DNA of 64,000 bases from a virus: IMG/VR virus record IMGVR_UViG_3300029448_000019, positions 4,155 through 68,154 of that record. The stretch is one strand, 5' to 3'. Positions 1 through 64,000 of this stretch are shown here, one piece after another; position 1 is the stretch's first letter, and every line of letters starts with the position of its first letter. Below the pieces are notes generated by a model that was not told the origin of the DNA, did no database searches, and saw nothing but the letters and a program-made list of their open reading frames with translations. The position numbers and the translations under genes were made by a program.

Positions 1-583
1 GCTGGATAAACCAAATACCAATACCGATACATACGGACACGGATTATCATCTGTACCTGAAATGATAATTTTAAAAAGAACTGCAAGTTCTGATGATTGG
101 CACGTTTATCATAAAGATTTAGGTAATACAGTAAGAATAAGTTTAAATTCAAATGCTGCAAAAGTAACAGGCACAGGTGTATGGGCATCTACTACACCAA
201 CTGCTAGTTTATTTACATTACAAAATCAAACTGGTGGAGCACATATTGCTTATTGTTTCCACAGCGTAGCAGGATATAGTAAAGTAGCATATTATACTGG
301 GACGGGTAGTGCCTTTAATGTAACCTTAGGGTTTACTCCTGGCTGGGTGCTTATTAAAAGAGCTGATGGAGTTGGAAGTTGGACTATTTTTGATAATCAA
401 AGATCTAATGGGTTTGGACTTAGCCCTGACGATAATTATGGAAGTGCTTCGGGTGGTTATGATTACTCTAGTATAATACAATTATCAGGAACTGGAGCTG
501 CAGGAAAAATAGAACATCTAGGTGCATCTGCTACACTTAATACCGCTGGGAATAAATATATTTATTTAGCATTTTCAGCATAA
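1..583 (+). CDS. tail fibre / receptor-binding protein, C-terminal part (5' truncated)
   Basis: Frame is open from base 2 (LDKPNT...PEMIILKR). It contains the repeated module 'IILKR...W.VYH' / 'YCFHSVAGYSKV..YTG.G...LGF.P.W.LIKR' typical of marine phage fibres. Confidence 0.7.
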   Translation, partial: LDKPNTNTDTYGHGLSSVPEMIILKRTASSDDWHVYHKDLGNTVRISLNSNAAKVTGTGVWASTTPTASLFTLQNQTGGAHIAYCFHSVAGYSKVAYYTGTGSAFNVTLGFTPGWVLIKRADGVGSWTIFDNQRSNGFGLSPDDNYGSASGGYDYSSIIQLSGTGAAGKIEHLGASATLNTAGNKYIYLAFSA

Positions 584-596
584 AATTTAATTTAAT

Positions 597-1010
597 ATGG
601 CAAAAAAACGTTTTAAAGATACAGGCGTTGGGAAATTCTTATTAGAAAAAATACCCAACGTCGTTGGTGCAATTGCGGGTGATACACCTGTAGGTTCTGT
701 AATACAAGCTATTATAGGAGGTTCTGATATGTCAGAAGCTGATAAAAAAATTGCACTTAAAAAATTAGATATTGAAAGAGCTGAAATAGATGGTACAACA
801 AGACGCTGGGTGGCAGATGCGACTTCGGGTTCATGGCTTGCGGCAAATGTTCGTCCTTTAACTTTAGTTTTTTTAACAGTAAGTTACGTAGCCGGCTGGT
901 ATATGGGCTACCCTTTAGATTCTATAACCGGTCTTCTTACAATAGTAATTGGAGGTTATTTCGGATCGCGCGGAGTAGAAAAAGTATTTGGAAACAGTAA
1001 ACATAAATAA
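597..1010 (+). CDS. holin (3-TM, GTA-holin-like)
   Basis: SWLAANVRPLTLVFL...IVIGGYFGSRGVEK motif, hydrophobic helices, upstream of the endolysin. Confidence 0.75.
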   Translation: MAKKRFKDTGVGKFLLEKIPNVVGAIAGDTPVGSVIQAIIGGSDMSEADKKIALKKLDIERAEIDGTTRRWVADATSGSWLAANVRPLTLVFLTVSYVAGWYMGYPLDSITGLLTIVIGGYFGSRGVEKVFGNSKHK

Positions 1011-1156
1011 TGAGTGATTTAAAAATTTACGGAATATCCGTAAGCGGAATAACATTTTCTTTTCTGCCGGACATAAACCCAATACTACAAACCGTAGTAT
1101 TAGTTTTAACTATCGTTTATACTATTATAGGTATAACACAGAAATTAAAAAAATAA
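1010..1156 (+). CDS. small membrane protein in lysis cassette (48 aa)
   Basis: Translated by hand: MSDLKIYGISVSGITFSFLPDINPILQTVVLVLTIVYTIIGITQKLKK. It is TAATG-coupled to the holin and fills the gap to the endolysin. Confidence 0.6.
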   Translation: MSDLKIYGISVSGITFSFLPDINPILQTVVLVLTIVYTIIGITQKLKK

Positions 1157-1157
1157 A

Positions 1158-1502
1158 ATGAAATATTTTAATAAATCTGAATTTAGTAATTTTGATATGA
1201 TGGATGAAAAGCTTTTATCTATGTTAGATGAAATGCGAGAAATTTATGGTTATCCTATTAAAATTACATCGAGCTATAGAAGCCCTGAACACCCAATAGA
1301 AGCAGCAAAAAAACAGCCCGGTGAACACTCATACGGCGCGGCAGTTGATATTGTAAGCGACAGTGGTGGTAAAACATTTAGATTAGTTAAAGCTGCTATT
1401 GAAGTAGGTTTTACTAGAATAGGTATTAGTAGAAAAAAAGGATTTATACATTTAGGAATTGGTTATCCAAATGCTCCTGAAAAAACAATTTGGACATATT
1501 AA
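1158..1502 (+). CDS. endolysin, peptidase M15A family
   Basis: ITSSYRSPEH, EHSYGAAVDI and FIHLG zinc-peptidase motifs. Confidence 0.85.
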   Translation: MKYFNKSEFSNFDMMDEKLLSMLDEMREIYGYPIKITSSYRSPEHPIEAAKKQPGEHSYGAAVDIVSDSGGKTFRLVKAAIEVGFTRIGISRKKGFIHLGIGYPNAPEKTIWTY

Positions 1503-1512
1503 TAAAAATTTA

Positions 1513-1731
1513 ATGAAATTAATTAGAAAAATATCTATTGGCCAAGATTACAAGAATGAAGCAATGCATTATTCTGTAGGTCAAGAGGTTTATGGTGGAC
1601 ATACAATATGTGATATATTACAAGAAGAAAATTGCTATAAAATATTTATTAAAAAAAATGACGAGATATTGCCTTGGAAGCATTTTAATAATAATATGGC
1701 TATTTCAGTAGAGTATAATTTAGATTATTAA
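1513..1731 (+). CDS. hypothetical protein (72 aa)
   Basis: ATG at 1513 (MKLIRKISIG...) avoids overlap with the endolysin. Confidence 0.6.
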   Translation: MKLIRKISIGQDYKNEAMHYSVGQEVYGGHTICDILQEENCYKIFIKKNDEILPWKHFNNNMAISVEYNLDY

Positions 1732-1732
1732 A

Positions 1733-2311
1733 TTGCACTCAGTATACAATTATATCATTCAGTGTGATAATAGGTACAATAACTCTACAAAAATAGAAGA
1801 CAAGGAATTAATCTTAAATACTGAAATTACAGAAAGAGATTATCAATTTGTTAATAGAACAGGTATTATAATAGCAACGCCTTTGCTTATAAAAACGCCA
1901 GCAAAAAAGGGTGATAAAGTTATTTTGCATCATAATGTATTTAGAAGATGGTACGATATAAGAGGTATTGAAAAAAATTCATCTGCGTTCATAAATGAAA
2001 ATGAATACATAGTATCACCAGAAGAAGTATTCGCTTACAAAAGAAGAAGTAAATGGAATTGTTTTGATAACTTTTGTTTTGTTAAGCCAATAACTGAAGA
2101 ATCAAAATGGGACGGTTTAAAAGAAAAAGAATTGCAAGGAGTACTTGTGTATAGCAATAAGTATTTAAAAGGTTTAGGGCTATCCGAAGGCGACCTGGTA
2201 GGGTTTAAACCTAATTCTGAATACGAGTTTAATATAGATGGCCAAAAACTGTACAGAATTTTATCAAATTATATAAGCATAAACTATGGCGAGAAAACAA
2301 AGAATTATTGA
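1733..2311 (+). CDS. tandem GroES-like co-chaperonin
   Basis: Two GroES-like units: 'TGIIIATP..KKGDKVIL..EYIVSPEEVFA' and 'FCFVKP..QGVLVY..SEGDLVGFKPNSEYEFNIDGQKLYRI'. TTG start. Confidence 0.6.
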   Translation: MHSVYNYIIQCDNRYNNSTKIEDKELILNTEITERDYQFVNRTGIIIATPLLIKTPAKKGDKVILHHNVFRRWYDIRGIEKNSSAFINENEYIVSPEEVFAYKRRSKWNCFDNFCFVKPITEESKWDGLKEKELQGVLVYSNKYLKGLGLSEGDLVGFKPNSEYEFNIDGQKLYRILSNYISINYGEKTKNY

Positions 2312-2528
2312 TGCTGCTGAAAAAGCTTTAGTAGAACTTGAAAAAGTTATTAGACAAGAAATAAATTTACAAGAATTAGATCCTGAAAAAGCTAAAATAG
2401 CAGCACAAGCAAAATGGGTTGCAATTGATGACTCATTAAAGATTGTAGAAAAAATTGAACAATTATCTGAAGATAAACAAGAAAAAAAATCTGAAAAGTT
2501 TTTAGGTGTAGAAGATAGAATTAAATAA
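2286..2528 (+). CDS. putative terminase small subunit
   Basis: Short helical protein coupled directly upstream of TerL; assignment is positional. Confidence 0.45.
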   Translation: MARKQRIIDAAEKALVELEKVIRQEINLQELDPEKAKIAAQAKWVAIDDSLKIVEKIEQLSEDKQEKKSEKFLGVEDRIK

Positions 2529-4762
2529 TGTATAAACAAAATTTATATTCAATTCATACAGACCATTTAGACGATAAAAAAGTAAAAAATAAAAACAAAC
2601 ATAAAAAATACAATTACGGATATAATGAGGATTTAGATTGTGTAGTAATAAGTAAAGACGGTACTATAGGTGACATATATGAAATTCAAGGCCTAAAGAT
2701 AGCAATACCTAAAACTCCTAATAAAGTATACGGATCTGAAATTCAAAAAGAAGATCAAGTATTTACACAAAGGGAAAGGCCTGAATCTTTAAATAGAATA
2801 AAAAGTATATATGATTTCAAACTCAATAAAGAAAATGTTAAAGAAAAATATTATAAGTATATTAACGAAGAGTTTGATCGCCGTAATGATGGTTACTGGT
2901 TTATGTGTAACGGCACAAAAACCTACCTTACAGGATCGCACTATATGTATCTTAATTGGACAAAAATTGATGTGGGTGCACCCGACTTTAGACAAGCAAA
3001 CAAAATATTCTTTTATTTTTGGGAAGCATGCAAAGCAGACCCTAGATGTTATGGAATGTGCTATCTCAAAAACAGACGGTCTGGTTTTTCCTTCATGGCA
3101 AGCTCAGAAGCGGTTAACATTGCAACGACTACTAAAGATTCAAGATTTGGTGTGTTGTCAAAAACAGGGGCAGATGCTAAAAAAATGTTTACTGATAAGA
3201 TTGTACCAATATCCACAAATTACCCGTTCTTTTTCAAGCCAATACAAGATGGGATGGAAAGACCAAAAACAGAAATCTCTTATAAAGTACCATCAAGAAA
3301 GCTTACAAGGAATTCACTTAAAAGCACAGACACAGAAGAGGTTGAAATTGGGAAAGGGCTTGACACTACTATTGACTGGAAAAACACCGGGGACAACTCC
3401 TATGATGGAGAAAAACTTAAACTCTTGGTACATGATGAATCAGGGAAGTGGGAGCGTCCGGATAATATTTTAAATAACTGGAGAGTAACTAAAACATGCT
3501 TGCGATTAGGTTCAAAAATTGTAGGTAAGTGTATGATGGGATCAACGTCTAACGCTTTGAATAAAGGTGGAGATAATTTTAAAAAACTTTACTATGACTC
3601 AGACGTTACAAAAAGAAATCGCAATGGTCAGACTTCAAGCGGATTATATGCTTTGTTCTTACCTATGGAATGGGGCTACGAAGGATTTATTGACAAGTAT
3701 GGCTATCCTGTCTTCAACAGCCCACAGAAAGCGGTTGAAGGAATTGATGGTGAAAAAATATACACAGGAGTTATTGAGCATTGGGAAAACGAGGTTGAAG
3801 GTTTAAAAAATGATTCAGATAGTTTAAATGAATATTATAGACAATTTCCTCGTTCAGAAAAACACGCTTTTAGAGATGAAACATTAAATTCATTATTTAA
3901 TCTTACTAAGATATATGAGCAAATAGATTTTAATGAAGAGATGACATTTAAAGGCCACGTTATACAGGGCAATTTTAGTTGGGAAAAAGGTATTAAAGAT
4001 TCAAAAGCAATTTGGGTACCACAAAAAAAAGGCAGATTTAAATTAAGCTGGATTCCACCTAAGCATTTACAAAACAATATAATAGAAAAAAATGGTATAA
4101 AATATCCTGGTAATGATGGATTAGGTGCTTTTGGTTGTGACTCATATGACATATCAGGAACAGTAGGGGGTGGTGGTTCAAATGGAGCACTGCATGGATT
4201 AACTACTTTTTCAATGGTTAGTGATGTACCTATTAATAAGTTTTTTTTAGAATACGTTGCAAGACCTCAAACCGCTGAAATATTTTTTGAAGATGTTTTA
4301 ATGGCGTGTTCGTTTTATGGAATGCCAATATTGGCTGAAAATAATAAACCAAGACTTTTATATTATTTTAAAAGAAGAGGCTATAGAGGATTTTCAATGA
4401 ACCGCCCTGATAAATTAAAAGGTAATTTATCTAAAACAGAACTTGAATTAGGTGGTATACCTAATACATCTGAAGACATAAAACAAGCTCATGCTGCGGC
4501 TATAGAGTCATACATAGAAGAATATGTTGGCAAAAAAGAAAATAACCATGGTAATATGTATTTTCAAAGAACACTTGAAGATTGGGCAAAATTTGATATA
4601 TTAAAAAGAACTGCATTTGATGCATCTATTAGCAGCGGATTAGCAATAATGGCATGCAGAAAACATATGTATAGACCAGCAATGGAAAAACAAACAAAAA
4701 AATTAGATTTTTCTTTTTCTAAATATAAGAATGAGGGATTAAGAAGCGAATTAATTAAATAA
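2528..4762 (+). CDS. terL: terminase large subunit
   Basis: Walker A-like LKNRRSGFS, Walker B LLVHDESGKW, GSTSN coupling motif, nuclease FGCDSYD. Confidence 0.9.
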   Translation: MYKQNLYSIHTDHLDDKKVKNKNKHKKYNYGYNEDLDCVVISKDGTIGDIYEIQGLKIAIPKTPNKVYGSEIQKEDQVFTQRERPESLNRIKSIYDFKLNKENVKEKYYKYINEEFDRRNDGYWFMCNGTKTYLTGSHYMYLNWTKIDVGAPDFRQANKIFFYFWEACKADPRCYGMCYLKNRRSGFSFMASSEAVNIATTTKDSRFGVLSKTGADAKKMFTDKIVPISTNYPFFFKPIQDGMERPKTEISYKVPSRKLTRNSLKSTDTEEVEIGKGLDTTIDWKNTGDNSYDGEKLKLLVHDESGKWERPDNILNNWRVTKTCLRLGSKIVGKCMMGSTSNALNKGGDNFKKLYYDSDVTKRNRNGQTSSGLYALFLPMEWGYEGFIDKYGYPVFNSPQKAVEGIDGEKIYTGVIEHWENEVEGLKNDSDSLNEYYRQFPRSEKHAFRDETLNSLFNLTKIYEQIDFNEEMTFKGHVIQGNFSWEKGIKDSKAIWVPQKKGRFKLSWIPPKHLQNNIIEKNGIKYPGNDGLGAFGCDSYDISGTVGGGGSNGALHGLTTFSMVSDVPINKFFLEYVARPQTAEIFFEDVLMACSFYGMPILAENNKPRLLYYFKRRGYRGFSMNRPDKLKGNLSKTELELGGIPNTSEDIKQAHAAAIESYIEEYVGKKENNHGNMYFQRTLEDWAKFDILKRTAFDASISSGLAIMACRKHMYRPAMEKQTKKLDFSFSKYKNEGLRSELIK

Positions 4763-4764
4763 AT

Positions 4765-7170
4765 ATGGCAAAAACTACAGGGCAAGTTGCACAGTTTCCA
4801 AGCCAAGCTGTATCAGACTCAGAAAAAAAAACATCTGAGTATGGTTTAAAAGTGGCCAGGGCAATAGAACAAGACTGGTTTAATAAAGACCGAGGTAACG
4901 GCAGGTATTTCCAAGCTAGAGATGAATATCATAGATTACGACTTTATGCTAGAGGAGAACAATCAATAAGAAAATATAAAGATGAATTTGCTATAAACGG
5001 TGATTTATCTTATTTAAATCTTGATTGGAAACCTGTACCTATCATTCCTAAGTTTGTTGATATAGTTGTTAATGGAATGCAAGACAGGCTTTTTTCAATA
5101 AAAGCTTTTGCACAAGATACTATAGCTACCGGCAAAAGAACAAAATTTGTTGAAAATATACAAAGAGATTTAGCCGCTAAAGAAATATTAACTCAAATAG
5201 AAGCAGAGCTTGGCGTTAATGCTAGAAATATTCCAGAATCTGAATTACCAGCTAATACAGAAGAATTAGAACTTTACATGCAATTAAATTATAAACAAGG
5301 AATTGAAATTGCACAAGAACAAGCTATTGATAATATATTTTTAAGAAATAAATATAATGAATTAAAAAGAAGATTAGATTATGATTTAGCTGTATTAGGA
5401 ATATCTGCAGCAAAACATACATTTAATAATACAGATGGTATTGTTTTAGATTACGTTGATCCCGCTAATTTAGTTTGGTCTTATACTGAAGATCCTAATT
5501 TTCAAGATTGTTATTATTTTGGAGAGGTTAAAAAAATAAAAGTTAATGAATTAAAAAAACAATTTCCTAATTTAGATAATGAAGAAATATATGAATTAAC
5601 TAAAAAAGGCTCTAATTATACATCTTATAATGATATAAGTGATTATAATAATAACTATGAAGATGACTATAATACTTTAACTGTATTATATTTTAATTGG
5701 AAAACATGGGAAAACGATGTATATAAAATAAAAGAAACTTCTTCCGGTGCAAGCAAAGCTATTGAAAAAAATGATTCTTTTGACCCACCTAAAGATAAAA
5801 GAACTAGATTTCAAAAAGTTGCGCAGACTAGAGAAGTAGTATATGAAGGTGTATTTATTTTGGGGACAGACATTATTTTAAAATGGGAGAAAGCAACTAA
5901 TATGATTCGACCACAGTCTAATACTAATAAGGTTGTGATGAATTATATTGTAAGTGCTCCAAGATTATATAAGGGCAATGTAACCTCTCTTGTTTCAAAA
6001 ATGACTCCTTATGCAGATTTAATTCAATTAACACATTTAAAATTACAGCAAGCTATTCAAAGAATGACGCCTTCTGGTGTATATATTGATGCAGACGGTT
6101 TAGCTGAAATAGATCTTGGTAATGGTACAAGTTATAACCCACAAGAAGCTTTAAATATGTATTTTCAAACAGGATCTATTATTGGTAGATCATTAACTGT
6201 TGATGGAGATCCTAATCAGGGTAAAGTTCCTATACAAGAATTACCCGGAGGTGGTGGTAATCAAATACAAGTTTTAATAGCAGCATATAACCAGTATCTA
6301 CAAATGATACGGGATATTACCGGATTAAACGAAGCAAGAGACGGCTCTGATCCAGATCCAAAAGCATTAGTGGGAGTACAAAAATTAGCGGCTGCAAATA
6401 GTAATACTGCAACAAGACATATATTACACAGTAGCATGTATGTTACTTTATCATTAGCTGAAGCAATTTCTTTAAGGTTTAAAGATGTTTTAAATTATCA
6501 TCCTCAGAAAAAAGCATTTATATCAGCGTTAGGTAAATTTACTGTAGGTTCTTTAGAAGAATTAAAAGAACTGCATATGCATGATTTTGGTATATTTTTA
6601 GAGCTTGAACCTGACGTAGAAGAAAAATCATTATTGGAAGCTAATATACAAGGAGCATTGGCACAAAATAGTATATTTTTAGAAGATGCAATTGATATTA
6701 GAGCAATTAATAATACAAAATTAGCTAATCAATTATTAAAGTTTAGAAGAATTAAAAAAGATGCGACTGATCAACAAAAATCACAAGCTGCATCCGTAGC
6801 ACAAGCAGAAGCTCAGGGACAAGCACAAATACAAATTGAACAAGCTAAAGCTCAAGCTGAACAAATAAAAACAGATTCTAAAATACAAGTATCAAATGCT
6901 GAAAATGAATTTGATATTAAAAAATTAGAAGTTGAGGCAAGAACTAAAAGAGAATTAATGCAATTTGAGTATGATCTTAATGTACAATTAAAAGCATTAG
7001 AATTACAAGCACAAAAAGAATTAGTTGAAAAACAAAATGCTACTAAAGAAAAAATAGCTGTTTCAAAAATAACCGGTCCGCCGGCAACAGAAAAACCTAA
7101 AAAATCTTTTGAATCTAAAGGAAACGATGTATTAGGTGGGTTTGATTTATCAAGATTTGAACCTAAGTAA
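4765..7170 (+). CDS. portal protein
   Basis: 801 aa directly after TerL, PIIPKFVDIVVNG motif, C-terminal Q/A/E coiled coil (P22-like barrel). Confidence 0.85.
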   Translation: MAKTTGQVAQFPSQAVSDSEKKTSEYGLKVARAIEQDWFNKDRGNGRYFQARDEYHRLRLYARGEQSIRKYKDEFAINGDLSYLNLDWKPVPIIPKFVDIVVNGMQDRLFSIKAFAQDTIATGKRTKFVENIQRDLAAKEILTQIEAELGVNARNIPESELPANTEELELYMQLNYKQGIEIAQEQAIDNIFLRNKYNELKRRLDYDLAVLGISAAKHTFNNTDGIVLDYVDPANLVWSYTEDPNFQDCYYFGEVKKIKVNELKKQFPNLDNEEIYELTKKGSNYTSYNDISDYNNNYEDDYNTLTVLYFNWKTWENDVYKIKETSSGASKAIEKNDSFDPPKDKRTRFQKVAQTREVVYEGVFILGTDIILKWEKATNMIRPQSNTNKVVMNYIVSAPRLYKGNVTSLVSKMTPYADLIQLTHLKLQQAIQRMTPSGVYIDADGLAEIDLGNGTSYNPQEALNMYFQTGSIIGRSLTVDGDPNQGKVPIQELPGGGGNQIQVLIAAYNQYLQMIRDITGLNEARDGSDPDPKALVGVQKLAAANSNTATRHILHSSMYVTLSLAEAISLRFKDVLNYHPQKKAFISALGKFTVGSLEELKELHMHDFGIFLELEPDVEEKSLLEANIQGALAQNSIFLEDAIDIRAINNTKLANQLLKFRRIKKDATDQQKSQAASVAQAEAQGQAQIQIEQAKAQAEQIKTDSKIQVSNAENEFDIKKLEVEARTKRELMQFEYDLNVQLKALELQAQKELVEKQNATKEKIAVSKITGPPATEKPKKSFESKGNDVLGGFDLSRFEPK

Positions 7171-7199
7171 ACAATAGTTTAATTATTTTATTATATATT

Positions 7200-8489
7200 A
7201 TGGAAGAACAAGTACAAGTTAAAGCGGTTGAAGACAAACAAGAAACTTCACCCCAAGAAAAAGAAGCGGCTGTTTTAGAAACAGCTGTAAAGGAAGGAGA
7301 AGTAAGCCCTGATTATGGTTTGCAACCTGATGGTGTTTACAAAGTAAATTTAGATAAACCACAAAAACCAAAAGAGGATGCCGTTCAAAAGCAAAGCACA
7401 AATGAGGTATCTGTACGCGACGGATCCGAAACTAGCGAAAAGGTTCAAGAAGAAAACAAAGAAAAGCTTGAAGAACCTACCGGAAAAAATAAACAAGAAA
7501 AAGAAAATACGAGTAACAAAGAAGAACCGGAGGAAGAAATAGAATCGCCTTTAGAACTTGTTACAGATGAAAAAAATACAGCTGACGAGGCACAAGTAGA
7601 TACAGATACTAAAGAACCCGAGCTCGTACAAGAACAAAAAGAAATATTACCGGAAGCTAAAACACAAGAGCTTCCAGAAAATGTAGACAACCTTATAAAG
7701 TTTATGGAAGAAACCGGTGGCAGTCTTGAAGATTATGTTAATCTTAATAGAGACTTTTCATCAATGGATAACGTATCTCTTTTAAGAGAATATTATAAGT
7801 CTACAAAACCTCATCTTGATTCTGACGATTTAAATTTTTTAATGAATAAAAATTTTTCATATGATGAAGAAACAGATGAACCAACAGATATAAAAGCTAA
7901 AAAATTAGCTTTTAAAGAAGAACTTTATAACGCTCAAAAGCATTTTGACAATTCTAAGAAACAATATTATGCGGATCTTAAGTTAAGAAAGCAAGAAAAT
8001 ATTGATCCTAAGTATGTTAAGGCTATGGAGTATTATAACATTAAGCAACAAGAACAAGAAGATTGGTCAAAGCAACAAAAAACATTTTTAGATCGAACAG
8101 AAAAAGTTTTCAATAAAGATTTCAAAGGTTTTGATTTTCAGGTTGGTGAAAACAAATATCGATTTAAAATAGATAATACAGAAAATGTAAAAAAATACCA
8201 GTCAGATTTGAAAAACTTCATTAATGAATATATTGCTGAAGATGGAACTTTAGGTAATGCTAATGATTATCATAAAGCATTATTTGCAGGACGAAATGCC
8301 GATAAAATAGCTAATCACTTCTATGAGCAAGGCCGTGCCGACGCTATAAAAGAAGCTGCTAAAAAAGCTAATAATATTGACATGACTCCTCGAACAGATA
8401 ATTCTGTAGTTACTACATCTTCAGGCGATAAAATTAGAGTTGTTTCAGGTAATTCTTCGGATAAGTTGCGCATTAAATTTAAACAATAA
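7200..8489 (+). CDS. putative capsid scaffolding protein
   Basis: Very acidic disordered N-half and helical C-half, located between portal and MCP. Confidence 0.65.
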   Translation: MEEQVQVKAVEDKQETSPQEKEAAVLETAVKEGEVSPDYGLQPDGVYKVNLDKPQKPKEDAVQKQSTNEVSVRDGSETSEKVQEENKEKLEEPTGKNKQEKENTSNKEEPEEEIESPLELVTDEKNTADEAQVDTDTKEPELVQEQKEILPEAKTQELPENVDNLIKFMEETGGSLEDYVNLNRDFSSMDNVSLLREYYKSTKPHLDSDDLNFLMNKNFSYDEETDEPTDIKAKKLAFKEELYNAQKHFDNSKKQYYADLKLRKQENIDPKYVKAMEYYNIKQQEQEDWSKQQKTFLDRTEKVFNKDFKGFDFQVGENKYRFKIDNTENVKKYQSDLKNFINEYIAEDGTLGNANDYHKALFAGRNADKIANHFYEQGRADAIKEAAKKANNIDMTPRTDNSVVTTSSGDKIRVVSGNSSDKLRIKFKQ

Positions 8490-8512
8490 TAACAACTTAA
8501 AAATTTTAAAAT

Positions 8513-10048
8513 ATGGCTTTTACAAGTGGTGTTCCCGCTGCCTTACAACCAACTCAAACTAAGGCACTATATTCAGGGAACTATATCGATTTCACTGATT
8601 CAAGTTTTAATCAGTGGGCTCAACAATTTTTACCAGATGTATACGAGCAAGAAGTTGAAAGATATGGAAACAGATCTATCGGTTCTTTCTTACGTATGGT
8701 ATCTGCGGAGATGCCTTCTACTTCAGATCAAATTATTTGGACTGAGCAAGGTAGATTGCACACAAGATATGCAAATATCGTTTATTTAAGTAATTCTGGA
8801 ACTATGCCTACTAGTGGTACAACTCCAGGAACTGCTTCTGCAGTAACTACAGGTGGTAGTGTTGGAAACTTTTTTGTACCAACAGCTCAACCAACTAGCT
8901 TAGGCGTTACTTCACAGGGTACAACAGCTGTTAACTTTAGAAAAGGTCAAACAGTTATGATTCAAGCTCAAACAAGCGCAACATCTGCAATTGGAGGAAC
9001 TGGTGCTATGATTAAAGGTATTGTTACTAATGTTAGTGGACAATATTTTCAAGTCAAAGCTTATGGTGGTGTTCCTGCTATCACAAATGCACAAAGATTT
9101 ACTGCACTTGCTTATGGTTCTGAATTTGCAAAAGGATCTTCTAACTTTACTGAAAAATTAGATCCTAGCTATGCTACATTTAAAAACAGTCCTGTAATTT
9201 TAAAAGAGCACTATTCTATTAGTGGTTCTGATACTGCACAGATTGGCTGGATTGAAGTTACTTCTGAAAATGGAGCTAGCGGATATTTATGGTACTTAAA
9301 ATCTGAACACGAAAATAGATTACGTTGGGAAGATTATATGGAAATGACTATGGTTGAAGGTGTTAAACAATTAAACACTGGTGCAACTTTAGATTTTTAT
9401 GATTCTTCACTTACAGCAACTGCTAGAGGTACTGAAGGTTTCTTTGAAGCTATTGAAGCAAGAGGAAATGTATATTCAGGCTTTGGTGCACAAGCTGGTG
9501 GTGGTGGTGGTGCCTTAACTGATTTTGATGCTGTTTTAACTCAGCTAGACAAGCAAGGTGCTATTGAAGAAAACATGCTTTTCTTAGATAGAAATCTTTC
9601 TTTAGAAATTGACGATATTCTTGCACAACAAAATGGTGGATATTCTGGAGGTACATCTTTTGGAGTATTTAACAACAGCGAGGATATGGCATTAACTTTA
9701 GGATTTTCTGGATACAGAAGAGGTTCTTATGACTTCTATAAAACTGACTGGAAATACTTAAATGACTTTTCTACAAGAGGAGGTTTTGGTGATGTTGAAG
9801 GTGTATTAGTGCCTGCTGGTACTTCTACGGTTTATGACCAAGTTCTTGGTTCAAACATCAAAAGACCATTTTTACACATTAGATATAGAGCTTCTGAGAC
9901 TGAAAATAGAAAAAATAAGTCTTGGGTTACTGGATCTGTTGGTGGACCATCAAGTTCTCCAATTGACGAAATGAGAATGCACTATTTATCTGAAAGATGT
10001 TTAATCGTTCAGGGTGCAAACAATTTTGTATTATTCAAAGACGCTTAA
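8513..10048 (+). CDS. major capsid protein
   Basis: 511 aa after the scaffold and followed by a hairpin. EVERYGNR, WTEQGRLH and FYKTDWKYLND motifs resemble Bacteroidota podovirus MCPs. Confidence 0.85.
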   Translation: MAFTSGVPAALQPTQTKALYSGNYIDFTDSSFNQWAQQFLPDVYEQEVERYGNRSIGSFLRMVSAEMPSTSDQIIWTEQGRLHTRYANIVYLSNSGTMPTSGTTPGTASAVTTGGSVGNFFVPTAQPTSLGVTSQGTTAVNFRKGQTVMIQAQTSATSAIGGTGAMIKGIVTNVSGQYFQVKAYGGVPAITNAQRFTALAYGSEFAKGSSNFTEKLDPSYATFKNSPVILKEHYSISGSDTAQIGWIEVTSENGASGYLWYLKSEHENRLRWEDYMEMTMVEGVKQLNTGATLDFYDSSLTATARGTEGFFEAIEARGNVYSGFGAQAGGGGGALTDFDAVLTQLDKQGAIEENMLFLDRNLSLEIDDILAQQNGGYSGGTSFGVFNNSEDMALTLGFSGYRRGSYDFYKTDWKYLNDFSTRGGFGDVEGVLVPAGTSTVYDQVLGSNIKRPFLHIRYRASETENRKNKSWVTGSVGGPSSSPIDEMRMHYLSERCLIVQGANNFVLFKDA

Positions 10049-10062
10049 TATTTATATAAGTT

Positions 10063-10093
10063 TTACCCCCGTGTTTTATCGGGGGTAATTCTT
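10063..10093 (+). terminator. intrinsic terminator / hairpin after MCP
   Basis: 9-bp stem TTACCCCCG/CGGGGGTAA with an 8-nt loop, followed by TTCTT. Confidence 0.7.
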
Positions 10094-10115
10094 ATTAATC
10101 TTATTATATTATATT

Positions 10116-10883
10116 ATGGAAACAAAAACTAAAATGCCAAAAATTGAAAAAAATTGGCAAATAAAAGACAGAACATATATTCTAGCAAGTGGAAGATCTC
10201 CTCTTAGCTGGACTATACAATCTAAACACACTCAAAGAAAACCTTTATTATGGTTTGATGAAGAATCAGGCGAGCAAAGAGAACTAAGATATGCAAGTAA
10301 TCAAAAATCATTATTTGTAGATGAACAAAAAGGCAATGCAACTCTTGCACATATAGTTTTTTTAGATGGTGTTTTAGAAGTGCCTAGACAACAACAATCT
10401 TTACAAAAACTTTTATCATTATATCATCCAAAAGCTGGAGAGTTATGGGAAGAAGTTGATGAAGAAGTAATTGCAAAAGACGAAGTTGATAATATAGAAT
10501 TTGAATTAGAAGCATTAAATCTAGTAAGAACATTAGATATAGAACACTTAGAAGCAATAATGAGAACAGAATTGGGATCTACTGTAGCTACATTGTCTTC
10601 TAAAGAATTAAAAAGAGATGCTTATAATTTTGCAAAAAGTGATCCTCAACTTTTTATTGAATTATCAAAAGATGAAGATATAAAATTAAGAAATTTAGCA
10701 AATAGAGCGGTTGAAGTTGGTATATTACAATTAACCGATGACAACACAGTATTTAAATTTGCTAACGGTAAAAAAGTAATGACAATTCCTTTTGACCAAC
10801 ATCCATATGCTGCTTTAGCACAGTATTTTAAAACAGATGAAGGTGTTGATTTAATGAAATCTATTACAAAAAAATTATCGTAA
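10116..10883 (+). CDS. conserved virion-module protein
   Basis: 255 aa ORF between MCP and tail ring genes. Confidence 0.55.
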   Translation: METKTKMPKIEKNWQIKDRTYILASGRSPLSWTIQSKHTQRKPLLWFDEESGEQRELRYASNQKSLFVDEQKGNATLAHIVFLDGVLEVPRQQQSLQKLLSLYHPKAGELWEEVDEEVIAKDEVDNIEFELEALNLVRTLDIEHLEAIMRTELGSTVATLSSKELKRDAYNFAKSDPQLFIELSKDEDIKLRNLANRAVEVGILQLTDDNTVFKFANGKKVMTIPFDQHPYAALAQYFKTDEGVDLMKSITKKLS

Positions 10884-10889
10884 TATAAA

Positions 10890-10920
10890 TGATATAGGGC
10901 AAGAAATTAGCCCTATATCA
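10890..10920 (+). terminator. intergenic hairpin (terminator or RNA processing site)
   Basis: Perfect 11-bp stem TGATATAGGGC/GCCCTATATCA, 9-nt loop, no clear U-tract. Confidence 0.5.
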
Positions 10921-10940
10921 ACTAATTTAAAATTAAAATA

Positions 10941-11714
10941 ATGGCTATAAATATAAATGACGTTTATCAGACCGTTTTAGTTATAACTAATAAAGACAAT
11001 AGAGGCTATATAACTCCTGAAGAGTTTAATAGATTAGCCGATCAAGCTCAAAATGAAATATTTGAAAGCTATTTTGCTAGAGAGTCTGGATATGAGCTTA
11101 ATGCAAATTTACAAAGTGATTTTGCCGATCCAGTATTAAATACATCAGAAAAAATAAATGTATTTTATGCTAATGTTAGTTTAACTAAATCAGGTAATAT
11201 ATTTCAATTTCCTACAAACTTTTATAGATTAGGGGTTGTAAATGTAAGCAACACAGTAGACTCTGTAACAAAGATAAGCACAGCGGATTATGTTTCTCAT
11301 GAAGAAGCTCGCTATATAAATTTATCTCCATTAACTTCTCCAGTTTCAACTCAACCAGTCTTTACTTTAGTAGGAGAAACCGGTATTAGATTATATCCAA
11401 ATACCATTACTTCAGATGTTGATATTGATTATATAAAAACACCTGAAAAACCAAAATGGGGTTATTTAATGCCAACAGCTTCACAAATAGCAGCAGGTGT
11501 TCCAAATGAACCTATATATGATACTACTGTTTTTGACCCAGCTACAGATGATTATAATGCAACTGCAAAATCGTATAATTTTAGGTTGCATCCTTCTGAA
11601 AAGCATGCATTGGTAGCAAAAATACTTTCTTATGCAGGTGTTGTTATAAAACAACCTGATGTATCTGGTTTTGGACAAGGAAAAGATCAACAACTTCAAG
11701 CAACTGAACAATAA
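10941..11714 (+). CDS. tail ring / head-tail adaptor protein
   Basis: GYITPEEFN..A..AQ N-terminus and IDYIKTP motif of tail tubular A-like proteins; position. Confidence 0.65.
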   Translation: MAININDVYQTVLVITNKDNRGYITPEEFNRLADQAQNEIFESYFARESGYELNANLQSDFADPVLNTSEKINVFYANVSLTKSGNIFQFPTNFYRLGVVNVSNTVDSVTKISTADYVSHEEARYINLSPLTSPVSTQPVFTLVGETGIRLYPNTITSDVDIDYIKTPEKPKWGYLMPTASQIAAGVPNEPIYDTTVFDPATDDYNATAKSYNFRLHPSEKHALVAKILSYAGVVIKQPDVSGFGQGKDQQLQATEQ

Positions 11715-12637
11715 TGGCAATATCAAGAAGACCTTTAGACGTAGATAATTATTCCGCTTTAGACGGAGGCACGGGATTAGCAATACCAGGATATTATAGT
11801 AGAGTTAATCTTAATGATATAATAAACAATTTTATTATTGCTTATATAGGTGATGGTAAAATATTATCAAAAGTGCCTAGATATGAAGTGGCCTTTTGGG
11901 CACAAAGATCTGTACAAGAATTTAGTTATGATATTTTACATGCTGAAAAAACTATTGAAGTAGAACTTAATAGTACGTTACAAATGTCATTGCCTTCTGA
12001 TTATGTTAATTATGTAAATATATCTTTTTTAGATAGCTTTGGAAATTTAAAAACAATACAACCAAGTAGAGCTACTAAAGCTACAAAAGCTGTTACACAA
12101 GATGAAGATTATAAATATTTATATGATAATGATGGCCGTGTAATTTTTAAAGAAACATCTGATACATTAGAACGTTTTCAAAGTACCGATAGAGTGTTAA
12201 CCGCAGAAGAAGCTGCTGATTATTATAATGGGTATTATGATAACGACGATTACAGCTACTTTGGAAGAAGATATGGTAGTGAGCCAGAAAGACAAAATTT
12301 TAATGGCAGCTATGTACTTGATTTAGAAGCTGGTAAAATATTTTTTGATTCTTCATTTAAGCAAGGAAGTATAATAATACTAAGATATATATCAGATGGT
12401 ATTGGAGATAATAATGACTTTGATAACGTACTTATACCTAAATTAGCTGAAGATGCAGTTTATGCAAATATATTATATAATTTAGCTAAGCTTAGAAGTG
12501 CAAGTGCGGGCGCTTCAGCTTTATTTAAAAAAGAAGCAGGAGCTAAAATGCGTAATGCAAAAATACGTCTTTCTAATATGAAAACTGAAGAAATGGCGCA
12601 AGTATTAAGAGGTAAATCTAAGTGGATTAAACATTAA
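11714..12637 (+). CDS. second tail ring protein
   Basis: LPSDYVNYV and ILRYISDG motifs; lies between adaptor and nozzle. Confidence 0.6.
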   Translation: MAISRRPLDVDNYSALDGGTGLAIPGYYSRVNLNDIINNFIIAYIGDGKILSKVPRYEVAFWAQRSVQEFSYDILHAEKTIEVELNSTLQMSLPSDYVNYVNISFLDSFGNLKTIQPSRATKATKAVTQDEDYKYLYDNDGRVIFKETSDTLERFQSTDRVLTAEEAADYYNGYYDNDDYSYFGRRYGSEPERQNFNGSYVLDLEAGKIFFDSSFKQGSIIILRYISDGIGDNNDFDNVLIPKLAEDAVYANILYNLAKLRSASAGASALFKKEAGAKMRNAKIRLSNMKTEEMAQVLRGKSKWIKH

Positions 12638-12640
12638 AAT

Positions 12641-15600
12641 ATGCCAGAAATTAAAAGGCTATTCAATGCAAGCCGAATGAATCGAGACGTTGACGATAGA
12701 CTTGTTCAACCTGGAGAATACCGTGAGGCTTTAAATATAAACGTAAGCAAATCAGAGGGCTCTGATATGGGTGCTGTTGAAAATCTTTTAGGTAATAAAG
12801 AAATAGTATCTACATCTATAAGTGGGGCTAAAGTTATTGGTAGTTTAAGAGATAACGGTAACGAAAAAATATATTATTTTATTACTAATAATGATAGTTA
12901 TGATCATTCAAACAGCTCTAATAAAAATCATCAAATTATAGAATATGATCAAAAAGCTAATAAATCTATAGTTTTAGTAAATGAAAATACATTAAATTTT
13001 CATACAGAATTTCCTATTACAGGTGTTAATCTTGTTGATACATTATTATTTTTTACAGACGATAGAAATCCTCCAAGAAAAATAAATGTAGATACTGCAA
13101 GAAATGAAGAAGGCCATTATAATATTAGTGCAGGTGTTGATAATCTTATGTCTGTAGCTAAATTTTCTCCATATGAAGCTGCTGAAATATTAGCATTATC
13201 AAATACAGATGAAACTGGTGCGGTAATTACATCTAATTTTTTAGAAAATAAACTTGTAAGATTTTCATATCGTTATCAATTTGAAGATGGAGAATATAGT
13301 GTATTAGCACCTTTTACACCTATATGCTTTTCAAGATTAGGGAATACTGATACAATTAATACAAGTTCAATATCAGATTTTGGAGAAATTGAAACATTTG
13401 TAAATGCAGTTAAATCTGTGCAGTTAGCAGTATCAACACCAACAGGTTATGGTATTACTGGTGTAGAATTAATATATAAGGAAACAGGTTCATCAACTTT
13501 ATATGTTGTTGAAGAAAAAACAATTACTACGGAGGCATCTGTAAACTTTTTTTATAAATCACAAGATCCTTTTAAAACATTACCTGGTGACCAATTAACA
13601 AGGGTTTCTGATGCAGTACCTAAAAAAGCTAAATCACAAGAGTTAGCCGGAGGGAGACTTGTATATGGTAATTTTTTACAAAACTTTGATATACCAGATA
13701 TATCATTTAGTGTTACAAGAACAGGAGAAACTTCTGCTAGATATGCTACATTAGATACATCTATGTCTGTTAAGTCTAGAAGAACATATCAAGTTGGTAT
13801 TGTATTAGCTGATAAATTTGGAAGACAATCACCCGTAATATTATCATCAACAGGTAATGATACAGTATTTGTAGATGCCGCAACTGGCGAATCTAATAGT
13901 ACTAGTGTATTTAATGCTTTAAGAATATCTTTTTCTGCCGCGGCTGTAGCTTCTTTAAAAGCACTTGATTGGGCTTATTCATACAAAATAGTTGTAAAGC
14001 AAAGGGAACAAGAATATTATAATTGGATTTCTGCTCTTACTGGAGGTAATGTAATTGCAAGGCTTGGAGATAGCATAAACAAAATACCAAGAGATCAAAC
14101 AGCTGTAATACCTCCTAGTACAAGTGCTTCAATATCTCCTTGTAATGTTTCTGTTTATCCTAAAGTATTAAATGGGGTTAATCAAACAACTTCTAGTTTA
14201 ACAAAAATACAATCAATTAATAACCCTGCAGGTACAGCTAATGTACCTACTGTTACAGACTCAGGATCTGCTATAACATCTGGTGTTTCAGTATATGAAA
14301 CAGAGCCAGTAGAATCAGATTTGGATATTTTCTTTGAAACATCTACAGGTGGTTTAATATCAGTTTTAAATAACGCAGGGGCAACTATTGATATTAGATT
14401 TTTTAATTGTTATTTATTAAACTTTACATCGGGTACACATATAGAAATTAATAGGTTAAGAGCTGGTTTTAATGAAAAAGCTTTTGATGTAGGTGTTAGA
14501 GCTTATATTGTAAAAGAAAATTTTGCCGAAGAAAGAAGGTTTAATACTCTCATACATTCAAGTGGTTTATTTAATTCAAGAACTAATGTTAATTATATAA
14601 ACCAATTTAATGAGGCAGAAGGTGGATTAACTATATCATTAGATCCTCAAGATGGCTCTGTTCAAAAACTTTATGCTGATGATACTCAAATAGTTGTTTT
14701 CCAAGAAGATAAATTGTCTAGATCACCTATAAATAAAGATTTTATATATTCTGCTGAAGGTGGTGCGGTCCCTGTAACTAGTAATACACAATTTTTAGGA
14801 ACTATAGCACCTTATGCTGGAGATTTTGGAATATCAAAAAATCCTGAATCTTTTGCGACATATGGATATGCAAGATATTTTACTGATAAAAATAGAGGTT
14901 CAGTATTAAGATTATCACAAAATGGAATTGTAGATATATCAAACTCCGGGATGAGTGATTTTTTCAGAGATGCATTATCTCACGCTACACAAGTTATAGG
15001 TTCTTATGATGAATATCATGGGTTATATAATTTAACTATTATAGGAGATTGCTACGACAGTGAAACAGATACTAACATAGCTACTGCATCAGATGGATAT
15101 TTTACTGTTTCATTTGACGAAAATGCTAAAGGTTGGACAAGTTTTAAATCTTTTAAACAAGAAAGTGGCTTAACATTAAATAATAAATATTATACATTTA
15201 ATTCAGGTAAATTATATGAGCATAACTCAGAAGATGTAAATAGAAATAGTTTTTATGGTGCTGCTTCTGCTGATTCTTATATAGAACCTATATTAAATGA
15301 TGGGCCTTCACTTGTTAAAACATTTAATAATATAAGTTATGAAGGAACATCTGGTTGGGAATTAGATTTTTTAAGAACTGATTTATCAGATATTGGTGTA
15401 GTACCTACTAATGCAAATTGTTTTGATATTTCATTACAAATTTTAAGAGCTAATACAACTGTAGGCGCAAATACTTTAATAACAGGAGAAAGAGTAGCGA
15501 GAGCTAAACAAGGAGAAACAATTACATGGGCCGTATTTGTAGAACCAAAAAATGCTGATTTTAAATTTAATGCAGCGTCAGATGTTACTTTAACATATTC

Positions 15601-17074
15601 AGGTTCTCAAACTGTTAACATAACAAACCCAACTGCTATTGTTGATGGTAAGCTGGTATTTAATATAAGCTATACTGTTGGCACATCAAATCAAACTATT
15701 GAATTAGCTGTTGGTGGTACAGGTGCTTCATTAGCATTTACTGTAGCACTTCTTAGTATAAGTGTAGGTGATTCTGTTTCAGATGCAGCGGTAAGCCCAA
15801 CTCTTGTTGAATTAGCAGCGGGTGCAACATCACAAGATATAATAGTTGCTCCTGTGAATACACATTTTATAAATCCTTATAATATTGCTGTAGGAACAAG
15901 TTCATTAAATTCTTTAAATACAGGAGCTATAACAGGAACAGAAACAATACCTGTTAAAGTTGTTGCTTATAGTGCTGGCAATAAATATACATTAGACGGT
16001 ATAAGACAAGATAATATTGCGCTTACTATAGGTAAAACTTATATATTTGATCAAAGTGATAGTAGTAATAGCGGACATCCTTTGAGATTTAGTACTACAC
16101 CAAATGGTACTCATGGGGGTGGAACAGAATATACAACAGGTGTTACAACAACAAGTAATCAAACACAAATAGTTGTTAGTGGTACAACACCCAGTCCATT
16201 GTATTATTATTGTAGTAGCCATAGTGGTATGGGAGGTAATATTATTACAACATCTTTACCTTATACAAGACAGACAAATCAGATAACTTATAATGTACCG
16301 GTTACAATGCCTTCTGCTGCTACTAATGAAAACATGACATTTTCAGGAAGTGGTACTACATTATATACTTTAACTTGGGCAACTCCTTCTGTAGGTACAT
16401 TAACAGTACCCTCAGGAAATTCAGTTGGTAGTGCTTATACAATAAGCCCTTATGTTGCTGAAAGCCAGCGTACTGCAACACTTAGAAAAGATGTTACAGG
16501 CACAACAAAAGTAATGTTACCTAGTTCTTATGCGGTTGCTTATAATACAGAAGATACTGCTATAACGGAAATAACAACTTTTACAAGCGCATATACACAA
16601 GATTATTATCAAGCATCAATTGTATTACCTAAAATATATGAAAACACGACTGCTACTGCTACTATAACAGGCTCAGGTGAAGTAACAGCAGCTATGGGAA
16701 CTATTTCACCAACAACTTATTCATTTACTAATGGTATATCATCCCCTAATGCAAATGTAGTTATAGGAGATGTATCTAGCGAAAAGGCTAATATTGTTAT
16801 AAAGGTAATACCAACAGATACTGGAGATGGTGCAGATTGGTTATATTTAGCAGCAGCTACAACACAAGGAACAGCAGTTGATCCTACATCTAGTGCTGTT
16901 TTATTAGTTGATCCAGATGATATTACTATATACGGCGGTAACTATCCTTTTACAATTAATGTAGCAAATAATACTTCGGGTAGTTTAAGATCTGCTGCTG
17001 TTGTAATTGAAAAATACAATACAAGAGTTACAGGTGTAAGTTCGCAAACATTAACTATAAATCAAAGTGCATAA
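12641..17074 (+). CDS. tail nozzle/stabilisation protein with long C-terminal decoration
   Basis: MNRDVDDRLV..GEYREALN N-terminus; GISKNPESFA..YFTDKNRGSVLRL beta-propeller motifs; S/T-rich beta extension after about 15390. Confidence 0.75.
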   Translation: MPEIKRLFNASRMNRDVDDRLVQPGEYREALNINVSKSEGSDMGAVENLLGNKEIVSTSISGAKVIGSLRDNGNEKIYYFITNNDSYDHSNSSNKNHQIIEYDQKANKSIVLVNENTLNFHTEFPITGVNLVDTLLFFTDDRNPPRKINVDTARNEEGHYNISAGVDNLMSVAKFSPYEAAEILALSNTDETGAVITSNFLENKLVRFSYRYQFEDGEYSVLAPFTPICFSRLGNTDTINTSSISDFGEIETFVNAVKSVQLAVSTPTGYGITGVELIYKETGSSTLYVVEEKTITTEASVNFFYKSQDPFKTLPGDQLTRVSDAVPKKAKSQELAGGRLVYGNFLQNFDIPDISFSVTRTGETSARYATLDTSMSVKSRRTYQVGIVLADKFGRQSPVILSSTGNDTVFVDAATGESNSTSVFNALRISFSAAAVASLKALDWAYSYKIVVKQREQEYYNWISALTGGNVIARLGDSINKIPRDQTAVIPPSTSASISPCNVSVYPKVLNGVNQTTSSLTKIQSINNPAGTANVPTVTDSGSAITSGVSVYETEPVESDLDIFFETSTGGLISVLNNAGATIDIRFFNCYLLNFTSGTHIEINRLRAGFNEKAFDVGVRAYIVKENFAEERRFNTLIHSSGLFNSRTNVNYINQFNEAEGGLTISLDPQDGSVQKLYADDTQIVVFQEDKLSRSPINKDFIYSAEGGAVPVTSNTQFLGTIAPYAGDFGISKNPESFATYGYARYFTDKNRGSVLRLSQNGIVDISNSGMSDFFRDALSHATQVIGSYDEYHGLYNLTIIGDCYDSETDTNIATASDGYFTVSFDENAKGWTSFKSFKQESGLTLNNKYYTFNSGKLYEHNSEDVNRNSFYGAASADSYIEPILNDGPSLVKTFNNISYEGTSGWELDFLRTDLSDIGVVPTNANCFDISLQILRANTTVGANTLITGERVARAKQGETITWAVFVEPKNADFKFNAASDVTLTYSGSQTVNITNPTAIVDGKLVFNISYTVGTSNQTIELAVGGTGASLAFTVALLSISVGDSVSDAAVSPTLVELAAGATSQDIIVAPVNTHFINPYNIAVGTSSLNSLNTGAITGTETIPVKVVAYSAGNKYTLDGIRQDNIALTIGKTYIFDQSDSSNSGHPLRFSTTPNGTHGGGTEYTTGVTTTSNQTQIVVSGTTPSPLYYYCSSHSGMGGNIITTSLPYTRQTNQITYNVPVTMPSAATNENMTFSGSGTTLYTLTWATPSVGTLTVPSGNSVGSAYTISPYVAESQRTATLRKDVTGTTKVMLPSSYAVAYNTEDTAITEITTFTSAYTQDYYQASIVLPKIYENTTATATITGSGEVTAAMGTISPTTYSFTNGISSPNANVVIGDVSSEKANIVIKVIPTDTGDGADWLYLAAATTQGTAVDPTSSAVLLVDPDDITIYGGNYPFTINVANNTSGSLRSAAVVIEKYNTRVTGVSSQTLTINQSA

Positions 17075-17313
17075 TGAGTACAATAATAACATTTCCGTTT
17101 CAAGAAAAAGAAGGCAAATATTTTGCACCAATAGTATCACAACAAAATACATATAAAGTAACTGGTGGTGCTGTTGTTGCCGATGCTAATAAACTTGTTT
17201 CTGGTGTTAAAGGCGTTTTTATGAAAGTAAGAATTAAACTTACTGGAGTAAATGCACAAACAAAAAAAGAACTGTTTGCTGTTAATTCAGAAGCAGTTAA
17301 TTCATCAAATTAA
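17074..17313 (+). CDS. probable separated C-terminal piece of the nozzle protein
   Basis: FQEKEGKYF...SGVKG...ELFAVNSE..NSS; TAATG-coupled to the nozzle gene. Confidence 0.5.
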   Translation: MSTIITFPFQEKEGKYFAPIVSQQNTYKVTGGAVVADANKLVSGVKGVFMKVRIKLTGVNAQTKKELFAVNSEAVNSSN

Positions 17314-17318
17314 ATTAT

Positions 17319-17756
17319 ATGAAATTACAAGTACGAAAATTACAAGAATCCGATTGGGATTTTTTGCCATCATGGTGGAAAGCTTATAAACAAGAAGCTA
17401 TACCGCGTGATTTTCTTCCAGGTGCTTTTCAAATAGGCAATGAAGAAAAAAAAAGAGAAGGTTTAGGTGGCTTTATGGTGTGCAAAGGGGATGACCCTAT
17501 TGCAGCTATGTGGCTATGGATGACAAATAGTAAGACTGCAATTCCAGCTGTAGTGGTTAGCGATAAAACGTATAAAGACACAGACAGAAGTGATGCATTG
17601 CAACTCTTAGTAGACTTTACAACAGATTTTGCTGAAGAATTAGGATATAAATATTCTTTTGCATGGGCAAAACCTGGTGTATTATTAGATAAATATAAAA
17701 AGGCCGAGTATTATGTAGATGAAACTCCGTCTTATGAATTAATAATGAGATACTAA
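17319..17756 (+). CDS. GNAT-fold protein (position of T7 gp13-like assembly factor)
   Basis: VRKLQESDW start, GFMV...PIAAMWL, AEELGYKY pattern; lies between nozzle and ejection genes. Confidence 0.55.
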   Translation: MKLQVRKLQESDWDFLPSWWKAYKQEAIPRDFLPGAFQIGNEEKKREGLGGFMVCKGDDPIAAMWLWMTNSKTAIPAVVVSDKTYKDTDRSDALQLLVDFTTDFAEELGYKYSFAWAKPGVLLDKYKKAEYYVDETPSYELIMRY

Positions 17757-18850
17757 TGGGAAGTATAGTAAAAGGTGTTAGCTCTTTATTTGGGGGCAGA
17801 AAAAGAAGACGAGAGCAAAGAAGAGCTGGTGCTGCTCTTAACACAGAGCAAAAAAAAATGGACCGGTTTAAATTTACTAATGTGTACGAAGGTATGCAAG
17901 GTCCTGAATATTCTGCATATGAAGCAGCACAAGCTGAAGCAGGACAACTAGGAGAAGCGGCACAAGCTGAACTTGCAGATCTAGGACAAGCACAAGGATA
18001 TGATGCACAAGGATATGATGCTGCTCAAACGAATGTTGCTGGCCTTATGAGAGGTGCTGATACAGGCCTTACAAATACAATGCGTAACTTGCAAGTGTCA
18101 ACTGCCGCTTCTGATATGGCTGCTTCTGATGCTGATCAAGCATTAGCTGCTTCACAAGACCTCGCTGCTCAAGCGGGCACAGGTGCCGGTGGGGCTACAG
18201 CTTTAGCTGCCGCCGCAGCAAAATCAAAATCTGGTATTAGAGCAGATATAGATAAACAAGTAAAACAAAATGAAATGCTAAGAGCACAAGGTGAATCTGA
18301 GCTACAAAGATCTCAACTTGCACAAGGTAATTTAGCATCACAATTTGATTTAGGACAACAACAATTTAATGTTGGTGCTCAAAATGAGGCTAGCCAATTT
18401 ACTGCAGATGCTCAAAATCAAGCTGCTAGATTTGGTGCGCAAGCTAATAATCAGTTTGCTTTAACAGAATTTGGTGCTGCTAATCAAATGAATCAATTTA
18501 ATGTTGGCACACAAAATCAGTTTGCCACAAGAAATATGGATGCTCAAAACCAATTTGCAATGTCTAATATGGGTGCTCAAAATCAAGCCTTAATGAATCA
18601 AGCTAATGTAAGTAATCAACAAGCGGATAGAGCTTTTGATATCGATAAGATGAACAGAGACTTTAAATTGCAACAACAAAATTTTGAATACCAAAAACTT
18701 CAAAATAAAACAGATAGGGCACTTGCTAGAAAACAAGCTGCTGACCAAGCAAGAGCACAGGCTAAATCAGATCTTATAGGAGGTATAGCAGGAATTGCCG
18801 ACGCAGCTACTGCTGCATTTGGGGGACCTGCTGCAATATTAGGAAAATAA
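17756..18850 (+). CDS. internal virion / ejection protein 1
   Basis: A/Q/G-rich with AQNQF-type repeats and G/A-rich hydrophobic segments; podovirus position. Confidence 0.6.
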   Translation: MGSIVKGVSSLFGGRKRRREQRRAGAALNTEQKKMDRFKFTNVYEGMQGPEYSAYEAAQAEAGQLGEAAQAELADLGQAQGYDAQGYDAAQTNVAGLMRGADTGLTNTMRNLQVSTAASDMAASDADQALAASQDLAAQAGTGAGGATALAAAAAKSKSGIRADIDKQVKQNEMLRAQGESELQRSQLAQGNLASQFDLGQQQFNVGAQNEASQFTADAQNQAARFGAQANNQFALTEFGAANQMNQFNVGTQNQFATRNMDAQNQFAMSNMGAQNQALMNQANVSNQQADRAFDIDKMNRDFKLQQQNFEYQKLQNKTDRALARKQAADQARAQAKSDLIGGIAGIADAATAAFGGPAAILGK

Positions 18851-18858
18851 AGAATAAT

Positions 18859-20448
18859 ATGGCACAAATAGATTATAGTAGATCAGGAACCGGAGAATAT
18901 GCAAAATATAAAGATGCATATAAATATGCTCCAGGCAGTGCTGCTGCCCAACAAATGGTTGGCAATAGTATTGATTCAGCTTTTGCAGAAGGTAGATTAA
19001 AAAGACAAGAAGCAAGAAAAAGAAAAGAGCTTGAACTTAAAGAAAATATTTACAATTATAGAATTGGTAAAGAAATGGCCAAAGATATGGATGATCTCCG
19101 TATCATGGGTGATACTTCTTCACAAGACTTTAATAATGTATTACAAAGTGGCAGCAGACAAATTGCTGACTATGCTGGATATTTAAGAAATGAATTAAAA
19201 AGAACTGGTGATTATAATGCTTATGCTGAAGGCATGGGTAAGTTAAAAGGCGAAGTAACGCAAATGGCTGGTTTAAAAAATAGTTTTAATGTAATTGCTG
19301 AAGCATATGAAAACGGTACGGCTAACAACACTTTATCCGCATATAACTCCGCAGATCTTTTAGCGAACATAGAACATATGGTCGGCGGTGGTGGAGGCGG
19401 TTCTTTTGGTAGAGTTGACGGCCAACAAGTATGGCAAGGTGTAAATGCTAATGGTAATCCTTATACTATAGCTACATCACAATTTGAAAATTTAGCTAAA
19501 AAATTACAGAAAAAAGATGATATTGATTCTATGTTAGACTCCGCTGTTAAAGTAAACAGAACGCCTGAAGGAAATATTTTATCTTTTAATCAACCGCCTG
19601 TAGGTTCTGATGGAACAAAAGGCAAATCTGCTCAAGATTTAGCTTTAATGGAATTAGAAACTTTACTAGCTAAAACTCCTGGTAATAAGGATAGAAAAGC
19701 TGCAGCTATTTTAGTAGATCATTTTGGTGATACAAGAGAGCTTGCAGATGCTAGATTTGATCCTGCTAATAATTCAGGTAATCCTGATGGCCCTGATGGT
19801 TATGAGTACCTACAAGCAAAGTGGCTTGAAAGAGCCGAGTCAAAGTATGGTGTAAACCAAAAAGCTGTCCAAGATTACTGGCATAAAGCTGAAGATCAAA
19901 AATACCAGCATAGAGAAGAAAAAGCTCAAGAGTTACAGCTTGCAAGACAGCAAGAAGAAACCAATAGAGTATTAAATGATAAAAGTACAGCTGCTATTTG
20001 GAATACTGAAATTAAACCCGAAGGTAAAGACATGAATGATTATTTAGGTTTAATTGATAGATTTAAAATGGACTTAAATAGAATTGGTTTAACAGGGCAA
20101 GAGCTTGTGTTTGATGATGATACTACAGGTATTTTACCAGATGATAGTGGAAAATTAAAACAAGTAATTATTGAAAAGGGTGAGCCTAGAGGTATAAGAA
20201 TACAAAATCCTATAAATCCTGCGGGTATGCCTGTATTTGTTCCGTTTAATGCTAATCCTCAAGAAATACAAGAAGCTATTAGACAAGCAAATGGCATGCG
20301 CGTAGGTAACTATGCTACTGGCAGAAGATACCAATCAGGTCCTAAAAAAGGACAAATGATACCTAGTAGATATACTTCAGAAACAGCAGGTTTTAGCGGT
20401 TTTGATACAGCAAGAACAGGCAGAAATAACCAATATAATTCTCAATAA
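18859..20448 (+). CDS. internal virion / ejection protein 2
   Basis: 529 aa helical protein between ejection protein 1 and the giant protein. Confidence 0.55.
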   Translation: MAQIDYSRSGTGEYAKYKDAYKYAPGSAAAQQMVGNSIDSAFAEGRLKRQEARKRKELELKENIYNYRIGKEMAKDMDDLRIMGDTSSQDFNNVLQSGSRQIADYAGYLRNELKRTGDYNAYAEGMGKLKGEVTQMAGLKNSFNVIAEAYENGTANNTLSAYNSADLLANIEHMVGGGGGGSFGRVDGQQVWQGVNANGNPYTIATSQFENLAKKLQKKDDIDSMLDSAVKVNRTPEGNILSFNQPPVGSDGTKGKSAQDLALMELETLLAKTPGNKDRKAAAILVDHFGDTRELADARFDPANNSGNPDGPDGYEYLQAKWLERAESKYGVNQKAVQDYWHKAEDQKYQHREEKAQELQLARQQEETNRVLNDKSTAAIWNTEIKPEGKDMNDYLGLIDRFKMDLNRIGLTGQELVFDDDTTGILPDDSGKLKQVIIEKGEPRGIRIQNPINPAGMPVFVPFNANPQEIQEAIRQANGMRVGNYATGRRYQSGPKKGQMIPSRYTSETAGFSGFDTARTGRNNQYNSQ

Positions 20449-20454
20449 ATTAAT

Positions 20455-23400
20455 ATGATTAAAGTATATATTGTTGATGGTGTAGAATACAATGTTTCAC
20501 CAGATAGAGAAGAACAGTTTTTAAAAGATTTTCCAGGCGCTCAATTAGTAGAAGAAGAAAATGTGGAAAAGACAGAACCTGTTGCGGAGACGACTGCACC
20601 TGCAGCGGGGAGAATAGACCCGACAAGTACCCTAAGTACGGGATCGCAGTTGGAAGATGGTTCTTTGGGTTCACAAGATCCAGCTAAAGGTGTTTTTGAA
20701 CAAATATTTGGTAAAGATATTGAAAGACAAGAAACCTACGAAGAACGGGAAGCTAGACAAGAATTAGAATTACAAAATAAAAGACAGCAAGTTCTTAACG
20801 AAAGGGGTATTGATCCTAATACAGGTAACCCAAAAGAGTTATCTTCTGGTGAAAAAATGCTTAATAGCTTTGGAAATATGGTTGATCAAATTCAACAATT
20901 TATACCAAATCTTGTAATTTCAAGTAATAAATTTTATAGAACTATTTTTGGTGATGAGGCGGTAGACGCTTTCGTTGCAAATAAAAGTATTCCTGAATTT
21001 TTTAAAGAAGGCCTGTCTGAAGAAGATTTAGATGAAGCTATACAACAACAGCAATTACAAGAAGCCGAAATGAAAGAAACCGGTCAAATTGTAGAAGGTT
21101 TTAAAGAAGGCGATATTGGAGAGATTGCTGCAGGAATTGTTAATGGTGTTACTTCTATAGGTTCTTCTTTAGCAATAAATTATGTAACCGGAGGAGGTGG
21201 CTTAATACCTGACATGATTGGTAGATCTTATATAAATTATAATGATGCACTAGCTAAAGAAAAAGATAAAACATTATCTGATTTAATTAAAGATAAAGAA
21301 GATGGTGTTTTAGTGCCTGCTACTATTGGCACAATATCTGGTATATTAGAAAGATTACCATTAAAGGGTGCAAATAAAGCTGCAATGAATTTTGCTGTTA
21401 AAGCTGGTGTAAATAAAACTTTATCTTCTGTTCTTATTTCTGGTAGTCAAGAGGGTATTACAGAGCTTACTCAAACTGGTTTAGAAGCTGTAAATGAAGC
21501 TGCGGCAAAGGGGGAAGATAAATCAGAAGCTTTTTTTAATGCTATAGGAAGTCAAGAAGGACTAGAATCTTTTTTACAAGGGTTTGTAGGAGGAGGAGTA
21601 ATTGGTGGAAAAACTAGGAATATTCTTGCCGATAAAAAAGATCTTTTAAAAGCATCTTCTGTTTTAAAATCTAAAGAAATTTCAGACGACATAGATAAAA
21701 ATTTAAATGAATTAGCAGAATTAAGAGAGCAAGAAAAACTTTCAAAAGACAAACAAGTTAAAAATAGCATTAGGAAACAAATAAAAGAAAAAGAAAATAT
21801 TATTAGGGATGCTCAATTAGAACATAATAAGATTCTTAATAATATGACTGAAACTGAAATATATGATGCTTCAAAAATTTCAGATGATATAAATAAAATA
21901 AATAATGATATTGACAATATAAATGCTAAGTTTGATAACGGATTAATTAGTGAGTCAGAAAGAGATCTTGTATTAGAAGGTCTTGAATTAGATTTTCAAA
22001 AAAACCAAGATAAGCTTTTAAAAATAAAAGAAGATTCTATAATAAGAGCTGACGAAAAAATTGAAAAGCAAACTCAAACAGTTAAGGACGACGCTGCTAA
22101 ATTAAGAAAAGAAGGCGTAAAAATTGAAGTTAAAGAATTTGAAAATACTAAAGAAACTGAAGAATATATATTATCTAAGGATAAAAGAAAAACAAAAAAA
22201 TCTAAAATAATAGCTGAGTCTGCAGATGGTACAATATACCAAAATGCTGATGGCTCTCAAGAAATAATAATTAATAAAGAAGTTGCAAGAAAAACTGGGG
22301 CTGTTAATGTTGCGGCGCATGAATTTTTGCATGGAGTATTATATAAAACATTAAAAGATAATCCTGATACAGCTATAAATTTAGGCCAGGCTTTAGCAAA
22401 AGAAATAAATAAAATAGATATTTCAAAAGTAAAAAATTCTACTTTTCTTAGAAGATTACAATTATACAAAGATAAACCAGCTGAAACTAGAGCAGAAGAA
22501 GTTATTGCTTTGTTTGCTGATGCCGTAGCTACTGGTGATATTAAATATAATGAAAATGTATTTACTAAACTTGGTAATGTTATAAGAAGAATATTAGAAA
22601 GATTTGGTGTTAAAAAGAAATTTGATACCGGAAAAGATGTATTTAATTTTATAAAAGATTATAATGCTGATATTTCAAGAGGTGGTGTTAGACAATCTAT
22701 AATACAAGGAGCTAAAGAAGGTTTTAAAGGAAAATTAGTTACTGAACCAACAGGACAAAGTACTGCTACAGAAAAAGAATCTAGATCAAATATAAATAGC
22801 CTTTTAGAATCTTATAAGGGCAATAAGCGTACAATGATTGAGCAAGGGTTTACTAAAACTCCCGCGGGTGAAGAAACGTTTATTCCGTTTGAATCTGAAT
22901 TTGGGCAGTCTATAGGAGGATTAGTTGAAAGCATAACTAAAAGAATATATGATCCTATTCCTGAAGATTTGAAAAAAGGACAAACAAGAGCCGAATTTAG
23001 AAATGATTTAGTTTCTGAAGCGGCTACTGTTATTGATAGAGAATATGATGCTTCAAAACAAGATTTAGGCACATTTATTACTAATAGACTTAATTTAAGG
23101 GCTAATAGAATACAAAAAGATTTAGGTGTTAAGCAAAATATTGAAGCGGATGTTACTGAAGCAAAAAACATAACTACTGAGGCTGTAACTCCTGAAGTAC
23201 AACAGATTAAAAAAATAGCTGAAAGATTAGGCGTGTCTGATAATATTATTGATAAAGCAAAAAAAGCTTTAGATATAGCTATTTTAAATGCGCAAAATAA
23301 ATTAAAAGGTACAGAAAAATTATCAGGTAAAAAAAGAATAGCAATAAGAGATAAAGCAATTAATAGTATTATTGATGGTAAGTTATATAGAGATATACAA

Positions 23401-26400
23401 AATGAATTTGGAAGGAATACAAGCACCTCTAAATCCTTTACAGACTATCTTAATAATAACTTTGAAGCTCTAAGAGATGCTGCTTTAAAACATATTAATT
23501 TTCAGAAGGGCACCGGTGCTGCTTTAAACTGGAATACTAAAGCGCCTAGCAAGCAAGAGTTTATAGATTATTATCTTGCTGAAGGTGAAAAAAAATCTAC
23601 GCGTTCTGATAGAAAAAGAAAGCTGGCTAAAGCTGTGGGGCTTGAAATGTCAGAACAAACAAGAAAAGATTATATAGAAAATAATCCTGTTGAAGCTGAA
23701 AAATTTACTAAAGAAACAGGTATACCTTTAGCGTCGCTAAGTTTTGTTAATGAGTTTGTTCAAGAAAATAATATTCCTGATAAAGAAACTTATGATTTAA
23801 ATTTATCTTTAGATGAAAAAACTTTTAAAGAAAATTTAGCTAAATATATTAAAGATATACAAGAAATTATTAATTTATATAACAGTGGTAAATTAATTAA
23901 TAAGTCTATGGTCCAAGGGTTTTTTACAGCTCAAAAGCCAAAAGACGGAACGCCTGAAGGGAAACTTTTTAATTATGCAAAAGAAGAGCTTAAAAAAATA
24001 AAATATGGTAAAGGTGATGAAGAAATTGAAGGTATAAGTTTATATAGTAAAGAAAAGGTTTCAAATTTTATTAAAAGAGCCTTTACTGCTATAGGGGAAG
24101 GTGATGTTAAAGGTACTGATAGAATTCTTAGTATTTTTAAAAAAGATGCTTTTAAAGATTTAATAAGAGCTTACAATATAAGAAATTCTCAACAAGGACT
24201 ACAGTTTTGGACAAAAGCAAATGAAATATTCCAAGATCCTGAAAATAAAAGATTAGCAACTGCATTTGCTTATTTGACTAGCAGCTCTTTTGAAGAAAGA
24301 TCACATCCACATAGTGTTATGGCGGAATTTACTTTTATTGAAAAAGGAATAAAAGGGCAAAAAACTATTATCGAACATGCTGTTCCTTCTAATTATGCTG
24401 CAAAAATATTATCTAATGCTTTATTTGATAGCCCTGAAAGTTTTTTAAAAACTTTTAAAAATGTAAAAAGCCAGTATAAACAAGGTATTCTTAAAAAATC
24501 TACTGATAAAATTATTAATCAGTTTTCAAAACTTGATATGCCTGATGTGGACGGTAGAGCTTATGATATAAATAAAGATTCTTATATTGTAAGATATACT
24601 TCTGCTATTCCTGACATTAAAGATCAATTAATATGGATTGCCGGTGGTACTAACGACTTTGATGTAAAAACTCCTGCAGAACAAAATAAACTATCAAAAA
24701 GTTTAAGTACAGACTTTAATAGAATATTAGAAGAAGTTAAAGGTGTGCCAACAAGAGAAAGATTTTCTGAAGCAAGAGCAAGTATACTAGGGAAAAAGAA
24801 AAATCCGTTTAAATTCTTTGTGCCTTATTCTGCAGAAGATTATATGGGTCTTATATATCCAACTCTTGGTAAAGGCAAAATTGGTGATAAAAATTTAGAA
24901 TGGTATAAAAAAAATATTATAAACCCGTATGCTAAAGGTATACGTGATTTTGAATCCGATAAACAGTTAGCATTGAAATCATGGGAAGAATTAAAAGCTC
25001 AAATTAAAAATACTCCTGCTAAGTTAAATAAAGAAGCTATAAATGATTTTACTAATGAAAACGCTATTAGAATATATTTATGGGCAAAGCAAGGTGTTGA
25101 TTTTAATGATATAGGTCTTAGTAAAAAAGAAGTTGCTGCTATAAATAGGTATGTTAAAAGTAAACCTGAATTAAAAGATTTTGCAACTCAAATACAATCA
25201 TTAACACCTGATGGTTACCCAGAACCTACTGGCACTGATTGGCTTGGGGGTACTATAACAACTGATTTAGTTAACTATACTAATACTGTTTCAAGAGCAA
25301 AGTATCTTAAAGAATGGCAAAATAATGTTGACATTGTGTATAGCAAAGATAACATGAATAAGCTAAAAGCTATTTATGGTGAAAACTATTCTGATGCATT
25401 ACAAGACATGCTTTATAGAATGAAAACCGGTAGGAATAGACCATCTGGCGGTAATAAATTAACTAATCAATATTTAAACTGGGTTAATGATTCTGTAGGT
25501 ACTATAATGTTTTTTAACATGCGTTCTGCTATGTTACAGACTATCTCATCTGTAAACTATTTAAACTGGACAGACAACAACCCTATAAATGTTGCTAAAA
25601 CTGCAGCAAACCAAAAACAATTTTGGTCTGACTTTTCAGAAATATTTAATTCAGACTTTTTAAAATCAAGAAGATCAGGGTTAAAAACAGATGTAAATGC
25701 AGATGAAATTGCTAGAAGTGCGGAAACATCTAAAAATAAATTTAGAGCTGGACTTTCGGCTTTACTTAAAAAAGGATTTTTACCTACACAAATGGCAGAT
25801 AGTTTTGCAATATCATTTGGTGGTGCATCGTTTTATAGAAATAGAATTAACACATATTTAAAGCAGGGGCTTAATGAAAAAGCTGCTAAAGAAAAAGCAT
25901 TTTTAGATTTTAAAGAAATTACTGAAGAATCACAACAATCGTCAAGGCCTGATAGAGTATCTATGCAGCAAGCAAGCCCATTAGGGCGCGTTATATTAGC
26001 TTTTGCTAATACACCTATGCAATATACTAGATTGACTAAAAAAGCTGCTTTAGATTTGATTAATAATCGTGGTGATTGGAAAACAAATCTTTCTAAACTT
26101 GCATATTATGGGGCTGTTCAAAATATAATTTTTACAGCTTTACAAAGTGCAATGTTTGCAATGTTATTTTCTGATACTGATGACGATGAAGAAAAAGAAA
26201 AAATCGGTCGTATTGGTAATGGTATAGCGGACACCTTACTTAGAGGATCCGGTGTTGCAGGTGCAGCAGTGGCTACCGCTAAAAATATGGTTTTAGAAGC
26301 AATAAGACAATATGAAAGTGGTAGACCTAATTATGAAAAAGTTGCTAATCAAATAACTACATTGTCACCACCTATAAATTCTAAATTAAGAAAATTACAA

Positions 26401-27099
26401 TCAGCAGGTAGAGCATTTACTTTTAAGCAGAATCTTGAAAAAATACGCGAAGAAGGCCCGTTATCAATAGATAATCCTGCATATATGGCAGCAGCAGAAG
26501 TATTATCTGCAACAGCTAATATACCTCTCGATAGAGCTTTACGTAAATTAGAAAATTTAAGGGCATCTGTTGATAGTGATACTGAAATGTGGCAACGTAT
26601 ATCTTTAATGTTAGGCTATAGTAAATGGGATGTTGGTATTATTCAAGAAGAAAGAAAACAAAAAAATATTGACAACGGGTTAAGAAGATATTTTGAAAAG
26701 CAATCTAAAATAAGACCAAATAAAAAAAGAAAAGATCCGGCGTCAACTCTTGGAGGCTCTACTAGACGTAGCTCTAAATCAAGAGATAAAGCTTCAACAC
26801 TTAATAAAGGTTTACCAAATGGTGTTTTAGGTAGAGCAAATAATGATGGCACTATTGAAATAAAATCTGGTTTACCTAAAGCAAAAGAAAAAAAAGTTAT
26901 TGCTCATGAAAAGCAACACATGCGTGATATGAAAGCTGGTAAATTAAATTATGATGATAATTTTGTTTATTGGAATAGCAGTAAATACAAACGAACAAAC
27001 GATAATAAAATAGTTTATAATGGCAAAAAATTTCCTGAAGGGCATTCTAAATTACCATGGGAAGCGGTTGCTAATAAAGCAGAAAGAAAAGTAAGTTAA
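20455..27099 (+). CDS. giant internal virion/ejection polyprotein (two HExxH zincin domains, sigma-like segment)
   Basis: 2214 aa with G/A-rich membrane-like helices. HEFLH at aa 622 with downstream EE; sigma-like aa ~815-940; HEKQH at aa 2151. Confidence 0.7.
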   Translation: MIKVYIVDGVEYNVSPDREEQFLKDFPGAQLVEEENVEKTEPVAETTAPAAGRIDPTSTLSTGSQLEDGSLGSQDPAKGVFEQIFGKDIERQETYEEREARQELELQNKRQQVLNERGIDPNTGNPKELSSGEKMLNSFGNMVDQIQQFIPNLVISSNKFYRTIFGDEAVDAFVANKSIPEFFKEGLSEEDLDEAIQQQQLQEAEMKETGQIVEGFKEGDIGEIAAGIVNGVTSIGSSLAINYVTGGGGLIPDMIGRSYINYNDALAKEKDKTLSDLIKDKEDGVLVPATIGTISGILERLPLKGANKAAMNFAVKAGVNKTLSSVLISGSQEGITELTQTGLEAVNEAAAKGEDKSEAFFNAIGSQEGLESFLQGFVGGGVIGGKTRNILADKKDLLKASSVLKSKEISDDIDKNLNELAELREQEKLSKDKQVKNSIRKQIKEKENIIRDAQLEHNKILNNMTETEIYDASKISDDINKINNDIDNINAKFDNGLISESERDLVLEGLELDFQKNQDKLLKIKEDSIIRADEKIEKQTQTVKDDAAKLRKEGVKIEVKEFENTKETEEYILSKDKRKTKKSKIIAESADGTIYQNADGSQEIIINKEVARKTGAVNVAAHEFLHGVLYKTLKDNPDTAINLGQALAKEINKIDISKVKNSTFLRRLQLYKDKPAETRAEEVIALFADAVATGDIKYNENVFTKLGNVIRRILERFGVKKKFDTGKDVFNFIKDYNADISRGGVRQSIIQGAKEGFKGKLVTEPTGQSTATEKESRSNINSLLESYKGNKRTMIEQGFTKTPAGEETFIPFESEFGQSIGGLVESITKRIYDPIPEDLKKGQTRAEFRNDLVSEAATVIDREYDASKQDLGTFITNRLNLRANRIQKDLGVKQNIEADVTEAKNITTEAVTPEVQQIKKIAERLGVSDNIIDKAKKALDIAILNAQNKLKGTEKLSGKKRIAIRDKAINSIIDGKLYRDIQNEFGRNTSTSKSFTDYLNNNFEALRDAALKHINFQKGTGAALNWNTKAPSKQEFIDYYLAEGEKKSTRSDRKRKLAKAVGLEMSEQTRKDYIENNPVEAEKFTKETGIPLASLSFVNEFVQENNIPDKETYDLNLSLDEKTFKENLAKYIKDIQEIINLYNSGKLINKSMVQGFFTAQKPKDGTPEGKLFNYAKEELKKIKYGKGDEEIEGISLYSKEKVSNFIKRAFTAIGEGDVKGTDRILSIFKKDAFKDLIRAYNIRNSQQGLQFWTKANEIFQDPENKRLATAFAYLTSSSFEERSHPHSVMAEFTFIEKGIKGQKTIIEHAVPSNYAAKILSNALFDSPESFLKTFKNVKSQYKQGILKKSTDKIINQFSKLDMPDVDGRAYDINKDSYIVRYTSAIPDIKDQLIWIAGGTNDFDVKTPAEQNKLSKSLSTDFNRILEEVKGVPTRERFSEARASILGKKKNPFKFFVPYSAEDYMGLIYPTLGKGKIGDKNLEWYKKNIINPYAKGIRDFESDKQLALKSWEELKAQIKNTPAKLNKEAINDFTNENAIRIYLWAKQGVDFNDIGLSKKEVAAINRYVKSKPELKDFATQIQSLTPDGYPEPTGTDWLGGTITTDLVNYTNTVSRAKYLKEWQNNVDIVYSKDNMNKLKAIYGENYSDALQDMLYRMKTGRNRPSGGNKLTNQYLNWVNDSVGTIMFFNMRSAMLQTISSVNYLNWTDNNPINVAKTAANQKQFWSDFSEIFNSDFLKSRRSGLKTDVNADEIARSAETSKNKFRAGLSALLKKGFLPTQMADSFAISFGGASFYRNRINTYLKQGLNEKAAKEKAFLDFKEITEESQQSSRPDRVSMQQASPLGRVILAFANTPMQYTRLTKKAALDLINNRGDWKTNLSKLAYYGAVQNIIFTALQSAMFAMLFSDTDDDEEKEKIGRIGNGIADTLLRGSGVAGAAVATAKNMVLEAIRQYESGRPNYEKVANQITTLSPPINSKLRKLQSAGRAFTFKQNLEKIREEGPLSIDNPAYMAAAEVLSATANIPLDRALRKLENLRASVDSDTEMWQRISLMLGYSKWDVGIIQEERKQKNIDNGLRRYFEKQSKIRPNKKRKDPASTLGGSTRRSSKSRDKASTLNKGLPNGVLGRANNDGTIEIKSGLPKAKEKKVIAHEKQHMRDMKAGKLNYDDNFVYWNSSKYKRTNDNKIVYNGKKFPEGHSKLPWEAVANKAERKVS

Positions 27100-27117
27100 T
27101 TTTTAAAATAAATAATT

Positions 27118-28203
27118 ATGGCAAGAGTTAGTGCTAGTGAAAGAAGAAAAGCTAGAAATAAAAGATTATCAAGGGTGCCTATTGGGGGAGGCCAAGGTAA
27201 TAGAATAGGGAAAAAAAGGAGAGAGAAAGCTGCGGCGGCTAAAAAAGCAGCAGCTGAAAAAGCAGCGGCTAAAAAGGCGGCTGATTTAGCTAAAAATTTT
27301 GCAAAAAATCCTGCAGGAACTACAGTTGAATCACAACTTAAATATTTTTCTGATCCAGAAAATAGAAAAAAAGTAGCGGATGCGGTAAGTTTAATGACAG
27401 GTAAAAAATCTTCTAAGCCTACATCTAGTGGCGGAGGAGGTACAGCTAGTAGTGGGGGAGGGACGGCCCCTAAAAATAACAAAGGAAAAATAACAAAAAT
27501 TAATGGTGCACAAGTTGATTATAAAAAAATCTTTAGTGATTATGCAAATGCAGAAGCGCGACAAGAAAAAAGTAAAAAAGATGCACAAGCTAAAGTAGAT
27601 GCACTTTCTAATAAAAAAGAAGCTGCTACTAAACCTGAATCTTTAACTGCTGCTGATAAAAGAAGAAGAAGAAGAGAGAATAGAGTATCAGAAAGAAGAA
27701 TGCTAAGAGGTATTAGAAAAGATGATAAAAGTGTAACTGATTATACACAAGGAGAATTAAATGCATTTAAACAAGCAGAAATAGATAAAATTAAAAAAAG
27801 AAGAACTGGTAGAAACCAATATCTTAGAAACTTTGCGACTCAATTAGCAAGAGGAGAACAAGCTAGGCGACCCGGTGAAAAATATGAAGGGAATTATAAA
27901 GAGGGTGATAATTTTGGACAAAAAGGTGGTTCAAAAGAAAATGTAGCTGAAACAGCACAAACTGAAGAAACTGTAGCACAAAATAAAGAAAAATTAAATA
28001 CACAATCTAATACAAATGATTTTACTAATACTTTTTTAGGGTCAACAAATTTTGCACAAAAAGAGTTTAATATAGGTCCAGAATTTGATCCTTTAAATAT
28101 TAATACTAATTTAACTTCTAGCTTTAATAAAGGTATTGCAACAGAAGACTCTACACCTCAGTCTGCAATGAGAAAGTTATATAATAAAAAAAGGGGCTTT
28201 TAA
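27118..28203 (+). CDS. basic low-complexity protein, last gene of the + arm
   Basis: 361 aa, K/R/A-rich with KKAAAEKAAAKK histone-H1-like repeats. Confidence 0.55.
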   Translation: MARVSASERRKARNKRLSRVPIGGGQGNRIGKKRREKAAAAKKAAAEKAAAKKAADLAKNFAKNPAGTTVESQLKYFSDPENRKKVADAVSLMTGKKSSKPTSSGGGGTASSGGGTAPKNNKGKITKINGAQVDYKKIFSDYANAEARQEKSKKDAQAKVDALSNKKEAATKPESLTAADKRRRRRENRVSERRMLRGIRKDDKSVTDYTQGELNAFKQAEIDKIKKRRTGRNQYLRNFATQLARGEQARRPGEKYEGNYKEGDNFGQKGGSKENVAETAQTEETVAQNKEKLNTQSNTNDFTNTFLGSTNFAQKEFNIGPEFDPLNINTNLTSSFNKGIATEDSTPQSAMRKLYNKKRGF

Positions 28204-28213
28204 CGGCCCCCTT
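28186..28213 (-). terminator. terminator at convergence of the two arms
   Basis: GGGGC/GCCCC stem flanked by an A-run (U-tract on the - strand), between converging stops at 28203 and 28218. Confidence 0.55.
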
Positions 28214-28217
28214 ATAT

Positions 28218-28418
28218 TTAAAATATTAATCCTATTAGTATACCTGCTATAGGCCCTAATATTGCCCATGCTTCTAAAAACTTAATTCTTTTAAGTTCTT
28301 TAGCAGAGAAAACATTATCAGAAGTATCAAGAATAGCATCACCTGCTTTTTTTTTTAATTGTTCTTCTAACTCTTTAATCTTTGCTTTAGCATCTGAAAA
28401 AGTAAATCTTTTTGCCAT
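28218..28418 (-). CDS. small protein with C-terminal TM helix
   Basis: Coiled-coil N-terminus and WAILGPIAGILIGLIF tail. Confidence 0.55.
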   Translation of the reverse strand: MAKRFTFSDAKAKIKELEEQLKKKAGDAILDTSDNVFSAKELKRIKFLEAWAILGPIAGILIGLIF

Positions 28419-28433
28419 AATATTGAATTTAAA

Positions 28434-30176
28434 TTAACCATCGCAGCTTAAACAGTTGGGATCCATAGCTGCTGCGGCTATATCTCCCCTCAGCACGGAT
28501 TCAGTCCTCATATAATAAAGAGTTTTGATTCCGCGCTTCCATGCTTCAACATGCACCTGATTAATCCATCTGGGGGTTGCCTCGGATGGAAATGCCAGGT
28601 TAAGTGAAACAGATTGATCTATGTAATCCTGCCGTATACCGGCTTGCCTTACAAGTTCAAGTTGATTTATTTCTTTAAAAGTTTTAAATACATTTTTTAT
28701 TGGTTCTCCTTCTTCTTGGTTTAATCGTCCTCTTTCATCGTAAAACCATCCATCGAGTTCTTTAAGTCCTTGAACGGATCCCCCATCTTCCAAAATTTTG
28801 TCCCAAGTTTCTTTATAGTCAATACCAATCTTTCTAAGTGCTTTTTTAAGTTCATTATTTTTTCTTATAAATGTTCCCTTAGCTGATTGTTCTGTAAATA
28901 CATTTGCAGCCCATGGTTCAATGCCAGCTGATGTATTCCCTGCTAACTTACTATTAGATACGGTAGGTGCTACTGCTCTTAAATGAGTATTACGCATACC
29001 AGTACCCACACACCACAAGGGCTCACCATATGTTTCTGCAAGGGCTCTTGAAGCACGTTCAGTTTCAATTTTTATTTTTGAAAATATTTCTCGCGTTTTG
29101 AATTGTGCTAATAAACCTTCGAAAGATATTCCGCTCTTTTGCAACAGGCTGTGCCACCCAAGGACACCAAGTCCAAGAGCCCTGCCTTTCTCCGCACTGC
29201 GAACAGAGCATTCGAACCCCTTCATATTCTTTGCCCTCTGAATAAATTCTTCGAGCACACCGTCCAGGAACCAGGTTGCGTCGTATATTAAATTCGTATT
29301 CTTCCATTCATTATATTTATCTAGATTTACAGATGACAAACAGCAAACAAAACTGTGTGACTCATCTGTATGTAATACAATTTCACTACATATGTTAGTC
29401 ATATGTACCTTTAAACTGTTTTTCTTATATGCTTCTGGATTGTTTTTGTTTGTATTTCCTTTAAACAAGATATATGGTTCTCCAGTTGCTTTACGTTTTT
29501 GGATGAGTTTGGACCACTTATTCCTTGCGTCTGGATTTCCTTGTTCAAGTTTTCGCATAAACTTATCGCCAACGACAGCACACTGATGTAAGTTAAGAGA
29601 TTGCCTGTTGACATCACCTTTGGGTTCTCTAATTTCCAACCATTCGAGGAAGTCATTGTGTTCAATATTGATATTAACGCTAGCAGCTCCTCTTCTAACT
29701 GAACCTTGATTGGTTGCGAGTATAGTTGAGTCGTAGACTTTGCAAAAAGGGACAACGCCGTCTGATGTTCCATTACCTGTAATTTTAGATCCGGCAGGTC
29801 TAATCATATTAACTCCAATGCCAACTCCCCCACCGTGTTTTGCAAGCAGCATCATTTCTAAATTCTTATTACCTATTTCCATTATACTATCTCCTACATC
29901 AATACCAAAACAACTTATTGGTAAACCTCTATCGGTTCCTGTATTAGACAGCACAGGTGAAGCTAAGCAAAGCCAACCTTTCCATATATAATCAAAAAAC
30001 TTATCAGCCATTTCAGGTTTATAAAGTCTTTTAGCTACAGTCTTAGCAACTCTAGTATAAGCATCGCGAGGAGATTCCCCATTAACAAGATAACCTCCTG
30101 ATATAGTTTTTTTATAAACATCAGTATCTCCCCATGCGGGATAGTCTTGACCTTTTACCCATTCATTATTCCACAT
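28434..30176 (-). CDS. nrdA: ribonucleotide reductase class I alpha subunit
   Basis: PISCF, TNICSEI catalytic loop, VCCLSS, APTVSNS, KTLYY, C-terminal CLSC; no ATP cone. Confidence 0.95.
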   Translation of the reverse strand: MWNNEWVKGQDYPAWGDTDVYKKTISGGYLVNGESPRDAYTRVAKTVAKRLYKPEMADKFFDYIWKGWLCLASPVLSNTGTDRGLPISCFGIDVGDSIMEIGNKNLEMMLLAKHGGGVGIGVNMIRPAGSKITGNGTSDGVVPFCKVYDSTILATNQGSVRRGAASVNINIEHNDFLEWLEIREPKGDVNRQSLNLHQCAVVGDKFMRKLEQGNPDARNKWSKLIQKRKATGEPYILFKGNTNKNNPEAYKKNSLKVHMTNICSEIVLHTDESHSFVCCLSSVNLDKYNEWKNTNLIYDATWFLDGVLEEFIQRAKNMKGFECSVRSAEKGRALGLGVLGWHSLLQKSGISFEGLLAQFKTREIFSKIKIETERASRALAETYGEPLWCVGTGMRNTHLRAVAPTVSNSKLAGNTSAGIEPWAANVFTEQSAKGTFIRKNNELKKALRKIGIDYKETWDKILEDGGSVQGLKELDGWFYDERGRLNQEEGEPIKNVFKTFKEINQLELVRQAGIRQDYIDQSVSLNLAFPSEATPRWINQVHVEAWKRGIKTLYYMRTESVLRGDIAAAAMDPNCLSCDG

Positions 30177-30177
30177 A

Positions 30178-30579
30178 CTATAATAATATATATATTATAT
30201 AACCTATTACTAAGTTAATATTTATTATAACTAAGTTCCATTGTTTTGCAATCCATACCTGAGGAGTTAACAACAATCCTCCAAGTATATATGTTATAGC
30301 ACCTATATTGCCATAATTTAATATGTAAGGTGATAACATTATAAAAGCAGAACCCATATATCCTAGTCTATTTGATAATCTTTCTTTTGCTGTTAATCTT
30401 CTATCGTGTACTAATAATCTTATAAAAGATGTTTTCCAGCGGAACTCACACCTAGCACATGTTTTTTTACCTTCATGCTTAAAGTGTTTGTTTCCTTTAT
30501 TTTTTTTGCAAACATTGCAAATTCTTTTTAGTTGCTTACCTTCTGCCATAACCATGCTTGTTGCGATCTTGGTCTGCAT
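30178..30579 (-). CDS. CxxC-CxxC zinc ribbon fused to 3-TM membrane domain
   Basis: CNVC...CARC followed by three hydrophobic helices; true start is probably a downstream ATG near 30550. Confidence 0.55.
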   Translation of the reverse strand: MQTKIATSMVMAEGKQLKRICNVCKKNKGNKHFKHEGKKTCARCEFRWKTSFIRLLVHDRRLTAKERLSNRLGYMGSAFIMLSPYILNYGNIGAITYILGGLLLTPQVWIAKQWNLVIININLVIGYIIYILL

Positions 30580-30857
30580 ACAACCATAGTTTCATTACCT
30601 ATATAATAACAAAGGTTGTAGCTGTCTACTGTATCTTTTCTTACAATACGTAATTCTTTATTAACATACTCTATTGTTCCCGTTGATACGGTTATTTTTT
30701 TTCTTGTACCAACCTCTACAGTAAATCTGTTAAAAGTATCATTTTCAAATATCTTAACAAACTCTCCTTCATCATTATACCATAGTCCGTATATTTCATT
30801 GCTTTGGGCATATGATGCTGCACTAAATAATAATAATAATAATAATAATTTTTTCAT
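30528..30857 (-). CDS. secreted beta-barrel (lipocalin-like) protein
   Basis: Signal peptide MKKLLLLLLLFSAASYAQ; IYGLWY motif. Confidence 0.55.
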   Translation of the reverse strand: MKKLLLLLLLFSAASYAQSNEIYGLWYNDEGEFVKIFENDTFNRFTVEVGTRKKITVSTGTIEYVNKELRIVRKDTVDSYNLCYYIGNETMVVCRPRSQQAWLWQKVSN

Positions 30858-30867
30858 TTTATTTTTT

Positions 30868-31020
30868 TTACCACGGTGTTATTCTATATCCAAAAGGATT
30901 AAATATTAAGTTTAATACCCAAAATATAAATATAAAAATAAGTATTTCAATTAAAAGTTGCAGCCATAAAGGTTGCTTTAATTTCCACTGTCTAAATTTA
31001 TTTTTACTTATTTTTTTCAT
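30868..31020 (-). CDS. small membrane protein (50 aa)
   Basis: Translated by hand: MKKISKNKFRQWKLKQPLWLQLLIEILIFIFIFWVLNLIFNPFGYRITPW. Confidence 0.55.
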   Translation of the reverse strand: MKKISKNKFRQWKLKQPLWLQLLIEILIFIFIFWVLNLIFNPFGYRITPW

Positions 31021-31022
31021 AA

Positions 31023-31991
31023 CTACCAAATATCTTCAAAATCTTCTCCTTCGTTAGCCTTCGAGTAATCAGTAGGCCTAACAGCAAAAAAATCAGTATG
31101 AGTGTGCCCCCCGGTAAGATGGTAGAACCAGTCAAGATTGCTTGCTGCGATTTCGTCAAATTCAAAGTGCTCCCGTTGGTTGCTGTAACCGAGCTCAACA
31201 ATTTTTTCGTTAAGCCTTTTTCTAATAAATTGCTTGAGATCGTAGGCTTTGAGGTTTTCAATGTCTCCAAGCTCAAACATTTTGTCAATATATTTTTCTT
31301 CTGCACCAAGCATTGCTGTGGCTGCTTTAATAACATCATTATAACAATCATTTTGTAAGTTAGGAATTTCGTCACACATATGTCTAAAGAGTTGACATCC
31401 CATTTTAGAATGTAACGATTCATCACGTACAGACCATTTCATTTGTTGTCCAATGCCCTTAAGCAAGTTTCTAAGCTGAAAAGAATAAAGCACAGCAAAA
31501 GCGGAATATAAAGATACTCCCTCAGCAAATGCGCTAAAGATGGCCAATGATCTTCCAATTCCCACAGAATCAGAACCGTCATAGGCAACAAGGTTTTCAA
31601 ATCGCTCTGCAGTAGCAGGTTCATGCAAAAATGCTTCAAAGTTTTCAAGTCCTAATGTTTCGTTTAAATAGCTGTAAGCAACAGCGTGAATTGTTTCTTG
31701 TGATCCAAACATCATAGCCATTTGTTGTATTTCATGTTTAGGAAACCAACCCACAACTTTTTGTGTCCAATAATCTGATACTGCACATTCTGTTTGTGCA
31801 AATCCTAATAATATATTTCCTACTAAGTTTTTTTCAGATTTAGTAAGTTTTTCATTCCAATCTTTAATATCACCTTGCATTGGTATTTCTGTATGCAACC
31901 AAAATGCTTGTGCTTGTTTCAGCCAACCATCTGTGTAATATTCAGGATATTCAAATGGCTTATACGGTATCCTTTGTTTGAATAGACTCAT
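31023..31991 (-). CDS. nrdB: ribonucleotide reductase class I beta subunit
   Basis: Dimetal ligands E68, E99xxH102, EG..LY..F and DESLH; radical Tyr106. Confidence 0.95.
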   Translation of the reverse strand: MSLFKQRIPYKPFEYPEYYTDGWLKQAQAFWLHTEIPMQGDIKDWNEKLTKSEKNLVGNILLGFAQTECAVSDYWTQKVVGWFPKHEIQQMAMMFGSQETIHAVAYSYLNETLGLENFEAFLHEPATAERFENLVAYDGSDSVGIGRSLAIFSAFAEGVSLYSAFAVLYSFQLRNLLKGIGQQMKWSVRDESLHSKMGCQLFRHMCDEIPNLQNDCYNDVIKAATAMLGAEEKYIDKMFELGDIENLKAYDLKQFIRKRLNEKIVELGYSNQREHFEFDEIAASNLDWFYHLTGGHTHTDFFAVRPTDYSKANEGEDFEDIW

Positions 31992-32181
31992 CTTTTTTCT
32001 TTTTATATTGTTCTTTTAATTCTTCTAAAGCCTTATCGTAATCAGGTAATTTTTTTACTAATTCCATTGTACCAATACTTAAATCTTTAAGATTAGTCAT
32101 TTCATTAATTACCCTTGTTAAAGCACTTCCTAACGCTTCAACTTTATTTTGCATTTCTAATAGTTTACTTTCCTTCATCAA
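31960..32181 (-). CDS. hypothetical coiled-coil protein
   Basis: Co-oriented overlapping ORF in the operon. Confidence 0.5.
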   Translation of the reverse strand: MMKESKLLEMQNKVEALGSALTRVINEMTNLKDLSIGTMELVKKLPDYDKALEELKEQYKKKKDESIQTKDTV

Positions 32182-32380
32182 AATAAATTTTTAGTGCTTC
32201 AATTCTATCGTCAGCATCAACTAACATTTGCAAAGCTTGTTCTGCATTTTTATAAAAATCATCTGTTGAATGATCTCCTATACCAGCAGCTTTTTCACTT
32301 AACAAATCTAAGCTGAGCATTGCTTTTGATTTATCTGCTTTTGCAGATTTTAATAACATATCATATAATTTTGAGTACAT
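32165..32380 (-). CDS. hypothetical protein
   Basis: GIGDHST motif; co-oriented ORF. Confidence 0.55.
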   Translation of the reverse strand: MYSKLYDMLLKSAKADKSKAMLSLDLLSEKAAGIGDHSTDDFYKNAEQALQMLVDADDRIEALKIYFDEGK

Positions 32381-32514
32381 CTTTACTTAATATTATAGGA
32401 CTTGCGTCCTTGTTGTATTTAACTGTAATAAATTTTTCTTGTTCTTTTATAATAACAGGTTTATTTTTAAACATTCTAGGATAATGTTTTCTAATATATT
32501 CTTCTAATGCTTCT

Positions 32515-32658
32515 TCATTCATAATGTATTGTTAAACATAATTCTATAAATGGTAAATAAAAAACATGTTCTGTAAATTTTTCTTCTTGGTAACTTCTTA
32601 TTCCTATAAGAACACCAGGATATAATCCTGCACTAAGTTCCCAACCTGTACTTTTCAT
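32515..32658 (-). CDS. hypothetical protein (47 aa)
   Basis: Translated by hand: MKSTGWELSAGLYPGVLIGIRSY...HVFYLPFIELCLTIHYE. Confidence 0.5.
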   Translation of the reverse strand: MKSTGWELSAGLYPGVLIGIRSYQEEKFTEHVFYLPFIELCLTIHYE

Positions 32659-32824
32659 CTAAATAATATTTTAACATTTTCATGTGCCAATTTATTCGCT
32701 CTTTATAATGATCCTTCAGACTGAATTCCATATCTTCTATGCAGCCTAATAATTTCTCCATACTTTATAATTTTTTTATTAAGAAGCTCTTTAATTTCTC
32801 TTTGTAAGAGCCTTCTATTATACA

Positions 32825-33286
32825 TTAATCTTGATTTCTTTTTCTCTGCTGCTTTATCAAATCCACTGTCCTGTCCACTTCTTTCTGATTTTGCGGTTTG
32901 TAAAGTGTCTTTCCAATATTGTTTTTCGTGAGCCATAATTTAAATAATTTCCATCTTATAGGAAAAGACTCATTGGCTCTTCCTTTACATTCTATTATAT
33001 AGTCTTTACCAACAAAATCAGGTGTATATTTTATACCTAATATTTTTTTTTGGCCTCTATCAACATATTCACCTTTACCATTAGCTTGTTTTTCATATGA
33101 TATATTATTAAAATTAAAGCCTTTTATAAGTTGAAACACTTCGTTTTCGTAACCTTCAAATAACTTTGCTTTTTTTAAAGCCATATAGGTATATCTTTCA
33201 AGACCAGATGCAAATTTAATTCCATCATAAGATATTTTTTTTGCTTGTACTGGGCCTTTCTTTTTAGATCTTCTTTTTAATCTCAT
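32825..33286 (-). CDS. PD-(D/E)xK endonuclease, T7 endonuclease I-like resolvase
   Basis: FASGLE, YTPDF and IIECKG motifs; ATG at 33286 overlaps the upstream stop. Confidence 0.75.
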   Translation of the reverse strand: MRLKRRSKKKGPVQAKKISYDGIKFASGLERYTYMALKKAKLFEGYENEVFQLIKGFNFNNISYEKQANGKGEYVDRGQKKILGIKYTPDFVGKDYIIECKGRANESFPIRWKLFKLWLTKNNIGKTLYKPQNQKEVDRTVDLIKQQRKRNQD

Positions 33287-33561
33287 GTGGTATCTTGTGT
33301 CCAATAATTAGATTCAGGATAACGACTTATACTTTTTGAATCACGTATATAACATTCTTCAACTTCATCTTGTAATACAGATCTGGCTTTTTCAATATAG
33401 TTAACAGCATCCATAAGTTCTTCTTGTAAATGATTAAGCCATGTATCAAGTGTTTGTTCATCTTTATCTAAACCAACACCGTATTTTTTATAACCAGCTT
33501 CAGAACGTTTTAAAATCTTTTCAATTACACTTCCTATTATTTTATCTTTTCTAGCGCTCAT
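33283..33561 (-). CDS. all-alpha NTP pyrophosphatase-like protein
   Basis: G..KYG and HLQEELMDAVNY motifs. Confidence 0.55.
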   Translation of the reverse strand: MSARKDKIIGSVIEKILKRSEAGYKKYGVGLDKDEQTLDTWLNHLQEELMDAVNYIEKARSVLQDEVEECYIRDSKSISRYPESNYWTQDTT

Positions 33562-33563
33562 AT

Positions 33564-34334
33564 TTAATTTTTTATAAATGTTCCATTAATCATTTTACCT
33601 TTTCTATCACGTATTTCATTATAAGCATGTTCAATACACTCCTCAATTGCAAACCCTTCTAAAGCAGCTAAATTAGTAAGCACAACAATCATATCACCAA
33701 TAGCATCTTTTATTTCATCTTTATTTTTTTTTAGTAAGCCTTCAGCAAGTTCACCTGCTTCTTCCATTAATTTTATATATTGAGTTTTACTATCACCTTT
33801 TTCTATAATACCTCTTTCATTAGCCCAGTTGCGTATATTATCAAAATTATCTTTTGATTCATATTTTTGGAATGCTCCCGCTTCGGACATTGCTTTATTG
33901 TATGTATAGCAAGTTGACGGGCCATACTGGCTTTGATTAACGTTACTCAACACCCAATCAATTTTATCTTGTGAGTCTAATATAAATTTACCATAAGATG
34001 TTTCAATTTCCATATCAGCTAAAAAACTTGCATTAATATTTTTAGTGGATATTTTATATGTTGTTGTTGCTTCGGATGAACTGTGTTTACTCATATTTTT
34101 TTTAAATAAATCTTTATATAATTTTAAGTCTTCTTTGTATCCTAAATCTTTTTGTAAAAGTTTTTCAGCTTTTGAAGCCTCACCTATATCATCTGTTTCA
34201 TATAAAATTTCATATTCACCCGGTTTAAAACCTTGCTCTTGTTCAACACGCTTTTTAATGTTTGTTGTACAACCAATCTTTTTGCCAAGGATATGATATA
34301 TTTTATACTTACCTTTTTTAATAGTTGTTTCCAT
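33564..34334 (-). CDS. GIY-YIG-like domain fused to MazG nucleotide pyrophosphohydrolase
   Basis: N-terminal KIY..KIGCTTNIKKR...EA...E; C-terminal KLMEEAGELAE...DAIGD..VVL. Confidence 0.75.
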   Translation of the reverse strand: METTIKKGKYKIYHILGKKIGCTTNIKKRVEQEQGFKPGEYEILYETDDIGEASKAEKLLQKDLGYKEDLKLYKDLFKKNMSKHSSSEATTTYKISTKNINASFLADMEIETSYGKFILDSQDKIDWVLSNVNQSQYGPSTCYTYNKAMSEAGAFQKYESKDNFDNIRNWANERGIIEKGDSKTQYIKLMEEAGELAEGLLKKNKDEIKDAIGDMIVVLTNLAALEGFAIEECIEHAYNEIRDRKGKMINGTFIKN

Positions 34335-34644
34335 ATAAATTTATTAAATAGTATTCGTTATCTTGCCCTTTAATAATAGCCTTACCTATTTTTTCTTGAA
34401 AAATATTTAAGTCAATATTAAAATTATTTTCTCTATATAGATCATAATTATAAACAGCATCATAATCCGATGGTGCATCTATTACATCTTCTACTGTTAC
34501 TTCAGATACATTGTACAAAAAATCAACACTTTTTCCTACAATTTCATATTCATTTCCATTTACAAACAATGTTTCTCTACTAAATGTTTGTTGCATTTGG
34601 CCATAACTTAATAATGGCAATAATAATAATAATATTTTTTTCAT
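34318..34644 (-). CDS. secreted hypothetical protein
   Basis: Signal peptide MKKILLLLLPLLSYGQ. Confidence 0.5.
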   Translation of the reverse strand: MKKILLLLLPLLSYGQMQQTFSRETLFVNGNEYEIVGKSVDFLYNVSEVTVEDVIDAPSDYDAVYNYDLYRENNFNIDLNIFQEKIGKAIIKGQDNEYYLINLYGNNY

Positions 34645-34646
34645 AA

Positions 34647-35471
34647 TTATGTATTTAATTTTGCTTTAATTGGTGGGTGTGGATCATATCCTGAAATATG
34701 CACCATACTTTTTATTGGTATTCTTAAAAATCCTCCAGCTCCTTCAATAATATTAAGTCCAAAATCGACGCTAACAGAAGGAAGTTTGCGGAAATTACGG
34801 GATAGCTGTTGTTCCACTTGATTGTAGTGATTACTGTAAATATGACAATCACCAAGGGAAGCAATGAGCCTACCGGGCGTATAATCTGTTCCTTTACAAA
34901 GCATAAGTAATAATAAACCATACATTGCAATATCATAAGGAAGCCCAAGAAAAATATCAACTGATCGCTGTTGCCAACATAAATCCATTTTTCCATCATT
35001 TATATATATTTGAAAGCCGTAATGGCAAGGAGGTAACACCATATCATCCATATCATTGGGATTCCATAAGCTTGCCATAATGCGCCTTGAGCTCGGTTCT
35101 TGTTTAATTTTGATGAGTATATTTTTAAGTTGATCAACACCATTAAAGTTCCGAAGCTGGTGCCCATAAACAGGGCCAAGCGTGCCATCAGTCCTATTTG
35201 ATCTATTATAATCAGCATCCCAATAAGTAACACCATTGTCACGTAGATACTTAAGATCAGTACGCCCTTGTAATATCCATAATAATTCCGTAACTGCATG
35301 ATCAAAATATATTTTTTTAGTTGTTAATAATGGAAAACCAAGCGCCATATCATGATATAACATTCTTCCAAATACAGATTTAGTTCCCGTATTTGTTCTA
35401 TCTGGCTTAAATGTTCCTCCATAAAATGTACCTGATAATAATCCTCTATACTCTTCTTGTATGCTTATCAT
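34647..35471 (-). CDS. thyA: thymidylate synthase
   Basis: FPLLTTKK, LGPVYG, SRR, LPPCH, QRSVD, GDCHIY. Confidence 0.95.
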   Translation of the reverse strand: MISIQEEYRGLLSGTFYGGTFKPDRTNTGTKSVFGRMLYHDMALGFPLLTTKKIYFDHAVTELLWILQGRTDLKYLRDNGVTYWDADYNRSNRTDGTLGPVYGHQLRNFNGVDQLKNILIKIKQEPSSRRIMASLWNPNDMDDMVLPPCHYGFQIYINDGKMDLCWQQRSVDIFLGLPYDIAMYGLLLLMLCKGTDYTPGRLIASLGDCHIYSNHYNQVEQQLSRNFRKLPSVSVDFGLNIIEGAGGFLRIPIKSMVHISGYDPHPPIKAKLNT

Positions 35472-35739
35472 AGTAATATTTACACATTAAATAATATTCT
35501 TTCCATATACTTTTTCTATCATATACATTAGGTGAAACATAACCTTTTTCTCCTTTTTTATATGGTCCTAATCTTACTTCTATATGCCAGTTATTAGGAT
35601 CTTTATAAATACCCATTGGTGATATTCTTATATCATTTTTAACACAATAATTATACCACTTTAATTCATTTTCATTTGCAAGATACTGCGGTAATGAATA
35701 ATTATCTCTTTTTTTTCTACTTTTTAATCCACTTCCCAT
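35446..35739 (-). CDS. hypothetical protein
   Basis: Co-oriented ORF overlapping both neighbours. Confidence 0.5.
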   Translation of the reverse strand: MGSGLKSRKKRDNYSLPQYLANENELKWYNYCVKNDIRISPMGIYKDPNNWHIEVRLGPYKKGEKGYVSPNVYDRKSIWKEYYLMCKYYYDKHTRRV

Positions 35740-37433
35740 GGCATAATGTTGTTTGTTACATCTACAATAGGTATATAGTTACCACTTATATGATCCCATT
35801 TAAAATGAGCTTCAGCTTGATTCTCTCCTAAATTTTGAAATTTAACTTTTAAAACTTTTACTTTAACAGTTTTCTTTTCATAATTGCGGTGTACTAATAA
35901 CCCATGATAACTTGCATCATACCATTCTCCTCCACCTTTAATATTATACATGTTAGGTTCATCTAAAGTGCCATCATCTTTTTTATACATTTTAGTAGGG
36001 TGTGCAACAACTATAACAAGCACGTCGTATTTTTTAGCAAAAGCTTCTATACGAGTTAAATACTCCATTGTAGCATCAGGTATACTCATAGCTGCAGCTC
36101 CATTCATTTTAACTTTATTGTAAGGGTCTATAACCAAACACTTTATACCTTTTCTTTTAACAAGCTGTGCTCCTTTACTTAATACAGAATCTAAATCATA
36201 TCTTTCATTTTCAATAAAAAAGAAATTATCATTTATAACATTTGATACTTCTTCCCATTTAGTTGTATTAATATCTTCTTTAGTTGGCATCCAATCACCA
36301 ATTTTACGCATTAATTTATGTGCATGTAAAAATGTAGGTTTATTTTCAGGCGATGCAAATGCTGTTTTCCAACCATACTTTAATTGGTATCCCACCACCA
36401 TTCTATCAACAAAATCAGACTTACCAGAACTAGGCACACCTGTAACGGTAATAAACTGCCCTGTGTAAGTACTGAATATGCTATCAAAGTTATCAAGACC
36501 GATTTGATACCCCGGTTTAAAACCTTCTTCAATAAATTCTTGTAATTCATCATCTACATCTTTTAATGTTAAAACGTTTTCAATAGGTACTGCACTAGCG
36601 TTTTTAATAACATCAGAGAGCATATTCCTGCTGTTATGTATGAGAAATTCATTAGCGTCTTTGTAAACTCCGAAATCACACGTATAGCATGCTTCTGCTC
36701 CGAGTCTCCGAATAAGTTCTTGCTTAAGATTTTCTCCTGCCTCATCTTGATCAACTGCGAGTATGATTTTTTCTTTGTTTTCGAAATAATCAATGCAATT
36801 GTCAAGGTACTCAAGATTGTTATTACTAACTGTAGCTCCGTTTGGTACGGATATAACAGAAGATATACCAGCTTCAACAAAAGATAAAGCATCCATCTCA
36901 CCTTCCACAATAACCATATAGTCATGGCCAACAGTGGAATCAATATTATAAAATATCTTTTCTGCTCCTTTAACAAGTTTAAAATTTTTCTTACCATCTC
37001 TATACTTTATGTTAATTAGTTCATTATTAATAAAGTAATTGAATTGTATTGTATTTTCTTCTTTACCTGTTTGAGGCATAAATTCTTTACCCTCTGTAAT
37101 TTTCATTTTTACAAGAGTGTTATTAGAAATACCTCTACCCTCAAACCATTTAATAACTTTATTACTTAATAATGGATTGGCTATTTGTTTTGGTTTATTA
37201 TAAACCTTATCATTACCACCTTTACGCTTAAATGTATGTAATTGAAATACTTCATTACAATTCATACACGTTCCGAGCCCGCGTTCCCAATCGTACATTG
37301 CACATTTTGCTTTGCGATTTTCTGGTTTTCTATTAGAAGAACAAAGAGGGCATACACCCTCTTTCTTCCCAACAATCAAATCGTATTGATTGAACTTATC
37401 AATCTGAAAACCGTTTATCTCGGTTGTATTCAT
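35724..37433 (-). CDS. primase-helicase (T7 gp4/Twinkle-like)
   Basis: Zn finger CPLC..CMNC, TOPRIM VEGEMD / DQD, SF4 helicase GVPSSGKS, VIDPY, VAHP. Confidence 0.9.
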   Translation of the reverse strand: MNTTEINGFQIDKFNQYDLIVGKKEGVCPLCSSNRKPENRKAKCAMYDWERGLGTCMNCNEVFQLHTFKRKGGNDKVYNKPKQIANPLLSNKVIKWFEGRGISNNTLVKMKITEGKEFMPQTGKEENTIQFNYFINNELINIKYRDGKKNFKLVKGAEKIFYNIDSTVGHDYMVIVEGEMDALSFVEAGISSVISVPNGATVSNNNLEYLDNCIDYFENKEKIILAVDQDEAGENLKQELIRRLGAEACYTCDFGVYKDANEFLIHNSRNMLSDVIKNASAVPIENVLTLKDVDDELQEFIEEGFKPGYQIGLDNFDSIFSTYTGQFITVTGVPSSGKSDFVDRMVVGYQLKYGWKTAFASPENKPTFLHAHKLMRKIGDWMPTKEDINTTKWEEVSNVINDNFFFIENERYDLDSVLSKGAQLVKRKGIKCLVIDPYNKVKMNGAAAMSIPDATMEYLTRIEAFAKKYDVLVIVVAHPTKMYKKDDGTLDEPNMYNIKGGGEWYDASYHGLLVHRNYEKKTVKVKVLKVKFQNLGENQAEAHFKWDHISGNYIPIVDVTNNIMPWEVD

Positions 37434-37435
37434 AT

Positions 37436-37747
37436 TTAAAATGGTAAATCTGGTTCCTGAGCTATTGATTGTAATACTTCAACGTTTGACTGTTGTGGTT
37501 TATCTGCTGTTGAAACATTTTCTCCATCAGTCCACACAACTTTTACGTTACCTAAATAACTTTTAGCTTCTTTAGCCTCACGCTGCTCTTTGGTTTGTTC
37601 AGTCATAATATAACCTGAATCACCATATTCACCAACCTCGTTGTTTATAACAACGGTAACGGGATAATACTTTCCTTTCTTACCCTCGTAAATTTTAGAT
37701 TTATCTAACTTAGATAAATTAATATTTCCGGATATAATACTTGCCAT
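37436..37747 (-). CDS. putative single-stranded DNA-binding protein
   Basis: Small beta protein with DLPF C-terminus, between exonuclease and helicase. Confidence 0.6.
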   Translation of the reverse strand: MASIISGNINLSKLDKSKIYEGKKGKYYPVTVVINNEVGEYGDSGYIMTEQTKEQREAKEAKSYLGNVKVVWTDGENVSTADKPQQSNVEVLQSIAQEPDLPF

Positions 37748-37914
37748 TAGTATGTAGCTATTTGATTAAACATTCTTCTTAACTGATCTTTATTAGCACC
37801 AGTTGCTCTCCTCAGGTTATCTACTGCTTTCACATGTGTGTGATTAGAATAGAAATTTCCTGTACTGGTTGTAACACCAGTTACGTCACAAGTCATTTTT
37901 TTTGTTCTTGGCAT
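37747..37914 (-). CDS. hypothetical protein (55 aa)
   Basis: Translated by hand: MPRTKKMTCDVTG...HVKAVDNLRRATGANKDQLRRMFNQIATY; coupled to the SSB start. Confidence 0.55.
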   Translation of the reverse strand: MPRTKKMTCDVTGVTTSTGNFYSNHTHVKAVDNLRRATGANKDQLRRMFNQIATY

Positions 37915-37930
37915 AATAATTAAATTTAAA

Positions 37931-38662
37931 TTAAAGAGTTTTATTTATATAGTATTGGCTTAAATCCATACCATCACCTGCAAAAAATTCATTATATGAT
38001 TGTACAGCTTTAGCCACTTTATTTTGTCCTGATTGCAAAAACTCCTCACTACAATCGAACAAACCTAATTGATGTGTATTTTTATCTACAACAACAAATA
38101 CAAGTTCATAACCAAACATTTTAGAATATATATAAGCTTGGCTATCATAATTAAATTTATAAGCCGAGCTATGAAAAGAATTTATGTTACTAGTAGTTTT
38201 TAAATCTACCAAAAGCTGATTTGTATGATTTATTATATCAGCTTTACCTTTCCATAATAACCCTTCTAAATCAATTATTCCGGGTTTTTCATATTCTATA
38301 TTGCCTTCTTGTATAAGGTCTTTAAATAAATCTACACTCAATACTTTTTCTCTCATAAGTTGTATTTCATCTGCTTCTTTTTCTAACAAACAAATATCTC
38401 CTTCTGACAGTTCTTTATACATTTTAGTATTTCTACTTGATGATTCTATTATTTTATATTTATCTAACTTGTTAGGTTCCAATATACAAGTATGAAAATA
38501 ACCTCCAATCACTAGTGCCGGACTGGGTTTTAACGGCTTTTTAAACTCAAGAGGATTGTAAAGTAATGAACTAATATCACTATTTGATAAAAACTTTTTA
38601 CCAAAATCACCATAATATTGTTCATCATCTCTGAGCTTTTCAATTATTTCAGTTTTATCCAC
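37931..38662 (-). CDS. RecE/exonuclease VIII-like PD-(D/E)xK nuclease
   Basis: LSNSDI, G.YFHTCILEP, KGKADII, VDLKTT, YDSQAYIY. Confidence 0.8.
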   Translation of the reverse strand: MDKTEIIEKLRDDEQYYGDFGKKFLSNSDISSLLYNPLEFKKPLKPSPALVIGGYFHTCILEPNKLDKYKIIESSSRNTKMYKELSEGDICLLEKEADEIQLMREKVLSVDLFKDLIQEGNIEYEKPGIIDLEGLLWKGKADIINHTNQLLVDLKTTSNINSFHSSAYKFNYDSQAYIYSKMFGYELVFVVVDKNTHQLGLFDCSEEFLQSGQNKVAKAVQSYNEFFAGDGMDLSQYYINKTL

Positions 38663-39251
38663 TGACTAATTCAGCTCTTGCTTCTTTAGTTATTGTATAT
38701 TTTTCTTCTAATGTTTTCATCATACCACCATTAGATAAAAACTTTCTAGCCTGATCTATATTCTTGTTGTCTATAACAGGTTTAGCAGAACTTTTACCTT
38801 TTGGTATTTCATTAAATTGTAATTTTTGTTTAATAGGCTGTTTGTCATGTGTATTACTTCCGTCTGCATCAACAGTATCATCAATTAATAATAAATTACC
38901 TAAAGCATATTTTTTACCATACGATGATGCGCTACCAAATCTTTGTGGCATTTGTTGGCCTTTAGCATTAAGATCAACACCAACTATTGCGGTAGCATCA
39001 ATAAAGTCATCTGACTCATTATCTACTATTGTAGCAGTTGAATGTATGATAGGAAAATCAACGCCCATTACAGTTAAATTTTCTTTTACTGTAAAATGTA
39101 CATTATATTTTTTATTATAAGGTTTTAATGCCTCTAATATATCTTCAGCTGATCTGAAGTTATACTTTCCAAATGAATTATATCTTGATTTTTTAGATTT
39201 AAATTCATTCTGTATCGTACTCAGTTTTTCTTTTAAGTTCATTAGATTCAA
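38655..39251 (-). CDS. ERF-family ssDNA annealing protein
   Basis: YNFRSAEDILEALKP and GSASSYGKKYALGNLL..DD..DAD motifs. Confidence 0.85.
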   Translation of the reverse strand: MNLMNLKEKLSTIQNEFKSKKSRYNSFGKYNFRSAEDILEALKPYNKKYNVHFTVKENLTVMGVDFPIIHSTATIVDNESDDFIDATAIVGVDLNAKGQQMPQRFGSASSYGKKYALGNLLLIDDTVDADGSNTHDKQPIKQKLQFNEIPKGKSSAKPVIDNKNIDQARKFLSNGGMMKTLEEKYTITKEARAELVSG

Positions 39252-39330
39252 TTATTTTATAATTAACATAAATTCCATTTCTATAATAAGTAATAATACC
39301 ATCACCTATTACGTATTCTGTGTTTTCATC

Positions 39331-39367
39331 TATACTATCACGTTCTTTCATATTTTGTAACGTACTT
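39331..39367 (-). promoter_or_regulatory. phage promoter copy (AAGTACGTTAC-N15-GTGATAGTATA)
   Basis: Conserved bipartite motif upstream of the ERF/replication operon. Confidence 0.75.
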
Positions 39368-39821
39368 ACTTAAGTAAATCGTAGATAATACCTTTCTTTT
39401 TAAATAATCTACGATGCTTAATATCATGTGTCTTACCAAATATGGTGAATGCATCATTGTTTGATTCAACGTTTTTATAAATTTTTTTTTCAGTATTAAC
39501 ATTTTTACCTGATAATCTGTCTGTTTTAATAGCAATATATTTAGAGCCGGACACGGCTTTAACATGACTTGCAGTATAATTAGGGTTTTTAAAATTAAGA
39601 TTTTGATCCTTATGAGAGGATTCAGAATTATCTCTTCTTATATATTGCATCTCATCTATAATAGACGGTACTAATTGATATTTAGTTTTAAATTTATTCA
39701 TAAAGTACATAATAATTATAGTGCAAAATATAATATTTGGGACATTAATCACGATAAATTTGTAAATGTTTTTCTGCAAAGTTATGGACTTCTGATGAAC
39801 TGCGTATATCGTGTATAGCAA
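39366..39821 (-). CDS. hypothetical protein (true start probably near 39701)
   Basis: ORF downstream of the sigma gene; the annotated 5' part overlaps sigma. Confidence 0.45.
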   Translation of the reverse strand: MLYTIYAVHQKSITLQKNIYKFIVINVPNIIFCTIIIMYFMNKFKTKYQLVPSIIDEMQYIRRDNSESSHKDQNLNFKNPNYTASHVKAVSGSKYIAIKTDRLSGKNVNTEKKIYKNVESNNDAFTIFGKTHDIKHRRLFKKKGIIYDLLK

Positions 39822-40527
39822 CGAAATGTGCTAACTCTTTGAGTGCCTGCATGTTATTTTTTATTTTTATTAATAATCTTTGTTTTTGTTTTTTTACATT
39901 TTCCATTGGCATACTAAAAAATTTTGCTATCTCTGCTATCTTCTTAGGTTTGGAATAAATATCATCAATACCATATAACATCTTTAACATTAAATGATAT
40001 TTAGGTAAATGCTTTCTGGCCCATTCATTTATATACTCACTTAATATTTCATAATCATATTCATATATTTCTTCTTCAACCATATTAATTATATCAGTAT
40101 CAAACCATTGAGGAAACAAAGCTGTAATATAACCAAATCCTCCGGATATTCTTTTCTTTTCTTTATTATCCCATATACCTTTAACAGGTAGATTAACACC
40201 GTCTGCATCTTTTTTAATACGATCTCTTACAATACCCGTAATACTTTTTTTAAGATATTTAGATAAAGCTTTTTGTTTATCAACTTTATTTTTTATATCA
40301 TTTATAATAGGCCATTTAATATTACGCCATGATATAAGTAAAGCCAAATAACCTTCCTGAGTTAAATCATTAAGGTCTAGTACACCAATTGCATTGTATT
40401 CTTTAGAAAAACTATTAGCAATATTAGATGCCATTTTATAATATTCAATAGGTATTTCATGTTGAGGTAAATGCAATGCAGTGTCCTGCATATTTAAAGA
40501 ATATATTTTTTTATTAAAATTTTTCAT
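39745..40527 (-). CDS. sigma70-family RNA polymerase sigma factor
   Basis: Region 2 DLNDLTQEGYLAL..LSKYLKKSITGIVRDRI; region 4 LKMLYGI..KIAEIAKFFSMPMENVKKQKQRLL. Confidence 0.8.
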   Translation of the reverse strand: MKNFNKKIYSLNMQDTALHLPQHEIPIEYYKMASNIANSFSKEYNAIGVLDLNDLTQEGYLALLISWRNIKWPIINDIKNKVDKQKALSKYLKKSITGIVRDRIKKDADGVNLPVKGIWDNKEKKRISGGFGYITALFPQWFDTDIINMVEEEIYEYDYEILSEYINEWARKHLPKYHLMLKMLYGIDDIYSKPKKIAEIAKFFSMPMENVKKQKQRLLIKIKNNMQALKELAHFVAIHDIRSSSEVHNFAEKHLQIYRD

Positions 40528-40928
40528 TTACGTTTTTTTCTAAAAGGCTTTTGTATTTCCTTTATTTTATCACGTATTTTAAAAATGTTATTCCTTATTA
40601 AATGTTTATATATCTGTAACCTGCTCATAACCAATTAATTATAATATTTATTGATATTAATATATTTGTAATGATAGCCTGCATTATTAATAATGTACGT
40701 ACAAAGGCAACAGAGTCTGCATTATCTGTTGCTTTTTCTCCTAAAGCTTTAGCCCATATCCTCCAATACTTCATATAACATCATTCATATTGCATTCATC
40801 AAACCATTCCCATTCCGTATATAGAGGAAATTGAGCTAAAAGTTTGTTTATAATATCTTCTTGTACATGCAAAGATACATCGGTATTTATTAAATATACC
40901 TCGTTTTGTATAACAATTTTACCTAAGC

Positions 40929-41147
40929 TCATGCAAAGTTATATTGTTTTTTAATTTTATGATTAAAGAATTTGCCAATAGATTCACTGTATTTCATAGA
41001 AATAAATGTATCTGATGGTACTTTAAAATACATATATTCTTTACCATAATTAAACTTAACTGTTAATGTGTTAAGGTCATAATCATATACCATATGATTT
41101 ATTGCTTGCGAATCGACTTCTAATTTTTCTGTAATATATTTTCTCAT
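40929..41147 (-). CDS. KTSC domain protein
   Basis: SQAI..YD...LTVKF..G..Y.Y..VP.......S.GKFFN. Confidence 0.8.
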   Translation of the reverse strand: MRKYITEKLEVDSQAINHMVYDYDLNTLTVKFNYGKEYMYFKVPSDTFISMKYSESIGKFFNHKIKKQYNFA

Positions 41148-41151
41148 AATT

Positions 41152-41490
41152 TTAATTTATTAATTTTAATTTAACATTTTTCCATTTACCATATTTCATT
41201 TCTTTATTAACTAAGAAATCAATACGCATATCCCAGCGTTTATTCATTCTATCTTGCACCTGCCATTCGCCATCCATATCAGCACCAGCACCTTCAACTA
41301 ATACACAAGCACCAAACGTAAAGCCAAGTGCTTCTAAATCGCGCGAAACAGCTATCCATCTGTGTTTTGCAGGATTTATACTATCTATAACTTGATTAGA
41401 TGCAGTTATAAATGGTGTTGAGTCTGTTTGTTTAGGATCAGCATGATATATTGTGGCTGTTACTAAAATTGTGTATAGCAATATTTTCAT
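41152..41490 (-). CDS. 3D-domain (MltA-like) cell-wall hydrolase
   Basis: TATIY..QTDSTPFITAS, IAVSRDL, VQDRM, RIDF. Confidence 0.75.
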   Translation of the reverse strand: MKILLYTILVTATIYHADPKQTDSTPFITASNQVIDSINPAKHRWIAVSRDLEALGFTFGACVLVEGAGADMDGEWQVQDRMNKRWDMRIDFLVNKEMKYGKWKNVKLKLIN

Positions 41491-41777
41491 AATTTATCTA
41501 TTTCTTTTTTTATTTTTTCGTATATTTCTTTAAGCTCAACTAATAATTCATACTTTTCATCTTCTAATAACTCTTGCCATTTTTCATCAAGCTGTTGTAA
41601 TTGAGCAAGTAATATATCTTTTTTACTTACATGCTTAACATTACCAAATATGTCAATTGAATGATGAAATTCTTCAGGTGTTGCTGCTTGGTATCTTTCA
41701 GCTATTCGCTTATCAAACTCATCCATAATTTTTTGAGTTATAAGTTCTGCTAATTGTTCCAATTGATCTTGTGTCAT
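41487..41777 (-). CDS. hypothetical protein (UvrB/C-like coiled-coil end)
   Basis: EDEKYELL..LKE helix hairpin. Confidence 0.45.
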   Translation of the reverse strand: MTQDQLEQLAELITQKIMDEFDKRIAERYQAATPEEFHHSIDIFGNVKHVSKKDILLAQLQQLDEKWQELLEDEKYELLVELKEIYEKIKKEIDKL

Positions 41778-42031
41778 ATTGTTGTAAGTTTTTCGGCCAT
41801 ATAAACAGAATATGGTGTACCAAATCCGTGATCAATTAATTTAGCTATTTTATTCCACACCCTTAAATCTCGTATAGAACCTTTAACACTAATATAATGT
41901 AGTTCAGGGTATCTTTGATTGTGTCTTGTTCTAAATTCATTTCTTAATTGTAATCTATAATGTGCAATTTTAGCAATAAGCATAGATTCAATACGACCAT
42001 CAATATATTCGTTATCAAACTTGTTTTTCAT
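41774..42031 (-). CDS. hypothetical early protein
   Basis: Co-oriented, coupled ORF. Confidence 0.5.
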   Translation of the reverse strand: MKNKFDNEYIDGRIESMLIAKIAHYRLQLRNEFRTRHNQRYPELHYISVKGSIRDLRVWNKIAKLIDHGFGTPYSVYMAEKLTTI

Positions 42032-42153
42032 ATTGTAAATTTTTAATATAATTTTCAGCTAATGTTTTATTATCAAAATCCTCATAGCCACCCCTAAGTC
42101 CTTTATTATCAGACCATAACACACGAAATTGATTATTAATTGTTTGTTTTATT

Positions 42154-42483
42154 TTAGTCTTCATCTTCGTCAATATTATAATTATCTTCAAGCCATTCTT
42201 TAATCTCGTCTTCAGGCAATCTTTCTTCAAGATCAGCTATATATACTATTGCACCACCGTTTTTTGATACTTCATCTAATCTATATAAAATATCTTCAGC
42301 GCTTGGTTCATAATAATATACATCATTTTCCCAATCAATATTACTAGGATCGTTTGTCATAACATATATATCATAGTTATCAGCTGTATAATATGTGCTT
42401 ACTTCTAAGTCATACGCACTTAATTTATAATCTTGCTCAATTGTAATATTAAGTTTTTCTTCTAATAATTTGTAATAATTCAT
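42154..42483 (-). CDS. acidic hypothetical early protein
   Basis: D/E/Y-rich, 109 aa. Confidence 0.55.
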   Translation of the reverse strand: MNYYKLLEEKLNITIEQDYKLSAYDLEVSTYYTADNYDIYVMTNDPSNIDWENDVYYYEPSAEDILYRLDEVSKNGGAIVYIADLEERLPEDEIKEWLEDNYNIDEDED

Positions 42484-42518
42484 TTGTTTTTAATTTAAAA
42501 TTAATATGTGTATAGCAA

Positions 42519-42746
42519 TTATGCTTCTACTGTTTCAGCTTCAACATTTATATTATCTACTTTGTTAATATTTTCATATACTTTAATAGTTAAGTATTTA
42601 ATAATGTCATCAGCTTCAAAGCCGTCTTTTAATAGTTGAGGAATTATTTTATCAAATGCATATCTTATTTGCCATTCAGCATCTGATACTGTTTCAACTC
42701 TGTCAATTAATGTTTTAATTTCTAAGTAATCTTGTAAGTTTTTCAT
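42519..42746 (-). CDS. hypothetical early protein
   Basis: Starts 16 nt downstream of a promoter motif. Confidence 0.6.
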   Translation of the reverse strand: MKNLQDYLEIKTLIDRVETVSDAEWQIRYAFDKIIPQLLKDGFEADDIIKYLTIKVYENINKVDNINVEAETVEA

Positions 42747-42761
42747 TTTATTTTATTTTAT

Positions 42762-42798
42762 TATATTATCACTATTAGTTTTGTTTTGTAACGTACTT
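42762..42798 (-). promoter_or_regulatory. phage promoter copy (AAGTACGTTAC-N15-GTGATAATATA)
   Basis: Exact motif; nearest copy upstream of the sigma gene. Confidence 0.8.
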
Positions 42799-43260
42799 CT
42801 TATCATTTATTATATCATTAAGTTTTGTTCTTAACGTATTAGAATATTTATATTCCATTTGTTCAAGCTTACTAATACATTCTTTAGTATAATTATAAAG
42901 CTTTTTGTTTTGTAATAATTTAACTCTATATTTATTTCTATAAAATTTATCAGGGTCATAGCTTTTAACTTCTAATGATATTTTAGTTTTTATATGATCT
43001 TTTATATTTAAATAAACATCAAACAATTCTTTTTCCCAAAAGTTATCGATTATATTATTAAATATTTTAAGGCCATGTAATACAGTAGCATGATCTTTAT
43101 TAACATGCTTTCCAATTGCATCTAATGATTCACTTGTAAAATCTTTACAAAGTTTATAATATATACTTCTTATATAAACAATTTCTCGTTTACGTGATTC
43201 TACATCTATAAAAGTATTAAATGCACTCTCCACTGCTTCTTTAATTATTTTACTATTCAT
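42775..43260 (-). CDS. DnaA domain IV (C-terminal HTH)-like DNA-binding protein
   Basis: SRKREIVYIR.I..KL...T..SLDAIGKHVNKDHATVLHG. Confidence 0.8.
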   Translation of the reverse strand: MNSKIIKEAVESAFNTFIDVESRKREIVYIRSIYYKLCKDFTSESLDAIGKHVNKDHATVLHGLKIFNNIIDNFWEKELFDVYLNIKDHIKTKISLEVKSYDPDKFYRNKYRVKLLQNKKLYNYTKECISKLEQMEYKYSNTLRTKLNDIINDKKYVTKQN

Positions 43261-43404
43261 TTTCTTTCCACCATTTTATATTATCTTCAGGACGATATTC
43301 ACTTTCGTTCCTTTTATGTTTTTTACCTTCGCTTGCTCTAGGAATTCTAAAGCCTACAACTGGGTTGATACCTAGATCCCACCAATTATCTGGTAATTTT
43401 TTTG

Positions 43405-43593
43405 TCATAATGTTTCTTTTAATTTTTTAATTAATTTATATTTAATATCTGATATTGTTTCATTAAAATAATCGTCTTCTAATTCTTCAATGTCAGTTCC
43501 GTCTATTTCCCACAATATCATGCGGTCAATACCTACATTTACAACTTTAACTAAGTTGTTTGCAATTTCATCTAAGTCACTTGTTTTGTTCAT
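43405..43593 (-). CDS. hypothetical early protein
   Basis: Co-oriented small ORF. Confidence 0.5.
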   Translation of the reverse strand: MNKTSDLDEIANNLVKVVNVGIDRMILWEIDGTDIEELEDDYFNETISDIKYKLIKKLKETL

Positions 43594-43787
43594 ACGATTT
43601 CAAGGTTAAGTTCTTGCGCTACATAGTTAATGTGCTTAGAAGTTGTTGGGCTTGATGTCATACCATATACATTCCATTTAAGTTTGTATAATTTGCCATC
43701 TTTAATTTCAGCAACATGAGTATCATATGAATATATGTCGTTGCCAATTTGTTTTAAGTTTACTTTATATTTGTCAAATGTTTTCAT
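43590..43787 (-). CDS. hypothetical early protein
   Basis: SYDTHVA...SPTTSKHINY motif. Confidence 0.6.
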   Translation of the reverse strand: MKTFDKYKVNLKQIGNDIYSYDTHVAEIKDGKLYKLKWNVYGMTSSPTTSKHINYVAQELNLEIV

Positions 43788-44131
43788 GTTATTTTATTTT
43801 ATGTTAAAACATATTTTATTATATATTTTTATTAATTCTTCTATTTGTTTTGTTGATTTTACATTACGATTTTTTTCATCAATTAAAAAGTTTTCAAGTG
43901 ATACTAGAATAATTAAATTTTGGTTGTGTGTTAATTTTTTCATTTTATTTATATTCTTGTATTAATTTATTTATATCTTTTAAGTTTGAAAAATGATAAT
44001 GGTATATAACTTCTTTTTTATAGTTAAATACTGTAAAATCATACATTTTAAATTTTGGTGAATAATATATTTGAAATGATGTTTGTGATTTTGGTTTGTT
44101 GTTAAAGTATTTATTCATGTTGTTATTTTAA

Positions 44132-44168
44132 TATATTATCACATTATAATTTAATTTGTAACGTACTT
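44132..44168 (-). promoter_or_regulatory. phage promoter copy
   Basis: AAGTACGTTAC-N15-GTGATAATATA; ATG at 44118. Confidence 0.8.
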
Positions 44169-44492
44169 ATCCTATTAATTCTAATTGTTTTTTAATTTGT
44201 TTTAAAGCTTTGTGACTTGCTTTTGCATTTTGCCAAATGGCATAATCTGGGCCGAATGTTTCTAGTAAATGTATAGCAACTTTTGCCGTTAATAACATTT
44301 TATTTGCTTCTTTACTTGTTATTTCTTTTGTCATATCTTTTATTTTTTTTATCGTCTAAATACATTTTATAATCTTGTAGAACTAAAGCAAATTCTTTGT
44401 TTAAATCTTTTAAATCATAATCAAATGATGAGGTTTTCATCCAGTGTGCGATAGATTCTAATGTTTCGATTGCTGTTTCTTTATGTGTCATA

Positions 44493-44690
44493 TTATTTAT
44501 TTAGGTTTTGAAATCTATAATGTTTTATTGTATTTAAACTTGCTTTAGTAAATTGATCTACACGCTTTTTATATTGTTTATCTAAGCAATATTTTTTTAT
44601 TGCTCTAGATTTAGTACATTCACCATACTTTTTTTCAAATTCTTCAATTTGTTTTAACTTATCATTAATCATTTGCTTTGTTAATTTCAT
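44493..44690 (-). CDS. hypothetical early protein
   Basis: Co-oriented small ORF. Confidence 0.5.
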   Translation of the reverse strand: MKLTKQMINDKLKQIEEFEKKYGECTKSRAIKKYCLDKQYKKRVDQFTKASLNTIKHYRFQNLNK

Positions 44691-44872
44691 AATTTTATAT
44701 TATTTACTGATTCTTTTATTCTATTTAATTCATTTTCAAAATATGATTTGATTGGTTTTGATTCAAAATGATCGGAATATAATTTTAAGTTTGATACAAT
44801 ACCTTCTATTCTTCCAAGCATTTTTGCATTTTCCATATTTATTTCTAATCTTTCTATATAATCTTTATTCAT
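44687..44872 (-). CDS. hypothetical early protein
   Basis: Co-oriented small ORF. Confidence 0.5.
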   Translation of the reverse strand: MNKDYIERLEINMENAKMLGRIEGIVSNLKLYSDHFESKPIKSYFENELNRIKESVNNIKL

Positions 44873-45056
44873 AATTATTCATATTTAATATTTCATCTGT
44901 TTTATTTACTATTATATTTCTTATATGTTCTCTGTGTCTATAGTCTAAACTATCAAATCCGTCACAGTCAAATGTATTTTTACTTAATTCATGTAATAAT
45001 ACTCCAAGTTCAAGGTAAAATCTTTTTGTCATTTTATTATATTTTATTTATTTTAT

Positions 45057-45093
45057 TATATTATCACTTTAATATTTATTTTGTGACGTACTT
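45057..45093 (-). promoter_or_regulatory. phage promoter copy
   Basis: AAGTACGTCAC-N15-GTGATAATATA; ATG at 45032. Confidence 0.8.
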
Positions 45094-45105
45094 ATTTTTT
45101 TATTA

Positions 45106-45327
45106 TTATAAATTATTTAATATAGTTTCAGTTATATTTTTTTTGTTTATAAAAGAAAAACCTTTTAAATTAAATTCTATTATATTTGGATTTTTGTGAT
45201 AAAATTTAAAGTTTAATAAATCTGTTAATTTAAATCCAATATAATTTGATTTTAACAGGGTTAATTTTTTATGTGAAATTGTTTTAGATTTATAATGATT
45301 TGTTGATAAGTTTTTTAAATTTGACAT
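45106..45327 (-). CDS. hypothetical early protein
   Basis: Single gene between two promoter copies. Confidence 0.55.
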   Translation of the reverse strand: MSNLKNLSTNHYKSKTISHKKLTLLKSNYIGFKLTDLLNFKFYHKNPNIIEFNLKGFSFINKKNITETILNNL

Positions 45328-45352
45328 TTTATATATTTTTATTAGTTACATT

Positions 45353-45389
45353 TATATTATCACTTTTATTTTTATTTTGTGACGTACTT
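45353..45389 (-). promoter_or_regulatory. phage promoter copy
   Basis: AAGTACGTCAC-N15-GTGATAATATA; ATG at 45327. Confidence 0.8.
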
Positions 45390-45391
45390 TT

Positions 45392-45568
45392 TTATTTATT
45401 TAATTTTATAATTTCATTTTCACAAATTTCTATTTCATTTTTTATTTTATTAATATGTTCTATTTTATTAGTGTTTTTAAATTTATTAAATTGTTTTAAC
45501 ATTTCTTTTTTTCTAGAATTATAAAATTTTATTTTATTTTCTTTTGTAAATGTATTTGGAAATCTCAT
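45392..45568 (-). CDS. first gene of the early arm (58 aa)
   Basis: Translated by hand: MRFPNTFTKENKIKFYNSRKK...; lies between two promoter copies. Confidence 0.5.
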   Translation of the reverse strand: MRFPNTFTKENKIKFYNSRKKEMLKQFNKFKNTNKIEHINKIKNEIEICENEIIKLNK

Positions 45569-45594
45569 ATTTATTATTTTTAATTAGTTACATT

Positions 45595-45631
45595 TATATT
45601 ATCACATTATAATAGGATTTGTAACGTACTT
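45595..45631 (-). promoter_or_regulatory. phage promoter copy
   Basis: AAGTACGTTAC-N15-GTGATAATATA; ATG at 45568. Confidence 0.8.
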
Positions 45632-46087
45632 TATATAAATTATTAAATATTCAATACAAAATGTCCCTTTTTAATAATATTGCACTATAATATAATATAT
45701 ACTATTAATAATTTAATAAAGTAGTAACTTCATTGAATATATGATAATAATTAATATTATATAAATTAAGTACTAAGATTCATTAATGTAAAATTATTAT
45801 ATATACAGTAATAGTGTTGAATCTTTGAACATATCACAACAATAGTGTTAAAATATTGATAATATGACAGTATTTTTCCCCTAACTCTAATAATAATGCA
45901 ATGTACTGACTATCAACACATTAAGTTTGCGACGTACTTTGCTATACATGACAAAACGGAAAATCCGCTGCATTATATTCGGTAAAATGTACGTTTTATT
46001 GTCATATGTGCGGGCCTTTTTATATTGGTTTTCCTAAAACGCTGATACTCAATACGTTACGTGTAATACAAAACCTATATATATCTA
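45632..46087. other. non-coding divergence point of the two arms (candidate genome end/origin)
   Basis: Longest non-coding stretch, very AT-rich, with genes pointing away on both sides. Confidence 0.5.
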
Positions 46088-46278
46088 ACCAATTTGAATC
46101 AAATACAATGAGTAAAGACTATACCCACATTAAAGCCAATGGTATCCGAAACGAGCTAAAAGAGATACGTAAGGCTGTGGACAAACTAACTGCTGCTATG
46201 ATTGAGATACATCTAGCACAAACAAACACACAAGATGAAACAGATAATACTAAGTTGTGCACTTGCAATTCTGACTAG
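46088..46278 (+). CDS. hypothetical protein (approximate end; same frame as ORF 46006..46278)
   Basis: MSKDYTHIKANGIRNELKEIRK...; first ATG in good context after the non-coding region. Confidence 0.45.
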
Positions 46279-46441
46279 TTGTGCAACATCGAAGAAAACG
46301 ACGTATGAAATAAAATACGAAGAGTTTAAAGATATAACTAAGGACGTGTGCGACACAAACCCAGTTGAGGTTACCCTAGCACAGCACTTATATAATGAAC
46401 TAAAACAATATAAAAGAAATGAACGCAAGCTTTTTAACTAA
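46235..46441 (+). CDS. small lipoprotein
   Basis: Signal peptide with lipobox LTSC. Confidence 0.6.
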   Translation: MKQIILSCALAILTSCATSKKTTYEIKYEEFKDITKDVCDTNPVEVTLAQHLYNELKQYKRNERKLFN

Positions 46442-46568
46442 GCATTCACCTTTAACTAAGAAGGATGCGTGCTATCACAAGGCTAAAGCCAAATACGATG
46501 TATTCCCCTCTGCTTATGCATCGGGATATATTGCTAAGTGCCGTAAGCGCGGCGGTAAAATGAAATAA
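46419..46568 (+). CDS. small basic protein (PSAYASG family)
   Basis: Translated by hand: ...KKDACYHKAKAKYDVFPSAYASGYIAKCRKRGGKMK. Confidence 0.7.
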   Translation: MNASFLTKHSPLTKKDACYHKAKAKYDVFPSAYASGYIAKCRKRGGKMK

Positions 46569-46589
46569 TAACTATTAAATAATAAAGAT

Positions 46590-46712
46590 ATGCCAGGTAC
46601 TAAGAAAATGGGAATGTATAAAAAACATAAGACTGCTAAGGGAATGCCTAAGAAAAAAGGGATGACTAAGAAAAAAGGTATGCCAAAAATGCACGGTAAA
46701 AAGAAAAAATAA
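46590..46712 (+). CDS. protamine-like Lys/Met peptide (40 aa)
   Basis: MPGTKKMGMYKKHKTAKGMPKKKGMTKKKGMPKMHGKKKK; TAATG-coupled to the next gene. Confidence 0.6.
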   Translation: MPGTKKMGMYKKHKTAKGMPKKKGMTKKKGMPKMHGKKKK

Positions 46713-47248
46713 TGAGAAATTCACTACAAGAAAGAAAAAAAAGAAACAAAGCTTCTATTTCTGCGGCAAACGCAAATAATATAAATGCAAGAAAAAGAAA
46801 GATGCGAGGTATTTCAACCCCCGAAGATAAAGCAAACGAAAAAGCCAGTGCTTCGGCAGGCATGAAACCGGCTGAAATAGAAAAAAAAGAAGATAATACT
46901 TTACAAAAGTCTATGTTATATAAAATGGATTCAATGGCATATAAGATGGAAGATTCTTCTCCTATAGTAAAACATTCAGGTATAGGGCCTGCAAATTTAG
47001 GTGGCCCGGGTATGAAATCTCACGTGCATGCATGCGGCACTCCTAAAAAATCTAGTGGTTTAAATGACGGGCACTCACCTATGGAATTTAATGATAAGCT
47101 AGAAAAAGCTGTAGACGACGGTAAAATTACTGGAGAATTTGCGGAAGCAGTTAAAGGAGGCATGCCTAAAATGGAAGCAGGTTCAATAACTATGAAACCT
47201 GAATCTGATGTTGAAAAATACAGAAAGCTAGATATTAAAGAATCTTAA
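46712..47248 (+). CDS. disordered basic/Met-rich protein
   Basis: 178 aa low-complexity ORF. Confidence 0.55.
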   Translation: MRNSLQERKKRNKASISAANANNINARKRKMRGISTPEDKANEKASASAGMKPAEIEKKEDNTLQKSMLYKMDSMAYKMEDSSPIVKHSGIGPANLGGPGMKSHVHACGTPKKSSGLNDGHSPMEFNDKLEKAVDDGKITGEFAEAVKGGMPKMEAGSITMKPESDVEKYRKLDIKES

Positions 47249-47250
47249 TA

Positions 47251-47418
47251 ATGGCAGATAAGAAAGTTAAAGCACCTGCCGGGTACCATTGGATGAAAAA
47301 GGGAGCGGGGTATAAATTAATGAAGCATGCGGGTAAATTTGTAAAACACCCCGGGGCTTCTTTATATGCTTCTTTCGGAATTCAAACAGCACACAAGCGT
47401 GGCAGTAAGAAAAACTAA
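47251..47418 (+). CDS. small basic protein (KAPAGYHWM family)
   Basis: Translated by hand: MADKKVKAPAGYHWMKKGAGYKLMKH..., 55 aa. Confidence 0.65.
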   Translation: MADKKVKAPAGYHWMKKGAGYKLMKHAGKFVKHPGASLYASFGIQTAHKRGSKKN

Positions 47419-47695
47419 AAAAGGATTAGCACTTAAACGTTGGTTTAAAGAAAAGTGGACCGACGAAAAAGGTAATGTTTGCGGTTCACGTAAAAATAAA
47501 AATACTAAAAAATGCAGGCCCTCAAAAAGAGTGTCCGGCAAAACAGTAAAAACTTGGAGTGAGATGTCCTCCTCTGAAAAGCGAAAAGCAGTAGCTGAGA
47601 AAAAAAGAGTAGGAATGGGAAGAAAGACTTCTCAGATAAGAAGAAAAACTACTAAAGCAAAAAAAAATGTTACTTCCAAAAAACGGCGTGGCTAA
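47399..47695 (+). CDS. small basic protein (RWFKEKW family)
   Basis: GTG start gives MAVRKTKKGLALKRWFKEKW...CG...CRPSKRVS. Confidence 0.7.
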   Translation: MAVRKTKKGLALKRWFKEKWTDEKGNVCGSRKNKNTKKCRPSKRVSGKTVKTWSEMSSSEKRKAVAEKKRVGMGRKTSQIRRKTTKAKKNVTSKKRRG

Positions 47696-48089
47696 AGAAT
47701 TAAGATCTTATGCAGGATCATTATTTGTGTTTCTATTTGTAATAGGAATAATAATTACTTTATTACAGTACCCAGTGTTGGATGCAAATAAAGAAGTAGT
47801 TATGATGTTAATCGGAACAATTGCGGCATCAATTCCTGTAATAATATCGAGCATCACTGGAACCAAGCCAGACGATATAAATGCACTCAAAGGTGATATT
47901 GAAAAGAAACAATTAACAATAGACCATTTAAATAAAGCTAAAGACGATTTAGAAAAAATGGTTATTGATTTGCAAAGAGAAATGTTAAAAAATCAAGATG
48001 ATGTTATGGATAAAATAATCCTTAAAGCGGCCATGGATTTTGATGACATACAATATGCAAAAAAAAGAATAAAAGGACTAGATGACTAA
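47667..48089 (+). CDS. 2-TM membrane protein with coiled coil
   Basis: Two hydrophobic helices followed by a heptad region. Confidence 0.6.
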   Translation: MLLPKNGVAKELRSYAGSLFVFLFVIGIIITLLQYPVLDANKEVVMMLIGTIAASIPVIISSITGTKPDDINALKGDIEKKQLTIDHLNKAKDDLEKMVIDLQREMLKNQDDVMDKIILKAAMDFDDIQYAKKRIKGLDD

Positions 48090-48309
48090 ATTATCGTTTA
48101 AAGCAAGAGCAGCTAAGGCTAAAAGAGATCTAGCTTATGCAAATTCTCCTGATAGGAAGAAAAAGCGAGCAGACAGCCAAAAAAGAAGAAGAGCTGCTAA
48201 AAAAGCTGGACGTAATTTAAAAGGTAAAGACTATGATCATAAAGACGGTAAGTTTAAAACAGTAAAAGCAAACCGTGGTAATGATGGAAAAGGAACTAAA
48301 AAAGAATAA
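48082..48309 (+). CDS. basic protein with minimal HNH-like motif
   Basis: GKDYDHKDG...KANRG. Confidence 0.55.
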   Translation: MTKLSFKARAAKAKRDLAYANSPDRKKKRADSQKRRRAAKKAGRNLKGKDYDHKDGKFKTVKANRGNDGKGTKKE

Positions 48310-48310
48310 T

Positions 48311-48610
48311 ATGCCAATCAAAAGAAAAAAGCCACCTGCTCCCTCAAAGAAAAAATCTTTAGGCTATTATGCTAAAGTAAATAAAAAAGGAGGAACTGGT
48401 AAAAAAGCCGGCGGCGGTATGACCGCTAAAGGGGTTGCCAAATATAGAAAAGACAACCCGGGCAGTAAACTTAAAACTGCAGTTACCACACCTCCATCAA
48501 AATTAAAAAAAGGCAGCAAAGCTGCAAAGAGAAGAAAATCTTTTTGTGCACGTTCTAAAAGCTGGACTTCGGAAAGAGGTAGAGCAGCAAGGCGTAAATG
48601 GAATTGCTAA
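48311..48610 (+). CDS. small basic protein (RRKSFCAR family)
   Basis: GGMTAKGVAKYR..NPGSKLKTAV...RRKSFCARS...RRKWNC. Confidence 0.7.
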   Translation: MPIKRKKPPAPSKKKSLGYYAKVNKKGGTGKKAGGGMTAKGVAKYRKDNPGSKLKTAVTTPPSKLKKGSKAAKRRKSFCARSKSWTSERGRAARRKWNC

Positions 48611-48638
48611 AATAAAAAATTAAATTAAATCAAATTAA

Positions 48639-50216
48639 ATGTCACAATTCGGTAAAACAAAGCTAGTAAAGAAAATGCACTTTGATAAGAGTGCAAAAGA
48701 TAAATTATTTAGCGGTATAAATAAAATAGCTGATGCTGTTGGATCAACACTCGGTGCCAGTGGTAAAACTGTTATCATAGAAAATGATTACGGAGACCCA
48801 CATATTACAAAAGATGGAGTTACTGTTGCCAATAGTATACTCCTTCAAGATCCTCTTGAAAATCTTGCGGTCTCTATGATGAAACAAGCGGCGCAAAAAA
48901 CCGCTTCAGTAGCCGGAGACGGCACAACAACATCTATAGTGCTTACAAAAGCTATTATAGATTCTTATTATAAACTAAAAGGAGATGATTTTTCTTTTAG
49001 AGATATTAAATTAGGTATTAATAAGTTTGCTAAAGAAGTTATAAAACACATAACTAATAAGGCAGTACCTGTAGATGCTAAAATGCTGCACGACGTTTCA
49101 ATTATTTCAGCAAATAATGACATTGAACTAGGTGGCATGATTGCTGGCGCTTTTGAAAGTGCTGGCGATAACGGTATTGTTACAATGGAAACATCTCCCA
49201 ATAACGATACATACATAGAAAATGTAAACGGTACTAAGATTGGAAGTACCTGTAAAGCTCCACACTTTTATACTAATAAAGAAAAAGAGCTTTGTGAATT
49301 AGAAAATCCTCTCATCTTCATGAGTGCTTCTGACATTCCTAATGTTAGAAAAATTCAAGACATACTGGAGTTTGCTATTAAGTCCAATAGAGCAATACTC
49401 CTTATTGCACCTTTAGAAACACAGCCGCTTACAGCGCTTGCTATGAATAAAGTAAAGGGCAATATTAAGGTCAATGTGATCGACCCTCCTAGTTTTGGAC
49501 TTAAAAGAAAAGACGTACTGGAGGATCTAGCATTGCTTGTCGGGGCTAAGGTATTTGATGAGAGCCTGGGTGATTCTATTGATGCAATCACCCCTGACAT
49601 GTTAGGTTCGGTAGATAAAGCCGTTTCAGATAAGGAAGGTACAGTACTTGTAGTTTCAGAAAAAAGTAAAGAAGTACAAGAACGTATCGAGTATTTAAAA
49701 ACTGCTCTTGCTAAAGAAGATCATTCTGTAATGACTAAGCATTTAACAGATAGAATAGCCCTTTTAAGTGGTGGTGTTTCTGTTATTATGGTTGGTGCTG
49801 CTACAGAAGTTGAACTTAAAGAAAAGCAAGACAGAGTAGATGATGCAATCCATGCTGTAAGAGCTGCTAAAAAAGAAGGTATACTGCCAGGTGGCGGTAC
49901 TGCTCTAGCGCACGCTGCTGTTATAGATTGGGAAATGAAATTAAATGCAGGCGAATTAAAAGGCATAGACATATTAAAAAATGCACTTGCTGCTCCATTT
50001 ACCAAAATACTCACAAATGCAGGCTTAGACCCTAAAACTACATTACATAGTTGGGGTGAAGGCATAGATGTTACTTGCGGCTGTAGAAAAAAGTTTTTAG
50101 AAATAGGTATTATAGACCCACTTCTTGTAACTAAAACAGCTCTTCAAAATGCAATATCTGTTGCAACTACTATATTATCAACTGATTGTGTAATTTCAAA
50201 TGTAAGAGAAGAATGA
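48639..50216 (+). CDS. groEL: phage chaperonin GroEL
   Basis: ITKDGVTVA, AGDGTTT, GGVSVI.VGAATEVELKE, GGG.AL, GIIDP; no GGM tail. Confidence 0.95.
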   Translation: MSQFGKTKLVKKMHFDKSAKDKLFSGINKIADAVGSTLGASGKTVIIENDYGDPHITKDGVTVANSILLQDPLENLAVSMMKQAAQKTASVAGDGTTTSIVLTKAIIDSYYKLKGDDFSFRDIKLGINKFAKEVIKHITNKAVPVDAKMLHDVSIISANNDIELGGMIAGAFESAGDNGIVTMETSPNNDTYIENVNGTKIGSTCKAPHFYTNKEKELCELENPLIFMSASDIPNVRKIQDILEFAIKSNRAILLIAPLETQPLTALAMNKVKGNIKVNVIDPPSFGLKRKDVLEDLALLVGAKVFDESLGDSIDAITPDMLGSVDKAVSDKEGTVLVVSEKSKEVQERIEYLKTALAKEDHSVMTKHLTDRIALLSGGVSVIMVGAATEVELKEKQDRVDDAIHAVRAAKKEGILPGGGTALAHAAVIDWEMKLNAGELKGIDILKNALAAPFTKILTNAGLDPKTTLHSWGEGIDVTCGCRKKFLEIGIIDPLLVTKTALQNAISVATTILSTDCVISNVREE

Positions 50217-50467
50217 AAGCAATTGGAAGTTATATAATAGTAGAAGAAATATTAGAAAATATTGTAAAAACAGATGGGGGTCTTGAACTTGCTGAAAAGC
50301 ATAGAGATGACACAAGATATAGAAAAGCTATTGTTATTTCATCTGGGCCCGATATTATAAAAGAAAACGCACAAATAATATTTGATCGCGTAGCAGGGCA
50401 TGACATTCAGTATCAAGACGTTACTTATAAAGTAATTACAATAAAAGATGTAATAGCTGTATTGTAA
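50213..50467 (+). CDS. groES: co-chaperonin GroES
   Basis: MKAIGSYIIV...KTDGGLEL mobile loop...KDVIAVL; ATGA overlap with groEL. Confidence 0.85.
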   Translation: MKAIGSYIIVEEILENIVKTDGGLELAEKHRDDTRYRKAIVISSGPDIIKENAQIIFDRVAGHDIQYQDVTYKVITIKDVIAVL

Positions 50468-50913
50468 TGGACCGCTCTGATTTTATAGAAAGAGGCGAAA
50501 TTAAAGTAGACTTTTTAAAAAACTACAGATTAGTTTCCAGGTGGGCATGTAAAAATAATGCTCTTTCTATTTCGGATTTAGAATTATTGTTTTATTTAGA
50601 TCCTATAAAATACTTTACAATAGAAGATTTTAAAAACGGTACTATATATTATTCGTGGGATAAAACAAGATTTTATAGATTACAAAAAGATGAATGGATT
50701 AATAAAGTTCATACTGGGGTAGGAAGATTAGGCGACCACAATAAATATAAAGTAAGTTATAAAGGTAAAATGCTTATTAACAGAATATATAAAATGTTAA
50801 TAGGTGAAGAGTTAATACCTGAGTCATCAAAAAGAAATACGATATTAAAAAGGAAAAGCTATATAGATAAAGTATATAGCCAAGCTATTAAAAAATTTAA
50901 CAAACAAAAATAA
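50467..50913 (+). CDS. putative winged-helix protein
   Basis: LSISDLELLFYL...RL....WI...YKVSYKGK MarR-like pattern. Confidence 0.5.
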   Translation: MDRSDFIERGEIKVDFLKNYRLVSRWACKNNALSISDLELLFYLDPIKYFTIEDFKNGTIYYSWDKTRFYRLQKDEWINKVHTGVGRLGDHNKYKVSYKGKMLINRIYKMLIGEELIPESSKRNTILKRKSYIDKVYSQAIKKFNKQK

Positions 50914-50919
50914 AAACAA

Positions 50920-51276
50920 ATGGCAATATTAACAGTTACACCAACAGTAAGTTCTACAACAGGAGAAGTAACTTATACTGCATCTGACCCAGGCAATGGT
51001 GATATAATAACAGGTGTTGTTTTAAGAGACTTTATGTCTAACGGACCTACCAAAAAAGCTGACGGCACATATGAAACTGATGTAGCTAAATTAGTATACG
51101 ATGTAAAAGTAAGACCTAATAGCGTTACTGCAGTTATGACAATAACTAAATCGGGTGCAGATTACCCTATAATCATGTTAAAAGCTCCTGAAGGATTACA
51201 GCAAGAATACAAATGGGCTACTAGTGACGTTATTAAAGTTAACGCTGTAGTTGCTGCACTTATAACTAACGGATAA
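50920..51276 (+). CDS. putative structural protein
   Basis: T/V-rich beta protein ahead of the fibre locus. Confidence 0.45.
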   Translation: MAILTVTPTVSSTTGEVTYTASDPGNGDIITGVVLRDFMSNGPTKKADGTYETDVAKLVYDVKVRPNSVTAVMTITKSGADYPIIMLKAPEGLQQEYKWATSDVIKVNAVVAALITNG

Positions 51277-51429
51277 AATAAATAAAATGAAAAAGAAAAA
51301 AATACATCTTTATGACGTTTTACCGGGCGTAAGCATTAATACAGCACCCGGTGATGAAAAAAAAGCAATGCAGCCTATAACTAAAAGAACTAAAGACGCT
51401 GCTAAAGGAACTTTATTAAAAAATAAATA

Positions 51430-53547
51430 ATGGCAAGAATTGGTTCATATACAATAGATTCTACAATTGAAGGATCTGATAAACTTTTAGGAACTGATGC
51501 AAGCTCAAATTCTGCATTAGCTACTAAAAATTATACTATAAATGACTTAAAGGCCTTTATAAATGGTGACCAAACAACGGCCGCTATACCTGATGTAGTG
51601 CCTTTAGGTTTTGCACTCTCTGTAAATAGAGAAGGTACGGCATTTGAAAAAGCACAGGTTAGAACACTTGCAGGATCTGTATTAACTAATGTCGTTTTAA
51701 AAAGTAGCACCGTAAATACGGGTGCAGATATTTATTTAAACACGCTTGGCACAGGCCAAGTTTTTTTAATTATACGTGATTATAATGACGGTGCTTTTGG
51801 TGTTGATTTTGATTTCCAAGCATTTGCAGATAATTCAGCAACATTTACAGGAGTACTTGGAGGTGTTACTTATACAGGTACTGTAACATCATTTAATCCA
51901 GGTACACTTACAAGTGATAGCCCGGCGGCAAATGACAGCAAGTATGTAACATCAGGCAGCAATAAATATACTGAATGGTGTTTTAATGTAACGCTCGGCT
52001 CTGGAGAAACATATACAGGTGGCCAAGTAGCATTTACATCATTTACGTTTTTAACGGGAGCACAACAAGTTGAAACTCAAATAGTTGGTAGTTTAAAAAT
52101 AACGCGTAATTTAACACTTGAAGGAGATGTTGTAATAGGTACAGATTCTCCTGATACAGATCCTCAATCACTTACAGTACATGGGCCTATAAAAATTAAA
52201 GATACTGAAGGAAGTATTGAATTTGGTGATACAGATCCAAATGTTACTTTAACTACAGACGGTACTAATTTAAATATAGGTGGCAATGGTACAAATGTAA
52301 TATCTAATAATACCAGATTTACACAAGACATTGTAAGAGATACAGATACAACTGCTAATAATGGTAGAACAGTAATAGGACAAAACTCAGTTACTGCTAT
52401 AAATACAGATGGCACAAGATCTGTGCTTTCTTCAACAGGTGTACAATTACAGGATTCTTCTGGTAATGCTTTAGCACAACAACAAGTATCTGGTAATGTA
52501 TCAGTTGGTAGTTTATCAAATCAAGGTAATTTAACTGCTATAAAAATAGACGGTAACTATTATAGTTTACCAGAATTATCATCAGGTGTTGCAGAAGCAA
52601 TACCGGGTCTTACTGAAACACTAGCAGGGCCTACGGGTAATATATCAATGGGTAGATTATTTTATGGAACTCAAAACGCAGCTGGAGCATTATTCCAGGC
52701 TGTAACTTCACCGGCCACACTTACAGGTGCACAAGCAATTTCTACAGGTGCAACTTCTATAACAATAGTAAGTGCTAACAGAACAAATTTTGCAAGTATA
52801 CATTCTAATATACCATCAGGACAAAAGTTATATTTTGTAGAAAGCACGTATTCAACGGCATTTCCCTCAGCAGGAGGCCAAATACTTGATCAGTCAGTAA
52901 ATATATATTTAGTAGTTGCTTATGATACTACTACATTTACTCTTACTTTTGGTAGACAAGGTTATGGTACTATGAATCTTCATACAAGTACATTTAATGT
53001 AGATTCTGAAACATTTAAATTAAGTACTATACCTAATGCTGCAAAAAATAATTTTTTACAATATGACACAGCTACTAAAGCTGTATCACATTCAGCCCTT
53101 AACATATTAGCATCTGCAAATGGTGCGACTTATGATTTTGGTGGTAATAACGATGTTGCTGTAGCTTCTATAAATTTTGATAATTTACAAATTACAGCAC
53201 CTGCTAATGGGCAAGTTATACTCAAACAAGGATATGCTTACGGTGGTGCTATAACTACAAACACAACTGTAGAAAACTTTAAGCACTATATATTAGATGC
53301 AATATCTGCTGATAGAACAGTAAGTTTACCAGTAGGTGCCGCGGGGAGTAGCATAAGATTTACAAACATGTCATCACTTAATTCAACTGGTGGATATGCA
53401 GCTTCATCTTATGTATGGACAGTAAACCCAAATGGGTCAGAAAAAATAATGAGATCTACATCACTTGTACTTGATGAATCAACAGCTTCATTTGAACTGT
53501 TTTATTCAGATGCTACTAATGGTTGGATCGTAAACGGAATAAGCTAA
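51430..53547 (+). CDS. tail fibre/spike protein
   Basis: N-terminal attachment motif DKLLGTD..TKNY; S/T/G-rich; C-terminal VSLP..NGSEKI..Y..T.GW module. Confidence 0.7.
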   Translation: MARIGSYTIDSTIEGSDKLLGTDASSNSALATKNYTINDLKAFINGDQTTAAIPDVVPLGFALSVNREGTAFEKAQVRTLAGSVLTNVVLKSSTVNTGADIYLNTLGTGQVFLIIRDYNDGAFGVDFDFQAFADNSATFTGVLGGVTYTGTVTSFNPGTLTSDSPAANDSKYVTSGSNKYTEWCFNVTLGSGETYTGGQVAFTSFTFLTGAQQVETQIVGSLKITRNLTLEGDVVIGTDSPDTDPQSLTVHGPIKIKDTEGSIEFGDTDPNVTLTTDGTNLNIGGNGTNVISNNTRFTQDIVRDTDTTANNGRTVIGQNSVTAINTDGTRSVLSSTGVQLQDSSGNALAQQQVSGNVSVGSLSNQGNLTAIKIDGNYYSLPELSSGVAEAIPGLTETLAGPTGNISMGRLFYGTQNAAGALFQAVTSPATLTGAQAISTGATSITIVSANRTNFASIHSNIPSGQKLYFVESTYSTAFPSAGGQILDQSVNIYLVVAYDTTTFTLTFGRQGYGTMNLHTSTFNVDSETFKLSTIPNAAKNNFLQYDTATKAVSHSALNILASANGATYDFGGNNDVAVASINFDNLQITAPANGQVILKQGYAYGGAITTNTTVENFKHYILDAISADRTVSLPVGAAGSSIRFTNMSSLNSTGGYAASSYVWTVNPNGSEKIMRSTSLVLDESTASFELFYSDATNGWIVNGIS

Positions 53548-53861
53548 TGGGACTAACAATAGATTTACCAAGTGCTGGACTTTTAGGAATTACAAATGCA
53601 TCCGGTGCTGTAATAACAGGAACTGCTAATTTAGCTATTAACTCAGTTAATGCTTTATCAGGTAGTGGTACTTATACAGTGACTTTACCAACAACTAGTT
53701 TACAAGCGGGCCATGAAGTCGTGCTTAAAAGAACAGGTACTGCTACAGTGACTATTGCTAGTACTACTATAGAGGGTTCAAGTCAATCAATAACAATAAA
53801 CAGTAATCAACCAGTTAGATGTATATATGTAAATAGTACATTTGGTTGGATAATAACATAA
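53547..53861 (+). CDS. small fibre module protein
   Basis: TVTLP...IEG...Y....GW module; TAATG-coupled. Confidence 0.6.
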   Translation: MGLTIDLPSAGLLGITNASGAVITGTANLAINSVNALSGSGTYTVTLPTTSLQAGHEVVLKRTGTATVTIASTTIEGSSQSITINSNQPVRCIYVNSTFGWIIT

Positions 53862-53865
53862 TATT

Positions 53866-54027
53866 ATGCCAGACATCTCAACATTTTATCCACAAACAAT
53901 ACAAACGGCTATTTCTGTAGATGATCAAAATCAAACAGCTAATGCGTTAGTGTGGACAGGAACAGTTTCACAATATGCAGCTCTAGGGTCTAAAGATGCT
54001 AATACACTTTATTTTGTAATACCATAA
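53866..54027 (+). CDS. fibre adaptor peptide (53 aa)
   Basis: Translated by hand: ...VWTGTVSQYAALGSKDANTLYFVIP. Confidence 0.6.
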   Translation: MPDISTFYPQTIQTAISVDDQNQTANALVWTGTVSQYAALGSKDANTLYFVIP

Positions 54028-54031
54028 TATT

Positions 54032-55093
54032 ATGCCATTATATAAAGGAAGTACTCAAATTTCCGGAGGACGTTTATATAAATCAACAACTAATATTAGT
54101 TATGGTTACAAGGGCACTGATGCTTTTTTTGTAAATAATGCTACTGTTGATTTTTTAGTAATTGCCGGAGGTGGCGGCGGTGGATCATCTAACTCTACAG
54201 GTTATATTTTTTCTGGTGGTGGTGGTGCTGGTGGCTATCGTTCAAGTTGGAATAATGAACCTTCCGGAGGTAATGGTGCTTCTGAAAATTCATTAACAAT
54301 TACACCCTCAACAAACCTTACGGTGACTGTAGGAGAAGGCGGTGTTAATGGTGCAGATGCCTTTAAAGGTGCTAATGGACAAGATTCTGTTTTTCATACT
54401 ATAACCTCTATAGGTGGTGGTGGTGGTGGTTCTAGTTCTGTATATGCTAGTACTTCATCTAATTTATTAAAGTTAAATGGACAAGCCGGAGGATCTGGTG
54501 GTGGTAATGGTTGTACACAGCCTGAATCAGGTACTATTTACGCTGGTACATTAGGAGCGGGGACAGCTAATCAAGGAATTATTGGGAGCTACGGGACCGC
54601 ACCTTCCTATCAAAATGGAGGAACTGGTGGTGGTGGAGGTGGTGCAGGAGGACCTGGACCTACTCAAACCGTAACAAATGGTGTTGTACGCAACGGAGGC
54701 CCGGGTGTGGCGTCAACAATAACCGGAACATCTGTTATTCGTGCCGGTGGTGGCGGTGGTGGCGGATATAATACAGTTTATAATGGTGCTGGAGGAGGGT
54801 TTGGTGGATCTGGAGGTGGTGGTAATGGCGCTTCTGGTTATCAAGCTGCTGGAACTGCCCAAACAAATGCCCAATCTGGAACTGTAAATACAGGTGGTGG
54901 TGCTGGAGGATCAGGTAGATATGTTTCAAACATTACAGGAATAAATGGAGGTTCTGGTATTGTAATTTTACGTTATGAAAGCAACTTAACTATATCTAAT
55001 CCCGGAGGAGGATTAACTTTTTCAACAGCTACTGTAGGATCAGATAAAGTAACACAATTTACTCAAGGAACAGGTACTATACAGTTTGGATAA
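54032..55093 (+). CDS. glycine-rich adhesin (polyglycine-sandwich type)
   Basis: FLVIAGGGGGG...GGGGAGGYR...GGSGIVILRY. Confidence 0.75.
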   Translation: MPLYKGSTQISGGRLYKSTTNISYGYKGTDAFFVNNATVDFLVIAGGGGGGSSNSTGYIFSGGGGAGGYRSSWNNEPSGGNGASENSLTITPSTNLTVTVGEGGVNGADAFKGANGQDSVFHTITSIGGGGGGSSSVYASTSSNLLKLNGQAGGSGGGNGCTQPESGTIYAGTLGAGTANQGIIGSYGTAPSYQNGGTGGGGGGAGGPGPTQTVTNGVVRNGGPGVASTITGTSVIRAGGGGGGGYNTVYNGAGGGFGGSGGGGNGASGYQAAGTAQTNAQSGTVNTGGGAGGSGRYVSNITGINGGSGIVILRYESNLTISNPGGGLTFSTATVGSDKVTQFTQGTGTIQFG

Positions 55094-55107
55094 AAAAAAA
55101 ATAAAAA

Positions 55108-55497
55108 ATGGCAAATTTAACAGAAATAATAGGTGGTCAACCCTTTGAATTAGGTTCGACCGGAAACAAAAAAAATAACCTACTAGAATTTTGGAGAGGC
55201 ACACAAGCACAGTATGATCTTTTAAAAAGAACAGGAGGTGCTGCATCGGCATCATCAGGTGCTAGCTCTATTGCATTTACAAGTCTTAATTCTGTAGCTA
55301 CAGGCTGGAGTATTGGTGACGTAGTTTATGTTACTGGTTCATCTAATAATACAACTAGGTCTAAAGGAACGATAGCCGCAGTACCATCAAATACTGCACT
55401 TACTATAACAATGGATTCTGCATATACAAATACAGATACTACAGGGTATCAAATAGATAAGTATGATCCTAAAACATTATATATAATAGCTACTTAA
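55108..55497 (+). CDS. fibre adaptor protein
   Basis: FWRGTQAQYD...DPKTLYII, paralogous to 53866 with an inserted beta domain. Confidence 0.6.
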   Translation: MANLTEIIGGQPFELGSTGNKKNNLLEFWRGTQAQYDLLKRTGGAASASSGASSIAFTSLNSVATGWSIGDVVYVTGSSNNTTRSKGTIAAVPSNTALTITMDSAYTNTDTTGYQIDKYDPKTLYIIAT

Positions 55498-55498
55498 T

Positions 55499-56368
55499 AT
55501 GCCAACTAATCTAGGACACGAAGCAATAACCGCAAAGCTGGGGCATGCAGATCCAAGTATGTATTTAGGACATGAGCAAATATATCCTAATACCACAACT
55601 GTGACTTCTTTTGCTTTTGCAGATACTTCAACTGTATCTAATGCAGGCGCAACTAGAGTATTAAATATTGGTGGTGATGTAGGTTCTACATTTAATTTAA
55701 CAGGAGCAAATGGTGCTGGTTCACTGGGAGCTCAGTCATTAAGTTCTGCAAGCCAAGCTTTTAATATTTCAATAGGCAGTAATAATAGTTATGGTGCTGC
55801 TGGAAGATCTCCAAGTGTTACAATATCTCCTACAGGGAATACTACATTAGCAGGGGGAGTACCTACATCTAGAACTTTAACGCAGGCTGCTGGCCCCGCG
55901 GTACAAACTGTATATATTAATGCCGGTTTAACTGCTGCAGTTCTTGTAAATAATACAACTACAGTAAATGGCCAATTAAGATGGGCACAAGGTGCTAAAT
56001 TTAGAATAACACTTGTTATAAGTGCTTCTAATTTTCCATGGGCTGCTTTATCTAACTACGCATCTTTTGTGCTTTACCATGATTCTTTTGGAGGCTCAGG
56101 AAGTGGGACTGTAACATTGAGTAATTTTTCTCAGCCATTTACTTCTACTAATAATAATAATAGTAAATATTGGCGACCATATCCTACTTCTCCAAGTGGT
56201 AATATTCCTACTGGAAATTATCAATATGATATGGAAATAACCAACAATATTAATCCTACATATGTAAGATTTTCTGCGTATGCAATACCGTCTGCTGGAT
56301 ACCAATTTTTTGGTCTTGGTGCAGGTGTGTTATCTCATTTTGCAGGTTATCAATCATATTACCCATAA
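55499..56368 (+). CDS. putative adhesin/receptor-binding protein
   Basis: N-terminal LGH x3 repeat, then Ig-like and aromatic-rich domains. Confidence 0.6.
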   Translation: MPTNLGHEAITAKLGHADPSMYLGHEQIYPNTTTVTSFAFADTSTVSNAGATRVLNIGGDVGSTFNLTGANGAGSLGAQSLSSASQAFNISIGSNNSYGAAGRSPSVTISPTGNTTLAGGVPTSRTLTQAAGPAVQTVYINAGLTAAVLVNNTTTVNGQLRWAQGAKFRITLVISASNFPWAALSNYASFVLYHDSFGGSGSGTVTLSNFSQPFTSTNNNNSKYWRPYPTSPSGNIPTGNYQYDMEITNNINPTYVRFSAYAIPSAGYQFFGLGAGVLSHFAGYQSYYP

Positions 56369-56371
56369 TAA

Positions 56372-57091
56372 ATGTCAAGAATACAACAACTTCCATTAGA
56401 TACCACTATCACTGGTGGCGATAAACTAGTAGGAACAGATGTTGGTAGCAATAATGCTAGTAAATCATATCAGATTGAAACTATTGCGGCATTTTTTGCA
56501 CAAACAGGTGGTGCAGATCCTCTTAGAGCTGGATTACAATATAATTATGCAGGTAAATATGTAAACAATACATTAGCATCTGGTGAATTTAGATATCAAG
56601 TAGATTCTAGTGCACCTTCTGCTTTTGGATGGGCACATATAACCGGTATTGCAGTTAGCAGATATAATAGAAATTTAGTTGATATAAATCCTGTAATAGG
56701 ATTATTTACAAATCAATTAATTAGAATTACAGATGTAGATACATCCAGTAATACAAGCTATGCAATATATGAAGTTAGTGCTAAAACAGATTTAACAAAT
56801 GCATATTTATTATCTTTAACACATAGAGGAAGTGCCGGTGATCCAGTTGGTGGTGTAACGTGTATAGCACCGTCGGGATTTTCAAATGATACTACAGATA
56901 CAACATTTATATTCACTCAAGGCTCGGCAAGTAATACTTGGACAATAAATCATAACTTAGATAAATTTCCTAGTGTAACCGTAGTAGATGATTCAAACAA
57001 CATAGTTGTAGGAGCCGTAACATATAACAACACAAATCAGATCGTAATAACCTTTACCTCATCTATAACAGGTAAAGCTTACTTAAACTAA
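56372..57091 (+). CDS. tail fibre hub protein
   Basis: N-terminus paralogous to 51430; C-terminal WTINHNLDKFPSVTVVD domain. Confidence 0.65.
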   Translation: MSRIQQLPLDTTITGGDKLVGTDVGSNNASKSYQIETIAAFFAQTGGADPLRAGLQYNYAGKYVNNTLASGEFRYQVDSSAPSAFGWAHITGIAVSRYNRNLVDINPVIGLFTNQLIRITDVDTSSNTSYAIYEVSAKTDLTNAYLLSLTHRGSAGDPVGGVTCIAPSGFSNDTTDTTFIFTQGSASNTWTINHNLDKFPSVTVVDDSNNIVVGAVTYNNTNQIVITFTSSITGKAYLN

Positions 57092-57097
57092 AAAAAA

Positions 57098-58051
57098 ATG
57101 GCAATAAAATATTTAAACAATCTCGATCTAAATAAAAATCAGTTACAACAGGCTGTAATACAGACTGCATCTTCGGATCCGTCTTCACCTGTTGCAGGCC
57201 AAATATATTATAATACTACAGATAACGTTATTAAGTTTTATAATGGTACTGCATTTGTAAGTGCTGGTGGAGATTTAACAGCTGTAACCAGTGCAACAAC
57301 AGGGCAACTTACTATAGCTAATGGAACCGGTCCAATACCGGCATTAACAGTTGTAACAGGTGCTGTGGCAAATGCAGGAACAGCTCTTGCTACAGGAGAT
57401 CAAATATATGATTTTGTAACTACAGGTATTAACGCAAGAATACAAAATGTTACAGATCCTACTGGCGCACAAGATGCTGCAACTAAAGCATATGTAGATA
57501 CTGTTGCAACAGGTTTATTAGAATACAAAGGTGCGTATAATGCGTCAACTAATTCACCTGCATTAACAGGAGGTTCTAACATTGCTAGTGATAAAGGAGA
57601 TACATATACTGTAACTGCTGATGGTAGTTTTTTAGGAGAACAAGTTAGAGTTGGTGATTTAATTATAGTTGAAGTAGCAATAGCAGCTGCATCAACTCCT
57701 GCGCTTGCTAGCTTTACAATTGTACAATCTAATGTTGATTTAGCAACTGCAGCAGCAACATCTGGAGCTACTGTAAAAGGTATTTCAGGTTATGATTCAA
57801 ATAACTTTTCTGTAGCGAGTGGTTTTGTATCACTTAAAAGATTTTCAGCCAATATAGGTGATGGATCTAATACTTCGTATACAGTAAACCATGCACTTGG
57901 GTCTAGAGATGTAATTGTACAGTTATATGATAATTCATCTTATGATACTGTTATAGCAGACGTTGTAAGAACAGATACAAATAATGTAACTATTGCATTT
58001 ACAGTGGCACCATCCACAAATGATATAAGAGTACTTATACAAAAAATTTAA
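57098..58051 (+). CDS. tail fibre protein
   Basis: GQIYYNTT, DAATKAYVD and VNHALGSRDV.VQLYD modules. Confidence 0.7.
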   Translation: MAIKYLNNLDLNKNQLQQAVIQTASSDPSSPVAGQIYYNTTDNVIKFYNGTAFVSAGGDLTAVTSATTGQLTIANGTGPIPALTVVTGAVANAGTALATGDQIYDFVTTGINARIQNVTDPTGAQDAATKAYVDTVATGLLEYKGAYNASTNSPALTGGSNIASDKGDTYTVTADGSFLGEQVRVGDLIIVEVAIAAASTPALASFTIVQSNVDLATAAATSGATVKGISGYDSNNFSVASGFVSLKRFSANIGDGSNTSYTVNHALGSRDVIVQLYDNSSYDTVIADVVRTDTNNVTIAFTVAPSTNDIRVLIQKI

Positions 58052-58054
58052 TAC

Positions 58055-60778
58055 ATGGGTCTAAAATTTAAGTCGCCATTAGAGCTTTCCGGTCATCGGG
58101 CAATAGCACATACTGATGCTGCTCAGACTCTTGTAGTTAAAGTTGTAACTAAAACTACTGCACATCCAGAATATGGTAATGGCAGTACTTCAGGTTATAC
58201 TATAGATGGTGTTGAAGGAGCATACTTAGAATTTACACCTGGCAATACATACAAGTTTGATCAAGCAGATAGTTCTAATGCTACTCATCCTCTCAGGTTT
58301 TATGAAGATGCTGCAAAAACAACTGCTTATACAACAGGCGTAACAACAAATGGTACTCCTGGAAGTTCAGGTGCATACACACAAATTATACCTACAACAG
58401 CTACACCCCCTATACTATTTTATCAGTGTAGTGCTCATTCACTTATGGGTAGCTATGTTAAATTTGGTACGGGTACTGTTGGTGATACATATTCTATAGA
58501 TGTTACACAAGATGGCAATAATGTAGATTTAAAATTAGATGCCGCCAACGGTACAGATTCTACAGTACAACTTACTGCAGGCACGAATGTAACACTTACC
58601 AGGAATGATGCACAACAAGTTACTATTGCTGCTTCAGGCGGTGGTATAACAGTACAAGAAGAAGGATCTTCATTATCAACTGCTGCAACAACATTGAATT
58701 TTACAGGTGCGGCTGTTACTGCTTCAGGTTCAGGAGCTACTAAAACAATTGATGTAACAGGTGGTGCTATAACAGTACAAGAAGAAGGCAGTTCACTTTC
58801 TACAGCAGCTACAACTTTAAACTTCACAGGAGACGCTGTTACGGCTTCTGGAAGTGGTGCTGTTAAAACTATTAATGTAACAGGGGGCAGTAGTGGCGGT
58901 ACTGTTACAATTGAAAAAAATGTATATACAGGTGATGGCTCAGATGTTACATTCGATACAACTACAGCTATTGCTAATGAAAACAATGTCCAAGTATATA
59001 TAGACGGTGTTTATCAATCTAAAGATAATTATACAACAAGTGGTAGTACTGTAACAATGTCTACTGCTCCTGGTAATAGTACATCTGTAGAGCTTATACA
59101 CATGGTATCTACATCAGGGGTTATTGCAAGAGATAGTTTTACCGGTAACGGCTCAACTACAGCATATGTACTTACTATGTCAATTAGTAATGAAAATGCT
59201 ACACAAGTATATTTAGATGGCGTATATCAAAGTAAAAGTAATTATTCAACTTCTGGCAGTACATTAACGTTCTCCACCGCTCCACCGAACGGTACTGCTA
59301 TAGAAGTTGTTCATATAAAAGCAGTTAACACTTCATCTTTAAATCAAAATAACTTTACTGGTAATGGCTCTACAACAGCATTTACATTATCACAAACAAT
59401 TGATGATGAGGTTAAAACCTTTGTATTCATACAGGGTGTTTATCAGGAAAAATCAACTTATAGTATATCAGGTACAACACTGACATTTACTACAGCGCCT
59501 CAAAATGGTTATACTATTGAGGTTATGGCCTTTAGTACTATAACAATTGGTAATCAAGGAGTAACTTCTGTTAATGGTTTAACTGGTGCAGTAACATTAG
59601 AAACAGGTACTGACTGGCAATCAACAATACAAACGTCAAATTTTACAGCAGCTGCAGGTAAAGGATATTTTGTTGATACTTCGTCAAATACTGTAACAGT
59701 CAGTTTACCAGCTGGAGGTGTTGGAGATGAAATACATTTTGTAGATTATGCAAGTACGTTTGATACAAATGAAATTATATTTGATGCAAATGGTAGCGAA
59801 AAAATACAAGGAAGAAGCACTAATGCTAAAACTACAATTGAAAATGCTGTTGTAAGATTAATTTATCAAAATGTTACAAAAGGATGGACTGCTGATAATT
59901 TAACTGATGATCCACCTGTAGTAACTACAGATTATTTAGTAGTCGCAGGAGGAGCAACAGGTGGTACTACTGGTGGTAGAGGCGGCGGCGGCGGAGCAGG
60001 AGGTTATAGAACTTCTTATGCTGATGGTTCCGTTGCTGCATTAATTCTTGATCCAGCAACTAATTATGCTGTTACAGTAGGGGCTGGAGGAGCTGCACCT
60101 GGCACTAATCAAATGGGTAATGTAGGATCAACTTCAACATTTGCAACTATTTCTTCATCAGGTGGGGGTCGTGGGTCTGGAAACAATCCAAATAATTACC
60201 AACCAGGAGGTCCTGGTGGATCAGGTGGTGGTGGAAGTTATATTCAATCAAGTGGTGGTGGTGCTGGAAATGCAGGAGGTTATACACCTGTTGAAGGATA
60301 TGCAGGAGGTACTGGTAGTGCTTCTGGATATGGTGCTGGTGCTGGTGGGGGTGCTGGTGCTGTTGGCGGTAATGGAGCTAGCAACGATGGCGGTACCGGT
60401 GGTATTGGCAAATCAAATTTAATATTAAGTACTACAAATGCGGCAACAGCATCAGTAGGACAAGTATCTGGTTCGGATGTGTATTATGCTAGTGGCGGTG
60501 GAGGGGGATATACTAGTAGTGCTGGTGCTAATTCATTAGGAGGTGGTAAAGGTACTGTTGGTACTAATGCTACTGCTAATACTGGAGGTGGTGCTTCCGG
60601 AGGAGGTAATCAAACTTTAGGAGTTGGAGGATCCGGTGTTGTTATAATTAGATACCCATCAAATTACACAGCCACAATTCCAGGAGGATTAACTCAATCA
60701 AGTGGCTCTCCATTTACAGAAGGAAGTTATAAAATATCTGTATTTACAGCAGGAACAGGAAATATACAATTTAACTAA
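58055..60778 (+). CDS. multi-module tail fibre (cupredoxin-like domain, internal repeats, Gly-rich tip)
   Basis: HPLRF...CSAHSLM; 2x 41-aa repeat; 3x TG.GS..GVYQ..TAP repeat; Gly-rich C-terminus. Confidence 0.75.
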   Translation: MGLKFKSPLELSGHRAIAHTDAAQTLVVKVVTKTTAHPEYGNGSTSGYTIDGVEGAYLEFTPGNTYKFDQADSSNATHPLRFYEDAAKTTAYTTGVTTNGTPGSSGAYTQIIPTTATPPILFYQCSAHSLMGSYVKFGTGTVGDTYSIDVTQDGNNVDLKLDAANGTDSTVQLTAGTNVTLTRNDAQQVTIAASGGGITVQEEGSSLSTAATTLNFTGAAVTASGSGATKTIDVTGGAITVQEEGSSLSTAATTLNFTGDAVTASGSGAVKTINVTGGSSGGTVTIEKNVYTGDGSDVTFDTTTAIANENNVQVYIDGVYQSKDNYTTSGSTVTMSTAPGNSTSVELIHMVSTSGVIARDSFTGNGSTTAYVLTMSISNENATQVYLDGVYQSKSNYSTSGSTLTFSTAPPNGTAIEVVHIKAVNTSSLNQNNFTGNGSTTAFTLSQTIDDEVKTFVFIQGVYQEKSTYSISGTTLTFTTAPQNGYTIEVMAFSTITIGNQGVTSVNGLTGAVTLETGTDWQSTIQTSNFTAAAGKGYFVDTSSNTVTVSLPAGGVGDEIHFVDYASTFDTNEIIFDANGSEKIQGRSTNAKTTIENAVVRLIYQNVTKGWTADNLTDDPPVVTTDYLVVAGGATGGTTGGRGGGGGAGGYRTSYADGSVAALILDPATNYAVTVGAGGAAPGTNQMGNVGSTSTFATISSSGGGRGSGNNPNNYQPGGPGGSGGGGSYIQSSGGGAGNAGGYTPVEGYAGGTGSASGYGAGAGGGAGAVGGNGASNDGGTGGIGKSNLILSTTNAATASVGQVSGSDVYYASGGGGGYTSSAGANSLGGGKGTVGTNATANTGGGASGGGNQTLGVGGSGVVIIRYPSNYTATIPGGLTQSSGSPFTEGSYKISVFTAGTGNIQFN
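58646..58890 (+). repeat. intragenic tandem duplication, 123-nt period
   Basis: ATAACAGTACAAGAAGAAGG at 58646 and 58769, encoding ITVQEEGSSLSTAATTLNFTG.AVTASGSGA.KTI.VTGG twice. Confidence 0.85.
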
Positions 60779-60781
60779 AAT

Positions 60782-61150
60782 ATGGCACATTACGCTTTTT
60801 TAAACATGCAAAATATCGTTACTGAAGTAATAGTAGGTAAAGATGAAACAGAAGGCCCTACAAACTGGGAAATACATTATGGCAATATTCGTGAGCAAGT
60901 TTGTAAAAGAACTTCTTATAATACAATAGCAGGTGAACATAAAGATGGTGGTACGCCATTTAGAAAAAATTATGCTAGTATAGGATATACTTATGATTAT
61001 GCAAGAGATGCATTTATAGCACCTAAGCCTTATGCTAGCTGGACATTAGATTCTAATAAATGCGTATGGGAACCACCTGTAGAATATCCCAGTGATGGTA
61101 AAGTATATACATGGAACGAAGGCACAACGTCTTGGGATGAAATAACTTAG
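60782..61150 (+). CDS. fibre-associated protein (partner of Gly-rich adhesins)
   Basis: MAHYA...TSYN...FRKNYA.IGY.YD..RDAFI.P.P..SW motif. Confidence 0.65.
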   Translation: MAHYAFLNMQNIVTEVIVGKDETEGPTNWEIHYGNIREQVCKRTSYNTIAGEHKDGGTPFRKNYASIGYTYDYARDAFIAPKPYASWTLDSNKCVWEPPVEYPSDGKVYTWNEGTTSWDEIT

Positions 61151-61151
61151 T

Positions 61152-62363
61152 ATGGCACAAACTAAAGTAAAATCTGAATTAATAGATGGAGGTTTAGGTA
61201 CTGACTGGCAGTCCACTATACAAACTTCTAATTTTACTGCCGCAGCGGGCAAGGGTTATTTTGTTAATACTACATCAAATGAAATAACAATTAGTTTACC
61301 AGTAGGAGTTGTTGGTAATGAAGTTATTGTTCAAGACTATGCAGGAACATTTGCGACTAATAAAGTTATTTTTTCAGCTAATGGATCAGAAAAAATTCAA
61401 GGTTCTACAGATGATTTTGAAAATAATACTAATAATTCTACTGTAAACTTAGTTTATCAAGATTCTACTAAAGGATGGACTGCTGAAAATGTTAGTGTAG
61501 TGGCTAGTAATATGGTTGCTTCGGGTGGAACAGAAGCGACATCTGGTGGAAAAAAATATCATAAATTTACATCTTCTGGAACATTAAATGTTACTACCGC
61601 GGGTGATTATGAATATTTAATAGTAGCCGCTGGCGGTGGTGCAGGTATTGATGGCGGCGGTGGAGGTGGTGCAGGAGGTTTATTACAATCTTCAGGTACT
61701 GTAACTTCAACCGGTAATTATACTATTACAATTGGTGCAGGCGGTGCGGGCGCAACAGGATATGGGGTAACACCTGGAAATGGCGGTAGCTCTTCTATGA
61801 CTAAGTCTGGATTTACTGCAATAACTGCTACCGGTGGTGGTGGGGGAAGTAAAGTTGATGGTAGTCCAAATTACACTCCATACACGGCTACTTCAGGTGG
61901 CTCTGGTGGTGGTGGAATGTCTGTTAGTTCGTCAGTTCCAACTCCTAGATCGGTTGGAGGGGCAGGAATAGCAGGACAAGGAAATTCAGGGGGTGATGGA
62001 GTAAGTGGAGGAAGCTGGAAGGGAGCAGGTGGTGGTGGCGCTGGCGCTGCAGGTAGTGATAGTACTACTAGCGCAGGTGGTAATGGTGGTGTAGGAAGAC
62101 AATTTACAACTTGGGCAACTGCAACTGGAACTGGAGCTAACAGCGGATATTATGCTGGAGGCGGTGGAGGTGCTGCTGAAAGTAGCTCAACTTACGGACA
62201 AGGTGGAAATGGAGGCGGTGGTCGTGGAGGTTCTACAAACAGTGGACAAGCTGGTGGTAGTCCAGGCACAGCAAATACTGGAGGAGGTGGCGGTGGTGCT
62301 GATAGTGTTACAGGTGGTGGAACTGGTGGTTCAGGAATAGTAATAATAAGATATAATACGTAA
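61152..62363 (+). CDS. glycine-rich adhesin / fibre tip
   Basis: Shares the GTDWQSTIQTSNFTAAAGKGYFV module with 58055; Gly-rich C-terminus. Confidence 0.75.
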   Translation: MAQTKVKSELIDGGLGTDWQSTIQTSNFTAAAGKGYFVNTTSNEITISLPVGVVGNEVIVQDYAGTFATNKVIFSANGSEKIQGSTDDFENNTNNSTVNLVYQDSTKGWTAENVSVVASNMVASGGTEATSGGKKYHKFTSSGTLNVTTAGDYEYLIVAAGGGAGIDGGGGGGAGGLLQSSGTVTSTGNYTITIGAGGAGATGYGVTPGNGGSSSMTKSGFTAITATGGGGGSKVDGSPNYTPYTATSGGSGGGGMSVSSSVPTPRSVGGAGIAGQGNSGGDGVSGGSWKGAGGGGAGAAGSDSTTSAGGNGGVGRQFTTWATATGTGANSGYYAGGGGGAAESSSTYGQGGNGGGGRGGSTNSGQAGGSPGTANTGGGGGGADSVTGGGTGGSGIVIIRYNT

Positions 62364-62364
62364 T

Positions 62365-62712
62365 ATGGCAATAACAAAAGTAACAAGCAGTGTATTATCA
62401 GATGATTCTGTTTCTTATGATAAATTAGGGGTAGAATTTACAGCGTCTTCTGCATTGTCAGGGACAGCAATAGATTGGGATGTAGCACAAGTATTTACAA
62501 AAACACTTAGTGGTGCTACAACATTTACCTATGCAAATGATGAAATAGGTATGGTAAAAGATCTTGTATTAACTGGTGACTACGCAATTACATGGCCTTC
62601 AGGAACTAAAATAATAGCAGGTACATATGACGGTTCTGTTGCAAACTTAATACAAGTTGTCAAAACAGCAGCCGGACAGTATTGGTTGTCAATTTCAAAA
62701 GAAGCAACATAA
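62365..62712 (+). CDS. small fibre module protein
   Basis: MAITKV N-terminus like 61152; IDW...F..TL..ATTFT...ITWP. Confidence 0.6.
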   Translation: MAITKVTSSVLSDDSVSYDKLGVEFTASSALSGTAIDWDVAQVFTKTLSGATTFTYANDEIGMVKDLVLTGDYAITWPSGTKIIAGTYDGSVANLIQVVKTAAGQYWLSISKEAT

Positions 62713-63248
62713 TGATAGCAATAGAAAAATCAGGAACAATACAAACCTTTACTAGACTTCCAAATGAATGGAATGACGATAAAGGGTATCATATAAATTT
62801 TAGGAAAATTACAAATAAAGAAGACTACGGTTTTTATGATGTTGTAACTCCTGAATATGACAAAGTAACACAACAGTTATCTCAAATATTTTGGGATGCT
62901 GATAATAAAGTATTTACATATACAGTAAGTAATATTGATTTTGATGCTACATATACAGTTGAAGTAGAAGACGAAGAAGGCAATAAAACAGAAGAAACTA
63001 AATCTGTATATGATAAAGATAAATTAAAAGCAGATATTATTTCTAGTGTTAAAAGAGATGCTAATAATTTATTGTCTCCAACTGACTGGTACTCAAGCAG
63101 AAAAGCGGAGTTGGGTACAGCTATACCTGATTCTGTATTAGCATCTAGAAAATCTATTAGAGATAAAGTTATTGCTATAGAAGCAGAAGTTGCAGCACTT
63201 ACAACTGTTGAATCAATATTAAAATATACTTATAACTTTAACGATTAA
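62712..63248 (+). CDS. tail fibre assembly chaperone-like protein
   Basis: LLSPTDW...R.......P......R..IR motif. Confidence 0.6.
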   Translation: MIAIEKSGTIQTFTRLPNEWNDDKGYHINFRKITNKEDYGFYDVVTPEYDKVTQQLSQIFWDADNKVFTYTVSNIDFDATYTVEVEDEEGNKTEETKSVYDKDKLKADIISSVKRDANNLLSPTDWYSSRKAELGTAIPDSVLASRKSIRDKVIAIEAEVAALTTVESILKYTYNFND

Positions 63249-64000
63249 TGTTAGGTAAAAAAATTATTAACACCGGTAGCGTAGCTTGTACTACAGATAC
63301 TACACAGATATTAGATGGGGGTACAACGCAATCTACGGCATTATATAGATTTGAAGACAACGCTAATGATACGTCTGACTCTACCGGCAAGTTTGGTAAA
63401 GGTGCTGTATTTAATGGGAGTAATAGCTATATAGATACAGGGCTAAATCAAAATGTAGGTAATAATTTTACTTGGTCGTTATGGTTTAATTCTGACATTA
63501 GTGATTCAAATTATAGATTACTTATAGATAAAACAAATTCTAGTTCTCCTTATCCTGGCGCAGGAATAGCTTTGCAAGGTGGAAATGTTTACGGAATGAT
63601 AAACGGGACAGGGACTAATTTAACTTACACTGGCAATTCGTATAGTATTAACCAATGGTATCACGTAGCTTTAACCTCTAATGGTTCTACTGTAAAATTA
63701 TATTTAAATTCCGTTGAAGTTGGTACAGGCTCGGTTTCAACAACTAATACAAGTCAAAATATTTTAATAGGGGATAGTATTACGTGGACAACAAATTATG
63801 ATGGCTTAATAGACCAAGTGCGAATATTTAATAAAGAAGCAAGTCCTTCAGAAATTACAACTCTTTATAACGAAACTACAACTACAGCTAATACTCTACA
63901 AGTTTTAGGTGACACTAGTTGTCTTGCAGCATATACTTTTGAAGGAAATGCAAATGATTTATCTACAAACTATAATGGAACAGCATCAAATGTAATATAT
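63248..64000 (+). CDS. LamG/concanavalin-like tail fibre (3' truncated)
   Basis: ALYRFEDNAND, GKFGKGAVFNG, WYHVALT, IDQVRIFN; frame runs off the end of the window. Confidence 0.75.
   Translation, partial: MLGKKIINTGSVACTTDTTQILDGGTTQSTALYRFEDNANDTSDSTGKFGKGAVFNGSNSYIDTGLNQNVGNNFTWSLWFNSDISDSNYRLLIDKTNSSSPYPGAGIALQGGNVYGMINGTGTNLTYTGNSYSINQWYHVALTSNGSTVKLYLNSVEVGTGSVSTTNTSQNILIGDSITWTTNYDGLIDQVRIFNKEASPSEITTLYNETTTTANTLQVLGDTSCLAAYTFEGNANDLSTNYNGTASNVIY

What the first reader, a model, noticed from the sequence alone, without database searches (positions are those of the whole stretch)
20455..45631. Candidate system: virion-delivered sigma factor driving a private class of early promoters
Seen in sequence: (i) the whole early arm, including the stand-alone sigma gene (39745-40527), lies downstream of a six-copy promoter motif; (ii) no phage RNA polymerase is recognisable; (iii) the 2214-aa ejection protein contains a sigma70-like segment about 200 aa after an HExxH peptidase motif. 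Established knowledge: the Bacteroidota housekeeping promoter is TTTG(-33)/TAnnTTTG(-7), which this motif does not match. N4 and crAss-like phages start early transcription by injecting an entire RNAP. Inference: this phage injects only a sigma domain, possibly released by its own zincin, that redirects host core RNAP to the early promoters, while the second, expressed sigma serves later genes or amplifies early transcription. This would explain how a sigma gene behind non-host promoters gets expressed. I do not know of a described example.
Basis: partly seen in the sequence, partly recalled or inferred. Interest (0 to 1): 0.85.

Follow-up and report, generated by a model that had tools for sequence, protein, structure and literature searches.

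The report
Sigma-like module in phage ejection protein
An uncultured marine phage of flavobacteria drives its early genes from private promoters, encodes its own sigma factor, and carries a sigma-like domain inside a giant virion protein, which may be how it starts transcription.

Summary
The window is 64 kb of a 68,154-bp uncultured marine podophage. Its terminase relatives all infect Bacteroidota.

The promoter motif is real. There are six exactly spaced copies of GTACGTYACAAA-N13-TGATAAT plus one variant, all on the minus strand, with 0 expected by chance. Eight related phage records carry arrays built on the same GATAATATA box, with upstream elements that differ by lineage.

The stand-alone gene at 39745-40527 is a genuine sigma-70-family factor with regions 2 and 4.

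The 2214-aa protein sits where Cellulophaga phage phi40:1 has a virion protein confirmed by mass spectrometry. It has an invariant HExxH...E zincin. Residues about 775-895 fold like sigma region 2:
- In two AlphaFold models, the top 12 structural matches of the domain-only model are all sigma rows, but Z is only 7.5.
- In a protein-language-model search, 21 of 30 hits fall in Sigma70_r2 clusters.
- No HMM or profile method detects the similarity, and no region 4 was found.
- Co-folding with flavobacterial beta' gave only weak support.

The complete stand-alone sigma is the likelier reader of the bipartite promoters. The injected sigma-2-like module is a plausible but unproven starter. I found no described sigma-like domain in polyvalent or ejection proteins.

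The parts
20455..27099 (+). P0001, a 2214-aa giant virion (polyvalent / ejection-type) protein
   Evidence: ORF. A search with residues 560-1200 found 377 homologues of 1217-3875 aa in metagenomes. It occupies the same position as phi40:1 gp101, a 1691-aa structural protein confirmed by MS/MS. The language-model neighbours of its C-terminal part include clusters with LPD39, LPD38 and LPD1 (a lead only).
22177..22749 (+). Zincin metallopeptidase (MPTase) domain, about aa 575-765, with HExxH at aa 622-626 and a third ligand Glu682
   Evidence: H622, E623, H626 and E682 are invariant in 53 sequences. Peptidase_M78 matches 3 of 28 family fragments (best E 1.8e-4) and SprT-like matches 1 of 28. The layout fits the polyvalent-protein MPTase described in PMC5512222 (passages read).
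22789..23133 (+). Sigma region-2-like helical domain, about aa 779-893, flanked by low-confidence linkers (aa 766-778 and 892-918)
   Evidence: Two AlphaFold2 models were made (pLDDT 74.4 and 79.7). In the structural search of PDB representatives, the top 12 rows and 29 of 50 rows are sigma factors or chain F of initiation complexes. The best is SigB 8x6g_H (Z 7.5, rmsd 2.6, 86 aligned residues). In ESM Atlas, 21 of 30 named hits fall in the Sigma70_r2 set. There is no HMM support.
24652..26604 (+). Conserved C-terminal module of P0001 (about aa 1400-2050) with hydrophobic helices; function unknown
   Evidence: It is covered by 105-114 of 119 homologues in BLASTP. It has no Pfam, PHROG or NCBIfam match.
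26905..26919 (+). Second HExxH (HEKQH, aa 2151-2155) near the C-terminus
   Evidence: Found. The family consensus keeps HEKxH.
39745..40527 (-). P0002, a stand-alone sigma-70-family factor (260 aa, regions 2 and 4)
   Evidence: phrog_351 E 2.8e-7. TIGR02937 E 1.7e-9 at 37.5 bits, below the 42.9 cut-off. The family profile hits only sigma chains in PDB: 34 hits for region 4, best 6.1e-5. With the wider family there are 54 hits, best SigA 3.3e-10 over region 2 to 3.0.
45600..45629 (-). Early promoter copy 1 (GTACGTTACAAA-N13-TGATAATATA)
45358..45387 (-). Early promoter copy 2
45062..45091 (-). Early promoter copy 3
44137..44166 (-). Early promoter copy 4
42767..42796 (-). Early promoter copy 5, the nearest copy upstream of the sigma gene
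39336..39365 (-). Promoter copy 6, downstream of the sigma gene and ahead of the Erf/exonuclease/primase genes; its -10 box reads GATAGTATA
45911..45937 (-). Variant seventh copy (GTACGTCGCAAA-N10-TGATAGT) inside the divergent intergenic region
45640..46112 (.). AT-rich, 470-bp divergent intergenic region between the early (-) arm and the rightward (+) arm. It holds two plus-strand TGATAATA boxes (45742, 45857).
28190..28213 (.). Two-way terminator-like hairpin where the + arm and the - arm converge

Best explanation
This is the early-transcription system of an uncultured marine podophage of Flavobacteriia, related to Pervagoviridae.

Shown:
- The leftward early and DNA-metabolism arm is served by a phage-specific bipartite promoter class. 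It combines a GATAATATA -10-like box with a lineage-specific upstream element, here AAGTACGTYACAAA.
- The phage encodes a complete sigma-70-family factor, P0002.
- The giant structural-module protein P0001 carries a zincin peptidase followed by a domain with a sigma region-2 fold between flexible linkers.

Inferred:
- P0002 is the main reader of these promoters, with region 2 on the GATAATATA box and region 4 on the upstream element.
- Every copy of its gene lies behind such promoters, so something present at time zero must prime the loop.
- The most likely primer is the sigma-2-like module of P0001. It would be ejected with the DNA and possibly cut free by its own peptidase. It would dock on the beta' clamp helices of host core RNA polymerase as sigma region 2 does.
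- That would give a first low level of transcription from the -10 box, much as T4 gp55 works from a -10 element alone. P0002 would then be made and amplify early transcription.
For: Promoters:
- 7 copies against 0 expected, all on the minus strand.
- Arrays of the same box on the sigma-gene strand occur in G027 (6), G011 (4), G014 (6, one on the other strand), G007 (3), G023 (14), G009 (2) and G001 (4). Shuffles give a mean of at most 0.2.
- In G023 one copy sits about 30 nt upstream of the sigma gene.

Host is Bacteroidota:
- TerL relatives are 87 records: 86 phages of Flavobacterium, Cellulophaga, Tenacibaculum or Maribacter and 1 uncultured.
- The cellular RNR hits at 42-44% identity are all Bacteroidota.
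- No full TTTG-N17-21-TAnnTTTG lies on the sense strand of the early arm.

P0002 is a sigma factor. It occurs in 6 of 7 related records that are at least 90% complete. The stretch aligned with sigma region 2.3-2.4 is alike in both sigma clades, while the C-terminal part differs as the upstream element does (by eye).

P0001 is a virion protein by synteny with MS/MS-verified phi40:1 gp097-gp101. Its zincin residues are invariant.

Sigma-2-like fold: best Z 7.5, rmsd 2.6, 86 aligned; 29 of 50 rows; 21 of 30 hits in the Sigma70_r2 set, scores 0.94-0.95. The domain occurs in 238 representative proteins, nearly all 1000-3600 aa. Linkers with pLDDT below 50 flank it.

Co-fold with RPOC_FLAJ1 residues 150-480 gave 'weak support':
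- Score 0.49 (runs 0.49, 0.57, 0.47); best of 3 controls 0.01.
- The mark was reached by 58 of 80 solved complexes and 2 of 110 mismatched pairs.
- A pass at 0.60 or under came from only 7 of those 80 solved complexes and from both mismatches that passed.
- The runs agree in at least 75% of contacts, and the partner's pLDDT is at least 76.
- Sigma-beta' complexes are solved, so the pass may reflect likeness to them.
Against: No sequence method detects sigma in P0001:
- Pfam on the whole protein finds nothing at E up to 1.
- No Sigma70 family is among the 25 of 44 families shown for the 28 family fragments.
- Sigma70_r2 and Sigma70_r4_2 searched in six frames over the genome do not hit P0001.
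- NCBIfam finds nothing.
- Three PDB profile searches find no sigma (phmmer).
- hhalign against the phage's own sigma family gives probabilities of 0.3%, 0.08% and 0.9%.
- Foldseek against PDB and BFVD finds nothing at E up to 0.001.

Other points against:
- Z of 7.5 is in the range the tool warns is common for helical bundles.
- The two models share much of their alignment, so they are not independent.
- No sigma region 4 match was seen for aa 920-1095.
- The HTH-looking stretch (IAERLGVS...) is not conserved in the family consensus.
- The D-L-x-x-E signature of region 2.2 and the melting aromatics are not conserved among close relatives (by eye).
- Virion location rests on synteny only. hhalign to phi40:1 gp101 gives probability 29% over 25 columns.
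- Cleavage by the zincin, RNA polymerase binding and promoter use are all untested.
Confidence: 0.3

Rival explanations
1. P0002 alone reads the private promoters. The loop is primed by leaky or non-consensus host transcription through the 470-bp upstream region, or by P0002 molecules packed in the virion. The sigma-2-like module of P0001 still targets host RNA polymerase but for another purpose. It could compete with host sigma-A for the beta' clamp helices (host shut-off), or tether polymerase at the entry channel to couple transcription with DNA entry.
For: - P0002 is a complete sigma factor with regions 2 and 4.
- The promoters are bipartite with fixed spacing.
- P0002 and this promoter type co-occur in relatives.
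- The P0001 domain lacks region 4 and the melting aromatics.
- A near-consensus host-like element (TTTG-N20-TA-GGT-TTTG) lies on the minus strand at about 46067-46110. I read this by eye, and it has one extra base in the -7 box.
- In G023, which has terminal repeats, promoters lie within 500 bp of an end and point inward. That layout fits transcription-driven DNA entry.
Against: - No full host-type promoter lies on the sense strand of the early arm, here or consistently in 9 relatives.
- In phiEco32-type phages the sigma gene has its own host sigma-70 promoter (PMC4281155, passages read). Nothing comparable is seen here.
- There is no evidence that P0002 is packaged.
Confidence: 0.25
2. The sigma-2 resemblance has no transcriptional meaning. 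The segment is a helical bundle that serves the structure or unfolding of the ejection protein, and it resembles sigma region 2 by convergence or very old common descent.
For: - All HMM and profile methods are negative.
- Z is at most 7.6, within the range the tool calls common for helical proteins.
- Unrelated helical proteins such as the SRI domain and MCM score Z 5-5.5 in the same lists.
- Shared language-model features are low, 113-130 of 256.
- The co-fold gave only weak support.
Against: - Sigma entries fill the top 12 rows and 29 of 50 rows, rather than a mixture of folds.
- A method that uses no structure also ranks Sigma70_r2 clusters first, 21 of 30 hits.
- The only hhalign alignment to the phage sigma family is in the expected register for regions 2.1-2.4, although it is not significant.
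- The domain is kept next to the zincin across a family of 238 representatives.
Confidence: 0.25
3. The injected P0001 domain is the early sigma for the six promoters, and P0002 serves a different, later promoter class.
For: - Known phage sigma factors usually serve middle or late genes (established knowledge: SPO1 gp28, T4 gp55; phiEco32 gp36 in PMC4281155).
- The structural and language-model evidence for a sigma-2 fold.
- T4 gp55 is a precedent for a region-2-only sigma, and its complex (7d7d_F) ranks second at Z 6.8 with 92 aligned residues.
Against: - No separate late promoter motif was found. The plus-strand candidates at 45742, 45857 and 1765 carry the same TGATAATA box.
- A single sigma-2-like domain does not explain the conserved, exactly spaced upstream element.
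- The upstream element changes along with the stand-alone sigma clade.
Confidence: 0.1
4. Host holoenzyme reads these promoters directly, because the host is not a typical Bacteroidota or uses an alternative host sigma factor. Neither phage sigma-like element would then be needed for early transcription.
For: The motif scans as a sigma-70-like GTYACA-N16-GATAAT with 9 of 12 matches. The host is inferred, not known.
Against: All TerL relatives with a known host infect Bacteroidota. The cellular RNR relatives are all Bacteroidota. The Bacteroidota consensus (recalled) is not matched. A phage that keeps a private sigma factor and private promoters in 6 of 7 near-complete relatives is unlikely to rely on host sigma alone.
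Confidence: 0.05

Closest known systems
Phage-type polyvalent proteins with a zincin MPTase hub, including N4 virion RNA polymerase (Iyer et al. 2017, PMC5512222)
   Same: A giant multidomain protein in the structural module. It has an HExxH...E metallopeptidase that those authors propose processes the protein after delivery. Its cargo acts in the first minutes of infection. In N4 the cargo is transcription machinery.
   Different: No polymerase domain is recognisable here. The cargo next to the peptidase looks like sigma region 2. The word 'sigma' occurs 0 times in the main text of that paper, and its supplements could not be read. No Pfam LPD model hits P0001. The LPD link is only a language-model lead.
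T4 gp55, the late sigma factor consisting essentially of a region-2-like domain
   Same: A very divergent sigma-2-only protein that binds the beta' clamp helices and reads a -10-type element alone (established knowledge). The T4 gp45-dependent activation complex chain 7d7d_F is the second-best structural match (Z 6.8, rmsd 3.1, 92 aligned).
   Different: gp55 is a free protein made during infection for late genes. Here the domain is embedded in a 2214-aa virion protein and would act at time zero. There is no sequence similarity. That chain F is gp55 is my inference from the entry title.
Stand-alone phage sigma factors: phiEco32/SU10 gp36, SPO1 gp28
   Same: P0002 is a small sigma-70-family protein encoded by a podophage, and it redirects host core polymerase to phage promoters.
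   Different: In SU10 and phiEco32 the sigma gene has its own host sigma-70 promoter, and early genes use host promoters (PMC4281155, passages read). Here the sigma gene and the earliest genes lie behind the private promoters.
Podovirus ejection proteins (T7 gp14-16) and transcription-driven genome entry
   Same: Large internal virion proteins are encoded after the tail genes. Early promoters lie near a genome end and point inward in G023.
   Different: There is no sequence or fold link to gp16. The T7 early promoters are host promoters.

Membership tests
Sigma-70 family (P0002, stand-alone gene) | Region 2 (core binding and -10 recognition) detectable by family profiles | tested here: met
   The wider family profile A5 hits SigA/RpoD region 2 to 3.0 at 3.3e-10, and all 54 PDB hits are sigma factors. 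TIGR02937 gives E 1.7e-9 but 37.5 bits, below the 42.9 cut-off. Pfam Sigma70_r2 gives only E 0.062, below cut-off.
Sigma-70 family (P0002, stand-alone gene) | Region 4 helix-turn-helix | tested here: met
   The A2 profile gives 34 PDB hits at E up to 1. All are sigma region 4, and the best is 1tty at 6.1e-5.
Sigma-70 family (P0002, stand-alone gene) | Binds core polymerase and directs initiation at specific promoters | not testable with these tools
   This needs in vitro transcription.
Sigma-70 family (P0001 aa 775-895) | Region 2 fold | tested here: met
   The structural search gives top rows SigB (Z 7.5), the T4 gp45-dependent complex chain F (6.8), pro-sigmaK (6.3), AlgU (6.3) and so on. 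Sigma rows make up 29 of 50, and the 641-aa model gives the same picture. The Z values are middling, and the models are predictions.
Sigma-70 family (P0001 aa 775-895) | Match to curated sequence models (Pfam Sigma70_r2 or ECF, NCBIfam) | tested here: not met
   No hit was found (none among the 25 of 44 families shown for 28 fragments). hhalign to the phage sigma family gives probability of at most 0.9%. The only sequence-derived support is ESM Atlas, with 21 of 30 hits in the Sigma70_r2 set (a lead).
Sigma-70 family (P0001 aa 775-895) | Region 4 (or 3) domain downstream | tested here: inconclusive
   No sigma-4 rows appear for aa 920-1095, but that part was barely tested by the search. Sigma70_r4_2 finds nothing in the genome. 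The HTH-like stretch is not conserved.
Sigma-70 family (P0001 aa 775-895) | Conserved aromatic and basic residues of regions 2.3-2.4 for -10 melting | tested here: not met
   The sequence reads FITNRLNLRANRI with no Trp or Tyr pair. Only one basic residue (R882) is broadly kept. The residues expected are recalled from E. coli sigma-70.
Sigma-70 family (P0001 aa 775-895) | Binding to the beta' clamp helices | tested here: inconclusive
   Co-fold verdict 'weak support': score 0.49 against a best control of 0.01 (with the calibration counts given in the For line).
Phage polyvalent proteins (Iyer 2017) | Giant multidomain protein with a zincin MPTase (HExxH in one helix, Glu in the next) | tested here: met
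   H622, E623, H626 and E682 are invariant in 53 sequences. The architecture is conserved in 27 loci.
Phage polyvalent proteins (Iyer 2017) | Recognised LPD or other catalogued domains | tested here: inconclusive
   No Pfam LPD hit. ESM Atlas neighbours carry LPD39 (63% of members), LPD38 (100%) and LPD1 (98%) at scores of 0.90-0.93.
Phage polyvalent proteins (Iyer 2017) | Packaged in the virion and delivered with the DNA | not testable with these tools
   Only synteny with MS/MS-verified phi40:1 gp101 is available.
Virion RNA polymerases (N4-like, crAss-like) | A polymerase catalytic domain | tested here: inconclusive
   No Pfam, PHROG or NCBIfam polymerase hit in P0001 or the other large ORFs. 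Very divergent polymerases escape such searches, and most of P0001 was not folded.
Bacteroidota housekeeping promoters | -33 TTTG and -7 TAnnTTTG (consensus recalled from memory) | tested here: not met
   The motif copies contain neither element. TAnnTTTG is not enriched in the window, with 97 found against 111 expected. No full bipartite match lies on the sense strand of the early arm.

The most novel reading that the evidence does not exclude
A large family of marine flavobacterial podophages does not inject a polymerase. It injects only a sigma region-2 module, embedded in a self-processing polyvalent ejection protein. That module captures host core RNA polymerase at the entering DNA end and fires a private promoter class before any phage protein is made. 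A second, complete phage sigma factor then locks in a positive-feedback loop. This would be a third way, beside host promoters and injected polymerases, for a phage to start its programme.
Probability: 0.2. Interest if true: 0.88.

Novelty: new variant of a known kind. Interest (0 to 1): 0.66.

Why it matters
**The open problem.** Phages of Bacteroidota face a host whose promoters differ from those of other bacteria. How phages without their own polymerase start transcription there is largely unknown.

**What is new here.**
- A whole uncultured group places its earliest genes and its own sigma gene behind private promoters. The domain family has 238 representative clusters, and the stand-alone sigma has 134 homologues.
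- That layout poses a genuine bootstrap problem.
- A sigma-2-like module inside a virion-delivered, peptidase-bearing giant protein is a concrete and testable answer.
- It would add sigma-like RNA-polymerase-capture domains to the known cargo of polyvalent proteins.

**What follows either way.**
- The GATAATATA promoter family, with its lineage-specific upstream elements and matching sigma clades, is a natural system for studying how sigma factors and promoters evolve together.
- It is also a possible source of orthogonal promoter and sigma pairs for Bacteroidota genetics.

Tried and rejected
**Searches with P0001 and P0002**
- Nucleotide and protein searches of both against cultured phages found nothing. 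The canonical sigma of a relative also found nothing.
- P0001 has no hit in Pfam, PHROGs, NCBIfam or the PDB sequences.
- Foldseek of both models against PDB, and of the second against BFVD, found nothing at E up to 0.001. A WhiG complex and a few phage sigma factors appear among the non-significant rows.
- Profile searches of A1 and A6 against PDB returned no sigma. A designed repeat protein at 7.9e-6 is a low-complexity match.
- hhalign of the P0001 family against the phage sigma family is not significant.
- Ten short hits of the domain profile were scanned for Pfam sigma families to look for bridging sequences. None of the 10 matched. Only the best 150 of 238 hits were listed, so the weak tail was not seen.
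- hhalign of the family against phi40:1 gp101 gave probability 29% over 25 columns, which I did not accept.

**Promoter work**
- The repeated word GCTATACA looked like a second motif. It lies inside coding sequence and encodes Ala-Ile-His in small early proteins.
- A scan for host-type promoters found no consistent site at the head of the early arm.
- I could not fix which hexamers act as -35 and -10. The distance from the upstream element to the box differs between lineages.
- A covariation test between upstream-element class and either sigma-like protein could not discriminate. Both proteins diverge along the same lineages.

**Expression data**
- RNA libraries of three studies hold contigs of the early arm. 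They are contigs only, with no strand, start or level, and DNA carry-over is possible. This is no evidence on timing.

**Other limits**
- No tRNA was found.
- G001 is 97% complete and lacks a P0002 homologue. Its promoter array runs into the contig end, so the absence is uninformative.
- Supplementary files of the papers were not read. Those of PMC5512222 list domain architectures that might include this family.
- 'Not in print' rests on three full-text searches (listings and abstracts only). It also rests on term look-ups in PMC5512222 (0 occurrences of 'sigma'), PMC7824862 and PMC4281155 (passages only).

Full report
**What the window is.** The window is bases 4155-68154 of a 68,154-bp IMG/VR virus record that CheckV rates as complete. 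The genome has three arms.
- A plus-strand structural arm runs from 1 to 28203. It holds the large terminase, portal, virion proteins, a 1477-aa structural protein and the 2214-aa protein P0001.
- A minus-strand arm runs from 28434 to about 45600. It holds ribonucleotide reductase, thymidylate synthase, MazG, primase/helicase, an exonuclease, Erf, the sigma gene and many tiny ORFs.
- A plus-strand arm starts at about 46113. It holds GroEL and tail fibres.

The end of the contig repeats the start of the fibre gene found at the beginning of the record. The two plus arms are therefore one arm on a circular map.

The host is most likely a member of the Flavobacteriia. The terminase has 87 relatives among cultured-phage records. 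Of these, 86 infect Flavobacterium, Cellulophaga, Tenacibaculum or Maribacter, and 1 is uncultured. The cellular relatives of the reductase found at 42-44% identity are all Bacteroidota.

**The promoter motif.** GTACGTYRCAAA-N(8-20)-TGATA occurs 7 times, always on the minus strand, against 0.00 expected. Six copies have identical spacing. The seventh (45911) is shorter and lies in the 470-bp divergent region. The copies end 13-26 nt before start codons. A consensus scan reads them as GTYACA-N16-GATAAT. They do not contain the Bacteroidota elements TTTG and TAnnTTTG (consensus recalled from memory). TAnnTTTG is not enriched in the window (97 found, 111 expected). No full bipartite host-type site lies on the sense strand of the early arm.

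Five regular copies precede the sigma gene. One follows it and heads the recombination and replication genes.

**The same design recurs in relatives.** I fetched ten related virus records that encode a homologue of P0001. Eight of them show arrays built on an invariant GATAATATA box with a lineage-specific upstream element.
- G010, the nearest relative and a fragment, has one copy of the window's type, found only with looser patterns.
- G023, G009, G001, G007, G014 and G011 have TTACAAAnnAAAYACGA-N9-GATAATATA. The counts are 14, 2, 4, 3, 6 and 4.
- G027 has GGTTRACACGA-N9-TTGATAATATA, with 6 copies.
- Shuffles give a mean of at most 0.2 per genome, and all copies but one lie on the strand of the sigma gene.
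- G026 and G002 gave none, and their early regions are cut by contig ends.
- In G023, which has terminal repeats, one copy sits about 30 nt upstream of the sigma gene and others lie within 500 bp of both ends.

**The stand-alone sigma.** P0002 matches phrog_351 (E 2.8e-7). It matches the sigma-70 superfamily model TIGR02937 at E 1.7e-9, which is below that model's cut-off. A profile of its close family hits only sigma region 4 in the PDB (34 hits, best 6.1e-5).

Relatives in six of seven near-complete records carry a collinear and more canonical sigma (DLIQEG..., RIPEHKLNEIRK). A joint profile hits SigA/RpoD from region 2 to 3.0 at 3.3e-10, and all 54 hits are sigma factors. By eye, the stretch that aligns with regions 2.3-2.4 is similar in both clades. 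The C-terminal part differs, as does the upstream promoter element. This agrees with the stand-alone sigma reading the promoters but does not prove it.

**The giant protein P0001.**
- It has no Pfam, PHROG, NCBIfam or PDB sequence hit. A search with residues 560-1200 found 377 homologues of 1217-3875 aa in marine metagenomes.
- H622, E623, H626 and E682 are invariant in 53 sequences, which is a gluzincin signature. A few family members touch Peptidase_M78 or SprT-like models.
- In Cellulophaga phage phi40:1 the homologue of the 1477-aa protein is followed by gp098-gp101. gp101 is 1691 aa long and is annotated as a structural protein from MS/MS. P0001 holds the same position, but there is no accepted sequence similarity.
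- Language-model neighbours of the C-terminal 815 residues include clusters with the polyvalent-protein domains LPD39, LPD38 and LPD1 (a lead only).
- The description of zincin MPTases as the hub domain of injected polyvalent proteins, possibly releasing other domains after delivery, fits this protein (PMC5512222, passages read).

**The sigma-like segment: evidence for.** Two AlphaFold2 models were built from family alignments, one of aa 560-1200 (pLDDT 74.4) and one of aa 775-1095 (79.7).
- In an exhaustive structural comparison with 48,161 PDB representatives, residues 775-895 match sigma region 2. For the second model the top 12 rows are all sigma rows. They are SigB (Z 7.5, rmsd 2.6, 86 aligned), the T4 gp45-dependent complex chain F, pro-sigmaK, AlgU, an M. 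tuberculosis initiation complex chain F, SigI6, SigE, sigma-28, SigW, sigma-70, sigma-32 and SigA.
- Overall 29 of 50 rows are sigma rows. The titles of 23 name a sigma factor. Six are chain F of initiation complexes, which I infer to be sigma.
- The match to E. coli sigma-70 covers its residues 377-446, which I take from memory to be regions 2.1-2.4.
- A method that uses no structure agrees. ESM Atlas features of aa 775-900 place 21 of 30 named hits in clusters carrying Sigma70_r2, with scores of 0.94-0.95 but low shared-feature counts.
- The domain lies between two stretches with pLDDT below 50. It occurs in 238 representative proteins, nearly all of them giants.

**The sigma-like segment: evidence against.**
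- Z values are below 8, and the tool warns that this is common for helical folds.
- The two models share much of their alignment.
- Foldseek finds nothing significant.
- No HMM or profile method finds sigma.
- hhalign against the phage's own sigma family gives at best one alignment in the right register, with probability 0.9%.
- No region 4 was detected.
- The HTH-looking stretch after the domain is not conserved.
- The region 2.2 signature and the melting aromatics are not kept among relatives.
- Co-folding the domain with residues 150-480 of Flavobacterium johnsoniae beta' gave 'weak support', with score 0.49 against 0.01 for the best control. By the tool's calibration, a pass at this level is more often wrong than right unless the pairing was already likely. 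It may also reflect memory of solved sigma-beta' complexes.

**How it most likely works.** The facts that need explaining are these.
- The earliest genes and the sigma gene itself lie behind private promoters.
- No polymerase gene is recognisable.
- A complete phage sigma factor is present.
- A sigma-2-like domain sits beside a peptidase in a protein that is probably ejected with the DNA.

My reading, at about 0.3, is a starter-and-amplifier scheme. The delivered sigma-2-like module docks on host core polymerase and gives a first, weak initiation from the GATAATATA box, much as T4 gp55 works from a -10 element alone. The complete sigma P0002 is then made and reads both promoter elements.

The rivals are:
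- P0002 alone, with leaky or packaged priming, while the module serves host shut-off or DNA entry (0.25).
- The resemblance is structural only (0.25).
- Host holoenzyme reads the promoters (0.05).

Only biochemistry or infection experiments can decide between them.

**Novelty.** Three full-text searches and look-ups in the polyvalent-protein paper, the jumbo-phage comparative paper and the SU10 paper turned up no sigma-like domain in an ejection or polyvalent protein and no virion-delivered sigma. In SU10 and phiEco32 the sigma gene has a host promoter of its own, unlike here. I class the finding as a new variant of a known kind: delivered early-phase effectors and delivered transcription machinery. 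It is of substantial interest, but it rests on predicted structure and language-model similarity rather than on any significant sequence match.

Noticed in passing
window 42519-42746 (-): A 75-aa early ORF directly behind promoter copy 5 gets two weak hits to sigma region 2.1-2.2 models. Pfam Sigma70_r2 gives E 0.0068 in the genome-wide search, and NCBIfam PRK11924 gives E 0.0057. It could be a mini sigma-like or RNA-polymerase-binding peptide, or chance.
   Followed up: partly
window 33911, 39820, 41480, 42517, 44278 (-); also G027 (L057) 209-5614 (+): The word GCTATACA recurs on the coding strand of the early arm, here and in a distant relative. It encodes Ala-Ile-His inside several small early proteins and the sigma C-terminus. 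This suggests a shared short protein motif or paralogous family, not a promoter.
   Followed up: partly
window 63240-64000 and genome 1-890 (L137): The open ORF at the contig end begins with the same N-terminal sequence as the 1541-aa fibre gene at the contig start. The last 70 nt recur at genome 821-890. This is either an imperfect terminal overlap, meaning a circularly permuted assembly, or two fibre paralogues.
   Followed up: partly
window 45742-45749, 45857-45864, 1765-1772 (+): TGATAATA boxes occur on the plus strand in the divergent region and ahead of the GroES-like and terminase genes. They lack the GTACGTYACAAA element and are candidate rightward or late promoters sharing the same -10 box.
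   Followed up: no
window 48639-50216, 50213-50467, 1733-2311 (+): The phage encodes a GroEL (phrog_5725, E 3.7e-125) and a 192-aa GroES-like protein (phrog_13932, E 9.4e-26).
   Followed up: no
window 42775-43260 (-): A 161-aa early protein carries a DnaA C-terminal helix-turn-helix (Bac_DnaA_C, E 3.8e-12, above cut-off).
   Followed up: no
window 26905-26919 (+), P0001 aa 2151-2155: A second HExxH (HEKQH) lies behind a basic linker at the extreme C-terminus. It is kept as HEKxH in the family consensus.
   Followed up: no
L090/L091 (CBDICL010000005.1, 117,301 bp): A contig binned with a Flavobacteriaceae MAG holds two copies of an 88%-identical reductase gene 65,129 bp apart. It looks like a head-to-tail dimer of a related phage genome. 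Many other high-identity hits sit on short contigs binned into unrelated MAGs.
   Followed up: no
window 39000-46200: Contigs from RNA libraries of three studies cover much of the early arm and close variants of it. Fourteen DNA runs from five studies hold at least 72% of its sampled words, so the phage is widespread in marine samples.
   Followed up: partly
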